Position numbers and translations under genes: made by a program
DNA from: a virus
Virus record (IMG/VR): IMGVR_UViG_3300008108_000034
Location: 1-64,000 of that record
DNA length: 64,000 nucleotides
Reading direction: 5' to 3' (one strand)
Notes under the pieces: generated by a model
Database searches by the model: none
Seen by the model: the letters and a program-made list of their open reading frames with translations, nothing else
Told to the model about the DNA's origin: nothing
Shown here: one piece after another, positions 1-64,000 of the stretch
Numbering within the stretch: position 1 is the stretch's first letter
Layout of the letters: each line of letters begins with the position of its first letter

Positions 1-1
1 T

Positions 2-1210
2 GATTATTATGACTGGTTCAGCCGTGATGCTGATTATGGTTACACATCGTATGATCCAACCAAACGCACCATGCACTGGGAGAAGGGTTATGACACATAC
101 AGTGACTTCTTCTTCGGTAAGAAGAACGGTTCTACAAAGAAGGTCAACACCCAGGATTCAGCGAGTCTGCTGCTCACAATGTCCCGTGTGATGGGTACAA
201 ACAGCGATCATTTCTCCCACTTGTCAATGGACAGCAAGAAGATACACATTCCAACAGACATGCTTGCATCAGGATTGGATATGGATCTGTTCATCGGTGC
301 CTCTCTTCAGAACATCGCGAAGTTCATGCACCAGACGCAAGAGGAAAGGATTTACGCCAAGACAGGTGCAGATAAACTTTCAAAGACAGTGTACAACATC
401 CTTAATGAGGAGCGTGTGAACAAGCTGATGGCTGATGAGACTCCAGGTTATCTGAAGTTCGTATCCAAATACAAGATACACAAGTACAAGGATCGTCCAG
501 AAGCGGATGCAGAAGATTCCAATCAAAGGTTGCTTGAATTGTTTGACAGGATCATCAGATATCCGGAACAGATCACCGAAGAGGAGATGGAGGAATTCAA
601 GGAACCTTTGGAGAAGGTCAAAGACATCATTGACAAGTCTGAAGGGATACCTGTTGAACATGGAGCATGCAAGAAAATGGCTACCAAAATCACCAAGGTA
701 CTGCAGGAATACATCAAGTTTGATGAGGAACCACCCCCTCCACCTTCTGGAGAAGGAGGAGATGATGGACCTGATGGAGGTGAAAGCATAGGTATGGATG
801 ATTCCAAAGCAACAGATGGAGATGACAAGACACCTCCTAAAAAGACACAGGAGTCATTGAAAAAGTTTCTGGAAAAACTTCGCGAATCCATGAAAGAAAC
901 TGACAGCAGCGACACCAAAGTGTTCAACGAATTCATCGAGGAGATGAAACACTCTGAATCCACTGGTTCCACCAAGGAACACATGGGTAAGGTGGACTAT
1001 TGCATCATGCCTGTGACCTCATACGCCAAAAGCAGATACCAGCGTGCAATTGCAAAGATTGACCGATTGAAAGCCAATGTAATAGCTAACCTGCTTAAGC
1101 GCAAGAACAGGGATTATCAATTCTCCCTCAAATCAATGCGTACAGGTAGATTGGATACCAACAAGCTTGAGCTGCACGCGAGGCTGCCATATTCCTCAAT
1201 GAGGCGATGA
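2..1210 (+). CDS. N-terminal part of a CobT-like/vWA-domain protein (MoxR AAA partner); 5'-truncated by the window and frameshifted near 1170
   Basis: The frame is open from base 2 (DYYDWFSRDADYGY...MHWEKG). It has an 'NILNEERV' motif, a Pro/Gly/acidic linker and the 'SMRTGRLDTNKL' motif that normally precedes a vWA domain. It then runs into an apparently out-of-frame tail. Confidence 0.7.
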   Translation, partial: DYYDWFSRDADYGYTSYDPTKRTMHWEKGYDTYSDFFFGKKNGSTKKVNTQDSASLLLTMSRVMGTNSDHFSHLSMDSKKIHIPTDMLASGLDMDLFIGASLQNIAKFMHQTQEERIYAKTGADKLSKTVYNILNEERVNKLMADETPGYLKFVSKYKIHKYKDRPEADAEDSNQRLLELFDRIIRYPEQITEEEMEEFKEPLEKVKDIIDKSEGIPVEHGACKKMATKITKVLQEYIKFDEEPPPPPSGEGGDDGPDGGESIGMDDSKATDGDDKTPPKKTQESLKKFLEKLRESMKETDSSDTKVFNEFIEEMKHSESTGSTKEHMGKVDYCIMPVTSYAKSRYQRAIAKIDRLKANVIANLLKRKNRDYQFSLKSMRTGRLDTNKLELHARLPYSSMRR

Positions 1211-1698
1211 AAGGTGTACCTGACGTGGAGTTGTTCATCTATGGTCATACTGCGGATTATTATGAATCAGATTTAGGTGCTGGTGGTAGTAATCGTACAC
1301 AGTTGCTTGTATACAAGGAGCCTGGTGTCAACAATGATATCGCACTTGGTGGTATAAGCGCAAGATCCGAGAATCGCGATGGTGTTGCTATGATGGCTGC
1401 AGCAAAGCGTGTACGCGCAAGGACATCCAACCATGGTGTGTTCATCATCATCAGTGACGGTTCACCATCCGCCATAGCGTATCGCGGAGAAGCTGCCAGG
1501 ACACATGTACGCAGGATGGCCAATGAGATTGAGAAGATGGGATTCCAGGTTGTACAGGTCACCATTGGTGGATACCGCAGCAAGGATATGTTCAAGAATG
1601 TGGTTGACATGGATGACATTTCCACGTTTCCCACCATGTTTGTGAGCTTCCTGAAGAAAAAGATAAATTCCCTGATAAAGGAGAAAGTGATATTGTAA
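1171..1698 (+). pseudogene. C-terminal vWA domain fragment lacking the DxSxS MIDAS strand (ORF track starts it at 1207)
   Basis: Reads AAREAAIFLNEAMKGVPDVELFIYGHT...ENRDG...FIIISDGSP...VVQVTIG, the rear of a vWA fold. TGA at 1168-1170 precedes it, and no DxSGS motif is seen in either part. Confidence 0.65.
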
Positions 1699-1704
1699 AC
1701 CAAG

Positions 1705-1731
1705 ACCCCCTGTGTAACAGCAGGGGGTTTT
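1705..1731 (+). terminator. Rho-independent terminator
   Basis: ACCCCCTG-tgtaacag-CAGGGGGT hairpin followed by TTT, directly after the vWA stop. Confidence 0.8.
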
Positions 1732-1742
1732 AAATTTAAGAG

Positions 1743-2786
1743 ATGACTAGATCATTAGAAATCGTATTAGTTAATGGGTGGACAGAGCATTTTCTGTTGC
1801 CGGATACAAGTTCCACTGAATGTACATCAGGTGGTGAGATAATAGGAGTGATTGAAAAATATTCCAAAGGCATCCAAAGAATGCGTGAACGGAATCCTTT
1901 ACTTGTTGTTGGTAAACCCACCAAATACATAAATGTGGATGACGCTCTGCACACATTGATAAATGCAAGAAAGTACATTGACATGCCTGTGACCGGACCA
2001 CTGGGTCTTGTTGACCAGTCATTCACCTTGGACTTGCAGAAAAACATCATTGTGTTTTATGACAAGAAAGGTAAGGAGCGCGGTTCCATGTTTCTGGATG
2101 GCATGTATTCCAACTGGCGGGAGATTCTTTATCCTGAAACAATTGTCACTGAAGCAGATACCATCACTGTTCATGAAGAGGAAGAAGAAGAGATCTCCAC
2201 TGAAGTGCCTTTTGACATGCTGAAACACATTGAAGAACCCATGGTTGAGGATGATGATGAGGAATATGATGATGAGGAATCTGATGATGAGGAATATGTG
2301 GATGAGACAGTCACTCCTGTACGTATTGTAAAGGAAATGAAAGAGAAATTGGAATCCAGTGAAGGTGAATCCGCATGTGAGTTATGGGATTATCTGTTTG
2401 TAGATCATGATCTGTTTGGTAAAACAGTTGTAATCCAGTATTCAGGCGGAGGTGACAGTGGTCAGACTGATGATGTCTCCATATATGACACTTTCAAGTA
2501 TAATGGCGCTAAAACTTATGAAGATTATATGAGCGCTGAGGAGTCTGATTCTTATCCTACAATTATAAGCAGTCCTGATCTTGACACCAAGATATGGAAT
2601 CTGATTTCAAGCCGCGTGGGTGGATTCTACAATGACGAAGGTGGATATGGTAAGATAATCCTCACTGGAAAAAGTTTCCGATGGGATCATTTCAATTATG
2701 TCCAGACTCAAGAACACGAACTTGGTACAATCATTACTGTAGAAGAAGAGAAAGTGGATACTGACAGTGATACACTTCCATTCTGA
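1743..2786 (+). CDS. Acidic protein with a C-terminal DUF6878-like domain
   Basis: YSGGGDSGQ and FYNDEGGYG motifs; long Asp/Glu tract; adjacent to a DUF6915-like gene. Confidence 0.6.
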   Translation: MTRSLEIVLVNGWTEHFLLPDTSSTECTSGGEIIGVIEKYSKGIQRMRERNPLLVVGKPTKYINVDDALHTLINARKYIDMPVTGPLGLVDQSFTLDLQKNIIVFYDKKGKERGSMFLDGMYSNWREILYPETIVTEADTITVHEEEEEEISTEVPFDMLKHIEEPMVEDDDEEYDDEESDDEEYVDETVTPVRIVKEMKEKLESSEGESACELWDYLFVDHDLFGKTVVIQYSGGGDSGQTDDVSIYDTFKYNGAKTYEDYMSAEESDSYPTIISSPDLDTKIWNLISSRVGGFYNDEGGYGKIILTGKSFRWDHFNYVQTQEHELGTIITVEEEKVDTDSDTLPF

Positions 2787-3175
2787 TGGCTACACCCATG
2801 CATCACGCCATGTCTTCCGCAAGGAAACATGGTGGCACGTGGGAACAGTACGTGCATATCCACAGCTGGTTTGATGAGACCAAATCCTGGGTTCCGGATG
2901 TAAGACACAGGATGTTCAGACACCATGCTGAAGGTATCTTTGAATGTGAGAAGGTTTTCGGTGTATCCATAAGGATAATCTTGGAATCAGGTCACATCAA
3001 GGAAGTACCTGTCAGGTTACTTGGTGAGCAACATGTTACAGAAGACTGCGGATTCATTCCAAATGCGAAAGAGTATATCAAGCATTTGAAGATTGAACCA
3101 TGGCAGCTCAGAGTTGCTAAAAAAATCGACATAAACATAAAAGGCGAATATGAAGAAAGAGATGTGGAATTATAG
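2786..3175 (+). CDS. DUF6915-family His-rich protein
   Basis: PMHHAMSSARKHGG...IHSWFDETK...RHRMFRHHAEGIF...GEQHVTEDCG pattern; overlaps the upstream stop. Confidence 0.75.
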   Translation: MATPMHHAMSSARKHGGTWEQYVHIHSWFDETKSWVPDVRHRMFRHHAEGIFECEKVFGVSIRIILESGHIKEVPVRLLGEQHVTEDCGFIPNAKEYIKHLKIEPWQLRVAKKIDINIKGEYEERDVEL

Positions 3176-3264
3176 TGATATAATACCATCAATTTTCTAA
3201 ATTCGTAAAGTTTAAATCTAATTATTGGTAGTTTGGTAGTCTATGTGTATTTATATGTATATCA

Positions 3265-3519
3265 ATGATTATCAATCTCCCCAATGGAAAAACCATAGAG
3301 GTTTCCCTGGAGGTTTATCTAAGGATGACGGATGACGATTTCGAGTATCTCATATCAATAAACTGTGGCGATGAAGTTCTTAACCCCTTCGAAGCCAGCG
3401 TTTTGCTATACGGTGAAGCGAAGCAGGATGAAGAATATGAGGAACCCGATGATGTTGTTGAACCGTCCGACTTGGATAAACTTCTGGACCTCGACGCAGA
3501 AGACGATGACGAAACTTAA
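3265..3519 (+). CDS. Small acidic hypothetical protein
   Basis: 84 aa, MIINLPNGKTIEVSLEVYL start, very acidic C-terminus; AT-rich upstream region. Confidence 0.7.
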   Translation: MIINLPNGKTIEVSLEVYLRMTDDDFEYLISINCGDEVLNPFEASVLLYGEAKQDEEYEEPDDVVEPSDLDKLLDLDAEDDDET

Positions 3520-3919
3520 GCAGTGCGCTGGATGCGGAGAAATGCGTCCGATATGGAAAAACGACGCTGGTCACCGATACTGCAAGAACTGCTGGTTCAA
3601 AAAGGAACCACCGAAGTTTGAAAGCAAATCAAGGGTGTTGAATCCCAAATCACCCAAACGAGCGGTACTCGACCAACTTTATGCAAGACTAAGGTTGGAA
3701 TTTTTAACAGAACATCCCTTTTGCAAGGCTCATTTGAATGGTTGTACGGTTAAGAGCACGGACATCCATCACAAGAAAGGAAGGGGTAAACACTATTTGG
3801 AAAAGCAAACATGGTTGTCTGTATGCAGAAACTGCCATGACTGGATTGAAAAACATCCTATTGAAGCCAAAGACCTGGGATTCTCAATGTCAAGATTGGG
3901 AGAACAGGATACAGACTAA
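3506..3919 (+). CDS. HNH endonuclease with N-terminal Zn ribbon
   Basis: CAGC...CKNC Zn ribbon, then FCKAHLNGC...DIHHKKGRG...VCRNCHDWIEKH. ATG at 3506 is preferred over 3365 because it minimises overlap. Confidence 0.8.
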   Translation: MTKLKQCAGCGEMRPIWKNDAGHRYCKNCWFKKEPPKFESKSRVLNPKSPKRAVLDQLYARLRLEFLTEHPFCKAHLNGCTVKSTDIHHKKGRGKHYLEKQTWLSVCRNCHDWIEKHPIEAKDLGFSMSRLGEQDTD

Positions 3920-3936
3920 TCTGTAAGAAAGATCAA

Positions 3937-4188
3937 ATGAAAAACATTAAAATCAAGCTGGATAACATCCACTATGCCTTGTTGGTAGCATTGGGTGTGT
4001 TGTCTGCAATGGTTATCTTTAAAAATCCTACAATAACAAAGATCCAGATATATGAAAGGATGCTAGACATGACTTACGTATACGGAGGAAATGCATCATT
4101 GGGGTATTCGATTCCCCTTACAGTGAGTTACATACAGAATGACACGGTCTATGTGGTAACTGATTTAGATTCAACTAAAACCAAATAA
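3937..4188 (+). CDS. Small membrane protein
   Basis: One hydrophobic helix (YALLVALGVLSAMVIF). Confidence 0.6.
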   Translation: MKNIKIKLDNIHYALLVALGVLSAMVIFKNPTITKIQIYERMLDMTYVYGGNASLGYSIPLTVSYIQNDTVYVVTDLDSTKTK

Positions 4189-4195
4189 CAAGACA

Positions 4196-4822
4196 ATGAA
4201 AAAGTTCCTTACCATTATTGCAGCGACAATGTCGCTTTGGACAAGTGCATCATTTGCACAGACAACAACCACCATGACCTCTGTCATGGGTATTGAGCTT
4301 GGATCAAGCAAAGCAAAAGTCAGTGAAATCCTCACATCCAAACAACCTGAATGCAAAGTGTTCAGCCAGACTGAGAAGTCAATAAGCTACACTGACGTAA
4401 AATGGGGTGATTACAAGGCTTATCTTGTCATTTTCCAGTTCTCTCCAGAAGACAAGCTTCACACGGTACAGATATTGATACAACCTGAGTTTCCAAAAGG
4501 TGTGTTCAATCTGTATGATGAAATCATTGAAAAACTTGCTGAACGATATGGAAATAGCAAGAAGAAGTTGGAGTATTACTCACATCCATACAACAAAACC
4601 GACAAGTATAAATACACAGAATCCATGGTTAAAAATGGAAATGTGACAATGATCTCCTTGTGGACATTTGATGTATTGAATACGGCTTCAAACGAAGATG
4701 ATGACAACACCATTCAAGTGAAGGTTGTTCCTGAATGCATGGTGAAGGTGTCATATCAAGATGCTGTGATCATCAACGAAGTTGTAAGGAAACAAAAGGA
4801 GAACAATTCCAAGGATTATTGA
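4196..4822 (+). CDS. Secreted/periplasmic protein with Sec signal peptide
   Basis: MKKFLTIIAATMSLWTSASFA|Q signal peptide with Gln at +1. Confidence 0.75.
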   Translation: MKKFLTIIAATMSLWTSASFAQTTTTMTSVMGIELGSSKAKVSEILTSKQPECKVFSQTEKSISYTDVKWGDYKAYLVIFQFSPEDKLHTVQILIQPEFPKGVFNLYDEIIEKLAERYGNSKKKLEYYSHPYNKTDKYKYTESMVKNGNVTMISLWTFDVLNTASNEDDDNTIQVKVVPECMVKVSYQDAVIINEVVRKQKENNSKDY

Positions 4823-5064
4823 TGACACCGAAAGAGACCGCTGAGAGAATCGTCATGGACCACCTGAAACAACTGGGTGGTTCAGGCGGTCTCATTCCCA
4901 AGTATTCAAACATGGGTGTTGCAAAACAGATTGCTGAATACACTGTCATGAAGATAGTGGAGGAACTACGTATCCATATTCAGGACTGCTACAGCGGTGT
5001 TGATCGCTTGGAATACTGGAAGGAAGTCAAAAGACAAATCAAACACGCATTCAGTGATTCATGA
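4822..5064 (+). CDS. Hypothetical phage protein
   Basis: ATG overlaps the upstream TGA; MTPKETAERIV...EYWKEVKRQI. Confidence 0.65.
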   Translation: MTPKETAERIVMDHLKQLGGSGGLIPKYSNMGVAKQIAEYTVMKIVEELRIHIQDCYSGVDRLEYWKEVKRQIKHAFSDS

Positions 5065-5249
5065 AAAGCCATATGTCCCCCATAGAGCAGCTCTTGGAGC
5101 TGTTCAACAAGGACGTTGACAAACTGCGCAAGGAATATTTGGAAACCAAATCCATGCGCGCATTGCGGGAACTCTCCCTTATCGAAGATGTGATATACCA
5201 ACTTGAGAGGAAACTCCCATATGAGAAGGAATACCACAAACGCAAATGA
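5061..5249 (+). CDS. Hypothetical protein
   Basis: ATGA overlap with the upstream gene; 62-aa helical protein. Confidence 0.6.
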   Translation: MKSHMSPIEQLLELFNKDVDKLRKEYLETKSMRALRELSLIEDVIYQLERKLPYEKEYHKRK

Positions 5250-5252
5250 GAA

Positions 5253-6224
5253 ATGTTAAGGAAACCTATAGTCAAAAAAAGATATACTGATCGTCTTCAG
5301 CAGCAAATGGACGAACTGAAAAAGGTTCAAGCAGCTGCTGCAAAAGAGGAAAAAGAGCGTCTGAAAGCTGAAAAGAAATCCAAGCTCGAACAGGAGTTGA
5401 AGGAAAAGGAATCCATTGCGCGAAAACAACGTGCGGACAAGAGGATTCGTGAAAAACAAGAGTATACAGCTCGTTACATTGAAAAGTCAAAGAAACCTGT
5501 AAGACCCAAGAGTCCTGTAGTAAATAAGGAACCTGTGGTGAAACAGCCTGTGGTGCAACAAAAGATAATTATTGAAGAAAGAAAACCCACATTGTCCATA
5601 TTCATATTCTCATATGAGAGAAAGGAGATGTTGGAAAGACTTCTTGCTGAGCTTGAAGGATATGATGTCACGATCATCGATGATGGATCATCCTTTGACC
5701 TGGATCACCCTGGTTTTATAAAACTACCTCATGGTGGTAAAGAAGGTTTCTGGAGAAACTGGGACCATGCGCTGAAACTGTTCAAGAAGTCAAGGAATGA
5801 GTTTGCATTGTTCCTTCAAGATGATGTGTTTGATGTCAGAATTGACAAGATCATTGAGTATCATAATCTCTTAAAGGATAAAACATATGCGTTCAATGTA
5901 CTTACTGACAGCAGGATTACTTGTTGGAATTCCATAGCTCCCACACCATTCAATGAAGAGATTGACAAGGTGGGTTTTGTGGACTGTCTCTTCTTCACCA
6001 CTCGTAAGACATTGAGTCTGATAGGATATTGGATGGAGGCGATTGATCGTGTACGTTTCAAGATCCCAGGCATAAGCAGCGGAGTGGGTCAACAGCTCAC
6101 CAAAAGACTGAACAATCGCAGGATACCGATTTACAGAAACAAGACATCATTGATTTACCATGGTGATCACGAGAGCATTATGCATAATCATGAACGAAAG
6201 AAGAACCCATTGATAAGCATATGA
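5253..6224 (+). CDS. GT-A fold (GT2-like) glycosyltransferase with a charged coiled-coil N-terminus
   Basis: LSIFIFSYER, IIDDGS, LFLQDD (DxD-like) and IYHGDHES motifs. Confidence 0.8.
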   Translation: MLRKPIVKKRYTDRLQQQMDELKKVQAAAAKEEKERLKAEKKSKLEQELKEKESIARKQRADKRIREKQEYTARYIEKSKKPVRPKSPVVNKEPVVKQPVVQQKIIIEERKPTLSIFIFSYERKEMLERLLAELEGYDVTIIDDGSSFDLDHPGFIKLPHGGKEGFWRNWDHALKLFKKSRNEFALFLQDDVFDVRIDKIIEYHNLLKDKTYAFNVLTDSRITCWNSIAPTPFNEEIDKVGFVDCLFFTTRKTLSLIGYWMEAIDRVRFKIPGISSGVGQQLTKRLNNRRIPIYRNKTSLIYHGDHESIMHNHERKKNPLISI

Positions 6225-6715
6225 TTAAGAACAGAGAGAACCCCAAAGGCGCCTATGGCACCCACTTCCATCCATTGCTCGCTTCCCTTCTCAATACAGA
6301 AGGATTAGTGATTGAGCTAGGTACAGGTGATTATTCCACACCATTGATACATGAGATATGTAAATTCCAGGGAAGACCTGTGATCTCATACGACGACAGC
6401 GTGGAATGGCAGCAGAACTTCATAGATCTGCAAATCTCTTCGCACAACTTCATACTTGTGAAGAACTGGTCTGCCATAGATGTGATTCCTTGTGGGGTGG
6501 TTCTCATTGACCATTATCCTCCAGAACAGAGGGTTGTGGACATAAAAAGGTTCAGGGATGTAGCACAGATTCTGGTGGTACATGACACTGACAAGATGAA
6601 CTATTATGGATATGGAAGCGTATTCTCAGAGTTCAAGTATTGCCATAAGTATGAACGATATCTGAAGAGCACCACACTGCTCAGTAATCATATAGATGTA
6701 ACCAAGCTATGCTGA
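6221..6715 (+). CDS. Class I SAM-dependent methyltransferase-like protein
   Basis: VIELGTGDYST motif I, ISYDDS, VVLIDH, VVHDT. Confidence 0.75.
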   Translation: MIKNRENPKGAYGTHFHPLLASLLNTEGLVIELGTGDYSTPLIHEICKFQGRPVISYDDSVEWQQNFIDLQISSHNFILVKNWSAIDVIPCGVVLIDHYPPEQRVVDIKRFRDVAQILVVHDTDKMNYYGYGSVFSEFKYCHKYERYLKSTTLLSNHIDVTKLC

Positions 6716-7350
6716 TTGTTGCAGGAATAGCCACAATGCCTGGAAGAGAGGATATTCTTCCAGATGCTGTGAACAGTCTGAAAGGACAGTGTGACCATGT
6801 CCATGTCTATGACAATGGAAAGGAAGAGATTGATCTTACAGACAATGGAAAGTTCAGCTTTCTGAAGGACTACAAGGAACCCATCTATTATTTCAGCTGC
6901 GATGATGATTTGATGTATCCCAGCGATTATGTATCCAGATCAATCAAGGCGATTGAAAGGACTGGATGCATCATAACATATCATGGTCGCAAGCTGCTGG
7001 GAAAGAACAGGAACTATTACACAGGTCACAAGCCTTACAGATGGAATCAGGACATTGGTTATGATGTGGAGATAGATGTCGCTGGCACTGGTGTCACAGC
7101 GTTCAGGACTGATTACTTCAACCCTGTGGACATATATCTTTCACAGTACAAGAAGATGTCGGATGTGGTGTTTTCCTTGGAGGCTGCAAGACAGAAGAAG
7201 AGGATAATGATCGCATCCCATAAACGTACATGGATAAGATACCAAGAGACTCTTGATCCCAGGAAGACAATACATGGTACTGAATCAAAGAACTGCAGCG
7301 TTCAAGGCGAACTATGCAATATGATATTGGACTTAAAAAACAGAAAATGA
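6709..7350 (+). CDS. GT-A fold glycosyltransferase
   Basis: IATMPGRE, DLTDNGKF, YFSCDDDLMYP (DxD), GTGVTAF and MSDV motifs. Confidence 0.8.
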   Translation: MLIVAGIATMPGREDILPDAVNSLKGQCDHVHVYDNGKEEIDLTDNGKFSFLKDYKEPIYYFSCDDDLMYPSDYVSRSIKAIERTGCIITYHGRKLLGKNRNYYTGHKPYRWNQDIGYDVEIDVAGTGVTAFRTDYFNPVDIYLSQYKKMSDVVFSLEAARQKKRIMIASHKRTWIRYQETLDPRKTIHGTESKNCSVQGELCNMILDLKNRK

Positions 7351-7748
7351 AAAAGATATTACTATTCCTATTATTGCTATTACCAGGGGTGTCGATGTCA
7401 CAACCCCTGTTTGGATACACTCCCTCTCAGATAAGGGACAAATGGCCCAACTTCGACTGGGAGTATGAGAAATGGGGTGAACGCAAGGACAAGATGATAA
7501 TGACATTCGCGGAGGATGACATCAGAGTCATGTATTTCTTCGATGAGGAGAATCGTTCCGTGTTCACAAGCATATGTCCTTTGACAGTTGGAGAACTGCA
7601 AGGCATGATTGAACGGTACAACAACAGGTATGTGATCGTAGACAACAGCACCTGGAGATTCTATAATAATGGTGCTGTGTTCCTATGCACTCTGAGACAG
7701 ACGACGGACACCAATAAGTATTACTTTTTATGGACTGTGGAAGAATAA
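7347..7748 (+). CDS. Secreted protein with Sec signal peptide
   Basis: MKKILLFLLLLLPGVSMS|Q; ATGA overlap with the upstream stop. Confidence 0.7.
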   Translation: MKKILLFLLLLLPGVSMSQPLFGYTPSQIRDKWPNFDWEYEKWGERKDKMIMTFAEDDIRVMYFFDEENRSVFTSICPLTVGELQGMIERYNNRYVIVDNSTWRFYNNGAVFLCTLRQTTDTNKYYFLWTVEE

Positions 7749-7753
7749 GCAAC

Positions 7754-8458
7754 ATGAAGAAGATAATAGCTATTGGTGACATACATGGTCGTACGTCATG
7801 GTCAAAGATCATAGAAGAAAATCCAGATGCCGATCGCATCATATTCATCGGTGACTACTTCGATGCTCCTCCCTCAAAGAGGCATCTAGGTATGTACGGT
7901 GTTCACGAATTGGAGAATTTTAAGAACATTCTCGCATATAAAAGATCAAATCCCGAAAAGACAGTCCTGCTTCTGGGAAATCACGATTACCATTATTTGT
8001 CAGGTGTAAATGCACATTATTCAGGATTTCAGATGGACATGTACACTGCTTTTTCTCAAGAGCTTGAACAAGCCATATTGGATAGATTATTGAAATGGAC
8101 GCATTTGGAAGACGGATATCTGTTCAGTCATGCAGGTGTCAGCAAGACATGGTTCAAAAACACAGGTGTTTCCGACATTCATGAGATCAATGATCTTTCA
8201 AGAGGATGGTTCGGATTTATTCCAGGTGCATACCATGATTCATATGGAGACGAGGTATGTCAATCACCCACATGGATAAGACCAAACAGTCTGCTCAATG
8301 ATCCTATAGACGGATACAAACAGGTTGTAGGTCACACTAGAAAACCATTTGGTGTGGAGATCATAGAAAATGTTTATTTCATAGATTGTCTCGAGTCAAA
8401 TTACTATCTTAGTATAATGGATGGTAAAGCGGAACCTGTGAAATACGTAACAAATTAA
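7754..8458 (+). CDS. Calcineurin-like metallophosphoesterase
   Basis: GDIHG, GDYFD, GNHD, HAG and GHT motifs in canonical order. Confidence 0.9.
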   Translation: MKKIIAIGDIHGRTSWSKIIEENPDADRIIFIGDYFDAPPSKRHLGMYGVHELENFKNILAYKRSNPEKTVLLLGNHDYHYLSGVNAHYSGFQMDMYTAFSQELEQAILDRLLKWTHLEDGYLFSHAGVSKTWFKNTGVSDIHEINDLSRGWFGFIPGAYHDSYGDEVCQSPTWIRPNSLLNDPIDGYKQVVGHTRKPFGVEIIENVYFIDCLESNYYLSIMDGKAEPVKYVTN

Positions 8459-8468
8459 TAGATATGGA

Positions 8469-8539
8469 AACCAGTTGATGTAAATGGCAACACTGTTCCT
8501 TTATGGATCAGCATGGGGGTTCGACTCCCCCACTGGTTA
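8469..8539 (+). tRNA. Non-canonical tRNA-like element, apparent anticodon UUA (ochre suppressor-like or pseudo-tRNA)
   Basis: Acceptor stem AACCAGT/ACTGGTT; D arm TGT-AAATGGCA-ACA; anticodon arm CTGTTC-CTTTATG-GATCAG with one T-T mismatch; perfect T arm GGGGG-TTCGACT-CCCCC. No encoded CCA (reads A-CTA). Confidence 0.7.
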
Positions 8540-8554
8540 CTAAATAACAAAACA

Positions 8555-9208
8555 ATGAAAATAAGGAGTTTAATGATTGCCGCAGTAGCTGCGGTCGTAT
8601 TGTCTTATGGATGTAACGGTAGTAGTGCATCCGGTAAAAGACCAATTAAAATCGAAGGTTTTGGAGGTACTCTTGCTCAAGCAGCAGTTCACCTTACAAA
8701 GGATGACGTCACTTATGACGCGTCATATTTCAAAATACCTTATCCAAACGGCGATGTACCCGCAGACAAAGGGGTATGCGCAGATGTTGTAATACGAGCA
8801 TACAGAAAACTAGGGATCGATCTCCAGAAACTGGTGCATGATGACATGTTTTATGAATTTGACGAGTATCCTAATCATTGGGGTCTTACCAAACCTGATC
8901 CGAATATTGATCATAGGAGGGTTCGTAATCTGATGAAATTCTTTGAGAGACATGGTACTATACAGAGTGATTTGACAGAAGATCCCAATCCAGAGGATTT
9001 TGTTCCAGGAGATATCGTATGTTGGACGCTTGGTGGTGGAACAACCCACATAGGAATCGTATCCAATGTGAAGACAAACAACCTTGTAGGTGCCGAATGG
9101 ATGATGGTTCACAATGTGGGATCCGGTCAGATATTGGACGATTGTCTCTTTGATTACGAGATCATTGGACATTACCAATACGTATCTGAAGATTATTACA
9201 AAAAATAG
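8555..9208 (+). CDS. DUF1287 (YijF-like) lipoprotein
   Basis: Lipobox VLSYGC; YPNGDVP..GVCADVVIRAYR, PDPNIDHRRV, HIGIV and HNVG motifs. The real start is probably 8555 because the 8513 start lies inside the tRNA. Confidence 0.85.
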   Translation: MKIRSLMIAAVAAVVLSYGCNGSSASGKRPIKIEGFGGTLAQAAVHLTKDDVTYDASYFKIPYPNGDVPADKGVCADVVIRAYRKLGIDLQKLVHDDMFYEFDEYPNHWGLTKPDPNIDHRRVRNLMKFFERHGTIQSDLTEDPNPEDFVPGDIVCWTLGGGTTHIGIVSNVKTNNLVGAEWMMVHNVGSGQILDDCLFDYEIIGHYQYVSEDYYKK

Positions 9209-9212
9209 AAAA

Positions 9213-9428
9213 ATGAGTACTACTGAAAATGAATTGAAGATCAAGTATTTCGAAAGACTTTTCGAAACAACACTTAGCCTATGCATGGCGATTGAGGACG
9301 AATATCCTTATGAATTGAGAACGACAAACCTGTCTGAAAGATTCCATGAGGTGTTGAACGTCCTTCAAGAAATTGAAATTGAAAAAATAAAGTTGAATGG
9401 AAACAATGGTGAAGAACCAGCATTCTAG
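9213..9428 (+). CDS. Hypothetical protein
   Basis: ATG just after the upstream TAG; fills the gap before the helicase. Confidence 0.6.
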   Translation: MSTTENELKIKYFERLFETTLSLCMAIEDEYPYELRTTNLSERFHEVLNVLQEIEIEKIKLNGNNGEEPAF

Positions 9429-10524
9429 CCGCGAGACAGTGCAATCAAAAGCACTGTCCGTGGCAAAACAAAACAAACGATGCGGTCTCGCACTAAGCAT
9501 GGGTGTCGGTAAGACATACATAGGATTGCAGCATATGGATTGGTACCTCAAGGAGGTGAATCCAGATGCTACTTTCTTGGTTGTCGCACCCAAAAGGAGC
9601 ATATTCTCCAGCTGGTTTGACGACATGTACAAGTTCGGACTGTCCCATCTCAAGGACAGGGTGAAGGTTACCACTTATCTTTCACTTACCAAACAGTCGT
9701 TGTCTTACGACGTGTTGTATCTTGACGAGTGTCATAGTCTGCTGTCAAGCCACAAGCTTTGGTTGAACACGTATGGTGGATGGATACTTGGTCTTACAGG
9801 TACACCTCCCAGACACGCCAAAAGCGAGAAAGGCGAGATGGTTGACAGATACTGTCCGATAATGTATTCGTACATCACGGATGACGCCGTAGAGGACCGT
9901 ATACTCAACGATTACAGGATAACGGTTCATTCCGTCAATCTTGACAGGCTTCCCAGACATACGGTGAAGTCATCAACAAAAAGCTGGGTGACCAGCGAAT
10001 ACGAGAATTACAAATATTGGTGTTCAAGGATAGAATCCGCCACCGACCCCAAGAGCGATCAGTACTTCAGGATAGGCAGGATGCGCAGCATGATGTCCTA
10101 TCAAAGCAAAGAGCGTTACGCTTCCAAGCTGATGAAGGATATCGAAGGCAAATGCATCATATTCTGCAATACCAAGGAACAGGCGGAACGCATGTGTGAA
10201 CACAGTTACCACAGCGACAATCCAATGAGTGAGGAAAACCTAAAGATGTTCAAGGATGGAACTATTCAAAGACTATCTTGCGTACTACAGCTTAATGAGG
10301 GTGTCAATATTCCTGATCTTAGGAATTGCATTATGCTTCATGCTTATGGTAACGAAAGGAAAGCGGCGCAGAGATTAGGACGCGTCTTGCGATTGAATCC
10401 TGACGATGTCGCAAACGTCCATGTGCTCATGTACAAGGATACCATAGACGAAATGTGGGTGAAGAAAGCACTCATGGATTTTGACAAGGAAAAAATAAAA
10501 CACAGGGATGTACACAATCATTGA
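9397..10524 (+). CDS. Superfamily 2 (DExH) helicase
   Basis: MGVGKT Walker A, LDECH, GLTGT, NEGVNIP and QRLGRVLR motifs. Confidence 0.92.
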   Translation: METMVKNQHSSRETVQSKALSVAKQNKRCGLALSMGVGKTYIGLQHMDWYLKEVNPDATFLVVAPKRSIFSSWFDDMYKFGLSHLKDRVKVTTYLSLTKQSLSYDVLYLDECHSLLSSHKLWLNTYGGWILGLTGTPPRHAKSEKGEMVDRYCPIMYSYITDDAVEDRILNDYRITVHSVNLDRLPRHTVKSSTKSWVTSEYENYKYWCSRIESATDPKSDQYFRIGRMRSMMSYQSKERYASKLMKDIEGKCIIFCNTKEQAERMCEHSYHSDNPMSEENLKMFKDGTIQRLSCVLQLNEGVNIPDLRNCIMLHAYGNERKAAQRLGRVLRLNPDDVANVHVLMYKDTIDEMWVKKALMDFDKEKIKHRDVHNH

Positions 10525-10903
10525 ATACGCGGTTGATGAAAAAGGAGTGTTGGCTCCTTTGAACGACAAGGAACTACAGAAATTCAACAGGTTGCTTCTT
10601 TCACTCAAACCCGGTAACAGGGTGAGCATGATGTGCGAAGTGGTGAAAGACGACCATAGTCTGGTACAGCTTGCGAAGGTTCATGCGTTGATACGCGAGC
10701 TGGCACACTGTACAGGTAACGAATTCGAGGATGTCAAACTCGAAGTCAAACGAAAAGCGGGACTCACCGTAAAAGCAAAAGACAGCGAAGGCAAATCGCT
10801 GGAATATGTGAAGAGTTTCGCGGATTGCAGCAAGGAACAACTGTCAATGGCGATTGAAGCCTGCATCCTCATAGGTGAGGACGTAGGTTGCATACTCTAT
10901 TGA
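10508..10903 (+). CDS. Hypothetical protein, possibly NinB-like recombination protein
   Basis: QLAKVHALIRELA..TG..FEDVK...KSFADCSKEQLS..IE pattern; located in the replication cluster. Confidence 0.55.
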   Translation: MYTIIEYAVDEKGVLAPLNDKELQKFNRLLLSLKPGNRVSMMCEVVKDDHSLVQLAKVHALIRELAHCTGNEFEDVKLEVKRKAGLTVKAKDSEGKSLEYVKSFADCSKEQLSMAIEACILIGEDVGCILY

Positions 10904-11238
10904 TCCTCCTGTTTTGGAATATCAGGAACAGGATTGCTGCTTATTGCAGATTGCATCTCATCAACAGGCATCATCTGGGTCATTCCGTTCTTACGGACGT
11001 ATTGCTCCGCATCCTGGATGATATAAAGTATTGTTTCAAAGTTTGCCACCCACGGTTCGGTGATGTTCTTCTCGGTTATCTGACGGTTTGCCTCTTGGAG
11101 ATCCTCCGGAGTCTTTCCATCCAGAATGCTGTTGAAGACCATTACCAGCCGCTGGTAAAAACTTCTCTTGTATTTGAAAACCACGACCGCATCCTCGGTC
11201 ATGACTTCAATCATTGTAGGTTCTTTCTGCTGTTCCAT
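10897..11238 (-). CDS. Hypothetical protein (antisense island)
   Basis: 113 aa with natural composition; coupled to the 11238-11459 gene. Confidence 0.7.
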   Translation of the reverse strand: MEQQKEPTMIEVMTEDAVVVFKYKRSFYQRLVMVFNSILDGKTPEDLQEANRQITEKNITEPWVANFETILYIIQDAEQYVRKNGMTQMMPVDEMQSAISSNPVPDIPKQEDQ

Positions 11239-11459
11239 TAGAAATTCACTTCTTTGGATATGATTTGTTTTTGTAGAGACGCTTCATCGTCTATTCGTTG
11301 ACAAAGATCAAGAATTGTATCCCAAGAAGCATCATCAATATTGATTGTTTTTGACATATGCTTAAAAAGGATTGCTTGAAGTTTTGCGATGTCAGCTGGT
11401 CGAAATTCAATTTTGATGATTGCATCATCTTTCAACATGTTAAGATGTGTCTTAGCCAT
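11238..11459 (-). CDS. Hypothetical protein (antisense island)
   Basis: 73 aa; its 'MLKDDAIIKIEF' resembles 'VMTEDAVVVFKY' in the neighbour. Confidence 0.65.
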   Translation of the reverse strand: MAKTHLNMLKDDAIIKIEFRPADIAKLQAILFKHMSKTINIDDASWDTILDLCQRIDDEASLQKQIISKEVNF

Positions 11460-11482
11460 TTGTTTAAATTTTAATTGTTTAT

Positions 11483-12217
11483 ATGAGCGAAGTTAAAGAA
11501 AAATTGTCTGTAGAGCAAATCCGTGACAGACTGATAGAAAAGCTATCTCCTGGCGGATGGTCGGATTTACTTAAAGGATTTCTCAGGTCATCTGACTTCG
11601 AGAAGATAATAGCTTTCCTGATAAAGGAAAATGAGTCAGGAAGAAGGTTTACTCCAGCTTTGAAACAGATATTCAGAGCGATGGAACTCTGTCCAGTGGA
11701 TAAAGTCAAGGTTATCATGATTGGACAGGATCCGTATCCACAACCAGCGGTAGCTGACGGTATAGCGTTCAGTTGCGGTAATACTGGTAAACCTGAAGCA
11801 AGTCTTAGGTATATCCTCAATAGTATTGAAACCACGGTACCTCCTGAAGATAAGGACTTTGTGGAAGAATCTGAACGATATGACCTTTCCAGGTGGTCGA
11901 AAAAGGGGGTACTTTTGATGAATGCCGCATTGACTACTGAGGTTACTAAAACAGGAAAACATTCCGATATTTGGCGTCCCTTCTTAGAATACGTCATTGA
12001 CATGCTGAACTTCAAACAGTCAGGTTTAGTATGGGTGTTGATGGGTAAACAGGCGCAAAGCTTTGAAAGTTTGATAGGTGAACACCACACGGTGTTTACT
12101 ACGACCCATCCTGCTTATGCTGCTTATTTGAGATCCCCTTCGTGGGACTGCAATGATGTATTCAATAAGGTGAACAAGCAACTAGTTGAGTACAAAAAAG
12201 AAAAAATATTGTGGTAA
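11483..12217 (+). CDS. ung: Uracil-DNA glycosylase, family 1
   Basis: VKVIMIGQDPYP, ADGIAFS, GVLLMNAALT, LMGKQAQ and THP motifs. Confidence 0.93.
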   Translation: MSEVKEKLSVEQIRDRLIEKLSPGGWSDLLKGFLRSSDFEKIIAFLIKENESGRRFTPALKQIFRAMELCPVDKVKVIMIGQDPYPQPAVADGIAFSCGNTGKPEASLRYILNSIETTVPPEDKDFVEESERYDLSRWSKKGVLLMNAALTTEVTKTGKHSDIWRPFLEYVIDMLNFKQSGLVWVLMGKQAQSFESLIGEHHTVFTTTHPAYAAYLRSPSWDCNDVFNKVNKQLVEYKKEKILW

Positions 12218-12255
12218 CTCATATAAGTTTAAACCTAATTCAATAAATTCGTACT

Positions 12256-13188
12256 ATGTCAAAATCACTAAGAGAACAAGGTTTCCTACATGTATCTGAG
12301 GCTTACGAACAAGCCATCACATATATGAAAAAACGAAGAACAGGGGAAATCAAGAGCATCAAGACCCCTTGGCAAAAATTCAATGAAGTCTCCATGGACG
12401 GACTTGAATGGAACAGTCTTACTGTAATAGCAGGGAGACCTGGTAGCGGTAAGACATTGATAGGTAGCATGATCAGCAGGGAAGCGTTCAGATTGAATCC
12501 TGAACAGGATTTCTGTGTCCTGGACTTCCAGTTCGAAATGCTTGCTCGAAGTGTTGCAATGCGTGAAATCAGCGGGAACATAGGTGTGAATGTCAGAAAG
12601 CTATCCTCAGTGGGAAGCAAGCTTGAAGACGAAGACCTGTCAGCCGCACTCAAATACTGCGAAACAAATAGACATAGAGAGGTGTACACATATGAGCGGC
12701 CTCTGGATGTCGAAGGAATGAAGAACAAGATAACGAGTTTCTATGAAACCGTTAAGAAACCCGTCCTCATTACACTGGACCACAGTCTTTTGATTAAGAA
12801 AAGTGCCAGCGAAAAAGACAGAATAGAATCGTTATATAATCTTGGCAACATGCTTGCCGAGACTAGACGACAATTGCCAGTATCATTCATAGTACTGAGC
12901 CAATTAAACAGAGAGATCGAGACTACTGACCGTGTTAAGAACGGCAGCATCGGAAACTTCGTAAAGGATAGCGATATCTTCGGAGCGGATGCATTGCTGC
13001 AGTTCACTGATATTCTAATTGGTATAAATCGACCTACAAAGTACGGTATCACCGAATACGGTCCACACAAAATACCTGTTGACATCAATACCCTTGCGGT
13101 GCATTTCCTCAAGGTTAGGACAGGTGAACCTGGATTGACCATGTTCAGAGCTGACTTTGCAAAAAGCAAAATTCATCAGATATTTTAA
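12256..13188 (+). CDS. dnaB: DnaB-like (SF4) replicative helicase without the N-terminal domain
   Basis: AGRPGSGKT, FEM, LDH, LSQLNREIE, SD.FGAD and LKVR motifs. Confidence 0.9.
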   Translation: MSKSLREQGFLHVSEAYEQAITYMKKRRTGEIKSIKTPWQKFNEVSMDGLEWNSLTVIAGRPGSGKTLIGSMISREAFRLNPEQDFCVLDFQFEMLARSVAMREISGNIGVNVRKLSSVGSKLEDEDLSAALKYCETNRHREVYTYERPLDVEGMKNKITSFYETVKKPVLITLDHSLLIKKSASEKDRIESLYNLGNMLAETRRQLPVSFIVLSQLNREIETTDRVKNGSIGNFVKDSDIFGADALLQFTDILIGINRPTKYGITEYGPHKIPVDINTLAVHFLKVRTGEPGLTMFRADFAKSKIHQIF

Positions 13189-13198
13189 AAACAATCAA

Positions 13199-13753
13199 AT
13201 GTCAAAGATTCAAAAGTCCGCTTGGCAGCAAGCGAAGGAGTTGGTCGAAGGCTACGCCGTAAAGGATCTCAAAGAGAACTACGGATTAGAGGTTACGACC
13301 AATCAGATTACACCAAAAACGCATCGGGGTCTTCCTGACCACATCCTGTTGTATGGTCACGAGTTTGCCAAAAACCTGGTCTACATCATCTACAAGAAAC
13401 AGTACAAGCTGTTTTCAGATGAAAACGGTGAGATTGTGGACAGTCCCCAGTATTTCATGATTGACAAGGAAAAGGTGGCAGCCAAGGTTGCAACAGGAAA
13501 GTACAGTAAGGCGCACAGTCCAACTGCAAGCGACGAGTCCTGGGAATTCCCATTTGAGGACATGGTTAAATTGAAACCGCTGTCTTCAGAAGTGGAGGAG
13601 GTCGCAGAAGATGAAATCGAGGACGACACCGATCAGAACATCAGTGCGCTTACCATACGGGATTTTTATGCGATATTGCAGAACAAACCTGTGAGTGCGA
13701 AACCATGGTTGAACAAGCTAATATCCAAGAACAATGTCAGAAATCAAGATTGA
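13199..13753 (+). CDS. Hypothetical protein
   Basis: Between DnaB and the AAA gene; C-terminal LTIRDFYAIL..KPVS.KPWLNKLI motif. Confidence 0.7.
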   Translation: MSKIQKSAWQQAKELVEGYAVKDLKENYGLEVTTNQITPKTHRGLPDHILLYGHEFAKNLVYIIYKKQYKLFSDENGEIVDSPQYFMIDKEKVAAKVATGKYSKAHSPTASDESWEFPFEDMVKLKPLSSEVEEVAEDEIEDDTDQNISALTIRDFYAILQNKPVSAKPWLNKLISKNNVRNQD

Positions 13754-14483
13754 ACTTCCTAGAACACCTGTAAAGGCTTTGACCAAGTCACCAAAGAAGC
13801 TGATCATATTCAGTAAACCCAAGGTGGGTAAGACAACCTTGCTTGCAGGTCTGAAAGACTGTCTGATATTGGATTTCGAAGATGGTACGGATTACATCGA
13901 GGCGATGAAACTCAAGGTGAGGAACATTGAGGAACTCAAATCGATCGGTAAAGCCATCAAGGAAGCGGAGAATCCTTATCGTTATATTGCGATAGACACC
14001 GTTACAGCATTGGAAGAGTTTTGTATCGCGTACGCAGAAGACTTGTACTCAAAATCCAGCATGGGTAAGAACTGGTTCACTGAAGGTAAACCCAAATACG
14101 GCACTATTATCAACATGCCGCAGGGTGCAGGATATCAGTGGCTCAGGACAGCTTACACCAAAGTCATCGATTTCATACAAGGACTTGCACCAAGAATCAT
14201 ATTGGTGGGTCACGTAAAGGATACGATACTGGAAAAAGCTGGTAATGAGTTCAATAGTCTTGACCTTGATCTTACAGGAAAAATTAAGCGCATAACCGCT
14301 AGTGATTCAGACGCTATTGGTTATCTTTACAGAAAGGGTGATAAGAACATTCTTTCGTTCAAAACAAACGACGAGGTGTCTTGCGGAGCGAGACCTCAGC
14401 ATCTGAGAAATCAAGAGATCGTGGTATCCGAACTTACGGATGACTCGATAATTACACACTGGGATAAAATTTACATTGATTAA
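13734..14483 (+). CDS. AAA_24/Sak4-like ATPase (recombinase-like)
   Basis: SKPKVGKTT Walker A, LDFEDG, IAIDTVT, LVGH and DAIGYLYR motifs. Confidence 0.8.
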   Translation: MSEIKIELPRTPVKALTKSPKKLIIFSKPKVGKTTLLAGLKDCLILDFEDGTDYIEAMKLKVRNIEELKSIGKAIKEAENPYRYIAIDTVTALEEFCIAYAEDLYSKSSMGKNWFTEGKPKYGTIINMPQGAGYQWLRTAYTKVIDFIQGLAPRIILVGHVKDTILEKAGNEFNSLDLDLTGKIKRITASDSDAIGYLYRKGDKNILSFKTNDEVSCGARPQHLRNQEIVVSELTDDSIITHWDKIYID

Positions 14484-14503
14484 TCACTAAAACCATTATT
14501 GAC

Positions 14504-15184
14504 ATGTTTAGCAGTAAAGAAGCAGACAAAAAAGTAGGAGGTTCTACAATCTCCAAAGTAATTCAACCAGGCAACATCGTTGCAAGAATCCTTGACATGA
14601 AACTCGAGGTTCCACCGTATGATTCATCCGCCTTTGTATTGGTGATGAATCTGGAAACAGAACCTATTGGAGGAGATTTTGAAGGTCTCGCCATAAACAA
14701 GGACATGCCTGAAATGGGTAACCATGCAGGTCAAGTTGCTCGTGTTCAGACACAGCAGTATTCTTACAGCGATTATACAAACAAGGATGGTAATACAACC
14801 ACCAAGGAGGACATGATCTTCCGTTGGTTATGGAACTTCGCAAAAGAGATCGGTGTTGCCGATACTCTTAAAGAGAAGGATATCCAAGGTAGTACCATCG
14901 AGGAGTATCTCGAGAATGCAAAAGGTTACATCGTAAGCAAGGAGCGCTGGATACATTTCTGCATCGGCGGTTCTGAATATGAGAACAAGAACGGATACAT
15001 CCAACACAGGTTGTTCCTTCCTAAACCTGAAAAAGGCAAGGTTGCGTATGAACTTGTGAAAGCCGGTGTTGAACCCAAGAAAGTGATGAAGTTCGATCCT
15101 GCAGTACATATCAAGAAGAAGAAATCAGAATCTGTTGATTCGTTCGCAGGAAGAGATGCAGGCAGTGACCTGGATCTTGATTGA
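14504..15184 (+). CDS. Putative single-stranded DNA-binding protein
   Basis: Follows the Sak4-like gene; beta-rich with an acidic tail ending DLDLD. Confidence 0.55.
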   Translation: MFSSKEADKKVGGSTISKVIQPGNIVARILDMKLEVPPYDSSAFVLVMNLETEPIGGDFEGLAINKDMPEMGNHAGQVARVQTQQYSYSDYTNKDGNTTTKEDMIFRWLWNFAKEIGVADTLKEKDIQGSTIEEYLENAKGYIVSKERWIHFCIGGSEYENKNGYIQHRLFLPKPEKGKVAYELVKAGVEPKKVMKFDPAVHIKKKKSESVDSFAGRDAGSDLDLD

Positions 15185-15210
15185 TAAACCATTGTTGCCT
15201 GGTCGTGAAC

Positions 15211-15238
15211 AGGGGAGATGATCATCTGTCTCCCCTTT
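15211..15238 (+). terminator. Rho-independent terminator
   Basis: AGGGGAGA...TCTCCCCT hairpin followed by TT. Confidence 0.7.
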
Positions 15239-15254
15239 CACCAATTTCACGCAT

Positions 15255-16202
15255 ATGTTTTCAAGCAGAAAAACCGTATTTACGGGGAAAGATGTCCCCA
15301 GCAAATGGATATTTGAACACTATCTGAAACTAGATCAGAAACTCGAAGGACAGGATGTCAAGATTAAAAGCATATTCAACCCTTTGGACAAGGATCCGAG
15401 TCTTGTCGTATACGTCAACAGACGTTACAACGATTATTACTTCAGATGCTTTAGCACTGGTGTTGGTGGTAATGGAATCGAGCTTGTCAAGCTTGTTTGT
15501 GGACTGAGTTTCAGTGACGCCGTTCGTCAGATAGTATCCGATTACCAGCAATACCTGGAAAACGGAGGATTGGAACAACAGATTGAATATGTGCCTCAGG
15601 AGAAATGGAGAATCGCACAGATCAGTCGCAGGAACTGGAACAAGAACGATGTTGATTTCTGGAGTCCCTACAACATAGGTAGCAGGATACTGGAGAAATA
15701 CAATGTGATTCCCGTATCAAACTATGTGTTGCAGAGAGGTGATGAGACAAGGACGCTTGACAAGTCCATGGGTAAGGTTTATGCATACCGTACAGGTGAA
15801 AACGTGTACAAGATATATGAACCCATGAACTCGGAAAGGAAGTTCACCACTTTCATGAACCATCTTCAAGGATGGGACCAGATACAAGGAAAGGATACCT
15901 TGTTCATATGCAGTTCCCTCAAGGACGCGATGTCTTTGGACTCATTGGGTATCGATGCTGATTTCATAGCTCCCAGCAGCGAGAACGCCAACATAGAACC
16001 CATTATCGAATGGATAAGAGATTATCCCAAAAAGTATGTTATATTTGACAACGATTCCACTGGATTGCGGATGATGCAGAGGTACGAGCAACAGTACGGG
16101 TTACCGTACATACACTTGGAACTCAGCAAAGATGTCAGCGACTCGGTCAGGGATCACGGAGCAAGAGTAGTCAAATCGAACATAATATCACAAATACAAT
16201 GA
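15255..16202 (+). CDS. dnaG: DNA primase (degenerate Zn-binding domain plus Toprim)
   Basis: SIFNP.DKDPS..YFRCFSTG.GGN N-terminus; SSLKDAM, APSSE, FDNDSTG and KDVSD Toprim motifs. Confidence 0.85.
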   Translation: MFSSRKTVFTGKDVPSKWIFEHYLKLDQKLEGQDVKIKSIFNPLDKDPSLVVYVNRRYNDYYFRCFSTGVGGNGIELVKLVCGLSFSDAVRQIVSDYQQYLENGGLEQQIEYVPQEKWRIAQISRRNWNKNDVDFWSPYNIGSRILEKYNVIPVSNYVLQRGDETRTLDKSMGKVYAYRTGENVYKIYEPMNSERKFTTFMNHLQGWDQIQGKDTLFICSSLKDAMSLDSLGIDADFIAPSSENANIEPIIEWIRDYPKKYVIFDNDSTGLRMMQRYEQQYGLPYIHLELSKDVSDSVRDHGARVVKSNIISQIQ

Positions 16203-16639
16203 CACCAAAGCTGTTCTTCATACCGGGACCTGTTCCTTCGAGTAAGAACAGCAGGGTCATGACCAGGTCTGGTCTTTTCATTGCTAGTAAAGCAACACAA
16301 AAGTATCGCAAAACATCTGCAGCATACTGGCTCATGTACAAACCCGAATTCAAAGCGGAGTTGTCCAAGATGTCCAAACCTATAATAATAGGAATGCATT
16401 TTGTTCGAGGCAGTCGTCACAAGTGGGATTTCATCAATCCAGCACAGACGATCCAGGACGAGATGACAAAAGCTGGATGGATTGACGATGACAATGTGGA
16501 AGAGATATTGCCTGTACCACTTTACATAGACGGGAGTCCTTGGAGTTATGACAAGGATAAACCAGGTGTGTATATTGCAATCCTCGACTCTTTTTGTACA
16601 GAGATCGATAATCCAAATCCAAATGAAACCATTTCTTAG
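16199..16639 (+). CDS. RusA-like Holliday junction resolvase
   Basis: IPGPVPSSKNS, KWDFIN, IQDEM and WIDDDN motifs. Confidence 0.75.
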   Translation: MTPKLFFIPGPVPSSKNSRVMTRSGLFIASKATQKYRKTSAAYWLMYKPEFKAELSKMSKPIIIGMHFVRGSRHKWDFINPAQTIQDEMTKAGWIDDDNVEEILPVPLYIDGSPWSYDKDKPGVYIAILDSFCTEIDNPNPNETIS

Positions 16640-17681
16640 CACTTATGAATTGGACCTCGTAGAGAGGTTGAAACTAGAAGACGAGTTCTTCGCACAAGGG
16701 TTCATGATGTCCTATAGCGGACTGAACAAACTCCTGTATAGTCCAGGTGCATTCTATCAGCATTACGTACTCAAGCAGCGGGATGACACCGTTGACAAAG
16801 GTATGGCTGAAGGACGCCTCATACACTGCATGCTTCTCACACCTGAAAAGTTCGATGACGAGTTTGTGGTGATACCCAACAGTTTTCCAAGTGAGAATCC
16901 AAAACGTGTGATGGAGAGGTTGCACGCGCACATTACCGAATCGTATCCGCAAATCATGGACACTCGTGAAAGCATGATTCCTCATCTGAAAAATGTGGAG
17001 AATGCGGTTCTTGACATCCTCAAGGACGAGAACCTGCATCAGACACTCAAGACTGACCAGCAGCGTTTGGACAGGATGCTCACTGAAAAGAACATGGAGT
17101 ATCTTGACTTCATGCTCAAGAAGAACGGACGAATCGTCGTTGACAAGTCAATGGTTGATTTTGCAACACGTCTGAAAGAGACATTCATGAACAACAATCA
17201 GATGAGGGAACTCATGGGGATGAATGACGTATCCTGGATGCAGGTCTACAATGAGGTTGAACTCGCGATGTTTCCGACCATGTTTGAATTCGGCATCAGA
17301 GGTATCATTGACAATCTTGTGATTGACCACAAGGAGCAGGTAATACGGGTAAATGATTTGAAGAAGACTTCCAAACCCTTGTCATTGTTTCCTGAGACCA
17401 TGGAGTATTACAGCTATTGGTTGCAAGCCGCGATATACAGGATGATTGTGAACCATGTGAAAAATGAAACCTACAAGGTGGATTATCCCGTTGAAGTGAG
17501 GTTTCTGGTCATCGACCCCTACATGCAGATGGCTCCTTTCAAGATATCGGATATCAGCATGGAGAAATACATGGTAAGGACAATAGAAGCGCTTACAAAG
17601 GCGAACTCGCACTTTGTCCAGAAGGATTTCAGTGCGCCTTATGAATTACTAATTTCTGCAAACAGGGAGTTTGAAGTATGA
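16623..17681 (+). CDS. PD-(D/E)XK exonuclease (RecE/DUF3799-like)
   Basis: SYSGLNKL, GRLIHC, NEVE, RGIIDNL, NDLKKT and YWLQAAIY motifs. Confidence 0.82.
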   Translation: MKPFLSTYELDLVERLKLEDEFFAQGFMMSYSGLNKLLYSPGAFYQHYVLKQRDDTVDKGMAEGRLIHCMLLTPEKFDDEFVVIPNSFPSENPKRVMERLHAHITESYPQIMDTRESMIPHLKNVENAVLDILKDENLHQTLKTDQQRLDRMLTEKNMEYLDFMLKKNGRIVVDKSMVDFATRLKETFMNNNQMRELMGMNDVSWMQVYNEVELAMFPTMFEFGIRGIIDNLVIDHKEQVIRVNDLKKTSKPLSLFPETMEYYSYWLQAAIYRMIVNHVKNETYKVDYPVEVRFLVIDPYMQMAPFKISDISMEKYMVRTIEALTKANSHFVQKDFSAPYELLISANREFEV

Positions 17682-18313
17682 GTTATAAACTCAAGAAACT
17701 CTATAACCGTTATTTCCAGAAATCACGGAGCTTTCTGGTTCCCGTTTTGGGAATCAAACGTGAGACAAAATATCCTTTCATGCAATCGTATGTTGCATGG
17801 GAGGATGTTTATTCACGCGATCACCAAAAACTTGTGCTTACTTACGCCAGACGTGAGTATGACAGCGGATGGGATGATCATTTGCTACTTGAACTGATGG
17901 CAAGCAAAATGTTCGATGAATATCATGAGATTGATGAGGATACTGTCGCAGTATCGTTTGATCTCAACTGCATCGAACAAGACTACATGTATTTTCTCAA
18001 TGGAACCTACAGTAAACTGGGTAGGATCGTAAAACAGAGGATACGGGATTACTACGGACCGAACAGTCCCGAATGGGTGTATATGGAAACGTTCCTATTT
18101 CCAGCAAAACACACCAAAATGTACAGCTATCTGCTGGACGTTGACGAGGAACATATTAAATTTACCGGCGAATTGTGTGATAAACCCAATTTTGAACTTG
18201 AAACACTCAAACTAAGAAAAAATGCAAAAATCAATGATGTGCATCCACTCATCGTGGAACCAAGGAAAGACATTCAGGATGATTCCCGTACACGTGGACT
18301 GTCCGTACAATGA
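17678..18313 (+). CDS. Hypothetical protein
   Basis: ATGA-coupled 211-aa ORF in the replication operon. Confidence 0.7.
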   Translation: MSYKLKKLYNRYFQKSRSFLVPVLGIKRETKYPFMQSYVAWEDVYSRDHQKLVLTYARREYDSGWDDHLLLELMASKMFDEYHEIDEDTVAVSFDLNCIEQDYMYFLNGTYSKLGRIVKQRIRDYYGPNSPEWVYMETFLFPAKHTKMYSYLLDVDEEHIKFTGELCDKPNFELETLKLRKNAKINDVHPLIVEPRKDIQDDSRTRGLSVQ

Positions 18314-18611
18314 AGTCATTTATGACGCTGATCAGCATGTGCTTGCTGTAATCGGAAAGGAATGCAAGGAATCGTTTCAGCTTGTTCCAAAGATGACTGA
18401 AAAAGGTGATCCGTCCTATCTTCCAAAACCCCGTATGAACGGTAAGAACTATGCTGAAGAACGCAGGGTATTGGATACATGGTACGAATACTATATCGAA
18501 ACCTATGAAGACATGTGTGCTTTCATAGAGTATTTCGCAGTCAATGAAGGGTTTGATTATAAACAATACATCAAACAGAAACAAGCAATAGAACCACCTA
18601 TAAACATATGA
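18222..18611 (+). CDS. Hypothetical protein
   Basis: 129 aa, coupled by ATGA to the polymerase gene. Confidence 0.7.
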   Translation: MQKSMMCIHSSWNQGKTFRMIPVHVDCPYNEVIYDADQHVLAVIGKECKESFQLVPKMTEKGDPSYLPKPRMNGKNYAEERRVLDTWYEYYIETYEDMCAFIEYFAVNEGFDYKQYIKQKQAIEPPINI

Positions 18612-20533
18612 ATGTAAAACACTGGGTGTATGACCTGGAGACCCTGATGAATTGTTTCATCGGGGTCTTCGAGTCTTATGCTGGAACCGAAAGAAAGGTG
18701 TTTGTGATCCATCCTCTTAAGAATGATCTGGATGAATTTCTTGTCTTTTTGGATCAATGCAAAAAGAACAAGACATGGATGTTCGGATTCAACAACATCG
18801 CATTTGACGCTCAGATTATTGAGCATATCATGCGCAATAGAAGCACCCTGAAGGGAAAATCAGCGGAAGAGGTTGCTGGATTCATTTATGCATACGCCCA
18901 GAAGACAATTGAAAAATCCAATAGCGGGGATTTCAGTGACTATCCTGAGTGGAAGTTGAGCATGCCACAAGTGGACATATTCAAGCTTAATCACTGGGAC
19001 AGTGAAGCGAAGAAATGCGGACTCAAGTGGGTTCAGTACAGCATGGACTGGTACAATGTCGAGGAGATGCCTCATCCGCACTACAAACCTGTCAATGGAA
19101 TGGATGCATTGAACAAGGTGATTGCTTATTGTATCAATGACGTATCCAGTACAAAGGCGATATTCCTGCAAGATGACATGAAGAAACAGATAAAGCTTCG
19201 TGCAAAACTGAGCAAGGAATATGGACTCAATCTGTATTCAGCCAGTGAACCGCGTATCAGCAAGGAGATGTTCATCCACTTCCTCAGTGAGAAGTTGGGA
19301 ACGGACAAGAAGTCCATAAAAGGACTGAGGACAGTTCGTGACAGCGTGAATGTCAATGAGTTAATACTTCCTTACATTGAATTCACCACACCCCCGTTTG
19401 TAAACATGCTCTGCTGGTTCAAGAAAATGAACATCAAGATCACCGAAGGTAAGATGAAAGGTCCACAGCATATCATGAAAACATATGGTGTGGATACTGT
19501 CTATGCTCTGGGTGGTATTCATGGTTGTACCAAGCCTGGCATCTACAAAAGCGACGAAACTCATGTAATAGTAACGGCAGACGTCACTAGTTTCTATCCG
19601 AACCTGGCTATCCGCAACGGTTGGTCTCCTGCGCACATACCTCAGGAACAGTTCTGTGAGTTGTATGAATGGTTCTTTGAGGAACGTAAGAAGTATAGCA
19701 AGAAGGACCCGCTGAACTACCTGTTCAAGATTATCCTGAATTCAACCTATGGTCTGAGCAAGAACAAGCATAGTTTCCTGTATGACCCTGAGCTTACCTT
19801 CAGGATCACTGTCAATGGTCAGCTTCTGTTGAGCAAGTTGTACGAAATGGTGATGCTGGCGATCCCAGATGCACAACCGATTATGCAAAATACCGACGGA
19901 TTGGAGTTTCGAATGTGCAAAAAGGACCAAGAGGTCTTTGAAAGAGTGTGTAAAGAGTGGGAGACTCTCACCAGTCTCCAGCTGGAATGCGACACCTATG
20001 AGAAGATGATCATCGCAGACGTCAACAACTATATCGCCGTGTATGGAAAAGGAAAGGAACCCAAATGCAAAGGCAGGTTTGAATGGAAAGACCTTGCGTT
20101 GCATAAGAACAAGAGTTTCCTAGTGGTTTCCAAGGCGTTATACGAATATTTTGTCAACGGGGTAAAACCTGAAGACTACCTGGAAAGCAACCAGAACATA
20201 TTCGATTACTGCGGAGGTGCCAAAATCAGGGGTGAATGGTACTTTGTACAGCGGCATATCCTTAACGGCGAATACAAAGAGGAGAAACTCCAGAAACTGG
20301 TCAGGTATTACATATCCGAGAACGGTGTCAAACTGTTCAAATGTAACCCTGACGGACGGGAAATCCAATTGGAGTCAGGACACTGGCTTCAGACCGTATT
20401 CAACCGTCATTTGGAGCAGCCGTTTGAAAAATACCGCATTGATAAAAGGTACTATCTTGACCAGATTTATCAGGAAATAGCTAATATTGAGGGAACAAAA
20501 GCATCACAGGCACAAACATCATTATTCCAATGA
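18608..20533 (+). CDS. polB: Family B DNA polymerase with 3'-5' exonuclease
   Basis: ExoI YDLE, ExoII FNNIAFD, ExoIII YCIND; motif A ADVTSFYPN, motif B KIILNSTYG, motif C NTDG. Confidence 0.95.
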   Translation: MNVKHWVYDLETLMNCFIGVFESYAGTERKVFVIHPLKNDLDEFLVFLDQCKKNKTWMFGFNNIAFDAQIIEHIMRNRSTLKGKSAEEVAGFIYAYAQKTIEKSNSGDFSDYPEWKLSMPQVDIFKLNHWDSEAKKCGLKWVQYSMDWYNVEEMPHPHYKPVNGMDALNKVIAYCINDVSSTKAIFLQDDMKKQIKLRAKLSKEYGLNLYSASEPRISKEMFIHFLSEKLGTDKKSIKGLRTVRDSVNVNELILPYIEFTTPPFVNMLCWFKKMNIKITEGKMKGPQHIMKTYGVDTVYALGGIHGCTKPGIYKSDETHVIVTADVTSFYPNLAIRNGWSPAHIPQEQFCELYEWFFEERKKYSKKDPLNYLFKIILNSTYGLSKNKHSFLYDPELTFRITVNGQLLLSKLYEMVMLAIPDAQPIMQNTDGLEFRMCKKDQEVFERVCKEWETLTSLQLECDTYEKMIIADVNNYIAVYGKGKEPKCKGRFEWKDLALHKNKSFLVVSKALYEYFVNGVKPEDYLESNQNIFDYCGGAKIRGEWYFVQRHILNGEYKEEKLQKLVRYYISENGVKLFKCNPDGREIQLESGHWLQTVFNRHLEQPFEKYRIDKRYYLDQIYQEIANIEGTKASQAQTSLFQ

Positions 20534-20724
20534 GCAAGACAATTATTGATCGAGTGGTTGAACAAATCACCGATGACATATGTAACTACAACGATACAAC
20601 AGCACTGGAGGAACTTCTGGTGCTGTTGTATAATAAAAAGACGCACGAATATTTCAAAGGTTATCTTCCCGAGGAAGAATGGGGAGATTACGATAGTTTC
20701 TCTGATATAATAAGTTTCACGTAA
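20530..20724 (+). CDS. Small acidic hypothetical protein
   Basis: ATGA overlap with the polB stop; 64 aa. Confidence 0.6.
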   Translation: MSKTIIDRVVEQITDDICNYNDTTALEELLVLLYNKKTHEYFKGYLPEEEWGDYDSFSDIISFT

Positions 20725-20735
20725 AACAAAAAGAC

Positions 20736-21116
20736 ATGTCAAAGCTGAATGACTTAAGGGATGTAATACATCTCACCGCTAGAAGAAAAGGATTCTGGGA
20801 CAATGACCGCAATCTTGGAGAGATGCTGATGTTGGTTGTAACCGAGTTATCAGAAGCGATGGAGACACATCGCAAGGACGGATCAATCATACCGATAAGC
20901 AATGAGATAAAGGAAGCGATGGCTGAGATGAGTGACGAGGAGTTCAAGGAGCACTTTGTACTTGTTGCCAAAGACACCTTTGCAGACGAGATGGCGGACG
21001 CCTTGATCAGGATCATGGACATCTGCGGGGGTTTGCATATCGACATTGACTGGCATGTCAAAAACAAAATACGTTATAACACCACAAGGGAAAGACTACA
21101 TGGAAAGCGTTACTGA
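20736..21116 (+). CDS. MazG-like nucleotide pyrophosphohydrolase
   Basis: LVVTELSEAME and ADEMADALIR..D motifs, K..YN..R...HGK tail. Confidence 0.85.
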   Translation: MSKLNDLRDVIHLTARRKGFWDNDRNLGEMLMLVVTELSEAMETHRKDGSIIPISNEIKEAMAEMSDEEFKEHFVLVAKDTFADEMADALIRIMDICGGLHIDIDWHVKNKIRYNTTRERLHGKRY

Positions 21117-21390
21117 ATCGACAACCGAATTGATCATCAAGGTCTGTGACGACCTGAAAGCCATGCTTTTGGACAAGAACATGAAGTATGGTGATTCCGT
21201 ACATCAATCGGGTCCGCTTTTCGACGTGGATCCTGTCATAGGAATCCAGTCAAGGATAAACGACAAGCTTCGCAGGATACAGAATGTCGGTATAAACAAC
21301 GATACTGAAGACAGTATAAATGATCTGATAGGATATCTCGTACACCTGAAGATCGCAATGCAGAAGAAAAGAGGAGTCCCCATCTTCTAA
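21100..21390 (+). CDS. DUF1599 / nucleotide-modification-associated domain protein
   Basis: KN..YGDS, RINDKLRRI and EDSINDLIGY motifs. Confidence 0.75.
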   Translation: MESVTESTTELIIKVCDDLKAMLLDKNMKYGDSVHQSGPLFDVDPVIGIQSRINDKLRRIQNVGINNDTEDSINDLIGYLVHLKIAMQKKRGVPIF

Positions 21391-21397
21391 AATGGAA

Positions 21398-21426
21398 ACC
21401 CCCGCAGCCAAACCAACTGCGGGGGT
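21398..21426. terminator. Terminator hairpin between convergent replication and tail transcription units
   Basis: ACCCCCGCAG-ccaaaccaa-CTGCGGGGGT perfect 10-bp stem between convergent stops. Confidence 0.8.
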
Positions 21427-21451
21427 AACTCCAAACAAACAACCCAAACAA

Positions 21452-23653
21452 TCAGGGTATTCTTACAGCACCTATTGAATTGGTGGTCTGATCATGATAC
21501 AGGTAAGTTCCTGTAGTTGCTCCAGGTGCCACAATCACAGCTGCGGCTGCAGCATAGTTCAAATAACTTGGAAGACAGTCATTGGAGATGATTGTGGAGT
21601 TTGGAATATTATTGTTTGCACCTACAGCGTTACCTAAAGCTATCACATAATTCGCAGTGTTGACTTGTGCAGCACCTGAACCAAGTGCAACCACATAATC
21701 ACCAGTGTTTCCAGCTCCAGCTAATACACCTACGGCATGAAGCTTGTCTCCAGTGTTCGCATTACCTGCGCTTTTACCTATTGCGACAACATCGACTCCT
21801 GAGTTGTTGAAACCCGCACCTTGTCCAATGAGTGTGGCGTCAGCACCTGTCTGGTTCTGACCTGCGGTTTCACCAATGGCAATCGCATCACTTGCAGTGT
21901 TACCTGATAGTGCGTTGTTACCGATTGCCACTACATCACTACCTGTGTTGTTCAATGCTGCACTGTTACCAAGTGCAACAACATCGATTCCAGAGTTCAC
22001 ACCTGCAGCATCAGTACCCAGTCCAATTACGTCATTTGCACCAGTATTGGACTCACCTGCATCTGTTCCAATGAACAACAATCCATTTGCGATTGACTTG
22101 CTGGTATCAAGAACCTGCTGGATTCCACAGCATGGATCAAGTGTGGATTCGTAAATGATGTTTGCAGCCAAAGGAATGGTTGCAGGAGCGGCACTTGCCC
22201 AAATGTAACTCAAAGGATTGATGATCGCTGCAGCATCCACAGCTGGATCATTACCAAAATCAACTGTCCTGAAATGCCAGTTGATGTCTCCAACATTTCT
22301 GAAACGCGCAAGAGTGTTTGTAGCGAGGGGAAGTGTCGGAGTAGTCGGATAGCTGGATGAGAAATAGATGTTGTTCAATTCAATTGTAGGAACTTGTCCG
22401 ACAATGGATGGTGTATACTGTTCCGCATTGATCAATCCCTGATTGAATCCGAAAGATGACGCAGTGTTGCAATATATCGTATCAACAATGTATCTCACAT
22501 TATCGCGCGCATAGATGGATATGAGGGATTTGTTCCATCCTACAAATGAACCGCTCTTGGTGAACATCGTATTTACGATCTTGCAAGCTCTGTTTTCCAA
22601 AGGACTTGTTATCGGAGAACTATCTACAATGATACCTTCTTCCAGAGTAACATTTATTGAATTTATGGATGTGTTTTGAATCAGTGCGTTGTTGCAATTC
22701 AAAACCTTCACATATGCGACATTGGGAGCAATGCTTGCGCTGACCGCAGTAACCTGATCAATGACAATATTGTCACATCCTGTTGCAGGACTTGAACCTG
22801 TCCATCCGCCTTCCTTGGCAAGGATACCGCATGTTTCAACATCACTGATGTTTATTTTGCTCACTTTCACACTTTCACACCATTCAAGACGTATACCGAT
22901 GTCAAAACTGGACAGCGTGATGTTTTCAATCATGCTGTTGGTTGTCGCACCTAGCGTTAAAAATGAGTATCCGCTTCCTTGCCAGACTCCACCGATTCCT
23001 TTTGCTGAAAAGTTCTTGAATATGATTTGGTAGTCCTTGCTGCTGTTTGCACTTGATTGATCAACAAAGTACCTATTGAAGAAATCAAACTGGTTGGTAT
23101 TCGCTTTTCTGATGTAGGCACCATTGCCGTCAATTGAAAGGAAACCTTCACCATACGAAGAAGTGGGAACAGGAAGTTCAACAGTTCTTGTCAACCAGTA
23201 ACTCTTGGGTTCTAAAACCACAGAAGTGATTGGACCTGTCCAAGAAACTACCAGATTATTGACGGTATCCTGAACTAACTTCATAGCATACCTGATCGCA
23301 GTGGTATCATAGTTATCACTTGTAGTGGCAAAACCTGTTCCATATCTGCTGTCAAGTGTTGCTTGGTTCACTCCAAGTTGTGCGAAGGTGTTTGGAGGAA
23401 CAGTTCCTTCATTTTGACAACCGAACCAGGATACGTTCAAAGGTCCATCAAACACACGAATCCAATATCCAGTGCTGCTGTTGATCGGCTTGATTCTAAT
23501 ACCTGGAATATTGGTGATTATTGAGTTGTTCACACCTCCTACCCAGCGGAAGATACCGCCACCGGTGGTGGTGTTGCTATCAAATGAACCTATTACATGT
23601 GACGCATAGGTTGTGACGTTTTGTAACGCCCAGAAATTATTGTAGAATGCCAT
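21452..23653 (-). CDS. Tailspike/fibre: pectate-lyase-like beta-helix plus C-terminal YadA-head-like repeats
   Basis: GGGIFRW...GYWIR..LNVSWFG...DTTAI start typical of tailspikes; beta-helix repeats; about nine 16-aa (V/I)AxGxxAxxxNTG repeats. Confidence 0.8.
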   Translation of the reverse strand: MAFYNNFWALQNVTTYASHVIGSFDSNTTTGGGIFRWVGGVNNSIITNIPGIRIKPINSSTGYWIRVFDGPLNVSWFGCQNEGTVPPNTFAQLGVNQATLDSRYGTGFATTSDNYDTTAIRYAMKLVQDTVNNLVVSWTGPITSVVLEPKSYWLTRTVELPVPTSSYGEGFLSIDGNGAYIRKANTNQFDFFNRYFVDQSSANSSKDYQIIFKNFSAKGIGGVWQGSGYSFLTLGATTNSMIENITLSSFDIGIRLEWCESVKVSKINISDVETCGILAKEGGWTGSSPATGCDNIVIDQVTAVSASIAPNVAYVKVLNCNNALIQNTSINSINVTLEEGIIVDSSPITSPLENRACKIVNTMFTKSGSFVGWNKSLISIYARDNVRYIVDTIYCNTASSFGFNQGLINAEQYTPSIVGQVPTIELNNIYFSSSYPTTPTLPLATNTLARFRNVGDINWHFRTVDFGNDPAVDAAAIINPLSYIWASAAPATIPLAANIIYESTLDPCCGIQQVLDTSKSIANGLLFIGTDAGESNTGANDVIGLGTDAAGVNSGIDVVALGNSAALNNTGSDVVAIGNNALSGNTASDAIAIGETAGQNQTGADATLIGQGAGFNNSGVDVVAIGKSAGNANTGDKLHAVGVLAGAGNTGDYVVALGSGAAQVNTANYVIALGNAVGANNNIPNSTIISNDCLPSYLNYAAAAAVIVAPGATTGTYLYHDQTTNSIGAVRIP

Positions 23654-23656
23654 TTT

Positions 23657-24850
23657 TTATAAGTATTTGTTGTTTAGATATAATGAGTCTGTAAGAATGA
23701 TTTTCGAGTCATCAAAGAATTCAGCATAACGGTGACGGGGAATCAAACCTCCGTACCACCTGGATGCATTGAATATGTTTCTTCCGTCATAGACTTCCTT
23801 GAACTCCCAGGTAACCACATCACTAAGTGGTGTCACCGGACAATTCACACCTGCTGGTATGCCACCTTCGGTTTTGAAGATTCCACTGTTCGGTATCCAT
23901 GGAAGATTTTCCACATATAGATGAGGATTTGGAGAACCTGTTGCAGTATGAGCGTTTGCTTCAACAACAACCATTCCAGGGGTTGAGTTTCCTCCTGTTC
24001 CTGTGATGTATAGACCATCGATCTTTGCAAAACCAGTGGCAAGTCTCATGTAAACGACAGCTCCTGTCAAAAGAGCGGTTGGATTCACAGATCCAAATGC
24101 GCTGAAGTTACGTATTTGAAGGTTGTTTACTACGTTCGGTACTCCTGCAGATGCACCAGAATCACAGTATATCCCGTACAACATCTCCACAGGAGTCCTG
24201 CACTCATAGTATGCGATGTTCTGAGCATAAAATGATTTGAAACCTATGGCTCCTGTTGCAGCTGTTGCAAGAGGTGTCATCACACAATTCTGATATGTCA
24301 CATTGTTGCATCTGGTGAAGAAATTAGCTACTGCTGGATCGACTGTTGTCTCAAATCCGATCAGTGTTATGTCTTTCGCACTGCAATCGCGTATGAATGC
24401 TCCGTTTACGTTTGCCAACATCAAACCTTTCTTGGCATTGTTGAACCTGCAGTTTTCAAACACCACGTTTGATGCATTGAACAACTGAACACAGATCATA
24501 TCAGAATACCTGCAGTCGAAGTTTATGTTCTTGAAGATGATCGAACATGATTTGTTGTCAGTGGGACTGTTCCTTTTGATCAAAGGTTGATCTGTTCCAA
24601 ATCCCGCGGAAGTGTTTGGACGTATTGTGACACCATTACCATCAATGATGAGGGTTTTGGTCAATAGTCCTGTGAAATCATCAGGTATTACCAAGGTGCT
24701 TGCAAGTTCGAGTACATCGGCTCCAACACCTGGAGCACCTGCGGTCTGCTCTATGCTGATGGTTGTATAGTCAATGTTGCTATTTGCAGTGTTTGCAACG
24801 GCATTTACGAAAGTTGTGGCGTTTGTAGCCACATATTTGTTTACAGACAT
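23657..24850 (-). CDS. Beta-helix tailspike-like protein, paralogue of the neighbour
   Basis: IIDGNG, IIFKNINF and NVVFENCRF repeats echo SIDGNG and IIFKNFS in the 733-aa protein. Confidence 0.7.
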   Translation of the reverse strand: MSVNKYVATNATTFVNAVANTANSNIDYTTISIEQTAGAPGVGADVLELASTLVIPDDFTGLLTKTLIIDGNGVTIRPNTSAGFGTDQPLIKRNSPTDNKSCSIIFKNINFDCRYSDMICVQLFNASNVVFENCRFNNAKKGLMLANVNGAFIRDCSAKDITLIGFETTVDPAVANFFTRCNNVTYQNCVMTPLATAATGAIGFKSFYAQNIAYYECRTPVEMLYGIYCDSGASAGVPNVVNNLQIRNFSAFGSVNPTALLTGAVVYMRLATGFAKIDGLYITGTGGNSTPGMVVVEANAHTATGSPNPHLYVENLPWIPNSGIFKTEGGIPAGVNCPVTPLSDVVTWEFKEVYDGRNIFNASRWYGGLIPRHRYAEFFDDSKIILTDSLYLNNKYL

Positions 24851-24851
24851 G

Positions 24852-25400
24852 TCAAATGATCTTTATGAATCTTAACACTGATATTGCAAATACGACGGTA
24901 ACAAGCACACTCATACCTATGAAATACCACTTGTACCTGTCACACTCTTTTTTTAATTTTTCCATCTTCTCAAGGTAGACACTGATCATACCTTGTAGAT
25001 TGCTTATCTCATTCTCCCGCTCTGCTATCTCCTCTTTGAGGATATCCTCCATCTTGGTATCGCGGATGTACCTGTCCACATTCCTGATCACTTCCCTGGT
25101 CTTGTGGTAGATTTTCTCATCAATAATCAACATGCCATCGGCCACTCTGATCCTGGTTCCTGACTCCAATGTAGTATCTATTTCACAATCAGATCCTACA
25201 AATATAGTGTCTATTGAACTGGAAGTGTGCACATAGACCGTATCTTTAACGGTTGTCACCACAGTGGTGTCATTGACACAGTACCCTTGTCTTACGACTT
25301 CCTTGGCAACCTCCTCAAACATCTTGCGGTCCTTCAACACCTTTTTGACAGGGTTGCAGGAAAACAGCAGAATGGACAATATCAGAAAGAATACCCTCAA
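24852..25400 (-). CDS. Unimolecular spanin-like lipoprotein
   Basis: Lipobox LLFSC (Cys15), a coiled coil and a C-terminal TM helix (WYFIGMSVLVTVVFAISVL); next to holin-like genes. Confidence 0.7.
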   Translation of the reverse strand: MRVFFLILSILLFSCNPVKKVLKDRKMFEEVAKEVVRQGYCVNDTTVVTTVKDTVYVHTSSSIDTIFVGSDCEIDTTLESGTRIRVADGMLIIDEKIYHKTREVIRNVDRYIRDTKMEDILKEEIAERENEISNLQGMISVYLEKMEKLKKECDRYKWYFIGMSVLVTVVFAISVLRFIKII

Positions 25401-25669
25401 CGTATAAAGTTCTTAAGTTTAGTCAGAATCGCATCTGGAGCAAACAATAAACCCAATCCAACAGCTATTCCCCATATGGCGTCAGACCAACCACCTTCCA
25501 TCACAATCGCTGAGAACAATGAACCAAGTATGATTACTGCACCTAACGTTGTAGTAATCAATGACTTGATTACATTACGCCATAGAATCTTCCGAAGTGG
25601 GGACTTCTGGATCGTCTTCTTTTTTTGCAACTCCTCTTGTTGGCAAGGAGCTGGGTTCATTTCCTCCAT
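25397..25669 (-). CDS. Holin-like two-TM protein
   Basis: Two hydrophobic helices (LITTTLGAVIILGSLFSAIV; AIWGIAVGLGLLFAP) and a basic tail. The start is uncertain (25669 or 25699). Confidence 0.6.
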   Translation of the reverse strand: MEEMNPAPCQQEELQKKKTIQKSPLRKILWRNVIKSLITTTLGAVIILGSLFSAIVMEGGWSDAIWGIAVGLGLLFAPDAILTKLKNFIR

Positions 25670-25898
25670 AACTCGTATTCTTATATGTGTTGCAAACACT
25701 TTGTCTAACTCTGTCTATCTCTTTTTCAAGCATGTCCACCTTGGTTTGCGTAGAGGCGTCATTTGCAAGAAGGGTTTTCACATCTCTCTTAAGTTCAGAT
25801 ATTTCCGCCCAAAGAAGTATTCCAAGTATGGTGATCAACCCTGGAGTGATATACTCCTTGACCCTGGATATTACAGGATCCTTACCGCTGTTATTCAT
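25575..25898 (-). CDS. Single-TM coiled-coil protein (holin/antiholin-like)
   Basis: TM ITPGLITILGILLWA followed by a coiled coil; first gene of the lysis/tail unit. Confidence 0.6.
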   Translation of the reverse strand: MNNSGKDPVISRVKEYITPGLITILGILLWAEISELKRDVKTLLANDASTQTKVDMLEKEIDRVRQSVCNTYKNTSYGGNEPSSLPTRGVAKKEDDPEVPTSEDSMA

Positions 25899-25921
25899 TT
25901 CTAATCAGGATACATATACAT

Positions 25922-25939
25922 TACAATAAAATTTAAGCA
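25922..25939 (-). promoter_or_regulatory. Candidate late promoter motif TGCTTAAATTTTATTGTA
   Basis: 15/18 identical to the motif at 30997-31014; both lie upstream of minus-strand late gene blocks. Confidence 0.5.
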
Positions 25940-25963
25940 TAAAAGGTCAAAAAAACAAGTAAA

Positions 25964-26431
25964 ATGAACGATATCTGCGTACCCAATTCAGTCTTGCAAT
26001 CCGAAGAGGAATTCAGGAACTGGTACTTGAGGATGACAGCCAGGCTGTTTCCACAGGTCGAGAAGGTTTATGTTTCAGAAATACCCACAGATGAAATCGA
26101 GGCTTCGATTGTGAAGACCTTTGAGAGGATTCTGTCCTGGACAAACTTCATATACAACAACGACTGGTCTGTGATTCCGTACAAAAACAAATCCGGAAGA
26201 GCGACCAAGAAATTTCTAGATGTAATCAGCACAGCTTGTAACATACTGCTGTCTTATTACGATATTGCAAAAAAATCATTTGCTAGAATGATCAACATAA
26301 ATCATTCAAACATACTGTATTACATAAGAAGACATAATGCAAGCTGCATGTACAAGGAGTATGTGCGTAACTACAATAAACTATTAATCTGCCTACGTGA
26401 TGAAGGAATTATTTCAACTATTCAGGGATAA
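25964..26431 (+). CDS. DNA-binding protein with a DnaA domain IV-like HTH
   Basis: SFARMININHSNILYYIR resembles the DnaA C-terminal (RDHTTVLH-type) helix-turn-helix. Confidence 0.5.
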   Translation: MNDICVPNSVLQSEEEFRNWYLRMTARLFPQVEKVYVSEIPTDEIEASIVKTFERILSWTNFIYNNDWSVIPYKNKSGRATKKFLDVISTACNILLSYYDIAKKSFARMININHSNILYYIRRHNASCMYKEYVRNYNKLLICLRDEGIISTIQG

Positions 26432-26987
26432 CAATCTGACACCCAATGGATATTATATTCTCCATTGTATTGAAAACAAAATCGAAATGGATCTCAGTCT
26501 TGCCTATGGGACTGAGATCCATAAACTAAAGCTTCAGGGATTCCTGGATGATAAGTCAAGTCTTACAGACAAGTCCATAAAGGTTATTACGGATGCTGCG
26601 CGTCTGGATCCAGTGAAAACAAAAGGTGGCAAAGAAGTCATACCATCTGATTTCAAAGATAACTTGTTGAAATTCAGGAATTTATTTCCAAGTACCGTTG
26701 ATGTGGGACGTCCTGTAAGAAGCACTGTGAAAGATTTGGAACCAAGAATGCTATGGTTTTTCAGAAGTTATCCTGATTATACATGGGAGATGGTGTTGTC
26801 AGCCACCGCTAAATATCTGGAATCCCAGAACGGTGATTACAGATACTGCATGACTGCGGCATATTTTATAAAGAAAGATGACAAAAACCGAAGTACATTG
26901 TCTACATTAGCTACATGGTGTGAGGCTGAAAATGATGAGGAAAAACCTCAAGCCAATCCCTTTGTAGGATTCAATAGACTCGTGTGA
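26400..26987 (+). CDS. Putative replication initiator / winged-helix protein
   Basis: N-terminal wHTH-like segment (KLKLQGFLD); C-terminal FRNLFP...WEMVLSATAKY...YFIKK helical domain. Confidence 0.5.
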   Translation: MKELFQLFRDNNLTPNGYYILHCIENKIEMDLSLAYGTEIHKLKLQGFLDDKSSLTDKSIKVITDAARLDPVKTKGGKEVIPSDFKDNLLKFRNLFPSTVDVGRPVRSTVKDLEPRMLWFFRSYPDYTWEMVLSATAKYLESQNGDYRYCMTAAYFIKKDDKNRSTLSTLATWCEAENDEEKPQANPFVGFNRLV

Positions 26988-27229
26988 CAATGAAAACAAT
27001 GATGGAGTTCATACTCAGAGTGGAAATAGAAAACGACAAAGTACAAGTGTCGTTGCATAACGTAGAGGACGTCTTTGAAGTGGAACCGACAGAGGATTCA
27101 CCCGAGGACGTCCTGAACGTTCCCGGAACCACTACTTATGGAATGGATTACGTAAGTACTTTTACTTCCGACATGGACACCATCAAATGGATAATTCCGA
27201 TAGATATCGGATTTCCTGAAGACGAATAA
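26984..27229 (+). CDS. Small acidic hypothetical protein
   Basis: GTGA overlap; 81 aa; ends at a hairpin. Confidence 0.6.
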   Translation: MTMKTMMEFILRVEIENDKVQVSLHNVEDVFEVEPTEDSPEDVLNVPGTTTYGMDYVSTFTSDMDTIKWIIPIDIGFPEDE

Positions 27230-27252
27230 GGGTCCTCCGAAGAGAACCCTTA
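27227..27252. terminator. Hairpin between convergent genes
   Basis: TAAGGGTcCTC-CGAA-GAGaACCCTTA. Confidence 0.65.
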
Positions 27253-27297
27253 AACAGTCTAACTAAAAAAACAAACGAAGCGCACTTGCAAAAGTAA

Positions 27298-27462
27298 TCA
27301 ATGCTCGCCGTAATGACAAGGCATCACCTTTGCTTTTGGATTGGTATTGGGGGTGACACCCTTGCTACCTGGAGTTGTTTGAACTGAAACTTTCTTGTTC
27401 AGTCCTACGAATGTTCCATTACTACCTGGAACCTTCTGCACTGTTGCCTTTGGATTTTTCAT
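27298..27462 (-). CDS. Small basic protein (54 aa, not in ORF track) with internal repeats
   Basis: Manual translation MKNPKATVQKVPGSNGTFVGLNKKVSVQTTPGSKGVTPNTNPKAKVMPCHYGEH; starts 2 nt after the upstream stop. Confidence 0.7.
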   Translation of the reverse strand: MKNPKATVQKVPGSNGTFVGLNKKVSVQTTPGSKGVTPNTNPKAKVMPCHYGEH

Positions 27463-27464
27463 GA

Positions 27465-27617
27465 TTACATTCCTTTTTTAACCATTCCTGCATTTTTGTA
27501 AGAGCCACCCATTTTTTTGGATGGTACAGCTTTCATGGGGACTTTGTTTTTTCCTTTGGTACCACCTTTTCCCATTAGGTTACCACCCATTCCTTTTTTT
27601 GGTTTTGTAATTGCCAT
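27465..27617 (-). CDS. Small K/G/M-rich protein (50 aa, not in ORF track)
   Basis: Manual translation MAITKPKKGMGGNLMGKGGTKGKNKVPMKAVPSKKMGGSYKNAGMVKKGM. Confidence 0.75.
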   Translation of the reverse strand: MAITKPKKGMGGNLMGKGGTKGKNKVPMKAVPSKKMGGSYKNAGMVKKGM

Positions 27618-27623
27618 TGTTTT

Positions 27624-27959
27624 GATTTTTAATTAGTTAGTATTATTTATTTTTGTTTTTCTTGGTGGATCCGCCTTTTTTTAGTCTAGGTTGTAGATCA
27701 CTTATTTTATAAGGATAAGTTTTACCCTCTTGACGATATCGCTCCATTTGACCCATTCTATTTACCGCTTCACGCCTACCTTGGATTTCATAATTCTTCT
27801 TTTCCTCATCTGTTGCTACCATTGAAGGCTTTTTTAAAAGTTGTTGACCAGCATCTTGAAACTTTTTGAGTTTAGTTCCTTTTTTTATAGCAGTGCCTGC
27901 TGCTGATTTTTTCATTTTAGTTTTCATTTATACAGATTTTTAATTGGTTAGTATTATTT
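27624..27959 (-). repeat. 25-bp direct repeat at two gene junctions (27624-27648 and 27935-27959)
   Basis: Minus strand AAATAATACTAAC(T/C)AATTAAAAATC, one mismatch; each copy spans a stop codon and the next leader. Confidence 0.85.
27643..27927 (-). CDS. Small basic protein
   Basis: Lys-rich; contains LKKFQ and LKKGG motifs. Confidence 0.75.
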   Translation of the reverse strand: MKTKMKKSAAGTAIKKGTKLKKFQDAGQQLLKKPSMVATDEEKKNYEIQGRREAVNRMGQMERYRQEGKTYPYKISDLQPRLKKGGSTKKNKNK

Positions 27960-28229
27960 CTTTTTGGATTTCTTAGCACCTGCGATACGATCTGCAGCAG
28001 TTGCTTTATCATAAGGGGGAGCCAAAGCAGCGAAACGCTTAGTTTTGGTGGTACCACCTTTAGCATACATTGCATAGTTACTCATGGTATCACCAGAGAT
28101 AGCGACAGGCTTCTTGGGTGAACGAGTGTTCATCACAGCTTTTACGCTGGTTCCTGCTGTCTTTGCAGTGGATGATCCTTTGCTCTTGCGAGCAGGACTG
28201 ACTTTTGCTTTTGATTTGTTGCTTGCCAT
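27954..28229 (-). CDS. Small basic K/A/S-rich protein
   Basis: Histone H1-like composition; YAKGG and FAALAPPYDK.T.ADRIAGA motifs. Confidence 0.75.
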   Translation of the reverse strand: MASNKSKAKVSPARKSKGSSTAKTAGTSVKAVMNTRSPKKPVAISGDTMSNYAMYAKGGTTKTKRFAALAPPYDKATAADRIAGAKKSKKK

Positions 28230-28231
28230 TG

Positions 28232-28420
28232 TTATTTCTTTTTACGCATTTTACCTAATGTTTGAGCAAGCGCCGCTTGACGCTTGGTTCGAGTGCTTGC
28301 CTTGCTACCCTCTTTAAGAACGCTCTTTGCATATGCACTCACTGACTTACCTGCTGCTTTCGCTTTGGCTGTGAATGCACCTGGACGCTTGATAGCTTTC
28401 TGGATCCACTTCTCAGCCAT
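28232..28420 (-). CDS. Small basic phage protein
   Basis: KWIQKAIKRPGAFTAKAK...RQAALAQTL motif. Confidence 0.8.
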   Translation of the reverse strand: MAEKWIQKAIKRPGAFTAKAKAAGKSVSAYAKSVLKEGSKASTRTKRQAALAQTLGKMRKKK

Positions 28421-28421
28421 G

Positions 28422-28622
28422 TTATTTCTTTTTTGGAGGATTGGTTATACCACCCATAACCGCTTTTTGTAAGTCTTCGGTTGCTTTTAATACTTCACGC
28501 ATCAAACCTTTATCCTTCTGGATATCGGCTGCACGCTTCAGAGTATCCATCGCAGACTGAACTTTCCAGTTACGTTCCTCTTTGGACATCTGAATCTTGG
28601 GTGTCGATTTTGTCTTTGCCAT
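28422..28622 (-). CDS. Small basic protein
   Basis: 66 aa, tightly packed in the array. Confidence 0.75.
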   Translation of the reverse strand: MAKTKSTPKIQMSKEERNWKVQSAMDTLKRAADIQKDKGLMREVLKATEDLQKAVMGGITNPPKKK

Positions 28623-28649
28623 GTTGGTTGGTTTTGGGTGTAAATATAA

Positions 28650-28931
28650 TTAGCAATTCCATTTTCGCAAAGACTTGTTTATCCTTGAGTTAGGATCATT
28701 GGCTGTCTTTGCTGAAGTCAACTTGGCTTTCATACCTTTCATCCTGGAACAGAATGACTTACGTCGTTTTGCGTCCTTACTCCCCTTCTTGATTTTGGAA
28801 GGTTTGGTGGTTACTGCAGTCTGCAGTTTGCTACCAGGATTTGCTCTACGATATGAAGCAACACCTTTAGCATTGAGACCCCCTTTGGGATCCTTGCCTT
28901 CCTTACGCTGCCAACTTGGTGTTTTTGCCAT
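28650..28931 (-). CDS. DUF6321-like small basic phage protein
   Basis: WQRKEGKDPKGGLNAKGVASYRRANPGSKL...RRKSFCSRM...SRINKSLRKWNC. Confidence 0.8.
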   Translation of the reverse strand: MAKTPSWQRKEGKDPKGGLNAKGVASYRRANPGSKLQTAVTTKPSKIKKGSKDAKRRKSFCSRMKGMKAKLTSAKTANDPNSRINKSLRKWNC

Positions 28932-29170
28932 TACTTCTTCTTTTTGTATTTGTAATCAGGGTTGTCCTTATGCCATTTCTTGGTGGAGGCAACCCCCTGT
29001 TTGACTGTCTTTGCCTTACCTATCTTGGTAAGATTGATGGTATCCCACTTACCTTTATCCTTGGTAGGATGGTTGACCATGATATCTCCAGGCTCGCCTT
29101 TACCACGCTTGTTGGTCTTCTTGTAGACCACATGCTTCTCACCGCCAGCTGTAACCTTGGTCTTCTTCAT
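28931..29170 (-). CDS. Small basic protein
   Basis: 79 aa, Lys-rich, translationally coupled. Confidence 0.75.
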   Translation of the reverse strand: MKKTKVTAGGEKHVVYKKTNKRGKGEPGDIMVNHPTKDKGKWDTINLTKIGKAKTVKQGVASTKKWHKDNPDYKYKKKK

Positions 29171-29328
29171 TTCTTTTTTGAAGCTGCCTTGATCTTACGC
29201 TCCTGCTTGAGCATCTGTTTAGTGGGTTTCTTACCTGAACCTTTGTTGGCGCGGATGTTGTCCCACAATCCTCGTTGGGAGTAGGATCCATCAGCACGCT
29301 TGATCATTTGTTTCTTTTTTACGGACAT
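29167..29328 (-). CDS. Small basic protein (53 aa, not in ORF track)
   Basis: Manual translation MSVKKKQMIKRADGSYSQRGLWDNIRANKGSGKKPTKQMLKQERKIKAASKKK; ATGA overlap downstream. Confidence 0.75.
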   Translation of the reverse strand: MSVKKKQMIKRADGSYSQRGLWDNIRANKGSGKKPTKQMLKQERKIKAASKKK

Positions 29329-30857
29329 GGTATTTGAGTAAAGCTATATGTAGTTGCAGTAAGTGGAGAAGACACTGATGGAGCAACAAATGAACCAGCT
29401 CCTGCGGTATATGCATTGTATACAGTGATCCTATAATCAAAGATATCAGTGAAGTCTACAACAACATAACAAGCTGGTCCATAAAGAGAGGAATATATCT
29501 GAGTAAGAATAGATGTGGCTGTTACAGTATCAGCTAGATCTACATATCCTCCTCCATTGAAATCAGTAAGATTTATGGTAGATACATCATTCAATCTATC
29601 TATGTATTGATCAAATGCTGGTATGATGACCTCCATGCAACCAGGATCACAGGACGATGAAATAGTATTGTATACGGTCTTATCAGTATATGGACCACTT
29701 GGTTCCACATATATTGGTAGAATATCTGCATAACTGACCGATGTAAACACCAATATCACATAGACCTGGGAAAATGAAGAATCATAGTACGCCAAGACAT
29801 TACATCCATATGTTGAAGCTATTGTTGTTGTCCATGTTGCAGGATCATCGGCAGGAAGTCCATCAACAGTTTCACCACTTCCTACAGAAATTACAAATGC
29901 ATAACAGCTGGCACATGGTGTGTCGCAACTGGTTACATAACTTTCACCGTCAAAATTTGGAGTACCTCCGCCTATTTTTACTGATACAAATTTAGCAGGT
30001 CTTGCACAAGTGTATGCTCCACATATGACTGTATAAAACTCTCCTGTGGTTCCATTTTGAGCATTTGTCTGTATAAGAGTTATTTGAGGACCACTTATAG
30101 CTCTTGCAATTTGCTGGACTTGATCAAAATTGTCAATCCTTACAGGAAGAGTTAAATTAACAGCAAGTGCTGCAACATAACCTGTATTTGAACTAAATTG
30201 AAAAGAGGTAAACTCAATATCTGACGGAGATGTTCCGCCTCTAAATAGCCACGGAGTAAGGTTTTCTGGACTTATATAAGTAGGATTGCACGTTACTCCT
30301 GGTAAAAACTCAATTGGGAAAGTTGTTACATTGGAATTAACATCAAACGTAACAGACCAATTGGGTACGGATGTTGTATTGATGTACAATATAAGTTTAA
30401 ATGTTGCAGAAGTTGGAGTAGAAGAAGTTGTATATAAAACACCCCATGTATCGTAACCTAAATCCTGTAAATCTGTAAATACCCTTTCCCAAATGTTTGT
30501 TGTTAGAACAGTGCTGGTATCCACATCTGTTATAGTAACGGTTCCTGAGTAAACTAACGATAAATTATCAGTTACAGTTGCGTTATTTGATGTATAAACA
30601 CAAGGTGGCTCGAAGGATATGCAGTTATAGATCAAGCTCTTCTTCCAGGGGTATATCATGTACTTGTACTTCCCGCTGTTTAGAAGACGCCAGGCTGCAT
30701 CAGGCTGGTTGTTGTCCCCATAGACCACAAGCTTTTCATACAGCTTGCGCATCTCACGCTGAGTCCAATTATTGACACCACCCCTAGGACCTCTCCAAGG
30801 CATAGATCGCATCTGCATGATGCAGTTCCATAACTGTTCTTTTTCAGCAGGTGTCAT
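29319..30857 (-). CDS. Putative virion structural/decoration protein (beta-rich, Thr/Ser/Cys-containing)
   Basis: 512 aa in the late region; charged N-terminal ~85 aa, then a T/S/Y/V-rich body. Confidence 0.6.
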   Translation of the reverse strand: MTPAEKEQLWNCIMQMRSMPWRGPRGGVNNWTQREMRKLYEKLVVYGDNNQPDAAWRLLNSGKYKYMIYPWKKSLIYNCISFEPPCVYTSNNATVTDNLSLVYSGTVTITDVDTSTVLTTNIWERVFTDLQDLGYDTWGVLYTTSSTPTSATFKLILYINTTSVPNWSVTFDVNSNVTTFPIEFLPGVTCNPTYISPENLTPWLFRGGTSPSDIEFTSFQFSSNTGYVAALAVNLTLPVRIDNFDQVQQIARAISGPQITLIQTNAQNGTTGEFYTVICGAYTCARPAKFVSVKIGGGTPNFDGESYVTSCDTPCASCYAFVISVGSGETVDGLPADDPATWTTTIASTYGCNVLAYYDSSFSQVYVILVFTSVSYADILPIYVEPSGPYTDKTVYNTISSSCDPGCMEVIIPAFDQYIDRLNDVSTINLTDFNGGGYVDLADTVTATSILTQIYSSLYGPACYVVVDFTDIFDYRITVYNAYTAGAGSFVAPSVSSPLTATTYSFTQIPCP

Positions 30858-30997
30858 CTACCTTGTCCTCTATATGCTTTTTTATACAACTTGCTGGACT
30901 TCAGCTTACTAGACTTAGTCTTAGCATGAATACCAGGTCTATTGACCTCTTTCTTAACAACCGTCCTTACGGATTCTGATTTCTTAGGCTTTGCCAT
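30854..30997 (-). CDS. Small basic protein (47 aa, not in ORF track)
   Basis: Manual translation MAKPKKSESVRTVVKKEVNRPGIHAKTKSSKLKSSKLYKKAYRGQGR; ATGA overlap with the next gene. Confidence 0.8.
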   Translation of the reverse strand: MAKPKKSESVRTVVKKEVNRPGIHAKTKSSKLKSSKLYKKAYRGQGR

Positions 30998-31014
30998 ACA
31001 CTATAATATAAGCA
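30997..31014 (-). promoter_or_regulatory. Candidate late promoter motif TGCTTATATTATAGTGTA
   Basis: Matches the 25922-25939 motif; abuts the ATG of the first small basic gene. Confidence 0.5.
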
Positions 31015-31018
31015 AAAT

Positions 31019-31141
31019 TTATTTGAGAATCAACCACAAAACCAATGCTCCAATGGTCCAAATACACCAGTTGGGTACGCTTGGCAAATATGCATCGATT
31101 GATTCGTTGATTCCTGCGATAATGTCTTTGATGGTTTTCAT
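31019..31141 (-). CDS. Small membrane peptide (40 aa)
   Basis: MKTIKDIIAG...WCIWTIGALVLWLILK with a C-terminal TM. Confidence 0.5.
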   Translation of the reverse strand: MKTIKDIIAGINESIDAYLPSVPNWCIWTIGALVLWLILK

Positions 31142-31160
31142 GATGTGTTTTTGTTTAAGG

Positions 31161-34100
31161 TTAATATTTCTGTTTTGCCTGTTCCTTAGCTCTAAAGTAA
31201 GGATCATACATGTCTATTATGTTTGAGAAACCAGTGATGTCCTGGAAATTCTTTATCACTTTGGCATCACCCTTTTGCTGGTGACCTGCATTACGCTGGT
31301 AAAATCCGTTTTCATAAGCACCTTCGTCACCTGTAAGGTTGTAGTTTATATACCATAATCCATTTGTCATGAGGGAACCCATGGTTTTGACCTCTTTGAA
31401 TGCTGTTGTAAACTGTCCAAACTGATCTATGTAATCCAGAGGTTTACCTACGATTGGAACAGGAACCATTGAACGTGTTTCGTTTGTGGTCTTTATCAAC
31501 GCTCGGTATAACTGAAGTTCACCCCATGAAAGATCATCACGGTCTTCATCATAAATCATGGCTCGCAACATCATGTACAAATGATATCCAAGATATGCCA
31601 GTAAGACTTCTCTTGCTGTCTGTGCAGCTTTCGCACGATATGGATCGGATGTCTCAATACCTGTGTTTATTGATTTCTTCAACTTGTCAGATCCAAGTGC
31701 CGACAGTCCTGGAAAAGAAAGGATTCCATCCAGTAAAAAGGTCTTTGCACCCTTCTTGAATCCATGATACTGGAAGAATCTCCATGTACCTACCCACCAT
31801 CCCATGTAAGCTTCTTCGGTACTCCATCCATAAGAGGATCCTACACCCTTATAGGTGTCTGAGAATGCTCCTTGGAAACGTGCGGATATTGCTGGAATAA
31901 GGTATTTACGGTAATACTCAAACAGCGATCCCCAGATGGTGCTTCCGAACTTACTCTTGGTAGCTTGGGAATAGTTACCTTGGAATCTGTAGATCTCAGT
32001 AAGTATCAAAACCTTGAGGTCCTCAACCTCGCGTTCGGAAAGATTCACGTCTTCCCTGATGTGTATGGAATTGTTCTTGAGTTTGAAGGCTTCCATTCCA
32101 TTGACCATCACGGTTGATCCGTCAGCGTTCTTCTTCAGCTTTTTGGTTCCGTTTTCCATGATGACATTTCCATCAGGATCTGTCTCAAACACTTCATACC
32201 TGCGATTCACAAGTATCATGAGCGCAGTAGTCACACCTATTTCCACCTCACCTTTGTCCTGGATTATCATCGCAAGGTCACCCACATTAAACACCCTGTT
32301 TGCCAACCTGCGTGCTTTACCTGCGGTATTGGCATCCATCACCCTGTCAAGATTCTTGGCAAGCGGATTCAGAAAACGAATAAGTTTTGTCTCAAAACTT
32401 GCATCTGATATCTTTCCCCAATCAGCAAGCATTGCAGGAAAGAACTTACCATACAGGAGTTTCTTAGCTGTGAAATAATCAGCTTCAGTGGCATGTCTGC
32501 TTGCGGATGTCGATAGGAAACCCTGGATGTTACCAGATAGAAGGTTACCTACCTGCATACTTGCGTCAAATGCCATACGACCCCATGCTCCAATCTGCAT
32601 GAGAATCCTCATGTTCTTACGGTTCAGTACGGTTTTGCTCTCGTCAGTGCTCTTTTCATATATCTGACCGAATACGAACTTGTCGCGATTGAATTTGATC
32701 TGTTCAATTATGGTCCGCAATTTGTTTGCGTTATTCAGCGACTCCGTTGTCCCTTTATCGACAAGCTCCTTGTATCGACCTTCCAGGTAATTCAAACTGC
32801 TTGACATGTATATGTCTAGGAAAGTCAATTGCTTGTTCAGGTAAAATCCAGCATTCCAATTCACAATCGCTTCGATTCCATTGGTGGTGGTAAGTTCAGC
32901 AGCCATGGGATAGTTCTCCTTGAAGAGAATCTTCATGTTTCCAGCCATACCGGATTCGTTTGTCGCCTTTTCAAACTCACTACCTGCGTAGTGAACCTCC
33001 TGCGCTTTTTCCTGTATCTCTCTTGCGACACCTGTCATTCCTTTGGTGACCAGGTTGTCAAATCCGAGTTGTTGTACGTTGGGGAAACGGAATCCCAGCG
33101 GTGTTCCTGAAGCCTCCCGTTGTTTCAAAAGGAAATTCTCCACAATCCATTTTGAATAAAACTCCTTCGTCTTGGGATTAGCCAGGATCTGCATGAATTT
33201 CGGATTCACATATTCACCTTTTGGATTTGTGATATCGAACATGTTGGTATCCTTGTTGAACCTTATGCCTTTAGGCATAGGATAAAAACCCCTACCGTAT
33301 TTATTCTTCACAAATGAATCCTGGTAATCGGGATTGTACGCGGCGTCTTTGAGGATCTTGATCTTGTATTTCTTGTTTGGAACCATCTCCATCATGTTCG
33401 GATCAGATGGCATGTATGTGTAAAGATGCGATCTCCACTTTTCATTCAACGCTCCGCCTTTGGCAAGAGTGTCTTTTCCCACCACGTATTTGGTGTTGCT
33501 ATGCTTGTTGAAGAAAGTTGCAAACTCCTTCTCATGATTCATGTATTGTTTCTCAGCATCCGCTATCTGGTCAAGAAGTGTACGGTCAACCGTTGCAAGA
33601 TTGTCCCTTTTACGATTCAGTTCCTGCAGATAGTTGTACGACTTGATGACACGGTCACGGTGGTTGTTGAAATCCCTTGCGAAATCAGTGCGTAAAACCT
33701 TGGTACGCATGCTTGCAAGTTCTGAGAAAAGGTCATTGAGTTCCATTTTCTCATCATCAGTGAGCATGTCATCAGGTTCCATCCTGAGTTCCTCTTTTCT
33801 CAACTCAAGTTCATCCTCCAATGATTCGTATTCAGCTATCTCCTGCTCATTGAGAAACTTGTAATTGAATTTGCCTCTCACATAAGCTTTGGATCTCAGT
33901 TTATTCATACGTTCGCGTATGTCCTGCATCACAGGATCCTGTGACTTCAGTTCAGCGATTCTTTCAAATATCTCATTTACACGGTCAGTGTACTCTGCGG
34001 TGGGAGTCATGTCCGTATTGTTCATATCAAAACGTTCAAGAAGTTTTGCGTCTCCCTGGTTTCTTATGGCTGTACGTTTCTTCTCCCAAAGGTTATAGTT

Positions 34101-37100
34101 GAGTCGGAAAGTGTAATACTCATCAAGCTCTTTGTAACGCTCCATCGCCTGCGGATCCTTGTCACGGATCTCTTGGAGAATCCTTGACATCTGGGATTCC
34201 AAATCATCAATGATTTCCTGCTGCATGTCGTCAAGATAAGCATCACTACCAACAGATTTGACAATACTGCTTATCTTATCTCGAATGGCACTGATTTCAG
34301 CTATCTGACTTCCGCTTTGAAGCTGTAATCGCATTACCTCAGGCTTGAGAATGGTGTTCGTTTTTTCAATTTTCCATTCTGTGAATGCGGTGTATGTTGC
34401 ACGTTGCTGCTCATTGAGTTTATCTCTTTCTTGACGCAGAGTCTGAGCTTCAGCTTCTTCCACACCTTGATTCAGTTTCCGGTTGATCTCATCAATTTTC
34501 TTGTTGAGTGTACGAAGAGCGATGGTGAAGTTGTCATGCTCCTTGTAAAACTTCGAGTGTGCAGGATCAGCATATACACGAACGGTTTCAGTACCTGTCA
34601 CATTTCCATTCTCATCATACACGTCAACTTCAATCTCCTCACTGAAGAACTTGTTTGCTTCAGTGATTCCTCCTAATGAATCAATGATATCCTGTTTCAA
34701 CTTGTCTATGCCAAGGGATTCCGCCCAACGCAGCATTTCCACTCTGGATCTCTCAGTGATGTTGTACATGTATTTCCACATGGCGGCGACAATAGCTTCA
34801 GAGTTGGCATTGTCACCGATTATTGAATCCATGGTGATGAGTCCGTTGGCACCCTGTACTGTACTACCCATGTAAAAGACATGTTCTCCACTGTTGAGAA
34901 TGCCATCCAGATACATGTCAATGGTTTTATCATCAAACTGCTTGATTGCGATCATCTGTCTGATCTCTTCAGCGCGTTTTTTGAAGTCCTCCAACTTTGT
35001 GGTGTTAAGCGGTTTATCACTGCCTAGAAGATTCTTCAATCTACGCAGTGCATTGTAAGTCATGCTTTCAGGATTCAATTGTCCGGACTCCATCTTCTGG
35101 ATCTGTTTCTCCAAGTATTGAAGTTCCACCTCCAGAAGCTTGCTCATTTCACCGAACACTTTCAATGATTGCGTGCCAACTGTCGCTTTCATGATCGCTA
35201 TTATGACCCTTCGACCGACTCTCCCATTCTTATTTTCAACTTCCGCAATTCCTTCACGCATATCATGCAACATCTGACTTATCTCCCTCTTTGTCTGGGG
35301 ATCCAAGTCTTCCATTTGTTGTATGGTGTTGCCGAACATCTGGATGCTTTCACTCATTCCACCAAGAGAACGATTGTAATACTGAAGCAGACCCAGTGCA
35401 ACCTGATTCTCGGGAGTACCCAACTCGAATGTCTTTGGAACGTCTATCGCCTTTACCCTTTCGACAATCATTTCGATCTCATTGGTGAATACATCGAAAG
35501 CGGTCTTTATCAAAAGAGCTTTTGCAGTACGTATCGCCTCAGAACTTTCACTTGAGAAATCCTTTTTTATGCTTTCACGAAGACTCACAAGACTCTGCTG
35601 ACGGCGTTTGAGCATGTTGATCTTCTCTTCGCGCTCTTCCTGCGGGATCTTTTTGTCCTCACTTATCCTCCTTACATCGGAAGCAATGACTTCAAACTGG
35701 TTCTTGGCAAGTTCGTCAAAACGTTCAAGCATCATGTCCTGTATGGAAGGATCTATGGATGCAAAAGGATTCATCTTTCCTTCACCAGGTAAAGTGGTGT
35801 TGTCAGTCATCTGATCCAACTCACGGAAACTCTGTCTGGCAGCCATTTCAATACCATTTGACATGGCAGGTTGGTCCGCAGGATCGACTTGACCGAAGAA
35901 ATCATAATCCCTGAAGGTGGCGATCTTGTATCCGATCATCTTGTTATCCTTGGGATCTTCAGCGTTCTTGTCATATTTGTACGCAAGCGCCCACACGGTG
36001 CGTCCGTTGACATTGATGTTCAGTTTACGCAACATCTCGGAATAAACCGCAAGCTGCATGTGGTACTTGTCAAGCGCGCTTCTGTCCTTTATCTGAGAGA
36101 AAAGGTAATTGGCACCATCCTTGAAAAAGGTTTTGACAAAGTTCTTTGTGGTGAACGCCATCATCGGAAATGAACCGATTGGATACTTGTTTGCGCTTTT
36201 TGTCTTAAGGTCGATGACTTCGATGTTTCCGTTCTTGTCAACAGCCATCAAGTCAAGACGTCCAAGAACCATGTTTCCATTCAAATCCTGCACTGCGATA
36301 CTTATCTCAGGAAGTATGATCTTTCCGTCACTGAGTATGGAACTCATCTGTCCAGCAAGTTCCAAGGCTGCATTCCTAAGAGTATCCTTGTCAAAGTCCG
36401 AAAACTTGATCAACCTTTCGTTTTTCTTAAAGAAGTTGTCAAAGAACGCAGGATCCGACATGATTATGATCGGAGCCTTTCCTGTATTGATATACTCCTC
36501 CTGGAGTTCCTCAAGCAGGTAGTGATAGAAGTTACCGAAGTTAGCACCAAGTTCAGCGACAAAACTGTCAAGCATCTCCGTGTCTTCGGAACCTATGTAC
36601 TTGGTTACACCGATGGTCTGACCACCTCCCTTCAACCATTCAAGCTTGTCCTTTACGTTTTGTTCAAGCTTCTTTATGACTTCAAGTTGAGCAGCAGTCT
36701 TCCTGAATGCTGTGGTGGACAGGAGTTTCTTGCGCATGTTGGCAATCTTCTCAATCTCCTTTTCAGCTTTTTCAATGTTGAGTTCCCTGGCTGTCTTCTT
36801 CTTGTTGACAGGATCAAGTTTTTGAGTCTCTTCTCTGTCTTCAGGATTGAAGTTGGCACCTTCGACATCAGGTGTCGCACTGTAGTACAGGTAAGGATCC
36901 ACCTCGGGTGTATCGAAGTAAGCGCCTTTGATGTTGATTGTCTGAGCTATCGTTGCAAGAGTTGTCTTTCCGTCAACCTTTTCCATGTTCAGAAGCTTCG
37001 ACAACCAGTCGAAAAACCTTTGTATCAGGTTTGCCAATGGAGATCGTCTTCCTTCAGGTGCAATGCTCAACTCGTTCTTCATGGCTATTGCAAGATTCTT

Positions 37101-37976
37101 TGCAATGAACTCACTCTGTATTACAACGGTTGGATCGGAGATTCTCTTGTTGTTGCCATATGCGGTCTGAAGGTTCTTGAGCATCGCCTCGAAACGAGGA
37201 TCGTCCTTCAACATGTTGAAAAGACCCATGAACAGGGGTTTACGGTCCGTTCTGAGCATTTCAACAAACACGTGCATCACCTCTTCGATGGCATCCTCTG
37301 GTATGACACGACCTTCCACAAGATATATCTTGTTGTTTCGTACAAACGAACGGATGTTGTCCACATTCTCGTAATGCTCATCCTGTTTCAACTTGCCAGG
37401 TTTGACCCACTCATATGTCAAACCTTTGAACTTGGCAACTAGATTGTCCATTATGGGATTGACAATCCGTTTCTGCGCTTCAATCTCTTCCTTGGTGTAT
37501 CTTCTGAGACCTATCTCCTTGACAGCAGGAACGTATTTTATCTTGACTTTTCCCTGCATTGAATAGTTTCTTTCAAACTCAATCCGCATGTCGGGAAACT
37601 TCTTGCGTAATGCAGCTGCGAAACGCTTTGCCTTCTCCTCATTATGCCACGGTTCCTCTCCAGGTTGAAATTCATACCAATGGGAGAAATCATTGCGCAG
37701 TATCTTGGTCATGGCAGACCTTGTGTAGAAAACAGTGTCGATTGTGGGTTCACCGTTCTCATCCAATGGAATATGCGTTGTCCCGTTCTGCCAGTCTCCG
37801 TAACGTTGCTTGAACTTGTTGGTATAAGCTATTGACCATACCTGCAATGCTTTCCTGGGTTCTTGCGGAAACTCATTCAATGCCGCCTGATACAACTTGG
37901 AAGGTTGTCCATTGGGAGCATAGACATTTACAATTTCATCTGTCTGGGGATTCCTATCGAATGCACAAGATCTCAT
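31161..37976 (-). CDS. Giant virion ejection/polyvalent protein with a degenerate zincin and a PD-(D/E)XK nuclease domain
   Basis: APNGQPSKLY...YGDW..LDENGEP N-motif; EEVMH zincin-like site; E...GRLDL...IDLKT...YHMQLAVY nuclease; long coiled coils; adjacent to vRNAP. Confidence 0.8.
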   Translation of the reverse strand: MRSCAFDRNPQTDEIVNVYAPNGQPSKLYQAALNEFPQEPRKALQVWSIAYTNKFKQRYGDWQNGTTHIPLDENGEPTIDTVFYTRSAMTKILRNDFSHWYEFQPGEEPWHNEEKAKRFAAALRKKFPDMRIEFERNYSMQGKVKIKYVPAVKEIGLRRYTKEEIEAQKRIVNPIMDNLVAKFKGLTYEWVKPGKLKQDEHYENVDNIRSFVRNNKIYLVEGRVIPEDAIEEVMHVFVEMLRTDRKPLFMGLFNMLKDDPRFEAMLKNLQTAYGNNKRISDPTVVIQSEFIAKNLAIAMKNELSIAPEGRRSPLANLIQRFFDWLSKLLNMEKVDGKTTLATIAQTINIKGAYFDTPEVDPYLYYSATPDVEGANFNPEDREETQKLDPVNKKKTARELNIEKAEKEIEKIANMRKKLLSTTAFRKTAAQLEVIKKLEQNVKDKLEWLKGGGQTIGVTKYIGSEDTEMLDSFVAELGANFGNFYHYLLEELQEEYINTGKAPIIIMSDPAFFDNFFKKNERLIKFSDFDKDTLRNAALELAGQMSSILSDGKIILPEISIAVQDLNGNMVLGRLDLMAVDKNGNIEVIDLKTKSANKYPIGSFPMMAFTTKNFVKTFFKDGANYLFSQIKDRSALDKYHMQLAVYSEMLRKLNINVNGRTVWALAYKYDKNAEDPKDNKMIGYKIATFRDYDFFGQVDPADQPAMSNGIEMAARQSFRELDQMTDNTTLPGEGKMNPFASIDPSIQDMMLERFDELAKNQFEVIASDVRRISEDKKIPQEEREEKINMLKRRQQSLVSLRESIKKDFSSESSEAIRTAKALLIKTAFDVFTNEIEMIVERVKAIDVPKTFELGTPENQVALGLLQYYNRSLGGMSESIQMFGNTIQQMEDLDPQTKREISQMLHDMREGIAEVENKNGRVGRRVIIAIMKATVGTQSLKVFGEMSKLLEVELQYLEKQIQKMESGQLNPESMTYNALRRLKNLLGSDKPLNTTKLEDFKKRAEEIRQMIAIKQFDDKTIDMYLDGILNSGEHVFYMGSTVQGANGLITMDSIIGDNANSEAIVAAMWKYMYNITERSRVEMLRWAESLGIDKLKQDIIDSLGGITEANKFFSEEIEVDVYDENGNVTGTETVRVYADPAHSKFYKEHDNFTIALRTLNKKIDEINRKLNQGVEEAEAQTLRQERDKLNEQQRATYTAFTEWKIEKTNTILKPEVMRLQLQSGSQIAEISAIRDKISSIVKSVGSDAYLDDMQQEIIDDLESQMSRILQEIRDKDPQAMERYKELDEYYTFRLNYNLWEKKRTAIRNQGDAKLLERFDMNNTDMTPTAEYTDRVNEIFERIAELKSQDPVMQDIRERMNKLRSKAYVRGKFNYKFLNEQEIAEYESLEDELELRKEELRMEPDDMLTDDEKMELNDLFSELASMRTKVLRTDFARDFNNHRDRVIKSYNYLQELNRKRDNLATVDRTLLDQIADAEKQYMNHEKEFATFFNKHSNTKYVVGKDTLAKGGALNEKWRSHLYTYMPSDPNMMEMVPNKKYKIKILKDAAYNPDYQDSFVKNKYGRGFYPMPKGIRFNKDTNMFDITNPKGEYVNPKFMQILANPKTKEFYSKWIVENFLLKQREASGTPLGFRFPNVQQLGFDNLVTKGMTGVAREIQEKAQEVHYAGSEFEKATNESGMAGNMKILFKENYPMAAELTTTNGIEAIVNWNAGFYLNKQLTFLDIYMSSSLNYLEGRYKELVDKGTTESLNNANKLRTIIEQIKFNRDKFVFGQIYEKSTDESKTVLNRKNMRILMQIGAWGRMAFDASMQVGNLLSGNIQGFLSTSASRHATEADYFTAKKLLYGKFFPAMLADWGKISDASFETKLIRFLNPLAKNLDRVMDANTAGKARRLANRVFNVGDLAMIIQDKGEVEIGVTTALMILVNRRYEVFETDPDGNVIMENGTKKLKKNADGSTVMVNGMEAFKLKNNSIHIREDVNLSEREVEDLKVLILTEIYRFQGNYSQATKSKFGSTIWGSLFEYYRKYLIPAISARFQGAFSDTYKGVGSSYGWSTEEAYMGWWVGTWRFFQYHGFKKGAKTFLLDGILSFPGLSALGSDKLKKSINTGIETSDPYRAKAAQTAREVLLAYLGYHLYMMLRAMIYDEDRDDLSWGELQLYRALIKTTNETRSMVPVPIVGKPLDYIDQFGQFTTAFKEVKTMGSLMTNGLWYINYNLTGDEGAYENGFYQRNAGHQQKGDAKVIKNFQDITGFSNIIDMYDPYFRAKEQAKQKY

Positions 37977-37997
37977 TTACTTAACTGTTTTTTATTG

Positions 37998-40900
37998 TCA
38001 ACCACTAACACACCTGTTGTCTTCTTCATCTATCTGTCTGTTCATGTCCTCTATGGTAATATCATCATCCCTTTGAGTAAGCGGATCGGCAGGGATGTCG
38101 TTATTCTGTAGGTCATACACAAATATAGATTCTTTTCCTTTTACAAACCCTTCGAACTTAGGACTTTCAATCATCATCTGCCAATCCGCAAAACCGAAGA
38201 TATCAGCAAAGGAATCCAGACGTTCTTTGGGTATCTCATTTGCAATGTTCTTTGCATCAGGGAATTGCAGAAGTCTTCCATCGACAAACTGATACTTGTT
38301 CAGTCTGCTGTTGGTTTGCACCTTGCTGCCATCCATCCTGGTAAAGACTTTGTTCTTGTGATTTCCAGTAGGAACCGAGGAGACGCTGATCATATACATC
38401 TTGTTCTTCATCACACTTGCATTCCTGGGAAGATCTACCGATTTCATGATGGTTGTGGATTGCGCTCTTCCTTCAAGCATATTGGTGATTTGAGCACCTT
38501 CCTTCATGCTGAATGCCAAAGGTGATACGTGTTTGGAACCTTGTTTCACCACGACTTCATATTCAGCGGACATGCCTATCAAGTCAAGTGTGGGATCAAT
38601 CTCACTGTTTTCATTCTGTGCAAGCGTGCTTATGAAAGCTTCACCCAGGCTTTTTCCATCAATGGTCTTAAGGACCATCATCTGGTTGTACATGTTCACC
38701 CTATACAACGGGAATTTGTAACCTTCATTTGCTCTCAATATTCCTGACTCATACAACATTGTGTTGTAGAAGTTTTGTTTTTGAGAGTCCTTCTCAAGTT
38801 CAGGGATGCTTATGGTTAGTTTTCCTTCCTCATTGGGAGTGAACAGATCAAACTTGTCGCTTTTGACATTCACAGACGGTGCCCCAGGTATTGCAGGTCT
38901 TGAGATACCTTTAACACCTTCTTTGCTTTCAGAATACTTGACAATCAATCTGCTGTTGTCACCTGTCACTGTTTCAAAAAACTCAAGCATGGTTCTTCCC
39001 AGAAGTTTATCTTCCTGTTTTGAGAAATACTTTTTGTTTATCTTCTCCTGGTCTATTGTATTGACCATGGTGTTTTCCTCCATATCGTTCATCATCCTGT
39101 AACTTATGATCTTGGATATTGCTTCAGTGATGACGTCTCCAAGGTTCATGTTCCCAAAGTTGGAGGAGACTATCTTATTGAGTCTTTCCGCATATATCTC
39201 CTTGGCGCTGTCCGACATCTTGAAAACACCTGTACCTATAAGCTCTACAGTGTATTTACTTGGATTCTTTTTTGCCAACTTCAACATGTCATCATCAAGT
39301 TTTACAAGATCCTCTTGAAGATTCCATATAGCTTGAGCCATCGGTTGTGAGAGTTTTGCGGGGAGTATCTCGTAGAAACCACCTTCGGCGGATTGCGCAC
39401 CTGCTTTTATCATTCCATAGTAAGCGATCCTGTGCGCCTTTTCCTTGGTTACAGAATCACCTGTCATCAGATGCAAAAGATCCGCATAGGCTGCTTCACG
39501 TCCACTCGCACCAAGTCGAGAAGTAGCCATTTCAAGAACCCTGATGTTTTTGGTCCTACCTATCGATACCACCTTGATGGCTTTGAGAAACTCATTGTTG
39601 GGATACTGTCTCAGTAGATCATGGTAGTCTGATACGATCTGACCACTTAGGAAATTCTCAGGATCCAGCATTTCCATGTAAATCTGTGGTAACACATCCT
39701 CCTTTTGTTGTTCCATTGTCGCACGCTGCAACTGCAAACCTATGAATGCGTTTATGTCCTTTCTGATCTGCTGCTTGTCATATCCGTATATGTTTTCAAA
39801 CAACAGCATCAGACCTCTCATCATACTGGTGCGCTCGATCAACACCTTGTTTGAGACCTTGTCCATGTATTCAAGCGCTCTCATGTTTGCATCCAAAACA
39901 GGATATGTTGCGAAAAGCTTGGTCATGCTTTCTTTAGTAAAGAAGTTCATCTCCCCCTTTTTCGCTTTCCTGTATGTCGTTATCAACCTATCCATCCTGT
40001 CCATGTCAGGACGCAATGCTTTCATCGGATCTGTAAGAACCGATATATTGAAACTGATCTCATTTGCCAGTTCACTGTATTTCAAGAACTCATTGATTAT
40101 CACAAGATTCTCAATTTCACGGGATACAGAAACATTATTCTTGTCTGTGATCTTGTATCCGAAATTTGATATCGGAACAGTTTTGTCAATCACATCCTGA
40201 GGATCATCCTTTGAAACATCATCATTGAAGATTATCTTATAAGAAGTCTGATCAATAACGTAATCTTTCTTTACTAAAGTTGCATCAAGTTTTGTCCTTG
40301 CTTCTGAACTGTTTTCAAGAATGGAATTCATGTACTTTTTAAGGAAAGTGTTGAAACCCATCCTGCGTCTACGGTTTGTTCTTGAATACGTACTTCCATA
40401 GGTCTGATTGTATTCATTGACAACATCAACGATTATCGGTAAGGATTGGAACAAGATAGCCGCATTTTGGGGAACACCGATGCTGAGCATTGCCGCAAGT
40501 ATGGGGGTAGTCGTACTGTTGAGATGCAATGGTCCATGGTATGGAGTCTTCGGAGCATCCGCAAACATACCTATCAGTGCACCGACAAGCTGTACAGAAT
40601 CACTTACTATTTTATTGGTATTGACCTTTTGCAGTTTTCCACCTATCTCGGTATACATCGATGGACTCATCTGCTTGTTTATCTCAGCGCCAACTGTCAC
40701 AAGCATGCTCACACCTTTGTTGAATGAAGCGGCTATACCCAATGAATCCTTTGATTCGGAGTTCAATGACCTTGCAACGGCAAGAGCGGTTGGAGTATAC
40801 ACGTTTTGTCTGTTGTATATGTCCTTCTCTGTAAGACCTCTTCTTTTAACAAGTGTTGCAATCGGTGCGACAGCCTGATCCGCTGTCATTTTCTTGTCTG

Positions 40901-43900
40901 CAAGGAACCTTTCATACACGTTGGGATTAGACAAGATATTCATCTTGGCATCCAGAACCTTGTTCAGAATGACTTCCGTAACGGGATTGGACTTGGATTC
41001 TTTTTCATATGCTTCAAGCTCATCAGGTCTTGTTGGAAGATCCGAATCCTTCATTTTCTGCAGGACATTGTAAGTCGCTATCAGTCTGCGGAAGGTATCG
41101 ATCATCTGTTCATTTTCAAAGTTCTCAGTCTCTTCCAAGACAGAAGCGTTCTTTGTAAAATAATCATTGAGTTTTCCTCCAAACAATTCACCGAAGGCAT
41201 AAGCCTGTTCCTTTCTGTATCCGGCATCATCTTTTATCTTACGGATCTCATCACTGATGATGTCCGACATGATATCGTCACGACCAAGCGAAGTAAGGTA
41301 TTCTATGAACTTTGCTTCGTTTTGACTCATTCCATACTTCTCAATGTAATGCTTGTAGTTTCCATACGCTATCCTTGTGCCGTCAACGGCATAATAGGAT
41401 GAACGTATGTACGCATACAATGTATCAATGTCAAAGTCAGAACCTGAAAGCATGTGCATTTGGGATGGAACAATGATTCCCGAACCGTATGCTTCATCCA
41501 TGTAATCGACAACCTTGGCAATGAACATGGAACGTTTGTCTTCCGTAGGGATACGTGTCGCAAAAAACTTGCTCAAGTACTCCTCTACAAACTTCTGATC
41601 AACATTCTTAAGTTCCCTTGGTATGACAACTTCGACGGTATAAAGGTCCTTCTTGACCATCTTTCCATCCTCACCCCTCACCTCAATCTCCTCTTTTTCT
41701 ATGGTCAGATATCTGGATTTAGCGTTTCGGTAATCCTGAGGATTCCTCTTATAGTCCGCACGCTTTACAACCTTGCCATTCATCTCCATCACAGGATACA
41801 TGATCGGACTGACGTGGTAGTATTTCCTACCTTCCGTCTTCTTGTCAAATACATTCTTATTGAAGATGCTGAAGTAATAGTATACAAGTATGTTCGCAAG
41901 TCTCGGCATGCTTGGAGGGAAGATCGGTTTACCGCTCTTATCCACTTCAAAGTATTGCAACAGGGTTGCATCAGCTCCTTGATCGCGAAGACCCGCTCTG
42001 ATGTTGTCATACAGTTTGCCAACTATCTTCTCATCAGACGTGTTGAACATACGCATCATGCGTTTCACTTGTGAATCAACAGCTTCCGCAAGACCTTTCT
42101 GATAAGTTTCAATATCATCCTTTATCGCCTTGTACCTCTTGTCATTAGGATCCAACTGACTTATCAAAAGCAGTTTCTGTTGGATACCTGCTGTAATCCT
42201 ATTGGATATCTTGGAGGTACCTACCTGATTATAGGTAAGTTCATTGGGTATGTTGTCAAGTGACTTTTCCAGATCCAGATAAACTCCTGGAGCGGCATCG
42301 GTTATCATGTTATAATCCAACGGAGCCACGGTCGCACGTTTACTGGAATTCGTATCGTATACCTGTTCTATCCTATGGTACTCCATTGAGTTAAGCAGGT
42401 TGTGCAGGAATCCCCCCAATGGACCTTTTGTGGATGGTACGAAATACCCGTGTATGGCCGCCATGGTTTTCTTGTACAGTTCTGATATCGGAGTTGATTC
42501 GTTTGTCTCAGGATCCATCTCCATTTCATCAATCCCTGCTTCAAGCTGCATTGCATAGTAATCAGCAATATCATACAACTGTTCCAACTCCAGCATCGCT
42601 GTGTCATAATTGAGATCAGGACGCAACATGCTGACTTCCTTACGGATGAAAGTATGTTCGGATTGTTTGATGTATTGGAATGCAGCTGTTACGGATTTCA
42701 CACTGTTGAATACGATTCCGGCATCGCGCAATCTTCTGATTCCATCACGATATTGTCTTGTCGATCTTGTCTCATAACGCATCCTGCGCATGATCTGCAT
42801 GGATTCTGGATCAAGTTGACCTGCAGCTTCCGCCATACGCATTCGCCTATCGATTGTATTCAAGGACTGACCGTCAAACGCCTGAACAGCGGTGTTTCCA
42901 TCACCTTCATAAGGTGTAAGACTCAATGGTTTGGTAAGATCGTTCTTATCAATGTACATTACAAAGTCCTTCAGAACGGATGATCTATAAGTAGTCACAT
43001 CACCATACTGACTTCTGTTGGGATCATATATGTTGGAACCAGCTGCCGCACCTGACTTCTGACGTTTGTAGAAGTTTGCAAATGAGGAGATACCCACTGC
43101 AATAGGTCCATCGAATATCTGATTTACAAATATCGAATTGATCCAGTTGTTGAAGAAGAAGTTGCGTTTGAACTGTTCTGGAGAACCTGTTGTCGGAAGG
43201 TCCACATCAGTGAATACGGTTTCAAGTTGGCCTGCGTCATTTTTGATAGTTTCTTTTCCTATGCCGATTTCCTTTAGATAGGTCTCAAAACGATCGTATT
43301 GTTCTTCTGCAAATTCGGAAACCATATCCACAAGCGCAGCGGTGTTCTCAGGATCAGCGACAATGGAATCCCATGATTTATCCTGTTTCGCCATTTCCTC
43401 CAGCATTTTCCTGTTGGATATCCTGTTTGAAACGGTCTCATTTACATTGTCAGGATCCGCAGTCAAACCAAACATGTCTGCAAGGATGTTGAATGTGAAC
43501 CCTCTGTTCAGCTGACCTTTCTGATTAAACTCACTGTCATTATATCCTTCGTATCTTTTTACGGATTCATCGTTCAGTTCCCTGTGATTCTTACGCATCA
43601 GTTCATATTCCTGACGTATAACCTTCATCAGGTCAACCACATGCGATGCAAACTTTCCTACTTTGTTCTGTTTACCTGCAGCATCAAAGTACTCCTTATA
43701 GATGCCATCAACGACGATACTGGTACTTGTAGCCTCATACTGGGTAAGGATGCGTTTGAAAAGTTTTCTGGTGGTGTTTGTTCCTGGAATCGACACATCA
43801 CGCATGCTTTGGAAAAGTCCAAACATGGAGAGCATGAACGACTTTTCATCTATGCCTTTGAAACTGCTGGTGTCACCTTGTTTTTCATTTTGGAAGATGT

Positions 43901-46900
43901 TGTATTTCTGAGCGAATCCCGCAAAAGCTGAAACCTCCATGGTTTCAAGGAATGTCTTGACAACAGGATTGTTCATGTCAAGCATCGGATTGTTCATGAA
44001 ATATTCCTGGAATCCGTTGTAATACTCTGAAATAAGCGCATCAAGACCTCCTTCAATGTCCATCTTATCCGTATCAGGATCGGTCATTGATTGGAGTTTC
44101 ATGATCATCACATATGCAGGAGTCGGCTTTACATATTTGTGAACCAGGTTTCCATTGGCATCTCTGGTGACACTTCCTCCGATACGTGGATTGTATTTCA
44201 ATATAAAAGATCCGAGTGAACGAATGTATGCCTCGCGCAACCTTATGATGTCATTGTCAATCTGTATTCCACGTGCGGCATCGGTTTTTTCCTTTTCAGT
44301 CCTTGATGCCGCCTTTGTCATCACAGTTGGAATCTGTTTACTCCAGAACTCATAACTCAGGTTCTTTATTTCCTTCAACAGCGACTTGTTCATACGGAAC
44401 ATGTTGCGAAGGGTGCTGTCCGGACTGAAGTTGGAAGGATTTGAATCCGTTTTCAAATACATCTGCCAACCCAATGAAATCATGATTGCACTATACGGTA
44501 TGTTCAGATTGAATTTGGATATGGCAACATAGACGTCATCTATGAAGCTTTGGAATGCCGCATCATTGAACATCTCCTTCTGACTACCTGTGAAGAAAGC
44601 GTCCTTCAATGAAGCCGATGACTTGAATATGGTGGCTATCGACTTAAGCATGTTTATGCTCTCGATGATTTCCTCCTTGTCCAACGCCATTGTATTGATT
44701 CGTTCAGTGATTTCAGTACGGATGCGGTTTATGTCCGCTCCCACTACGATATCATCAACCCTGTATGTCTGCTCTTTCGCTTGCAGCTTTTCACCTTTTT
44801 CGGCTCCAAGTCTTGTTTCCGTCTTAACCTGCAACAAGTGTGCGTCAACGGTATTGAACACATCCTGGAACATGACCATGACATGTTTGTTTCTTACCGC
44901 AGCACCTGCTTCGGTTATGCCAGTGGTTGAAGCAAGGGTATTGTAGACACCCATCAAAGAGTCTCTCAATTCCAATGTCTGCGCAATATCATCAGGCATG
45001 TAGAAACCGTAATCCATCCTTGAAACAAGGACATTGTTGTAATGCGTGAGTATTGAATTGAGACGTGATATCTCCGTAAGTATGGCGGGAACGATTTCAG
45101 ACTTTGAAAGATTTGTTGTTATCTTCCTGATTGTGCTGAATATGAGTTTGCTGTCCACCATCTTGGTCCTTTTGACACCAAGTTGCGGATCAGTGTATTC
45201 ATAAGGAATGTATTTGAACAGCTTTCTGAAATATGAACTTCCTTCATATGGAGCCTTGTTTGCAAAACCGAGGTTGGCAAACTGTTGTCCTGACTCTTGT
45301 TCTTCATCTTCAACCTGGAAGTCCTGTTCCAAATCCTGAGTGTCATCGAAAGTGGATTCGTTATACACTTCCCTGAACTCGTCAAGCACATGGTTTTTGA
45401 ACTTCTGTGCGTTCTTTTGACTTATTTGTGTCTGGATCTTGCTGTTTATCACCAGACTGTCATTCGTTGAATCGTTGGTGTAATTCCTCCATGTGAAAGA
45501 CTCTGTGTTGCCGTCCTCTCCAGGAATGTGCATTGTTCCAAGCAACCAGCGGGCGTTTTCATAATGTGATCCATAACGCTCGATTATGCTTTGCTCCTGA
45601 TCAGGAAACTGTCTGATTAGATTCTCGATTTTGTAATCCTGCAACACACGCAATCTGGCAAGGTTGAACAACTGATTCATCTTCAGATCAGGATCGCTGT
45701 TCTCAACACGTATCTGCGCCATCGCATAGACCATCTTGTCACGGAGTTCCGAAGTGACATATGACGGTATTATCTGATTTCCGAACTTAGGCTGGTTTCC
45801 ATTGCCGAACGTTATGAATGGAATACTCTTGTAATCCATGCTGTAAACGGAATCGGTATCCTTTGTCGCATCCCTTAATGCGGTATTCCTGTATTTGCCA
45901 AGTGTGATGTCATAATAAAGGTTCTGTATGCGACCTTCCTTCTTGAACATGTTGATCATCTTCTTCAACCATGTGAAGAGTTTTTCCATCCATGTCTTGG
46001 GGACTTTGTTGGTCTCCATGAAGGATGCGAAACCGTCAGCGAGATACTCCTCGTATATCAGGTTCTTGATTTGCTCGTCTGTAAGGTGTCCATAGCTGCG
46101 ACGCTCCCTGAACTCGCTTGCATAAACCTTTTCACTACCTACCTGTATGTATTTACCCTTGCTATCTGTCTTGTAATCACCGAGAAGCTTACCCACTTCC
46201 TTCAGGTAGTACACCTGGTGTGCTGGACTAAGCAGTCTTCTGAATACTCCGTGGAACGCTTCATGGTATACGACACCTTTCACTCTCAAGGTTTCATTGA
46301 GGTATATGACGGTGTCTCGGTAATAACCCAGTACATGTCCATCGACATTCATTCCCTGAAGATCATCCTTCCTCACAAAGGAGAAGGCATCTGGAATAAG
46401 TGCGCTTATCACACGTATTTCCTCTGAACGGTCTTCTTCCGAAAGAGCCACAAAGCTTTCGACGTTTGTACCTAGTTTGAAGTTTGTGATATCCTCATCC
46501 TGGGATGTCTGGTCAAGATTGTTCCAATCTATCGCCGTACCTGCCGATGTCTTTTCATTGGATACGGTGGGATCGACAGAAGGAGTGGAATGATCCACGT
46601 CAACAACCTCAGCTGAGACATCATAATCCTTTCCCTTGGCGGGAGCAGCAGGTGCTTTTCTTTTGATGACAGGAATCACTATCCGCTTTGCAATGTCCCT
46701 TGGGGAAATCACAAGTTCATTGCGAGTTTGTATCTTCTTGGTGAAGAAGTTGTTACGGATATCCTCCTTTGCAATCCTTCTTTGAACTTTCAGTACTTTC
46801 CCATCAAACAACGCATAGTTCACAAATTCATCAGGGATGAGACCTGGAGAAACTCTTCCGTCATCACGAGCCTTTTGATAGTTGTTTATGATGTCATCAA

Positions 46901-49580
46901 ACCTTTTACGAATCGAATCTATAAAATTACTGTACTTGTCCCCAAGGGAACCTACCAAAGGATTGCTGAATCCAGCAAGTGATCCTGCTTCAGAAGCTAT
47001 TTGTCCTACACGCTCCATTGTCATGTCTGGAGTTATCTTGTCAAGACCGTAACCTGATACAATCTGGTTTGTCAATTCAAACATCTGATCGAGCTGCTCC
47101 GATTTGAAGACAATGTTCATGTTAGCCTTGGCGTAGGTGTTGAACCTTTCCACCACATCAGCAGGACGTCCTTCACCTTCAAGCATGACAAAACGGATTC
47201 CAAAGGTTTTCTTGTCACCTTGTTGTTTCAGGATGACTATCTCTGGACGAATCCCCATGTTCTTCATGACATCGAATCCCCAACCTTTGTCGTTGAAGTC
47301 GATCATCGCTCTGTTTCCTTTTTCAATGGATGCGTTGTTGAAAGCATGTTGCATGCTTGCAAAAAAGTCAACCAAGTCAGAAGGTGTATTGACATTCCTA
47401 CGGTACACCAATGGTATGACCCTTGGAATAAGTTGATCAGCCTTGCTGATGAAAGATATGTAAACCGAGTTGTTTGTGTTGAAGTTCTTCTTGACAAAAT
47501 CAATGATGTCAATGTTCAATGAATCCTTGATATAACGTTCAACAGTCATATAGGTGTTTCCATTGGCGTCAATGATCCTCTTACCAAAAGGTAATGTATT
47601 GACTATCTCCCACGTAGCTTTTGTTTTACGCATTACGATCGGAACCCTGTGTTCGGTAGCTATACCCACAGGATTTCCTTGAGCATCCACATCTTGAAGA
47701 GGTATGGCAAGACGTCCTTCATGAGCATCTATGAAATCCCCGAGGTTTTGAACCTGCTCATTGCCTTCATCCATCTTGGTTTCAACAACGGCATTGGACA
47801 AGTCATAATACCTGTAGAAGATATCCCTGATGTCAATGTTCTGGTTTCCTGTGGATGCGATTCGTTTAGCGACTTCCATTTCGAAAGCCTTGTATGTCCT
47901 GATCGCTGTACGAAGCTGATCGATCTCCTTGTCACCAACAGTATTCTCATATCGAAGAACCTGTTCTCCACCGAATGCATCCATGTAGGAATCATCCCTG
48001 TAATTGATCATGTTCTTCAGCATCTGAACATGCTCAGGATTTTCGATGTCCAGTTGTACAACCGTGTTGTTTGGATATACAAATGCAAGGTCGGTCAAAG
48101 GTGTAAGCTCAAAAGACATGTCTCCTTTGAAATTGCTGACCGATATGTTGAATCCGTACGGACGTCTTATGAAAGAAAGAACAGGATTGTTGTTGTTACC
48201 CTGTTCAAGAGCACTCATTTGTGCAGGAAGTTCTGTTGTCTCGAACATCCTGGATCCAAGAGTTGGAAACATCGCACGAATCCTGTTCAATCGATTCGCA
48301 TTCATGCGTGCCGTATCCGTAGTTGCAGTGATGCGTATGAAATTGTAGAATCTCTGGTCCACAGGCATCTGAGCGGCAATCATCTCACGTATGGTCTGCT
48401 CCGCACCTTCGATCTTCTCATTTCCCAGAATAAGTCCTGTGATAAGATTCTCCATCTTCATGCGAAGATTGAGTGTCTTCTTGTCAATATGTTCAGGATT
48501 GTCCTTCCTGTAAATAGCGGTTACTTGATCGCCAGGCAGTCTTTCAACCTCAGTACCTTCAAGAGTCCTGTATTTATTTGCAATAGTGGGATCATATATG
48601 ACTTCAATCTTGGTACCGTCAGCTCTTCTCAATACTTGAACGGAACGTCCTGAAACCATGCCGATGCCTTCCGCATTGCTGAGTCTGACATAGTCCTTTC
48701 CAAACTCACGCGTCTCGGTGATTGCAGTTATTGCAGAATCCAGAAAGTCAAGTGTCGTTGTCTTCATGCTTGACTCAGGACGTCTTCTGATCGTATCCTG
48801 CATGCTTTTAAGATAACTCAAAACGACGGATCCTTCAGCACCTGAAGCAAATGCTTCAAGTTCCGATGAGTTCTCCTCTATCATATTGACAAGAGTCATC
48901 GTTGTGGACGCAAGTGACACATCGGATACGGTTTCGAGGTCTGCTATTTCATCACTTATTATTTCATCAAGTGTGGTGGATTTTTCAGTTTTTATTTCGG
49001 ATTCAACAGGTAGATTCAATTCCTCACCACCAGTGTATTCAACCTCAGGTAGTGATACTGTTTCAGATTTTCCACCGAGGTATCCTTTCTCTTCCCACAA
49101 ACGTTCATCTCTTTCCTGCTCCCTCAAGTCATCAAGCTCACGTCTGAGCGCCTCAGCTTCAAAAGGATCAGTCAGCACTGCTTCCTTGAATGCACTGTTC
49201 TTCTCCGCAATCTGTCCAACAGTTGTCTTTGTTGAAGGAGCGGGAGTCTCAGCGCGTTTTGGAAAGAATGCCTTTATCTGTTCTACAATCGCATCATAAT
49301 CAAAATCCTTGTCGCCATTCAAAAAAGGTTTCAGGTAGTTGTTCAACTTGGCATATACTCGGCTTTTCCACTCAGGTGTCTGGAGTCTGGTGATCTGAAA
49401 TGCTGCGGTATCTACAAATCCTGCATAAAACCATACGGCATGTATCTTGGACTCAGGAGCAATTGGTTGGTTCAGGACATCCTGTATGACAGCGGAAAGG
49501 TTCTTATACTTTTCAAAGTCATGCCTGTAAGCCTGATACAATGCATCTTCTAGATTGGATGAAGGAATCTGACAGCTCAT
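37998..49580 (-). CDS. Virion-packaged two-barrel RNA polymerase (crAss-like vRNAP) fused to a zincin peptidase domain
   Basis: Catalytic GSDFDID at 41424-41438 preceded by TRIPT; KRQK and DGQS motifs; HEAFH...EEYLAD at 46251-46265; 3860 aa. Confidence 0.92.
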   Translation of the reverse strand: MSCQIPSSNLEDALYQAYRHDFEKYKNLSAVIQDVLNQPIAPESKIHAVWFYAGFVDTAAFQITRLQTPEWKSRVYAKLNNYLKPFLNGDKDFDYDAIVEQIKAFFPKRAETPAPSTKTTVGQIAEKNSAFKEAVLTDPFEAEALRRELDDLREQERDERLWEEKGYLGGKSETVSLPEVEYTGGEELNLPVESEIKTEKSTTLDEIISDEIADLETVSDVSLASTTMTLVNMIEENSSELEAFASGAEGSVVLSYLKSMQDTIRRRPESSMKTTTLDFLDSAITAITETREFGKDYVRLSNAEGIGMVSGRSVQVLRRADGTKIEVIYDPTIANKYRTLEGTEVERLPGDQVTAIYRKDNPEHIDKKTLNLRMKMENLITGLILGNEKIEGAEQTIREMIAAQMPVDQRFYNFIRITATTDTARMNANRLNRIRAMFPTLGSRMFETTELPAQMSALEQGNNNNPVLSFIRRPYGFNISVSNFKGDMSFELTPLTDLAFVYPNNTVVQLDIENPEHVQMLKNMINYRDDSYMDAFGGEQVLRYENTVGDKEIDQLRTAIRTYKAFEMEVAKRIASTGNQNIDIRDIFYRYYDLSNAVVETKMDEGNEQVQNLGDFIDAHEGRLAIPLQDVDAQGNPVGIATEHRVPIVMRKTKATWEIVNTLPFGKRIIDANGNTYMTVERYIKDSLNIDIIDFVKKNFNTNNSVYISFISKADQLIPRVIPLVYRRNVNTPSDLVDFFASMQHAFNNASIEKGNRAMIDFNDKGWGFDVMKNMGIRPEIVILKQQGDKKTFGIRFVMLEGEGRPADVVERFNTYAKANMNIVFKSEQLDQMFELTNQIVSGYGLDKITPDMTMERVGQIASEAGSLAGFSNPLVGSLGDKYSNFIDSIRKRFDDIINNYQKARDDGRVSPGLIPDEFVNYALFDGKVLKVQRRIAKEDIRNNFFTKKIQTRNELVISPRDIAKRIVIPVIKRKAPAAPAKGKDYDVSAEVVDVDHSTPSVDPTVSNEKTSAGTAIDWNNLDQTSQDEDITNFKLGTNVESFVALSEEDRSEEIRVISALIPDAFSFVRKDDLQGMNVDGHVLGYYRDTVIYLNETLRVKGVVYHEAFHGVFRRLLSPAHQVYYLKEVGKLLGDYKTDSKGKYIQVGSEKVYASEFRERRSYGHLTDEQIKNLIYEEYLADGFASFMETNKVPKTWMEKLFTWLKKMINMFKKEGRIQNLYYDITLGKYRNTALRDATKDTDSVYSMDYKSIPFITFGNGNQPKFGNQIIPSYVTSELRDKMVYAMAQIRVENSDPDLKMNQLFNLARLRVLQDYKIENLIRQFPDQEQSIIERYGSHYENARWLLGTMHIPGEDGNTESFTWRNYTNDSTNDSLVINSKIQTQISQKNAQKFKNHVLDEFREVYNESTFDDTQDLEQDFQVEDEEQESGQQFANLGFANKAPYEGSSYFRKLFKYIPYEYTDPQLGVKRTKMVDSKLIFSTIRKITTNLSKSEIVPAILTEISRLNSILTHYNNVLVSRMDYGFYMPDDIAQTLELRDSLMGVYNTLASTTGITEAGAAVRNKHVMVMFQDVFNTVDAHLLQVKTETRLGAEKGEKLQAKEQTYRVDDIVVGADINRIRTEITERINTMALDKEEIIESINMLKSIATIFKSSASLKDAFFTGSQKEMFNDAAFQSFIDDVYVAISKFNLNIPYSAIMISLGWQMYLKTDSNPSNFSPDSTLRNMFRMNKSLLKEIKNLSYEFWSKQIPTVMTKAASRTEKEKTDAARGIQIDNDIIRLREAYIRSLGSFILKYNPRIGGSVTRDANGNLVHKYVKPTPAYVMIMKLQSMTDPDTDKMDIEGGLDALISEYYNGFQEYFMNNPMLDMNNPVVKTFLETMEVSAFAGFAQKYNIFQNEKQGDTSSFKGIDEKSFMLSMFGLFQSMRDVSIPGTNTTRKLFKRILTQYEATSTSIVVDGIYKEYFDAAGKQNKVGKFASHVVDLMKVIRQEYELMRKNHRELNDESVKRYEGYNDSEFNQKGQLNRGFTFNILADMFGLTADPDNVNETVSNRISNRKMLEEMAKQDKSWDSIVADPENTAALVDMVSEFAEEQYDRFETYLKEIGIGKETIKNDAGQLETVFTDVDLPTTGSPEQFKRNFFFNNWINSIFVNQIFDGPIAVGISSFANFYKRQKSGAAAGSNIYDPNRSQYGDVTTYRSSVLKDFVMYIDKNDLTKPLSLTPYEGDGNTAVQAFDGQSLNTIDRRMRMAEAAGQLDPESMQIMRRMRYETRSTRQYRDGIRRLRDAGIVFNSVKSVTAAFQYIKQSEHTFIRKEVSMLRPDLNYDTAMLELEQLYDIADYYAMQLEAGIDEMEMDPETNESTPISELYKKTMAAIHGYFVPSTKGPLGGFLHNLLNSMEYHRIEQVYDTNSSKRATVAPLDYNMITDAAPGVYLDLEKSLDNIPNELTYNQVGTSKISNRITAGIQQKLLLISQLDPNDKRYKAIKDDIETYQKGLAEAVDSQVKRMMRMFNTSDEKIVGKLYDNIRAGLRDQGADATLLQYFEVDKSGKPIFPPSMPRLANILVYYYFSIFNKNVFDKKTEGRKYYHVSPIMYPVMEMNGKVVKRADYKRNPQDYRNAKSRYLTIEKEEIEVRGEDGKMVKKDLYTVEVVIPRELKNVDQKFVEEYLSKFFATRIPTEDKRSMFIAKVVDYMDEAYGSGIIVPSQMHMLSGSDFDIDTLYAYIRSSYYAVDGTRIAYGNYKHYIEKYGMSQNEAKFIEYLTSLGRDDIMSDIISDEIRKIKDDAGYRKEQAYAFGELFGGKLNDYFTKNASVLEETENFENEQMIDTFRRLIATYNVLQKMKDSDLPTRPDELEAYEKESKSNPVTEVILNKVLDAKMNILSNPNVYERFLADKKMTADQAVAPIATLVKRRGLTEKDIYNRQNVYTPTALAVARSLNSESKDSLGIAASFNKGVSMLVTVGAEINKQMSPSMYTEIGGKLQKVNTNKIVSDSVQLVGALIGMFADAPKTPYHGPLHLNSTTTPILAAMLSIGVPQNAAILFQSLPIIVDVVNEYNQTYGSTYSRTNRRRRMGFNTFLKKYMNSILENSSEARTKLDATLVKKDYVIDQTSYKIIFNDDVSKDDPQDVIDKTVPISNFGYKITDKNNVSVSREIENLVIINEFLKYSELANEISFNISVLTDPMKALRPDMDRMDRLITTYRKAKKGEMNFFTKESMTKLFATYPVLDANMRALEYMDKVSNKVLIERTSMMRGLMLLFENIYGYDKQQIRKDINAFIGLQLQRATMEQQKEDVLPQIYMEMLDPENFLSGQIVSDYHDLLRQYPNNEFLKAIKVVSIGRTKNIRVLEMATSRLGASGREAAYADLLHLMTGDSVTKEKAHRIAYYGMIKAGAQSAEGGFYEILPAKLSQPMAQAIWNLQEDLVKLDDDMLKLAKKNPSKYTVELIGTGVFKMSDSAKEIYAERLNKIVSSNFGNMNLGDVITEAISKIISYRMMNDMEENTMVNTIDQEKINKKYFSKQEDKLLGRTMLEFFETVTGDNSRLIVKYSESKEGVKGISRPAIPGAPSVNVKSDKFDLFTPNEEGKLTISIPELEKDSQKQNFYNTMLYESGILRANEGYKFPLYRVNMYNQMMVLKTIDGKSLGEAFISTLAQNENSEIDPTLDLIGMSAEYEVVVKQGSKHVSPLAFSMKEGAQITNMLEGRAQSTTIMKSVDLPRNASVMKNKMYMISVSSVPTGNHKNKVFTRMDGSKVQTNSRLNKYQFVDGRLLQFPDAKNIANEIPKERLDSFADIFGFADWQMMIESPKFEGFVKGKESIFVYDLQNNDIPADPLTQRDDDITIEDMNRQIDEEDNRCVSG

Positions 49581-52500
49581 TTATTCGCAGTATGTTGAAT
49601 TTGAATTAAGTGATGAGAAGGGATTCACGTTAGGATCCCTTAATAATGTTGAATCGGAATTTCTGATTGAATCCTGTATTCTGGATATCTTCCTGACTCC
49701 AATCTTGTTGATTTTCTTGGTGTCATTACGCAAGGAAACCTTTTGTACTTTATCAGCGGTGACACCTTCCCTTTGGGATCTTGCAGCCTTCTTGCGTTTT
49801 TTCTCAGCGGTCTTTTCAACCTGGTCTATTGCTTCGGCAACTGACTTTCTCTTTCTACCTTTTTTTGTTGCAGGCTCTCCTTGTACTGTTTCAGCACCTG
49901 GTTTGCGTTTTCCGGACTTATCAGCTTTAGCAGACTTTTCAGCTCGTTCCTTTTTCGTAGTATTTCTACGCGTAGCTGTTCTTTGTTTTTGTCCTCTTGT
50001 TCCATCTTTCTTATCCTGTTCAGTTAAAAGTTGGTCTATTGGATTTATATACTCCTTTGTCAGCTGGGTAAGATACCCGTTTACAATAGGATTGTTGATG
50101 TATATGCTCCAGTTTTTCTTAATACTCTTACGCAAGTCGCTTGCCCACAATGCAAGTTCAACAAGCTCATCCTGAGTCATTTGGGAACGTGTCTCTGGAT
50201 TACCAAATTTAGTTCTTAATAATGTAATATTTTCAGGAGTATTGACATTTATTATCTTGTTCAGTTTGAACTGATCAACAATCTCCCTTCTTGTACGTTG
50301 TTCTACACTTTCGGTTTCAATGATATTGTCGACAGCCGCAATCGCCTGATCAAGAATATCACTCATTTCCTGCATTTCTTCAATACTTTCAGGAATATCA
50401 GCCATTGTAAGCTGCAAATGAGAGTTCACAAGTGCGGCATACTGCTGAGCTTTTCTTTCAGATGCTGTACGGTATCCGACATATTTAGCCTCTTGTTTTG
50501 GTCCATATGTCAAATCGTATGGTTCGGCAAGCTTCAAACGCTCACGCACCATACGTGTTTTGTTTCCTTTCTTGCGTTCGTAATCCCTTACAAATCCTGT
50601 AATCTCACCTTTGTCATTATACTCAATATTCCATACTACACCGTTTATGATTATTGACTTGACACTCTTCACACCATCCTCAACATCAACTACGTAATCA
50701 ATGGTCATTTCACCGCTCTCAGTTGATTCTACGACTGGATTGGAAGTCGGAGAAATCAATTCCTTGTCTTCCTCAGGTAGTAACGGATATGCGGGACTTA
50801 TGTCAGTGTAGTCATTGAACGATGATTCCTCGTTTGAATCGGGTAACTCGGTGCGTGTTCCATCAGGATATTCCACATAGAAACCACCGTCTTCATTCAT
50901 CTGAAGGGTACCTGTGTTTCCTGCAACTACAACAGTGTTGCCGACGTGATTGGCAAGTTTCGCCTTTTCATCGTCAATCTGTTCTGTCTTTTCATCAGTC
51001 TGCTGGCTGGTAGGAGTTTCCCTTAGACTGACATCATAGTTCATTTGTTCACGAATCTTCAAGTATTCCTTGAGGATCTCCATGTTGTCAATAGGAACAA
51101 GTTCACCTGTCTGATACAGATCATACTCCGTATGGACTGTGATCTGTTTTTCAAAAGCAATTCTTGTACCATCAGGATGCAGGTAATACCTGGTGACCTT
51201 TCTTTGACTCAAGTCTGTACTTTCAAAAGGGAAGTTGTTTGCAAGATCTTCAAAATCATAGCGCATTGCCATGTATTCCTCGGCTTGCTGTAGCGTATCG
51301 GGATTATTATAAAGCTCTTCTATGTTCACAGGACTCTTGGACTGGAGTATCCTCTCTTGTTTAATCCTTTCTTCCGTCTTTTTTTTATCTTGCTCTACTT
51401 GTTCTGCAAAAATTTCCTGAAGTTTACCAAGCACCAGTTCATCCTTCTTTTTTACAACTTCGTCCATTATCTTCTGGAGCTTGCTGTAATTGTTGTATGT
51501 ACCGTAAGGAGTTTTGCTGAAGGCAAGAAGGTCGTCCATCAGTTTTTTAACCTCAGGGGTCTCTATGAAATTCTTACCGACCTCGCTGATTTTACCCATC
51601 TCCTGGTAGTCCTCATAAAGACGTCTGGCATGCGCTCCCGCGCGCGCATCCATGATGTTCTCGTAATACTTTGTGAAGTTGTCAGGATCACTCAATAGAT
51701 TGACCGCCTGTATGTATTCATTGTGATCGCGTCCAAGAGTGACATAATCATATATGTCATTCAAGGCATCCCTCACTTCTTGCTGGTTTACCGCGGTGTT
51801 TATACCGTTTTGTCGGTTCTTTATCTCAAGGTATTCCGAAAGCACGCTGGCAGCACTGTCCATTTCGGATTTCACCCTGGTTTTCTTTGGTACAGTGTAT
51901 CTGATGATTTTGGTCGCATCATTCGGATCCTCCTCTTCGACAACCTCATACATGTCCTTTTCCATGGTTTCAAGAAGCTCTTTCTCACGCTTCTTGTCTT
52001 TGATCATCTCAAGTACACGCGGACTCTTGTCAGTGCCTTCTTCCAGTGTCTTTATCTCGTTGTTCAATACAAGCATGTTATCCCGTATCTCATCAGGACT
52101 GATGATGGTGTTGAACGAGGATGAAAGACTGTTACCGATACTGGGTAATGAGCTTAACCTGCGGAGTATCTCCTCACTTCTAATGGTGGATTGCTGACCT
52201 TTTGCCTCGGCGAAAGCGACTGTTGTGATGGCATCCATCAACGCCGCTTTCCTGATGCTGTACTTCATCCTTCCCGCATCGTCACCCATGTATTGGTCCA
52301 GACTGAGCATCAAACCGTATTTTGTCTGATACTTGTCATACAGATCGCTGTATCTTTTGACATTTCCAGCAATCTCATCCATCACTTCCTTGGGTGATGA
52401 TTTCCCAAGGTCTTGCGGTGAGTAGCCAAATGCTTCCTGGAACTCCGTTGGACTGAAGTTGTCACCATAACCATTCAGGAACTCTGTCATGTAATCCATC

Positions 52501-54551
52501 GTACCTGTGCGCTTGGCATGCATCACAGCTTGTATCAGAGCGGAATCCTTATTGTTGAAGTATTGCATCTTGTTGCCGGAACCGACAGCATCACGCATGT
52601 TCTCGGCATATTCAGTCTGCAGTTTTATGTTCTTGACATGTTCACTGAGGATTGTTTTGGAATCACTTTTGTAAAAATTGTTGAGGATGTCTATGGTTCT
52701 TCCAATGGATTCCTGATGTGACTTGTCACCTACCAGGTTTTTGGAGTATTGGACACTGTTCACCACAGGATTCACAAACATACCTGTCATGGCACCCATG
52801 AGGAAAACCTTGGCACCCTGTTTTGTCATCTGTGAATCAATAGCCTCTTCAAACGACTTACCCCAAGATGCGGGATCACCTTTGTATATATCACCGTAAT
52901 AATCCAAAAGATAGTGGTTGGTACCTTCTTGGATGTTTTCCTGAAGACCTTCTACAACCTGGAAGTTGGTGACACCACGTAGTGTGCTTTTTCCAAGTTC
53001 CCACGCCATCACTTTGGATCCGAAATCGTTACGGATCTGGTTCGCAATACCGAATGTTCCAAAAAGTCCTTGGAATCCTTTCAACTGATAATGCTTTGGA
53101 ACACCTTTGGACACCACTGTTTTGATTCCAAGTTCCTTTGCAAGACCTCCACCTATGCTGTTCTTGAGTTGTGAAAGAAGTCTTGAGTCCAATCCAAACT
53201 TACCAAGCATGTTACCGAACATCAGCTTGTTGCTGATACCCAGAATCGCAACGTTTGTACCGTAAGCAGCAGTTGCACTTTGTAAAGCAAGATTCCTCAT
53301 TTCAAGAAACTGTTCACCAGTGACTTCCTTTTTACCACCTTCACTCTGGTAGTCCATCATGCGGGTTAGAAACTCATTGTAGGTTCCACCTGCTTCAATC
53401 GCCGCTTCACCTGCTGCCATCTGCCATTCTGCAAATGAACGTCTGAGTCCTCCTGCTCCGATCTTTGCAAGTTCAGCGGTTGTCAGTCCAGCACCACGTG
53501 CTTGACGCATCACTCTTCCTGCATCAGCAACACTTCCTAAAAACGGAACTTTTGAAGCTATGTTCAATGCATTGTCCCAGACATCGACACCCAGTTTCAC
53601 ACCGTTGAGTCCAACATTGGATGATGCATTCATCAAACGGAGATTCTCCAGATTTGACTTTCCAAGTTTGCTGTAAGGTTGACCGATGATGTATCTGGAT
53701 CCCCCTGTTTCAAATCCTGTTTGTGTCGCCATTCTAGTGGCATCATCCGCAGTCGCTCTTGCAACATCGTCAATAGCTGACTTGGAGAACAATCCTGAAA
53801 GGAAGTTCATCACCTTGTTGGTGCGTTGACCTTGTGCCACAACAGCTGCTCCAGCTGCAAAGGGATTCACTCTGCTGATTACAGCTGTGGCCGCCCATTC
53901 CGCTCCAAGTTCACCAAGTGTTCCGAATGTGAAACCAAGGTTTTGAAGTGTTTCCGCAAGAAAGGATTTTGTAAGGAAATCATCCTGACTTTCACCTGGA
54001 CCAAGAAACAATGGATTGTCAAGTCTGCTTTGCGCCTGCATCCTTCCCAGTTCCGCAATACGATCTTCGGATGGAGTCAGATAATCAGTATTCATTGTCA
54101 ATAATGCAGCTGCGGTACGCGGCCACACATATGCTGTTTCTGCAAACGCAGCAGAGAAGTTATCTTTGAATCCCGCCCAACCGGTGGCTAATGCATCCCA
54201 CTTATCCCAGTTCTCATATGCAACACGCTCATGATCGATTCTAGGATCAAAATTGTCATTATATATTCCTGGAAAATCTTTGAAACGCTCCTTTATGTCA
54301 GGATCATAACCTCCTGTCTCAATCGGACCCCTCAACCTTTCCTGGTTGAACTTGTTGTCCATTATGTTGACAGCGTTCAGAAACGAATTTGAATTCGGTT
54401 CCGTAGGATTCTGTACAGGATCAGCTGAAAAGCTTGACTCAGGATCCGTGTAAGCGGGTTGAGTCGATGCATCAGTTGTCTCAATGGCATGGTCAGCCAA
54501 TGAGTTGTCAAATTCGAAATCGTTGAAGTCTGAACCGAGAATGTTTTCCAT
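49581..54551 (-). CDS. Giant virion ejection protein (putative membrane channel component) with a basic C-terminal tail
   Basis: Gly/Ala-rich hydrophobic segments, EAAIEAG and EGLQENIQE motifs, coiled coils; directly upstream of vRNAP. Confidence 0.75.
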   Translation of the reverse strand: MENILGSDFNDFEFDNSLADHAIETTDASTQPAYTDPESSFSADPVQNPTEPNSNSFLNAVNIMDNKFNQERLRGPIETGGYDPDIKERFKDFPGIYNDNFDPRIDHERVAYENWDKWDALATGWAGFKDNFSAAFAETAYVWPRTAAALLTMNTDYLTPSEDRIAELGRMQAQSRLDNPLFLGPGESQDDFLTKSFLAETLQNLGFTFGTLGELGAEWAATAVISRVNPFAAGAAVVAQGQRTNKVMNFLSGLFSKSAIDDVARATADDATRMATQTGFETGGSRYIIGQPYSKLGKSNLENLRLMNASSNVGLNGVKLGVDVWDNALNIASKVPFLGSVADAGRVMRQARGAGLTTAELAKIGAGGLRRSFAEWQMAAGEAAIEAGGTYNEFLTRMMDYQSEGGKKEVTGEQFLEMRNLALQSATAAYGTNVAILGISNKLMFGNMLGKFGLDSRLLSQLKNSIGGGLAKELGIKTVVSKGVPKHYQLKGFQGLFGTFGIANQIRNDFGSKVMAWELGKSTLRGVTNFQVVEGLQENIQEGTNHYLLDYYGDIYKGDPASWGKSFEEAIDSQMTKQGAKVFLMGAMTGMFVNPVVNSVQYSKNLVGDKSHQESIGRTIDILNNFYKSDSKTILSEHVKNIKLQTEYAENMRDAVGSGNKMQYFNNKDSALIQAVMHAKRTGTMDYMTEFLNGYGDNFSPTEFQEAFGYSPQDLGKSSPKEVMDEIAGNVKRYSDLYDKYQTKYGLMLSLDQYMGDDAGRMKYSIRKAALMDAITTVAFAEAKGQQSTIRSEEILRRLSSLPSIGNSLSSSFNTIISPDEIRDNMLVLNNEIKTLEEGTDKSPRVLEMIKDKKREKELLETMEKDMYEVVEEEDPNDATKIIRYTVPKKTRVKSEMDSAASVLSEYLEIKNRQNGINTAVNQQEVRDALNDIYDYVTLGRDHNEYIQAVNLLSDPDNFTKYYENIMDARAGAHARRLYEDYQEMGKISEVGKNFIETPEVKKLMDDLLAFSKTPYGTYNNYSKLQKIMDEVVKKKDELVLGKLQEIFAEQVEQDKKKTEERIKQERILQSKSPVNIEELYNNPDTLQQAEEYMAMRYDFEDLANNFPFESTDLSQRKVTRYYLHPDGTRIAFEKQITVHTEYDLYQTGELVPIDNMEILKEYLKIREQMNYDVSLRETPTSQQTDEKTEQIDDEKAKLANHVGNTVVVAGNTGTLQMNEDGGFYVEYPDGTRTELPDSNEESSFNDYTDISPAYPLLPEEDKELISPTSNPVVESTESGEMTIDYVVDVEDGVKSVKSIIINGVVWNIEYNDKGEITGFVRDYERKKGNKTRMVRERLKLAEPYDLTYGPKQEAKYVGYRTASERKAQQYAALVNSHLQLTMADIPESIEEMQEMSDILDQAIAAVDNIIETESVEQRTRREIVDQFKLNKIINVNTPENITLLRTKFGNPETRSQMTQDELVELALWASDLRKSIKKNWSIYINNPIVNGYLTQLTKEYINPIDQLLTEQDKKDGTRGQKQRTATRRNTTKKERAEKSAKADKSGKRKPGAETVQGEPATKKGRKRKSVAEAIDQVEKTAEKKRKKAARSQREGVTADKVQKVSLRNDTKKINKIGVRKISRIQDSIRNSDSTLLRDPNVNPFSSLNSNSTYCE

Positions 54552-54559
54552 ATTGAAAC

Positions 54560-57394
54560 TTATTGCCAGTACCTGAGTCTATTGTCTGTCCAAGGTATGT
54601 AATTTCCGTTTCCTGTGGAAGCTGCGGTTGCATTGTTTGTAACCTTGTTGTTACCGTTGGTTGTTGTGGACATCTCCTGCTGAAGCGACAAACCTTCTAT
54701 GTATTCACGCACTTTTCTGTCGTTTTCAGCACCATAGACCTGATCACTCAGATCAGATGCACTAACGCCTGTGGATGTCGTAATATCAATAGTCTGTGAA
54801 CCAGTGTTCCTCAAATCAAAAGTGGCATACAATCTACCATCCGCACCAGAGTTCAATGTTCCTCCATTGAGATTTCCATAAAGCGTTTTTGGAAAACTAG
54901 CTGATCCGTTCTGAGATACTCCACTAACCCAACTGCGTGCAGCAGGATATATGTCCGCACCAACAAGATCACGAAGCTTTTCAGCAAGAGGGTTCTTTAT
55001 TTCAACAAGCTGTCCTTTGGAATTCCTATACGATTGCGGAGGTCCTACAATTTCCATTGCATTTGACCTGTCCAGGTAGAACTCCATGTAGTTCTTACCG
55101 CTCTCTGACAAGATTTTGCTTGTCTCCATGCCAAACACTTCACTTGCTCTCTTGGCTGTACCTTCACTCTTTACAAGATTAATAGGTATCCTTACTGCAA
55201 TACGCGTTTGTCCATTGACGGTTTTCAACGAAATCTTCATCTGGTCAGGATCAAAAACCTCTGAATAGTTCTTACCACCGACCATCTTGTCTCTGAAGGC
55301 TGCCAGTTCTTCTGTAGTCATCTTATTATCACCAACGCTTCCATCAGGTGCCACTCCAGCTTCTTGTGCAAGGTTAATTACACGCTCCATGATTCCGTAA
55401 TCAAAGTTTTTCTTCTTGTCATCGGCAACCCTGAAATCAATGGTTGACGCCTTCCTTTGAAGTTGTTCCTGCCATTTTGGAGCGTTTGGAATCATTTGTG
55501 CGTAAATCGCATCACCTTGATCCTTGGGAAGACGGCTGATTGCTTGTGTGTTTATGAACAATTGTCCAGTGGTTGGATTTGCCAATATGTAAGGTCTGTA
55601 TGTGGGATCATCCCTGAAATCGTTCAATCGTTTTTGTTCCTGCGCAACCATGTCAGTATACGCCTGTCTGTTGTTTTGCGATTGGTTTATCGACTCCACA
55701 ACCTTATGTCCCATATTCCTATAATATTGCGCATTTACTTTGGCGTTCTGAGCTATGTGTGTGGATATGGTGTTCCAACTCACCCTTTTCAATTCATTCA
55801 CTGTATTGAAATATGTGGGACCAACTTTTTTCAAATACGCTAAAAGCTGTTGTCCCTCACCGTCGGTAAGAGGCTGTCCATTTGCTTTTTTGTTCAATGC
55901 ATTTGAAACTGTTGCAAGTTGATAACCGTTTCCTTCACTCAGAACCCTTCCGTCTCCTTGGGTAGCATGTCTTGCAGCAACAGCAAGATTGGTTAAATTT
56001 GTAAACGCCGTCAAACCTTTATCACGATAGTTTGCTTTTGACTGTGTGTAGTATCCTTGAAGATTGAACTTACCGATATCCTCGGGATTTCCTGTGGAAA
56101 TCTGTCCGTCAGGAATCTCACCTTTCTTTACCGCAAGTTCAACATCGCGATCGTATTTCAGATCAGCCATCTCTCTTTCAAACTCCTGTTCAGCACGCAT
56201 CTTTGCCATTTGGAAGCGTTGACTGTCCTCTTGGAGTTTCACCTGATCTGCTTCAACCTTTGTGATTTCCTTGGATGCCCAGTTTATCGCAAACCGTTGA
56301 GCGTATTCGTTCTTGATGGAACTGAAATACATCTGCCCTGGATTCTCTGCAAACAGTTTTTGTGTATTGTCCTGAAGATCCTGGTCTGAAACCTTACCCA
56401 TTTTCATCTTGTCAAGCTGGGAGGTAAGATTTTGTTTACGCTCCTGCAATGCATTGAGATACTCAAGACGTGTAGCATCAACACCTTTGGGGTATTCCCT
56501 TTTCAACTTGTCAACCTCACGATCCACCTCATCGATGTTCTCCTTGAGGTCGTACATGTCGTCATTGTAATCCTTCACATAGGATTGAGCCATCTCAGTT
56601 GAAAGTTGCGAAATCGCCGCTTGTTCTGTAAGATTGGGATCAGCCTGCATCATTGACTTGACCTGCCTGTCCGCTCTTACAACCGCTTCAATACCAAACT
56701 GTTTGTCAAACTGCGTTCCTGTGGCATTCTTAAACCATTGGTTGAAGGTGCTTATGTTTTCCTTGGTCCTTCCGTTTGTACGGGTGACCATATACATTCC
56801 TTCAGAAGTTGGTTTGGTTATTTCAAGTCCCTGGTCTTTTGCAAGATCATGTGCGTACTTGTATACATCCTCCCATGGCGCCCACATGTGTACTTGAGCT
56901 TTGTCAATCGATCCATCACCTCTTTTGGTTTTGGAAAGACGCTCTTGTCCTATGGAAAGATACTCATCCATCACGGGATTCCATGTTGCACGGACATCCT
57001 TGTCCATGCTGTTTCTTGTGGAATTGCCTTTTGCAACCTGTGAATCCTGCAAGGATGTCTTGTAAAGATCGCTGTTGTATTCCTTGTCATTCACCAACGG
57101 ATCGAATATCGACATCGCCTGTTGCATGTTGGCGGGATTGGTGAGATCCACCATTGCAACCTGTTTAAGATAAGCATCCGCCTTCTTCATGTAGTCCGCT
57201 CTGAACTGGACATTGTCAGCAGAGGAAAGCCGTTTGTTGAGAAGGGAGCTGTATGCGGATTTGAACTGATCGACTTTTGTGTCATATCTGGTCTGCATCG
57301 CATCGAGACCTTTTGAAAGAAACTCAAAGTCTATTATTTGCGGTACCATTCCTGGAACACCGCTACCGTCCACACCTTTTATAAATGTTGCCAT
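54560..57394 (-). CDS. Virion internal/cargo protein
   Basis: 944 aa, helical, no Cys seen, located in the ejection-protein block. Confidence 0.7.
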   Translation of the reverse strand: MATFIKGVDGSGVPGMVPQIIDFEFLSKGLDAMQTRYDTKVDQFKSAYSSLLNKRLSSADNVQFRADYMKKADAYLKQVAMVDLTNPANMQQAMSIFDPLVNDKEYNSDLYKTSLQDSQVAKGNSTRNSMDKDVRATWNPVMDEYLSIGQERLSKTKRGDGSIDKAQVHMWAPWEDVYKYAHDLAKDQGLEITKPTSEGMYMVTRTNGRTKENISTFNQWFKNATGTQFDKQFGIEAVVRADRQVKSMMQADPNLTEQAAISQLSTEMAQSYVKDYNDDMYDLKENIDEVDREVDKLKREYPKGVDATRLEYLNALQERKQNLTSQLDKMKMGKVSDQDLQDNTQKLFAENPGQMYFSSIKNEYAQRFAINWASKEITKVEADQVKLQEDSQRFQMAKMRAEQEFEREMADLKYDRDVELAVKKGEIPDGQISTGNPEDIGKFNLQGYYTQSKANYRDKGLTAFTNLTNLAVAARHATQGDGRVLSEGNGYQLATVSNALNKKANGQPLTDGEGQQLLAYLKKVGPTYFNTVNELKRVSWNTISTHIAQNAKVNAQYYRNMGHKVVESINQSQNNRQAYTDMVAQEQKRLNDFRDDPTYRPYILANPTTGQLFINTQAISRLPKDQGDAIYAQMIPNAPKWQEQLQRKASTIDFRVADDKKKNFDYGIMERVINLAQEAGVAPDGSVGDNKMTTEELAAFRDKMVGGKNYSEVFDPDQMKISLKTVNGQTRIAVRIPINLVKSEGTAKRASEVFGMETSKILSESGKNYMEFYLDRSNAMEIVGPPQSYRNSKGQLVEIKNPLAEKLRDLVGADIYPAARSWVSGVSQNGSASFPKTLYGNLNGGTLNSGADGRLYATFDLRNTGSQTIDITTSTGVSASDLSDQVYGAENDRKVREYIEGLSLQQEMSTTTNGNNKVTNNATAASTGNGNYIPWTDNRLRYWQ

Positions 57395-57408
57395 CTACGC
57401 GTTATTTA

Positions 57409-60400
57409 CTATGAAAGAATTCCTGGAAATCGATAAGGAATGTAATTAGGTTGATGTTTCTGTTGCCTTTCTATCTCAATGAGTTTTATCAAATCAGCAT
57501 CCGGAATTCCCTTACCTCTATATTTATCATACAGATCAAAAGAATTTGATGATCCAGTACCTGTGAATGATCCAGGTACAAACATACCACCGTATCCAGG
57601 AATGTATTTGAAGTTTTCTTCCCTCATGTTTGTAGAAGTAAGATTCGTTGCGTTGGTATCACCCTGCATAAATGCTTTTCTTGCTTCCCTATCCATCGCA
57701 AGTTGTTCATTTGCATACTGCTGCTCGTTGGTTGCAACACCTGCAATGTAATCCTTTTTGTTCTGAGCATTATAGATCTGCTCCTTCATGCCTATTTCGG
57801 TGTTTACCTTTCCAGCCTCATTGATTATTCCAGTGTTTCTTGCCTCATTCTGCGCCATTATATCCGCTGTCTTGTCTCCCATCTGACCTGCTACTCCTGA
57901 TTGCATCGCTCTAAGGACTGCGGGATTTGCAGTTACACCTGTCATTTCACTCATGGCAGTTGCTCCTGCACCTTGTACACCTGCAACTTGTCTTGCAATG
58001 GCTTCAAGATTATATGGAACACGTCCGAAGTTGGCGTTTATGTCAGCAGGACCTTTTGACTTGTAAGGTCTGTCACCAAGTGCACCGTAAAAATTGTACA
58101 GATCACCTTGCATCCACAATGCAGGAATGTTCATTGGAGGTTGCCAATTGGGTTTACGAGTATCACAAAGGGGTTGAGCACCAGTGACAGGATCACAAGG
58201 AACTTCTTTCATTGTGTTACCTGTGGGATCAACAGTGTAATCAGGACACTGGCATTTTTTTACTGGAGGATTAGTAGGAGGATTAGTAGGAGGATTAGTA
58301 GGAGGAGAAGTGGGTACGTCTTCTAGATTGATGAACTTCTGAGTACCTGCAATCTCCTTACCATAGTTCCATGCTCCTTCCTTACTTGCATCAACAAGTT
58401 CTGGCATGTCCTTGATTTCATCCGCGGTAAACCCTTTATTTAGAAGATAATCAGTGTTGATTTTTCTGACTTGTTGATTCACCCATTGATTTGCAGCCTG
58501 ATGTTTTTTAAGTTTATCGCTTGGATTTGTTTTTGCAGAACGAATATCCTCCTTGTACTGTCTCATACCTTCAGCTTCATTTCCACCAGCGGTTCCATAT
58601 TGACCAAAATTAACACCATTGGCTTTAAGATATTCAATCTGACTGTCTACACCTTTCCAACCACTTCCTGGGGAGTAGATATCACCTAGTCCTGTTACCC
58701 TACCACTTGCATCCTTTATTTCAGGAACAAGCGTACCTTCTGAACCCCATGTGTATCCTGTAGATGCTGTTTGATGTCCCACACCTGATTCTTTAGCAGC
58801 ATATGGTGCTCTTATCAGATTGAGTTTATATTGTGGCTTTTGTGCAATTAGATTATTAATCCATTGTGCATACGCATCATCTGCAATATCGTATTCAGGT
58901 CCATTTTGATATTTCGGCAAATCTTTTTCACCTCCGTCTGCATATGAATCCTCAGCTTCAACCATGGTGTTTTCTATGGGATCATATATGAAAATAGAAC
59001 CTCCTCTTTTCTTCTTAGGTGCAACATAGGTTGCAGGACTTCTCCTTAGTTCTTGCATTATGCTGTCTATTTCTGCCTGGTCAATATAACCTTTGGCCAT
59101 AATTGATTGTCTCAATTCATCATCACTTACCCTTGCAGGTGCATTGTTCACTGGAGGATTTGTAACAGGTGCTGTGGTCAAAGGAGCAGTCACAGGAACA
59201 GAGTCGGCAGTAGTAAGGGTAGCCGGAACAGGATATAAAGACGAATCAGGTGATACAAATTGACCATTTCCTAATGAATCAAGAGAAACAAGACCTGTTG
59301 TATCTTGTTGCACCACAGCATCATCTTGAAGTCCGCCTCTATATAATCCTGTTTCAGGATTGGCAAGTCTGTGACCAAGGTAACCAAGTCCACCAAGTCC
59401 TACTGCTCCTGCTCCTGACCAACCTAAGTAAGGAACACTTTCTTTAAGTATTTTTTTTGCAGCAGATTCAGATGGTAATGAAATGTTTAATCCAGGAAGT
59501 CTTCCTGCAGTATTGCGCCATGCGTATCCTAAAGGTGATCTTATCTTTGTTTCTGGAAATTGCAATGCAAGTTCCTCAACCGGTATATCTTCAGCAGTAG
59601 TTAAAAGATTTCCTATGCTTCTATTATATGAGTTTGGACCAAACTGATCCGCGGCATCAACCGCTTTTCTCACATTTTCAAAAGCAGATTGTTGCGCTGG
59701 AGTAAGTGCATATTGAGGATGATTTAGTTTTATAAGATCCATTACATCAATGTCTTGCAGTCTATTATTAAACCCACTCCAGAATGGATCATTGAATATT
59801 TCTCGTACAGTTTCAATGTCTTTAGTCAATTGTTCTTTTCCACCAACACTTTCAAACGCACGATTGGGTTTTTTAACAAGAGAAGGAGTACCTTCTCCAG
59901 TTACAAAACCTCTAGTACTTGGATGTCTTTTTCCTCCAAAAGTCTTACCTTCAAACCTATACTTTACTTTTGAAAGATCTCCTGGAAGAGATTCTGCTAC
60001 ATTAAGAGTTCTTCCAGCTTCATCCGCAATGTCTCCATACATCACATATGCGCTTTTAGGATTAGCGGTTGTAAAATATCTTGGAATACGATTTGTGAAA
60101 AGTGCCATCGTACCTAATCCTACTCCCGCACCTGCTCCTGCGAATTCACCAGGTGTTGTAAGTGGAAATCCACTCATCATGTAACCTAATTCAGGATTGG
60201 CTCTCAATGCTTGAGTCGCTCTTCCAAGACCAGCAGCACCTTCTCCGATTCTACTACCGAGATTTAAAGCTTGAGCACTTTTACTTAATCCTGGAAGTAA
60301 TCCAAGAGTCGGATCCATCATGATATCACCCATCACACCTTGTCCTGAAGGACGTCCCCTCAATGCATCGGAAAATCCGTATTCACCTGTACCTGACAGT

Positions 60401-61632
60401 TGATCAGCTCCTGCCTGCATAAGTCTTGATGGGATTGCAAAAGGAGCAAGTGTACTCAAAGGTGTGTTGTACATTTCAGCTTCTTCAGGACTAAGACCAG
60501 GTGCAACCTGATCACCAGGTATCATGCTGTATAAACCTTGGATACCTTGACTACCTAAACCAGGTTCAGTTAAGAAACCATATTGACTGTTGCGTAACAT
60601 CTCAAACTGCTCAGGACCAAGCTCTTGCATTGCTTTAAGTCTGTTGCCACGCAACATTGTCTTAAGGTCAGGATTTGCTTGAAACAGTTTGTTAAAGTAA
60701 TTGGTGTTTACAGCTCGCTGCCATTTTTCAGCCATTCCTGGATTAGCAAGAATATCTCTTTTGGAATATCCTTGCAATAGGTTTGCACCTGGTTGGTTCG
60801 CAAGCCACTCATTAAAGTCAAGAAGATTTGAAGGTGTGCTTGCAGTAACGTCAACCTCTGGAAGATTTACGTATGGCAGTACCCCACTTGGATTTTTCTC
60901 AAAATTTGGAACAGCTCTGGTTACAACAGGATTATATTCTTGTGGTCCTACAGGTCCAAAGTCTTGATGGATTGGTAAAACTTTTCCTCCACGACGCATG
61001 ATCTGTCCACCGAACTTGGCTTGAGGAGGTCCTTGTTGAGCAGGACTCTGTACAGCAATGTCTTTATTGAACAGAGGTTGTGATATGAATGGAACACCAT
61101 CAGGGAATCCTTTCATACCTTCCTGTACCAATGCAAGCTGACCCAGTTTGGTCATGTTATTGTCAATCATGTACTGGGCGGTCTTCTTGTCGAGGTAGTC
61201 AGAATTAGGATCATTCAATATCTCAAAGTACCTGTTCAGGTCGTACCGCTTGGCGACCATTGCAGGAGTCACCGATTTGTTGGTATTGTATCCAAAGACA
61301 CCCTTCAAAAGCTCTTTGTTCTTGATATTCAATGCTCTAGTGTCTGAAAACACAAAGCTTCCGTCAGGAACATTCAGAGGAGTACCGCCTTCACTGTGTC
61401 GTTTTCCACCGACAATAGTGTGCATGATGTTTCCATCCTTGTCTGGCCATACTACGGTCTCGTTCTTTTCAGCTTCAATGGTCGCCTCATCCCTGGGTAT
61501 TGGACTCAGTGTATCCTTTACCTGATTGGTGGTAGCTTTATCCTCGTAATTCCAAATACTTCCGGTTACAAGTCCGTAGTTGCGCTGGTCACCCATGCTA
61601 CCACCCCTGACTCGGTTTATCTTTACTTTCAT
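57409..61632 (-). CDS. Virion cargo protein with a conserved-looking N-terminal EAE...RHSEGG domain and xxGG motifs
   Basis: EAEKNETV, GGKRHSEGGTPL and FVFSD; low-complexity Pro/Thr linkers; Gly-rich hydrophobic stretches. Confidence 0.7.
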   Translation of the reverse strand: MKVKINRVRGGSMGDQRNYGLVTGSIWNYEDKATTNQVKDTLSPIPRDEATIEAEKNETVVWPDKDGNIMHTIVGGKRHSEGGTPLNVPDGSFVFSDTRALNIKNKELLKGVFGYNTNKSVTPAMVAKRYDLNRYFEILNDPNSDYLDKKTAQYMIDNNMTKLGQLALVQEGMKGFPDGVPFISQPLFNKDIAVQSPAQQGPPQAKFGGQIMRRGGKVLPIHQDFGPVGPQEYNPVVTRAVPNFEKNPSGVLPYVNLPEVDVTASTPSNLLDFNEWLANQPGANLLQGYSKRDILANPGMAEKWQRAVNTNYFNKLFQANPDLKTMLRGNRLKAMQELGPEQFEMLRNSQYGFLTEPGLGSQGIQGLYSMIPGDQVAPGLSPEEAEMYNTPLSTLAPFAIPSRLMQAGADQLSGTGEYGFSDALRGRPSGQGVMGDIMMDPTLGLLPGLSKSAQALNLGSRIGEGAAGLGRATQALRANPELGYMMSGFPLTTPGEFAGAGAGVGLGTMALFTNRIPRYFTTANPKSAYVMYGDIADEAGRTLNVAESLPGDLSKVKYRFEGKTFGGKRHPSTRGFVTGEGTPSLVKKPNRAFESVGGKEQLTKDIETVREIFNDPFWSGFNNRLQDIDVMDLIKLNHPQYALTPAQQSAFENVRKAVDAADQFGPNSYNRSIGNLLTTAEDIPVEELALQFPETKIRSPLGYAWRNTAGRLPGLNISLPSESAAKKILKESVPYLGWSGAGAVGLGGLGYLGHRLANPETGLYRGGLQDDAVVQQDTTGLVSLDSLGNGQFVSPDSSLYPVPATLTTADSVPVTAPLTTAPVTNPPVNNAPARVSDDELRQSIMAKGYIDQAEIDSIMQELRRSPATYVAPKKKRGGSIFIYDPIENTMVEAEDSYADGGEKDLPKYQNGPEYDIADDAYAQWINNLIAQKPQYKLNLIRAPYAAKESGVGHQTASTGYTWGSEGTLVPEIKDASGRVTGLGDIYSPGSGWKGVDSQIEYLKANGVNFGQYGTAGGNEAEGMRQYKEDIRSAKTNPSDKLKKHQAANQWVNQQVRKINTDYLLNKGFTADEIKDMPELVDASKEGAWNYGKEIAGTQKFINLEDVPTSPPTNPPTNPPTNPPVKKCQCPDYTVDPTGNTMKEVPCDPVTGAQPLCDTRKPNWQPPMNIPALWMQGDLYNFYGALGDRPYKSKGPADINANFGRVPYNLEAIARQVAGVQGAGATAMSEMTGVTANPAVLRAMQSGVAGQMGDKTADIMAQNEARNTGIINEAGKVNTEIGMKEQIYNAQNKKDYIAGVATNEQQYANEQLAMDREARKAFMQGDTNATNLTSTNMREENFKYIPGYGGMFVPGSFTGTGSSNSFDLYDKYRGKGIPDADLIKLIEIERQQKHQPNYIPYRFPGILS
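58265..58306 (-). repeat. 12-bp tandem repeat (3.5 copies) encoding PPTN repeats
   Basis: GGAGGATTAGTA x3 plus GGAGGA on the + strand. Confidence 0.9.
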
Positions 61633-61698
61633 GCTTTTTGGAAATTTATTTGTTGCTGAACCTCACTTACTTAAATATACTAATTTTCCGTGAAGATA

Positions 61699-63999
61699 TC
61701 AAATTAACTCCACGTCCCAACCTGCTTTGATAAGTTCACGTACAGTGTCGATATCAAGATCGTACTCACCACCAGATTCAAACATGGTACCTCCGATTCT
61801 TGCGTTTATAGGTTGCAAAGGACTATTGGGATTCATCCAACTCTTAGGCATTGTACCTTCTTGTAAGGATGTACTTTGCATACTCAATCCTGGTTTCTGC
61901 ACCTGAGCAAACATGTTGGGTTGATTCAAGTTACCCTGTGTCGGATTGAGAAGAGCCTTACCCATCATTTGACTCGTATTCTGTTGAGGCTGAGCTATGT
62001 TCAATGTGTTGAATGCAGAAAGCTTTTCATCTTTTCTCTGTTGTTTTCCAGCATTTATGTCTTGTAAAAAATTACCCATTGCACTTAGTGAATACATAGC
62101 CTGTTGTGCACCTACATGATTGTAACCTAATGAATCAGGACACGAACCATCACCATCACAAGAAGGACATGTACCATCACTACAGGGTTTCATGTTCTTT
62201 GTTACATTTCCATCTTTGTCTTTACACTCGCAAGCTGCATCAGGGTTACTTGGATTAGAAGCATCATTACCTCCAACACCACCGTCAGTTTGAAAACTAG
62301 GAAGACTAGGCATTCCACCATTAGCCATGATCATTGATGGAATTCTTCCAACATTCGTAGCAAACTTTCCAATTTCTTTTGCACCCCCTGTGATACCTTG
62401 TACGGTTTGCTGTCCAACATTGAAAGCATGATAAGGCATTGTCAAAGCGTTCAAAAGCGGATTCTTTTTAATGTGTCCTGCTACACCTGCGGCAACCTGT
62501 TGATTTTTTGCAAGATTTGCATACTTGGCATAATCAAAGTTGGTATAAGGTGATGTGGTTTGTTTGTTATCGCTACCAGATGTTCCTGCACCAGATGTTC
62601 CAGATTGTGTTCCTGTAGTAGTTGTAGTAGTAGTAGGTGTTCCAGATTGCGTTGAGGTAGTGGGTCCTGTACCAGTTGTTCCAGTGTTTGTAGCTGTAGA
62701 TTGAGTTGATGTAGTTCCAGTGTTTGCAGTTGTAGATTGATTTGTTAAATCTATTACTGTAAGATTAGGCGGAGGAGTTACACCATAATACTTACCAGTA
62801 TTTTGATATTTATCCCAAGATTGTCCATATTCTTTCCAAAGAGTAGCTGCATCATTTTGACCTGGTCTTGTATATAGGTAACCAGGATAATTACCTGTTT
62901 GATCTGCATAATTATTTTTTGTCCATGTTGTAAATGCAGTTTCTTCAGGACTACCTGATGCAAATGGATAATCAATAATCTTATCTGATACTCCAGGCTG
63001 TGAGTTCTTGTCTTGAAACTTCATCAAGCCTCCGTTCTTCATCAAGTAATCCTTGAACTCCATGCCACTCAATGAACCCCCTCTTTTCTTCTTGGGGTTG
63101 ATATTCAGACCACCTCTCTTCATCACATTGTAAATCATTGAAGGATCAAACTGACCTCCGAACTGATCACCGCCTTCCTTGAACATGAAGTTAGGTCTGG
63201 TCTCTCCCTTACGATCATAAGGTAGGTACGTCTGAGCTTGTGGGAACGCCTCTCCTCCTGATGCATACTGGGTACCGCTGTAACCCGCCCATGTCAATGG
63301 ATATGTGTTTGCCTGAGGAAAAGCTTCACCACCATCGCGTTGTTGTTGAGCTGCTTTGATTTCAACTGGATCAATGTTCATAGGAACATAATCCACAAGC
63401 TGGTCACCATAATATTTTACTCCCTGTACGTACTTGTTTACACCTTCTCCAAGTATTGATCCTTTTTTCTCACGACTTGATTTGTCACTTCTAGCCAACC
63501 AACCTTGTTGGTTTATCAAATATGGTAGAAAGTCAAGATAATTCTCTCGTGTAAGATTCTCCTTGTTACCTGATTTCGCACGGTTTCTCAACTGACTAAC
63601 GTTCTCCGCAAGAAACCTCATTGCAATATCAGATGATTTTACAGGATCGTATATGGAATCAAGCACATCTCGTTCATCTGATGGATATAGTTTCCTTGTT
63701 TTATCAGATAGACTTCCATAGTTCGTCTGAAAAGGTCCGAGACTTTTATTCCAAACCCAGGACTTAGGCATGATATACGAAAACAATTTGTTTTCAGGAA
63801 GCTTTAGTCCTGACTGATAATCAGTGCCTCCTTGCGATTCCATCATATACTGACCCATCATTGTCTTGATCATGGCATTATACTCATCATTGCTGATGTT
63901 ATAATCCTTCATTATCATCTTCTTGTACTCAGGGTCATTTACCTGGTTTAATATTTCAGGTATTCTACTCTCAGATAAATTTATATTCTCATCACCTTC
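61699..63999 (-). CDS. Virion cargo protein (5'-truncated by the window) with a lytic-transglycosylase-like domain and multiple xxGG motifs
   Basis: The frame stays open to the window end. MMESQGG / SLGPFQ / YDPVKS motif series; T/G/S-rich linker at ~62570-62740; C-terminal GGEYDLD...LIKAGWDVELI. Confidence 0.7.
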   Translation of the reverse strand, partial: EGDENINLSESRIPEILNQVNDPEYKKMIMKDYNISNDEYNAMIKTMMGQYMMESQGGTDYQSGLKLPENKLFSYIMPKSWVWNKSLGPFQTNYGSLSDKTRKLYPSDERDVLDSIYDPVKSSDIAMRFLAENVSQLRNRAKSGNKENLTRENYLDFLPYLINQQGWLARSDKSSREKKGSILGEGVNKYVQGVKYYGDQLVDYVPMNIDPVEIKAAQQQRDGGEAFPQANTYPLTWAGYSGTQYASGGEAFPQAQTYLPYDRKGETRPNFMFKEGGDQFGGQFDPSMIYNVMKRGGLNINPKKKRGGSLSGMEFKDYLMKNGGLMKFQDKNSQPGVSDKIIDYPFASGSPEETAFTTWTKNNYADQTGNYPGYLYTRPGQNDAATLWKEYGQSWDKYQNTGKYYGVTPPPNLTVIDLTNQSTTANTGTTSTQSTATNTGTTGTGPTTSTQSGTPTTTTTTTGTQSGTSGAGTSGSDNKQTTSPYTNFDYAKYANLAKNQQVAAGVAGHIKKNPLLNALTMPYHAFNVGQQTVQGITGGAKEIGKFATNVGRIPSMIMANGGMPSLPSFQTDGGVGGNDASNPSNPDAACECKDKDGNVTKNMKPCSDGTCPSCDGDGSCPDSLGYNHVGAQQAMYSLSAMGNFLQDINAGKQQRKDEKLSAFNTLNIAQPQQNTSQMMGKALLNPTQGNLNQPNMFAQVQKPGLSMQSTSLQEGTMPKSWMNPNSPLQPINARIGGTMFESGGEYDLDIDTVRELIKAGWDVELI

Positions 64000-64000
64000 T

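Follow-up and report, generated by a model that had tools for sequence, protein, structure and literature searches.

Genes and cysteine content of the block

The analyzed DNA, called the window throughout the paper, comprises positions 1 to 64,000 of the IMG/VR virus record IMGVR_UViG_3300008108_000034. Three giant genes follow one another on its minus strand, and their products were termed A, B and C in gene order (Table 1). The ATG of B directly adjoins the TAA stop codon of A, and in this window the two genes share one frame. For protein C a weak match to PD-(D/E)XK nucleases was obtained (residues 477-598). Searches of PHROGs gave no match for A, B, C or the 944-, 1407- and 512-aa proteins, Pfam gave none for A or B at E <= 0.01, and by megablast the block matched no GenBank phage.

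Table 1. Genes, cysteine codons and sequence motifs of the polymerase block in the window
Feature	Position	Strand	Remark
Protein A, 1656 aa	49581..54551	-	first link of the proposed chain; sole Cys is residue 1655 (ends ..TYCE*); Cys-free N-end
A Cys1655, TGC codon	49587..49589	-	second-last residue (..YCE*)
Protein B, 3860 aa	37998..49580	-	crAss-type two-barrel virion RNA polymerase; Cys solely at 3 and 3857
B Cys3, TGT codon (MSC..)	49572..49574	-	
B Cys3857, TGT codon	38010..38012	-	fourth-last residue (..RCVSG*)
Protein C, 2271 aa	31161..37976	-	final link of the proposed chain; sole Cys is residue 4 (MRSC..); Cys-free C-end
C Cys4, TGT codon (MRSC..)	37965..37967	-	
B HEAFH motif (HExxH, zincin-like), residues 1106-1110	46251..46265	-	N-terminal third of B
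B DFDID polymerase catalytic motif, residues 2715-2719	41424..41438	-	
Upstream 944-aa protein	54560..57394	-	zero Cys

Injected phage proteins avoid cysteine. Within the 7,787 aa of A, B and C four cysteines were found, at position -2 of A, 3 and -4 of B and 4 of C. A first-pass annotation of the window had read these four residues from the translations; this reading was exact (positions 1655, 3, 3857 and 4, codon coordinates checked), as was its statement that the two outer ends (MENILGSD.. at the chain start, ..KEQAKQKY at the chain end) and the upstream 944-aa protein are free of cysteine. The 26 other open reading frames of the window encode 119 cysteines in 9,620 aa (1.24%), so about 96 would be expected in 7,787 aa, compared to the 0.05% found in A, B and C together (Poisson P of four or fewer = 5e-36). 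Given four cysteines, the probability of finding one on each of the four facing ends, taken as 5 residues each, was ~4e-12.

Relation to cultured crassviruses

Using phmmer and HMM searches, B was matched to g066 of phi14:2, gp50 of crAss001 and gp44 of p-crAssphage. The A-core HMM matched crAss001 gp47 and the C HMM matched g065 and gp49, with modest E-values in a small search space. Weak matches to the cultured phages became visible with HMMER --max and were hidden by the default filters. By tblastn, 30 crAss-like records were matched by B at residues ~2520-2765. The DFDID motif of B aligned with DFDID in phi14:2 g066 and with DFDVD in crAss001 gp50 and p-crAssphage gp44. Residues H1106, E1107, F1109 and H1110 of the HEAFH motif were invariant in the B orthologues, and the same HEAFH was found at residue 2157 of crAss001 gp47. 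Two features of the Crassvirales polymerase cargo block, a two-barrel DFDxD protein and giant flanking proteins with an HExxH module, were thus present, and judged by their sequence A, B and C make up the RNA-polymerase cargo block of a distantly related crAss-like phage. Identity to phi14:2 and crAss001 reached only ~25% over short stretches. The block proteins of phi14:2 and crAss001 have been detected in virions by mass spectrometry. Based on this homology and on the depletion of cysteine, capsid packaging and injection are probable for A, B and C as well.

The phi14:2 proteins g067-g066-g065 and the crAss001 proteins gp47-gp50-gp49 resemble the window set in the homologous DFDxD, HExxH, A-core and C-core parts, and they follow the same rule for tip cysteines. 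In phi14:2, g067 carries cysteine at -1, g066 at 3 and -2, and g065 at 3; in crAss001, gp47 carries it at -3, gp50 at 5 and -9, and gp49 at 5. As crAss001 gp47 is encoded on the strand opposite to gp50 and gp49, the pairing of tip cysteines is a feature of the proteins. The break points differ, since the window set is split before the zincin-bearing region and the crAss001 and p-crAssphage sets about 200 aa after it. crAss001 gp47 spans the A/B junction of the window without a cysteine and ends ~184 aa past HEAFH, a place at which B is continuous and free of cysteine.

Tip cysteines at gene junctions of relatives

Loci of relatives were found with alignment A1 as query; a search with B as sole query returned no relative. 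Cysteine was present in the final 5 residues of all 24 database homologues of B, which ranged from 53% down to 24% identity. The 11 closest homologues all begin with MSC, and M1, S2 and C3 were invariant in the alignment of 11 orthologues (36-53% identity), in which the N-terminal ~100 residues of B were highly conserved. C1655 of A was invariant in alignment A2 (6 orthologues, 22-56% identity), and orthologues of C start with MDNSKC, MLSC, MSNC, MANRKC, MINC, MSAC and similar sequences. Among the relatives, the cysteine was placed at positions 3-7 of N-ends and mostly at -1 to -4 of C-ends. The terminal cysteines were hence conserved with the polarity predicted by the first-pass annotation, phi14:2 and crAss001 included. 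Its expectation that internal cysteines are uncommon in orthologues was borne out in part: most of the 11 closest homologues of B have no other cysteine in ~4000 aa, whereas 8-26 internal cysteines are tolerated in the large protein of gut lineages.

Next, the facing ends of adjacent gene pairs were compared in 56 non-redundant clusters of relatives. Cysteine was found on both ends of 65 junctions and on neither end of 64, while 5 junctions had it upstream only and 16 downstream only. The resulting association was strong (odds ratio 52, Fisher p = 7e-21), with the restriction that the counted junctions are phylogenetically non-independent events. Of 30 complete chain N-ends, 28 lacked cysteine, as did every complete chain C-end. 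Discordant cases were L049 and L056, which begin with an unpartnered N-end cysteine, and p-crAssphage gp47 together with one upstream protein of L018, which carry an unpartnered C-end cysteine. Gaps at the junctions varied from -11 to 129 nt, and the reading frames varied as well.

The pattern followed the splitting and fusion of the genes. According to the A-core HMM, at least 24 other lineages have this part joined to the polymerase protein in one polypeptide, and these fusions lack both an N-end cysteine and a cysteine at the boundary. Among the database homologues of B, P0012-P0019 were taken as probable A-B fusions from length offsets and from weak A-core matches in P0016 and P0019. Single-polypeptide forms of 4979, 5292, 5054 and 5642 aa were found among the relatives, the last of which, in L030, contains zero cysteines. 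Lineages split at other sites carry cysteine on every new end, and small inserted proteins of 170-345 aa possess exactly two cysteines each, one per tip. A C-terminal 'KCL' module is fused in L007 and free-standing, with cysteine at both tips, in L009, L006, L008 and L004; in L018 and L031, the N-terminal region of C-like proteins shows partial homology to it. Matches of the C-family HMM were confined to the nearest clades. That the crassvirus polymerase block occurs in fused 'polyprotein' forms was described before, with the assumption that these are cleaved into components (Drobysheva et al., preprint). Such forms have the modules of the window in unchanged order, but as one polypeptide and with the boundary cysteines absent. 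This suggests that the split genes imitate the fused state, rather than the fused forms being cleaved.

Taken at the level of sequence, these comparisons support the view that the four cysteines are conserved, functional and junction-specific residues through which each C-end would be paired with the N-end of the following protein. No publication on a tip-cysteine pattern was found for the Crassvirales, and terminal cysteines are unmentioned in PMC10172136 and in bioRxiv 10.1101/2020.03.07.982082.

A possible disulfide-linked cargo thread and its alternatives

The reading we favor, and consider rather likely, is that the facing tip cysteines link A, B and C end to end by inter-protein disulfides into one thread. 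Cys1655 of A with Cys3 of B, and Cys3857 of B with Cys4 of C, would form disulfides in the virion and would make of the three polypeptides a nearly linear head-to-tail thread of ~7800 residues, topologically equivalent to the one fused polypeptide of other crassviruses. With the cysteines at the extreme tips, the side stubs would be only a few residues long, and therefore the joint could move through a narrow tail channel as an unbroken chain would. The many inter-subunit disulfides of crAss001 virions (PMC10172136) agree with this reading. We infer the disulfide chemistry (by analogy with phage A4, see below), the packaging of the proteins in the virion of this phage, their passage as a single thread and their separation afterwards, if any. 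A difficulty is that virions assemble in the reducing cytoplasm and gut phages live anaerobically; oxidation would therefore have to take place after release or inside the capsid. Of the chain proposed by the first-pass annotation, the C-to-N pairing of tips in gene order stood as a sequence pattern, with 65 junctions and covariation with gene fission and fusion behind it. The proposed release on reduction did not stand as an obligatory step, because many relatives encode the modules as one uninterrupted, permanently fused polypeptide.

The closest parallel comes from the pre-ejectosome of the cyanopodophage A4, solved by cryo-EM, in which Cys1715 of gp27 and Cys5 of gp26 form a disulfide (PNAS 2025, PMC12002296), with the C-terminal gp27 helix inserted into gp26 in the virion (PMC12002296). 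In the sequence of this phage (Anabaena phage A-4L, Saffermanviridae), gp27 (1717 aa) and gp26 (1114 aa) carry their sole cysteines at -3 and 5. Large ejection proteins, adjacent genes and facing tip cysteines are common to A4 and the window, where the sole or near-sole cysteines likewise lie within ~5 residues of the facing ends. A phmmer comparison of A-4L gp25-gp29 with all chain proteins gave no match at E <= 0.01, and owing to this lack of detectable sequence similarity the likeness is one of functional analogy, not homology. A4 differs from the window by belonging to another phage family, by having no virion RNA polymerase and by a single junction instead of 2-4 links, and covariation with gene fission and fusion is not reported for it (PMC12002296).

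A second comparison is offered by the Schitoviridae, whose polymerase is of the T7-like single-subunit type and not of the two-barrel DFDxD type. Like the window, they encode a giant, virion-packed and injected RNA polymerase with ejection neighbours, all nearly free of cysteine. Cysteine is suppressed in their ejection operon (N4 gp50-52, DEV gp71-73), which was ascribed to the passage through the oxidising periplasm (PMC11445570), and the same source confirmed the earlier claim that the N4 polymerase has no cysteine. Unlike in the window, cysteine is absent altogether (0.00075%), no tip cysteines are reported and the inter-protein link is non-covalent. A, B and C are depleted of cysteine, yet retain it at the four facing tips.

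Instead of a disulfide, the facing cysteines might form a shared metal site or a non-covalent thiol contact by which a C-tip docks on the next N-terminal domain. The pairing rule fits any thiol-mediated junction, and the high conservation of the N-terminal ~100 residues of B agrees with docking. Co-folding of B residues 1-420 with A residues 1477-1656, for which alignments built in this work were supplied, gave a score of 0.45 versus 0.00 for the best control. Of 80 solved complexes 58 attained this mark, as did 2 of 110 mismatches; scores <= 0.60 came from only 7 of those 80 complexes and from both mismatches. At least 41% of the contacts were common to the runs, and the partner pLDDT was at least 46, with the partner's own fold uncertain. 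The co-folding of terminal parts proposed earlier hence gave weak support for docking of the A and B ends, which fits a disulfide as well as a non-covalent contact. Against the metal or thiol contact stands the single cysteine per tip with no conserved histidine or second cysteine near, because of which one junction cannot form a normal tetrahedral site; moreover, the sole solved example of the pattern, phage A4, is a disulfide. We consider this contact quite unlikely. Equally low is the probability we assign to terminal cysteines acting each alone, either as anchors to portal, capsid or tail, or as links between identical copies (tail-to-tail or head-to-head). Many inter-subunit disulfides were described among the tail and portal-vertex proteins of crAss001 virions (PMC10172136), and the few upstream virion proteins with an unpartnered C-end cysteine would fit such a role. 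It leaves unexplained that an N-end cysteine is almost always missing from the first protein and a C-end one always from the last, and that C- and N-end cysteines are gained or lost jointly per junction with a pair at every split.

A disulfide link could also serve assembly alone, as a means of 1:1:1 co-packaging into the procapsid with no role in threading or ejection. It would account equally well for the equivalence of fused and split forms. The placement of the cysteines within 1-7 residues of the tips, which a thread in a narrow channel would need, is unexplained by it, and we regard it as unlikely. An artefact or an effect at the nucleotide level (chance, wrong starts, relaxed disordered tips, translational coupling or readthrough) could be suspected from the abutting TAA and ATG of A and B, but is already contradicted by the comparative data and has a practically negligible probability: the placement described above has a very low P, the cysteines are kept down to 24% identity with M1, S2 and C3 invariant, and both the variable frames and gaps of the orthologues and the opposite strands of the crAss001 partner genes speak against stop-codon readthrough and translational coupling, which were rejected.

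Further candidates were rejected, too. A lipoprotein lipobox was dismissed by the absence of a signal peptide and by cysteines at position 3-7, CaaX prenylation by the variable C-tails (CE, CVSG, CK, C), and a split intein or trans-splicing by the mere 0-8 residues beyond the cysteine. Obligatory reductive release is contradicted by the permanently fused forms.

Crassviruses are the most abundant human gut phages. Extending the favored disulfide chain to all Crassvirales, we see about even chances that the injected polymerase cargo forms a single covalent thread of ~5400-8800 residues, in which a tip-cysteine disulfide replaces the peptide bond wherever the giant gene is cut, modules, small inserted proteins among them, join via a cysteine on each tip and the cargo leaves the capsid in the order of the chain. 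With tip cysteines at each junction and none in fused genes, the rule predicts joint travel of the polymerase and its partners as one covalent thread. It would account for the free fission and fusion of genes in the polymerase block, would widen the single structural observation in A4 to a general principle, and bears on how podophages pack megadalton protein cargo and deliver it via a narrow tail. It also provides an annotation rule for the members of the chain and their order, even with rearranged genes as in crAss001. By phmmer, neither gp45 nor gp46 of crAss001 resembled the upstream 944-aa protein. The latter is a member of the cysteine-depleted block outside the cysteine-linked chain, and cysteine-free homologues starting with MATY or MATF were found upstream of the chain in L001, L003, L005, L035 and L073.

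Identity and cysteine content of the polymerase cargo block

Searches of the block against PHROGs and Pfam gave nearly no matches, and no close relative of it was found among GenBank phages. In B, the 3860-aa putative virion RNA polymerase, residues ~2520-2765 showed 24-29% identity to the 'RNAP catalytic subunit' in 30 crAss-like records, and B carries the motifs DFDID (2715-2719) and HEAFH (1106-1110, invariant). By profile search, the polymerase core of B was placed in crAss001 gp50, phi14:2 g066 and p-crAssphage gp44, its zincin-bearing part and the core of the 1656-aa protein A (A-core) in crAss001 gp47, and that of the 2271-aa protein C (C-core) in phi14:2 g065 and crAss001 gp49. These catalytic-subunit matches, motifs and placements in cultured crassviruses identify the block, at the sequence level, as the one that encodes the polymerase cargo in a highly diverged crassvirus. 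The equivalent proteins of phi14:2 and crAss001 were detected in virions by mass spectrometry. A weak Pfam match to PD-(D/E)XK nucleases (E = 8.5e-5) was seen at residues 477-598 of C; residues 510-599 match crAss001 gp47 1720-1810, so this PD-(D/E)XK-like module lies in a different chain member in crAss001.

The cysteines of A, B and C were counted by script, and their codons were checked at the nucleotide level. The first-pass annotation had described four cysteines confined to the facing ends of the three proteins, and the computed count gave exactly the same positions. As cysteine makes up 1.24% of the remaining 26 window ORFs, ~96 would be expected in the 7787 aa of A, B and C. The probability of four or fewer is 5e-36 and, given four, the chance that every facing end (four ends, 5 residues each) holds one is ~4e-12.

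Coordinates and cysteine positions of the cargo block and of further features in the window and related loci (L-numbers, IMG/VR profile scan)
Feature	Position	Strand	Remarks
944-aa protein	54560-57394	minus	first of block in transcription order; Cys = 0
A, 1656 aa	49581-54551	minus	second; sole Cys 1655 (..YCE*)
B, 3860 aa	37998-49580	minus	third; Cys 3 (MSC..) and 3857 (..RCVSG*)
C, 2271 aa	31161-37976	minus	fourth; sole Cys 4 (MRSC..)
A stop / B start	49581-49583 / 49578-49580		TAA and ATG abut, zero spacer, same frame (..YCE*MSC..)
1407-aa protein	57409-61632	minus	Cys 1127, 1129, 1146, 1156
766+-aa protein	61699-63999	minus	six Cys in residues 590-620
40-aa ORF	31019-31141	minus	directly downstream of C; hydrophobic C-terminal half
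L075 ORF pair	L075:928-13387		2512 and 1653 aa; 40-nt overlap
L038 short ORFs	L038:5000-16300		119-519 aa (code 11); Cys-free
L018 protein	L018:1-1485		ends ..LKKC*
Small family, L046	L046:14173-14847
Small family, L011	L011:12400-12993
p-crAssphage thioredoxins	L080:26459-27726		thioredoxin and truncated thioredoxin

Terminal cysteines at gene junctions of relatives

A database search identified 24 proteins homologous to B, whose identity to it ranged between 24% and 53%. The proposed conservation of the terminal cysteines held: a cysteine was found within the last 5 residues in 24/24, all 11 closest homologues start with MSC, and most contain no further cysteine across ~4000 residues. In the alignment of B orthologues, M1, S2 and C3 were invariant and C3857 nearly so; C1655 of A was invariant across six orthologues, down to 22% identity.

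The IMG/VR profile scan yielded 78 loci; these and the window sort into 56 clusters with less than 60% identity between them. Using the last 8 residues as C-end and the first 8 as N-end, adjacent co-oriented gene pairs were compared. Cysteine was present at both facing ends in 65 pairs and at neither in 64; only the upstream C-end carried it in 5 pairs and only the downstream N-end in 16 (odds ratio 52, Fisher p = 7e-21). Several discordant pairs are accounted for by a small intervening ORF (L028, L056), and further ones involve unrelated downstream genes. The cysteines lie at residues 3-7 of the N-ends and mostly at -1 to -4 of the C-ends, with both TGT and TGC used and intergenic gaps of -11 to 129 nt, and they are missing from 28 of the 30 complete outer N-ends and from all complete outer C-ends. 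The polarity anticipated for crAss-like triplets was borne out in both cultured phages, most cleanly in phi14:2, where the only cysteines are at -1 of g067, at 3 and -2 of g066 and at 3 of g065; in crAss001, terminal cysteines are found at -3 of gp47, 5 and -9 of gp50 and 5 of gp49. The comparative data identify the four window cysteines as junction residues, pairing neighbouring members of the chain.

Explanations at the nucleic acid level were weighed against this reading. Readthrough of the A stop codon was considered, as stop and start abut in frame in the window; orthologues of the A/B junction overlap or use other frames and spacings, so the abutment looks coincidental, and readthrough was ruled out. 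The pattern is also not a DNA-level effect, because crAss001 gp47 is encoded on the strand opposite gp50 and gp49 and the pairing logic still holds.

Further cysteine arrangements were observed near these blocks. Two upstream virion proteins, p-crAssphage gp47 (L080, ending ..QSCR*) and the L018 protein, have a C-tip cysteine with no adjacent partner, the following protein being without N-end cysteine. In L046 and L011, Cys-tipped chain members are separated by a protein of one small family (197-224 aa) that has two cysteines close to its N-end (10-23) and a third at -7 or -8 (..KCW.., ..RCW..). Directly downstream of the chain, a ~130-aa protein starting MRTAA(E)(I/T)CP recurs in L048, L062, L068, L072, L073 and L074, and larger downstream proteins carry cysteines at 5, 10 and 18; both are other N-terminal motifs unrelated to the junction rule. 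In the window, the 1407-aa and 766+-aa proteins, both large and located upstream of the Cys-free block, each have all their cysteines in one tight cluster, a possible metal or disulfide knot of a tail protein, and the 40-aa ORF recalls crAss001 gp48, which is also tiny and adjoins the cargo genes there.

Gene fission and fusion

Among the loci, the chain was found in one to four pieces: one in L030 (5642 aa, no cysteine), two of either ~4200/1700 aa or ~1750/4500 aa, three, for example in the window, and four, for example in L009 (1881/4123/744/2038 aa) and L032 (1559/2362/170/2009 aa). With the A-core HMM, at least 24 giant polymerase-holding proteins were found to contain the A-core, at residues ~240-850; in these fusions (among them L035, 4979 aa; L043, 5292 aa; L066, 5054 aa; L068; L074; L073) cysteine is absent from the N-end and from the A/B boundary. 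Likewise crAss001 gp47, which holds both A-core and HEAFH module, spans the A/B junction of the window without cysteine; it ends ~184 residues past HEAFH with a cysteine at -3, where B is continuous and Cys-free. In L007 and in the B homologues P0014-P0019, the polymerase protein is fused with a C-terminal 'KCL' module, which is free-standing with cysteines at both tips in L009 and L006 (744, 665 aa) and L008 and L004 (195, 193 aa). C-like proteins of L018 and L031, with an N-terminal part homologous to part of this module, have only the N-tip cysteine, and the small proteins inserted into the chains of L032, L071 and L011 contain exactly two, one per tip. From the A-core fusions, gp47, the 'KCL' module and the two-Cys inserts, peptide bond and facing cysteine pair act as alternatives.

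The two overlapping ORFs of L075 have no cysteine at their break, unlike every true junction; they are probably one gene interrupted by a frameshift, either programmed or due to a sequencing error. The L038 ORFs occupy the place of the giant polymerase gene of relatives; either reassignment of a stop codon or decay of the gene may account for them.

Chemistry of the junction

In N4-like phages, cysteine is suppressed in injected proteins, which was ascribed to passage through the periplasm; tip cysteines were not reported there (PMC11445570). The crAss001 atlas describes many inter-subunit disulfides in tail and portal vertex and nothing on the cysteines of gp47, gp49 and gp50 (PMC10172136). 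The phi14:2 polymerase preprint assumes cleavage of fused forms and never mentions cysteine, and a full-text literature search found no paper on the tip-Cys junction pattern in Crassvirales. In the pre-ejectosome of cyanopodophage A4, a disulfide between gp27 Cys1715 and gp26 Cys5 was observed by cryo-EM (PMC12002296). According to the A-4L genome, neither protein has a further cysteine, and the two lie at -3 (gp27) and 5 (gp26). Sequence similarity to the crassvirus block was not detected. A link of this type has thus been described before, at a single junction of an unrelated phage; absent from the literature searched are the proposed multi-link chain around a virion polymerase and the way it covaries with gene architecture throughout an order of phages.

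Judging from the disulfide seen in A4 and from the many in the crAss001 virion, a disulfide is the most likely junction chemistry in crassviruses. Co-folding of B residues 1-420 with A residues 1477-1656, using custom alignments, gave a score of 0.45 (best control 0.00). In calibration, 58/80 solved complexes and 2/110 mismatched pairs reached the mark; just 7 of those 80, but both of these mismatched pairs, scored no higher than 0.60. The runs shared at least 41% of contacts, with a partner pLDDT of at least 46, and the model weakly supports docking of the A C-end onto the B N-end. Cysteines at the extreme tips would fit a thread kept nearly linear. The first-pass annotation had further proposed release of the chain on reduction. 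This part was weakened, since the modules form a single polypeptide in many lineages, so that separation after entry either cannot be essential or has to be proteolytic. The two thioredoxins annotated in p-crAssphage, a few kb from its cargo block, are possibly relevant to thiol chemistry.

What the first reader, a model, noticed from the sequence alone, without database searches (positions are those of the whole stretch)
57409..63918. Recurrent (hydrophobic/basic)-x-x-GG motif shared by cargo and small basic proteins: candidate packaging or protease signal
Seen: the last ORF has QRDGG, YASGG, FKEGG, MKRGG, KKRGG, MKNGG, MANGG, ARIGG and FESGG. The 1407-aa ORF has AKFGG, MRRGG, KKRGG and YADGG. 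The small basic proteins have LKKGG, YAKGG, KGMGG, MGKGG and KKMGG. Several are followed by a second element (LPKYQ, LMKFQ, LPSFQ, LPIHQ), and LKKFQ also occurs in one small protein. The motifs cluster at boundaries between unrelated-looking segments. Known: adenovirus protease cleaves (M/I/L)xGG and ASFV polyproteins are cut after GG to mature core proteins. Inference: a common capsid-targeting tag or maturation-protease site that lets modular payloads be loaded into the head.
Basis: partly seen in the sequence, partly recalled or inferred. Interest (0 to 1): 0.8.

Follow-up and report, generated by a model that had tools for sequence, protein, structure and literature searches.

The report
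Gly-Gly/LPKxQ seam peptide in phage cargo
Three large proteins that this uncultured crAss-like phage probably injects are strings of swappable modules joined by one short conserved Gly-Gly/LPKxQ peptide; the peptide is real and I found no description of it in the papers searched, but nothing shows it is cut or is a packaging tag.

Summary
GG alone is not enriched, and the loose "(hydrophobic/basic)-x-x-GG" rule only weakly. A sharper two-part motif is strongly enriched: Phi-[KR]-x-G-G, then 0-4 residues, then L-P-K-[A/H/Y]-Q-x-G. It occurs 7 times against 0.1 expected, and only in the three proteins encoded just after the muzzle gene (855, 1265 and 1407 aa).

The same box recurs in about 50 related uncultured phages. 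In two complete 125-kb relatives it is found only in those same proteins. It lies in predicted disordered linkers at homology breakpoints between exchangeable modules. Its copies use different codons.

The motif is not significant in the small basic proteins. However, one of them is a module that other phages embed in cargo proteins, bracketed by GG on both sides.

No protease was found. Eight families are absent from complete relatives, and the papain-like module is NlpC/P60-like and missing from the relatives searched.

The 1407-aa N-domain weakly resembles the portal-bound domain of crAss001 cargo protein C1.

Best reading: an uncut hinge-and-anchor seam (about 0.4). Cleavage site is the main rival (about 0.25).

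This scan has already noted the same motif on other genomes.

The parts
57409..61632 (-). 1407-aa cargo protein (P0001): conserved N-domain, seam box 1, variable middle with Gly/Ala-rich hydrophobic stretches, seam box 2, conserved C-terminal region
   Evidence: Homologues share residues 1-228 at 60-78% identity, then diverge.
61033..61632 (-). N-domain (residues 1-200), a candidate portal-binding domain
   Evidence: AF2 gives pLDDT 72-89 for residues 36-186. The top VIA hit is crAss001 gp45 residues 435-551 in the portal assembly 7qog_M (Z 5.5, rmsd 4.0, 93 aligned, 20% identity). hhalign is not significant.
60964..61020 (-). Seam box 1: AKFGG - MRRGG - KV - LPIHQ
   Evidence: G215 and G216 are invariant in 32 homologues inside an otherwise variable linker. 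pLDDT is about 33.
58906..59013 (-). Seam box 2: KKRGG ... YADGG - EKD - LPKYQ
   Evidence: A conserved 'KxxGGxxLxxYQxxG' appears in the family consensus and in P0003 and L006.
61699..64000 (-). C-terminal 766 aa of the 1265-aa cargo protein (P0047; the gene runs to 65496, beyond the window)
63013..63342 (-). Cluster of seam elements: QRDGG-EAFPQANTY, YASGG-EAFPQAQTY, FKEGG, MKRGG, KKRGG, MKNGG-LMKFQ
   Evidence: GGEAFPQAQTYL is identical in five related phages. The two copies here differ at 10 of 11 codons.
62290..62328 (-). Seam box MANGG - MPS - LPSFQ
61702..61803 (-). ARIGG / FESGG followed by a conserved C-terminal mini-domain (EYDLDIDTVRELIKAGWDVELI)
   Evidence: The protein upstream of the N-domain protein ends with [YF]xEGG-EYxxSxEELxxILxxGGxIEY in most of the related loci inspected; 27 such C-termini were collected by pattern.
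29167..29328 (-). 53-aa basic protein (MIKRADGSYSQRGLWDNIRANKGSGKKPTK...). In other phages it is a module embedded in cargo proteins.
   Evidence: 91-92% identical in G1 and G2. It is embedded in large cargo ORFs of 11 other loci; in ten it is bracketed by x[KR]xGG on both sides, and in L077 it sits at the N-terminus with GG only downstream.
27298..29170 (-). Eight further small basic genes. They carry LKKGG, LKKFQ, YAKGG, KGMGG, MGKGG and KKMGG.
   Evidence: Seven have homologues in G1 and/or G2 at 52-98% identity; the 94-aa gene has none. The GG sites are mostly kept in the orthologues. The motif count is not above shuffles.

Best explanation
The element is a two-part seam peptide of the C1-like ejection ('cargo') proteins of a large uncultured clade of crAss-related phages.

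Part 1 is Phi-[KR]-x-G-G and closes a module. Part 2 is L-P-K-[A/H/Y]-Q-x-G(G), 0-4 residues later, and opens the next module. It is also found alone near native N-termini.

The three proteins encoded after the muzzle gene are strings of exchangeable modules joined by these peptides in disordered linkers. The modules include:
- a candidate portal-binding domain;
- a permuted NlpC/P60 domain with a PG-binding domain;
- an SLT-like region;
- a kinase-like region;
- small basic peptides.

Most likely the peptide is not cut. GG would act as a hinge. The LPKxQ part would act as an anchor that docks on a repeated virion partner, such as the portal wing or the tail-barrel rings. The chain of modules would then be held in register and could be threaded out through the tail, as proposed for crAss001 gp45.

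Shown here: the motif, its restriction to these proteins, its position at seams, the predicted disorder, and peptide-level selection. Inferred: the hinge/anchor role and the partner.
For: - Enrichment only in the three post-muzzle proteins.
- 70 distinct instances (75 counted in non-redundant ORFs) across 53 related loci, all in same-strand large ORFs.
- In the complete relatives G1 and G2, the box is only in the 2-3 post-muzzle proteins, out of 121 and 127 ORFs.
- The box is an island of conservation inside a variable linker.
- pLDDT is below 50 at the boxes in two AF2 models.
- The borders of a mobile 315-aa module coincide with boxes in dozens of proteins.
- Homology breakpoints are enriched 2-2.5 fold within 5 aa of a GG.
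- Motif copies differ at synonymous sites.
- The LPKxQ half stands alone near N-termini, and GG..WLxKY stands at C-termini, which fits a docking peptide better than a cleavage site.
- Pro follows GG in some boxes.
- No protease gene was found.
- The N-domain's top structural match is the portal-bound domain of crAss001 C1. In gp45, Phi-x-x-GG strings (FSAYGG, AFGGWLNTQGG, MFAYGG) lie just before the tail-bound segment, at the start of the portal-bound segment and about ten residues after its end.
Against: - No partner is identified and no binding is shown.
- The match to gp45 is weak (Z 5.5) and not significant by hhalign.
- crAss001 itself lacks the LPKxQ element.
- The 53-aa basic module is a free protein here but is GG-bracketed inside large proteins elsewhere. 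That is what a cleaved polyprotein would look like.
- The free form carries no GG flanks, so GG serves the junction rather than docking of that module.
- A plain hinge does not need such a specific flanking sequence.
Confidence: 0.4

Rival explanations
1. The boxes are maturation cleavage sites. The three proteins would be polyproteins cut after GG (or within the box) by an unrecognised phage protease or a host protease, releasing modules such as the small basic peptide.
For: - Modules end in Phi-[KR]-x-GG with one- or two-residue precision.
- The 53-aa protein, free in this phage, is bracketed by GG on both sides when embedded elsewhere.
- Internal copies of the N-domain keep their Met 5-7 residues after a FAExGG in P0036, P0037 and P0041; in P0038-40 a zinc ribbon lies between.
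- The sites lie in disordered linkers.
- Short N-terminal leaders end in GG.
- By established knowledge, papain-like viral proteases often cut after GG.
Against: - No S78, ClpP, S49, C39, C48 or C97 in complete relatives. The C5 and S77 searches were uninformative because their controls did not ring.
- The papain-like module is closest to the PG hydrolase TseH (Z 8.7), with DeSI-1 only at Z 5.1. It is absent from G1, G2 and the 53 loci.
- GG-to-LP spacing varies.
- Tandem clusters would yield 5-28-aa scraps.
- Pro follows GG in 3 of 58 full boxes.
- C-terminal partial boxes exist.
- The crAss001 study reports no processing of gp45.
Confidence: 0.25
2. The boxes act after ejection, in the host envelope. 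They might bind peptidoglycan, a membrane or a periplasmic host factor, or help the threaded modules refold.
For: The motif is limited to the proteins that carry cell-wall enzymes and hydrophobic Gly/Ala-rich segments. It is absent from the cytoplasm-bound RNAP-type giants.
Against: There is no similarity to any known PG- or membrane-binding repeat (Pfam found none). This reading is purely inferential.
Confidence: 0.1
3. There is no specific function. The pattern would reflect linker composition plus shared ancestry or recombination scars of shuffled modules.
For: The modules are clearly mosaic between phages. The linkers are rich in Gly and Lys.
Against: - Local-composition shuffles never reach the observed counts.
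- GG is invariant across 32 homologues while the flanks vary.
- Copies differ at nearly all synonymous sites, so this is not DNA-level repeat homology.
- The same box flanks unrelated modules.
Confidence: 0.1

Closest known systems
Cargo protein C1 (gp45) of Bacteroides phage crAss001 (Bayfield et al. 2023, PMC10172136; PDB 7qog)
   Same: - Encoded directly after the muzzle gene.
- Long, partly disordered virion protein with a Gly/Ala-rich hydrophobic segment.
- Separate segments are docked on the tail-barrel rings and on the portal.
- The 1407-aa N-domain's top structural match is gp45 435-551, with shared GG-x-H-x-E and [FY]VFSD strings.
- gp45 has Phi-x-x-GG strings just before the tail-bound segment, at the start of the portal-bound segment and about ten residues after its end.
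   Different: - gp45 has no LPKxQ element.
- There is no significant sequence similarity and no Pfam hit.
- Here the role is spread over three proteins with enzyme modules.
Ejection (internal core) proteins of podoviruses: T7 gp14/15/16, P22 gp7/16/20
   Same: Virion-packed proteins ejected before the DNA. They include a cell-wall hydrolase module and membrane segments (own knowledge and PMC10172136).
   Different: To my knowledge no conserved junction peptide or module shuffling has been described for them.
GG-directed viral maturation proteases (adenovirus adenain, ASFV pS273R, coronavirus PLpro)
   Same: A short motif ending in Gly-Gly at the junctions of polyprotein modules.
   Different: - P4 here is K/R, not M/I/L or L.
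- No such protease gene was found.
- A second LPKxQ element follows at variable spacing.
- Cleavage has not been shown.
T4 internal-protein capsid targeting sequence (CTS)
   Same: A short N-terminal peptide shared by unrelated packaged proteins. The LPKxQ half occurs within the first 10-40 residues of several cargo proteins.
   Different: The CTS is strictly N-terminal and is removed by gp21 at LxE. Here most copies are internal, and no S77 protease was seen (control silent).
Junction motifs of polymorphic toxins (CdiA VENN, Rhs PxxxxDPxGL, MuF-toxin fusions)
   Same: A conserved domain, then a short conserved motif, then a variable exchangeable payload.
   Different: Here there are several junctions per protein, on both sides of modules. 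The payloads are mostly cell-wall enzymes and structural modules, and no immunity genes were seen.

Membership tests
crAss001 C1 (gp45)-type cargo protein | Gene directly downstream of the muzzle gene, same strand | tested here: met
   The muzzle hits PF25731 at 68062-72903 and ring proteins R1/R2 lie upstream. The 855, 1265 and 1407-aa genes follow it. G1 and G2 have the same order.
crAss001 C1 (gp45)-type cargo protein | Portal-bound compact domain (gp45 425-552) | tested here: inconclusive
   It is the top VIA hit out of 48,161 chains, but only Z 5.5, rmsd 4.0, 93 aligned, 20% identity. hhalign gives probability 0.7%.
crAss001 C1 (gp45)-type cargo protein | Sequence-family membership (Pfam/PHROG model) | tested here: not met
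   No Pfam or PHROG cargo family hit for the 1265- and 1407-aa proteins; the 855-aa protein hits only PG_binding_1 and weak endolysin PHROGs.
Adenain-type cleavage site (M/I/L)-X-G-G|X | M/I/L at P4 | tested here: not met
   In 70 boxes P4 is K/R in 42. The hydrophobic or aromatic residue is at P5.
Adenain-type cleavage site (M/I/L)-X-G-G|X | Cognate C5 protease encoded | tested here: inconclusive
   PF00770 has no match in 5 complete relatives, but the control genomes did not ring either.
Adenain-type cleavage site (M/I/L)-X-G-G|X | Cleavage after GG in virions | not testable with these tools
   No cultured member was found in the phage collection, so no proteomics exist to consult.
Ulp1/SENP or PPPDE (DeSI) GG-specific cysteine protease system | C48 or C97 protease encoded | tested here: not met
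   PF02902 and PF05903 have no match in the own contig or in 4 complete relatives. The permuted papain-like module of the 855-aa protein matches TseH at Z 8.7 and DeSI-1 at only Z 5.1. That module is absent from G1, G2 and the 53 loci.
Double-glycine leader / C39 peptidase export | N-terminal 15-30-aa leader ending in GG, plus a C39 peptidase | tested here: not met
   Most boxes are internal. PF03412 is absent from 5 complete relatives, and the control rang in 7 genomes.
Prohead-protease processed internal proteins (T4 CTS, phiKZ inner body) | Prohead protease gene (S77, S78, ClpP, S49) | tested here: not met
   No match for PF04586, PF00574 or PF01343, with controls ringing. PF03420 also had no match, but its control was silent.

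The most novel reading that the evidence does not exclude
The boxes are processing sites of a virion polyprotein system. crAss-related phages would pack three polyproteins and cut them at Gly-Gly seams with a protease of an unrecognised family (or a host enzyme). This would release enzymes, a portal-bound plug and small basic peptides, with LPKxQ left as an N-terminal sorting tag. Tailed phages would then have a GG-directed maturation pathway, so far known from adenoviruses, ASFV and RNA viruses.
Probability: 0.22. Interest if true: 0.8.

Novelty: new variant of a known kind. Interest (0 to 1): 0.6.

Why it matters
How crAss-like phages load, order and eject their protein cargo is an open question. 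A single conserved peptide that marks every seam of the first-ejected proteins gives a concrete handle on it. It predicts where modules can be swapped. It gives sites to mutate, or to look for in virion mass spectra. It names candidate contacts with the portal and tail barrel. It also lets the module content of these very large 'hypothetical' proteins be parsed automatically in many uncultured phage genomes. If the peptide turned out to be cut, that would be, as far as I know, a new maturation route for tailed phages.

Tried and rejected
- **GG enrichment as such:** rejected.
- **Motif shared with small basic proteins, by statistics:** not supported. The link is by homology and fusion instead.
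It is absent from G1, G2 and the 53 motif-bearing loci. Rejected as a universal protease.
- **Canonical proteases S78, ClpP, S77, C5, C39, C48, C97, S49:** none found.
- **DNA-level repeat or recombination handle:** rejected, because the copies differ at synonymous sites.
- **Same motif in other phages:** the GG-LPxxQ box was not seen in phi4:1, Fpv1, Lbo-JY46 or csAssE-Sib around the muzzle gene, and crAss001 gp44-50 have no LPKxQ-type element (one chance IKGFQ).
- **Close relatives of the two proteins:** none in the phage record collection. None in IMG/VR with a single-sequence query; the alignment query worked.
- **Fold of the N-domain by Foldseek:** no match.
- **Profile against PDB sequences:** only low-complexity noise.
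- **C-terminal mini-domain against gp45:** hhalign picks gp45 573-590, but E is 0.21, not significant.
- **Literature search for LPKAQ:** nothing relevant.
Full report
**Context.** The window is the first 64 kb of a 79,319-bp viral contig that CheckV rates about 65% complete.
- The plus strand from 1 to 21 kb carries a replication module: family-B DNA polymerase, DnaB-type helicase, primase and exonuclease.
- The minus strand carries crAss hallmarks: muzzle protein (PF25731) and ring proteins R1 and R2 (PF24228, PF25702), with a lysozyme gene next to R2.
- Downstream of the muzzle gene lie seven large ORFs of 855, 1265, 1407, 944, 1656, 3860 and 2271 aa.
Its '1407-aa ORF' is 57409-61632.
- The small basic proteins lie at 27298-29328 and 30854-30997.

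**Checking the observation.** All quoted words are present in those ORFs. GG as a dipeptide is at expectation: 13 observed against 15.1 expected in the 1407-aa protein, and 18 against 11.8 in the 1265-aa protein.

For the three post-muzzle proteins taken together, against local-composition shuffles:

| Pattern | Observed | Expected |
|---|---|---|
| [KR]-x-GG | 13 | 3.3 |
| Phi-[KR]-x-GG | 11 | 1.5 |
| [LIF][PKMV]x[YFHA]Q | 11 | 1.0 |
| Joined GG-x(0-4)-LPxxQ box | 7 | 0.1 |

None of 300 shuffles reaches any of these counts. The RNAP-type giants, the structural proteins and the replication proteins show nothing. The small basic proteins are not significant.

**Relatives.** The two proteins have no relative in the phage record collection. 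A protein search found 43 homologues of the 1407-aa protein. They share only residues 1-228 at 60-78% identity, and some also share the C-terminal part. At the end of this N-domain a variable linker leads to an invariant GG inside M-[KR]-[KR]-G-G-[LIV]-V-K-[YHA]-Q-x-x-G. After that the sequences diverge.

An alignment-based scan of IMG/VR gave 53 loci.
- They hold 70 distinct boxes (75 counted in non-redundant ORFs), all in large same-strand ORFs.
- The consensus is [YMAKF]-[KR]-x-G-G-x(0-2)-L-P-K-[AHY]-Q-x-G-G.
- None lies within 60 aa of a C-terminus, and a few lie within the first 40 residues.
- Loci that failed the strict pattern still carry variants such as AKYGG..KYQxGG.
- In a wider set, 91 of 93 N-domain proteins have a GG within 110 aa of the domain end.

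In two complete 125-kb relatives with terminal repeats, the box occurs only in the two or three proteins after the muzzle gene, out of 121 and 127 ORFs. The GG-LPxxQ box was not seen in phi4:1, Fpv1, Lbo-JY46 or csAssE-Sib around the muzzle gene. crAss001 gp44-50 have no LPKxQ-type element, apart from one chance IKGFQ in gp44.

**The boxes sit at module seams.**
- AF2 models place them in low-confidence, presumably disordered segments next to well-folded domains. The 1407-aa protein has pLDDT about 33 for residues 187-240. The 855-aa protein is below 50 for residues 1-27 and 340-355.
- Residues 25-340 of the 855-aa protein form a mobile module. It is found at any position in proteins of 232 to about 2600 aa.
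- In many of these proteins a ..GG-x-LPKAQ-x-G(G) lies just upstream of the module and a WQxKNKK..GG just downstream. Stand-alone versions keep a short N-terminal K[YFH]QxGG.
- Across 176 cargo-region proteins, BLAST breakpoints lie within 5 aa of a GG in 20% of module starts and 25% of module ends, against 10% for random positions. These breakpoints are not independent, so the figures show a trend rather than a probability.
- Modules are mosaic between phages. Parts of the 1265-aa protein sit in a different one of the three proteins in G2, and the kinase-like half of the 855-aa protein sits in a 2230-aa protein of L009.

**Selection acts on the peptide.** The two GGEAFPQA(N/Q)TY copies differ at 10 of 11 codons, and the other boxes also use different codons.

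**Small basic proteins.** Nine of the ten have homologues in G1 and/or G2, at 52-98% identity; five are 85-98% identical in both. This is above most other proteins compared, which run at about 39-74%. The 53-aa protein at 29167-29328 is embedded as a roughly 42-aa module in large cargo ORFs of eleven other loci. In ten of them it is bracketed on both sides by x[KR]xGG, often with the module's Met kept; in L077 it lies at the N-terminus, with GG only downstream. The 79-aa and 62-aa proteins have similar embedded copies.

**Search for a protease.** Pfam models of S78, ClpP, S49, C39, C48 and C97 find nothing in complete relatives, although their controls ring. C5 and S77 also find nothing, but their controls are silent.

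- Its model (mean pLDDT 82.8) matches the permuted papain-like fold. The best match is the peptidoglycan hydrolase TseH (Z 8.7, rmsd 3.6, 130 aligned), followed by YiiX (7.7) and RID (7.6). DeSI-1 reaches only Z 5.1.
- It carries a PG_binding_1 domain.
- It is absent from G1, G2 and the 53 box-bearing loci.
- Among nine loci chosen by this module, only the crAss-type ones carry the N-domain (L074, L076, L079), and two of these carry full boxes (L074, L076).

It is therefore a cell-wall enzyme payload and not the general protease.

**Link to crAss001.** The N-domain has no Foldseek match. In the exhaustive VIA search its top hit is chain M of 7qog, residues 435-551 (Z 5.5, rmsd 4.0, 93 aligned, 20% identity). 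By its residue numbers this chain is taken to be gp45, whose residues 425-552 are the portal-bound domain of cargo protein C1 (PMC10172136). The score is modest and hhalign finds nothing significant. The two do share GG-x-H-x-E and [FY]VFSD strings.

In gp45, FSAYGG lies just before the tail-barrel-bound segment (214-245). AFGGWLNTQGG opens the portal-bound segment. MFAYGG lies about ten residues after its end. The crAss001 authors model gp45 as one chain threaded through the portal and report no processing.

**Weighing the readings.**
- *For an uncut hinge-and-anchor seam:*
  - lone LPKxQ near native N-termini;
  - partial boxes (GG...WLxKY) at C-termini;
  - variable spacing;
  - tandem clusters;
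  - Pro after GG in some boxes;
  - no protease;
  - the crAss001 precedent.
- *For cleavage:*
  - the precision of GG at module ends;
  - the free-versus-embedded small basic module.

I put the uncut seam at about 0.4 and cleavage at about 0.25. A role after ejection and a null explanation get about 0.1 each.

**Novelty.** I found no description of the box in the papers searched. This scan has already noted the same motif in other genomes, and follow-up agents there reached similar conclusions. My results agree with theirs. They add the embedded small basic module, the exclusion of the papain-like module, the wider protease search and the codon evidence.

Noticed in passing
L001:5498-8065 (contig 65498-68065, beyond the window): The 855-aa protein has a protein-kinase-like stretch after a Gly/Ala-rich hydrophobic segment: a glycine loop IGGGGYGQAY, then VLKV, DFQGDNLM and LIDL. 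Its homologue sits in a 2230-aa protein of L009.
   Followed up: no
window 58160-58260 and 62180-62280, approximately: Both the 1407-aa and 1265-aa proteins carry a short Cys-rich mini-domain (CxC...C...C) after a Pro/Thr- or Ser/Thr-rich linker, ahead of their C-terminal regions.
   Followed up: no
P0036-P0044: Where the N-domain sits inside longer proteins it keeps its initial Met (..MKIRITGG..), and in P0036, P0037 and P0041 that Met lies 5-7 residues after a FAExGG. This points to recent gene fusion or an internal start.
   Followed up: partly
L050:9902 (940-aa ORF) and L048:610: Some cargo proteins end with ..GGSRKLRKVRIKKAPR or ..GGSVRKVKIKSLPRNTQ. These copy the N-terminal M-R-K-V-R-I-K-x-LPK.. 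of the N-domain family. One protein has the string at both ends.
   Followed up: no
window 27643-27927 (-): The 94-aa basic protein that carries both LKKFQ and LKKGG has no homologue in G1 or G2, although its neighbours are 52-98% identical there.
   Followed up: no
window 28650-28931 (-): The 93-aa basic protein matches Pfam DUF6321 (E 2e-21) and is 92-98% identical in G1 and G2.
   Followed up: no
P0308: One N-domain protein with the box is labelled in UniRef as coming from Arenimonas sp. (Gammaproteobacteria). This may be a hint about hosts or about a prophage or contaminant.
   Followed up: no
window 61702-61782 and crAss001 gp45 573-590: The C-terminal mini-domain (EYxxSxEELxxIL..) of the 1265-aa family aligns by hhalign to gp45 EDPMSVEELEALMVQSGE, just after MFAYGG. 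E is 0.21, so this is not significant.
   Followed up: partly
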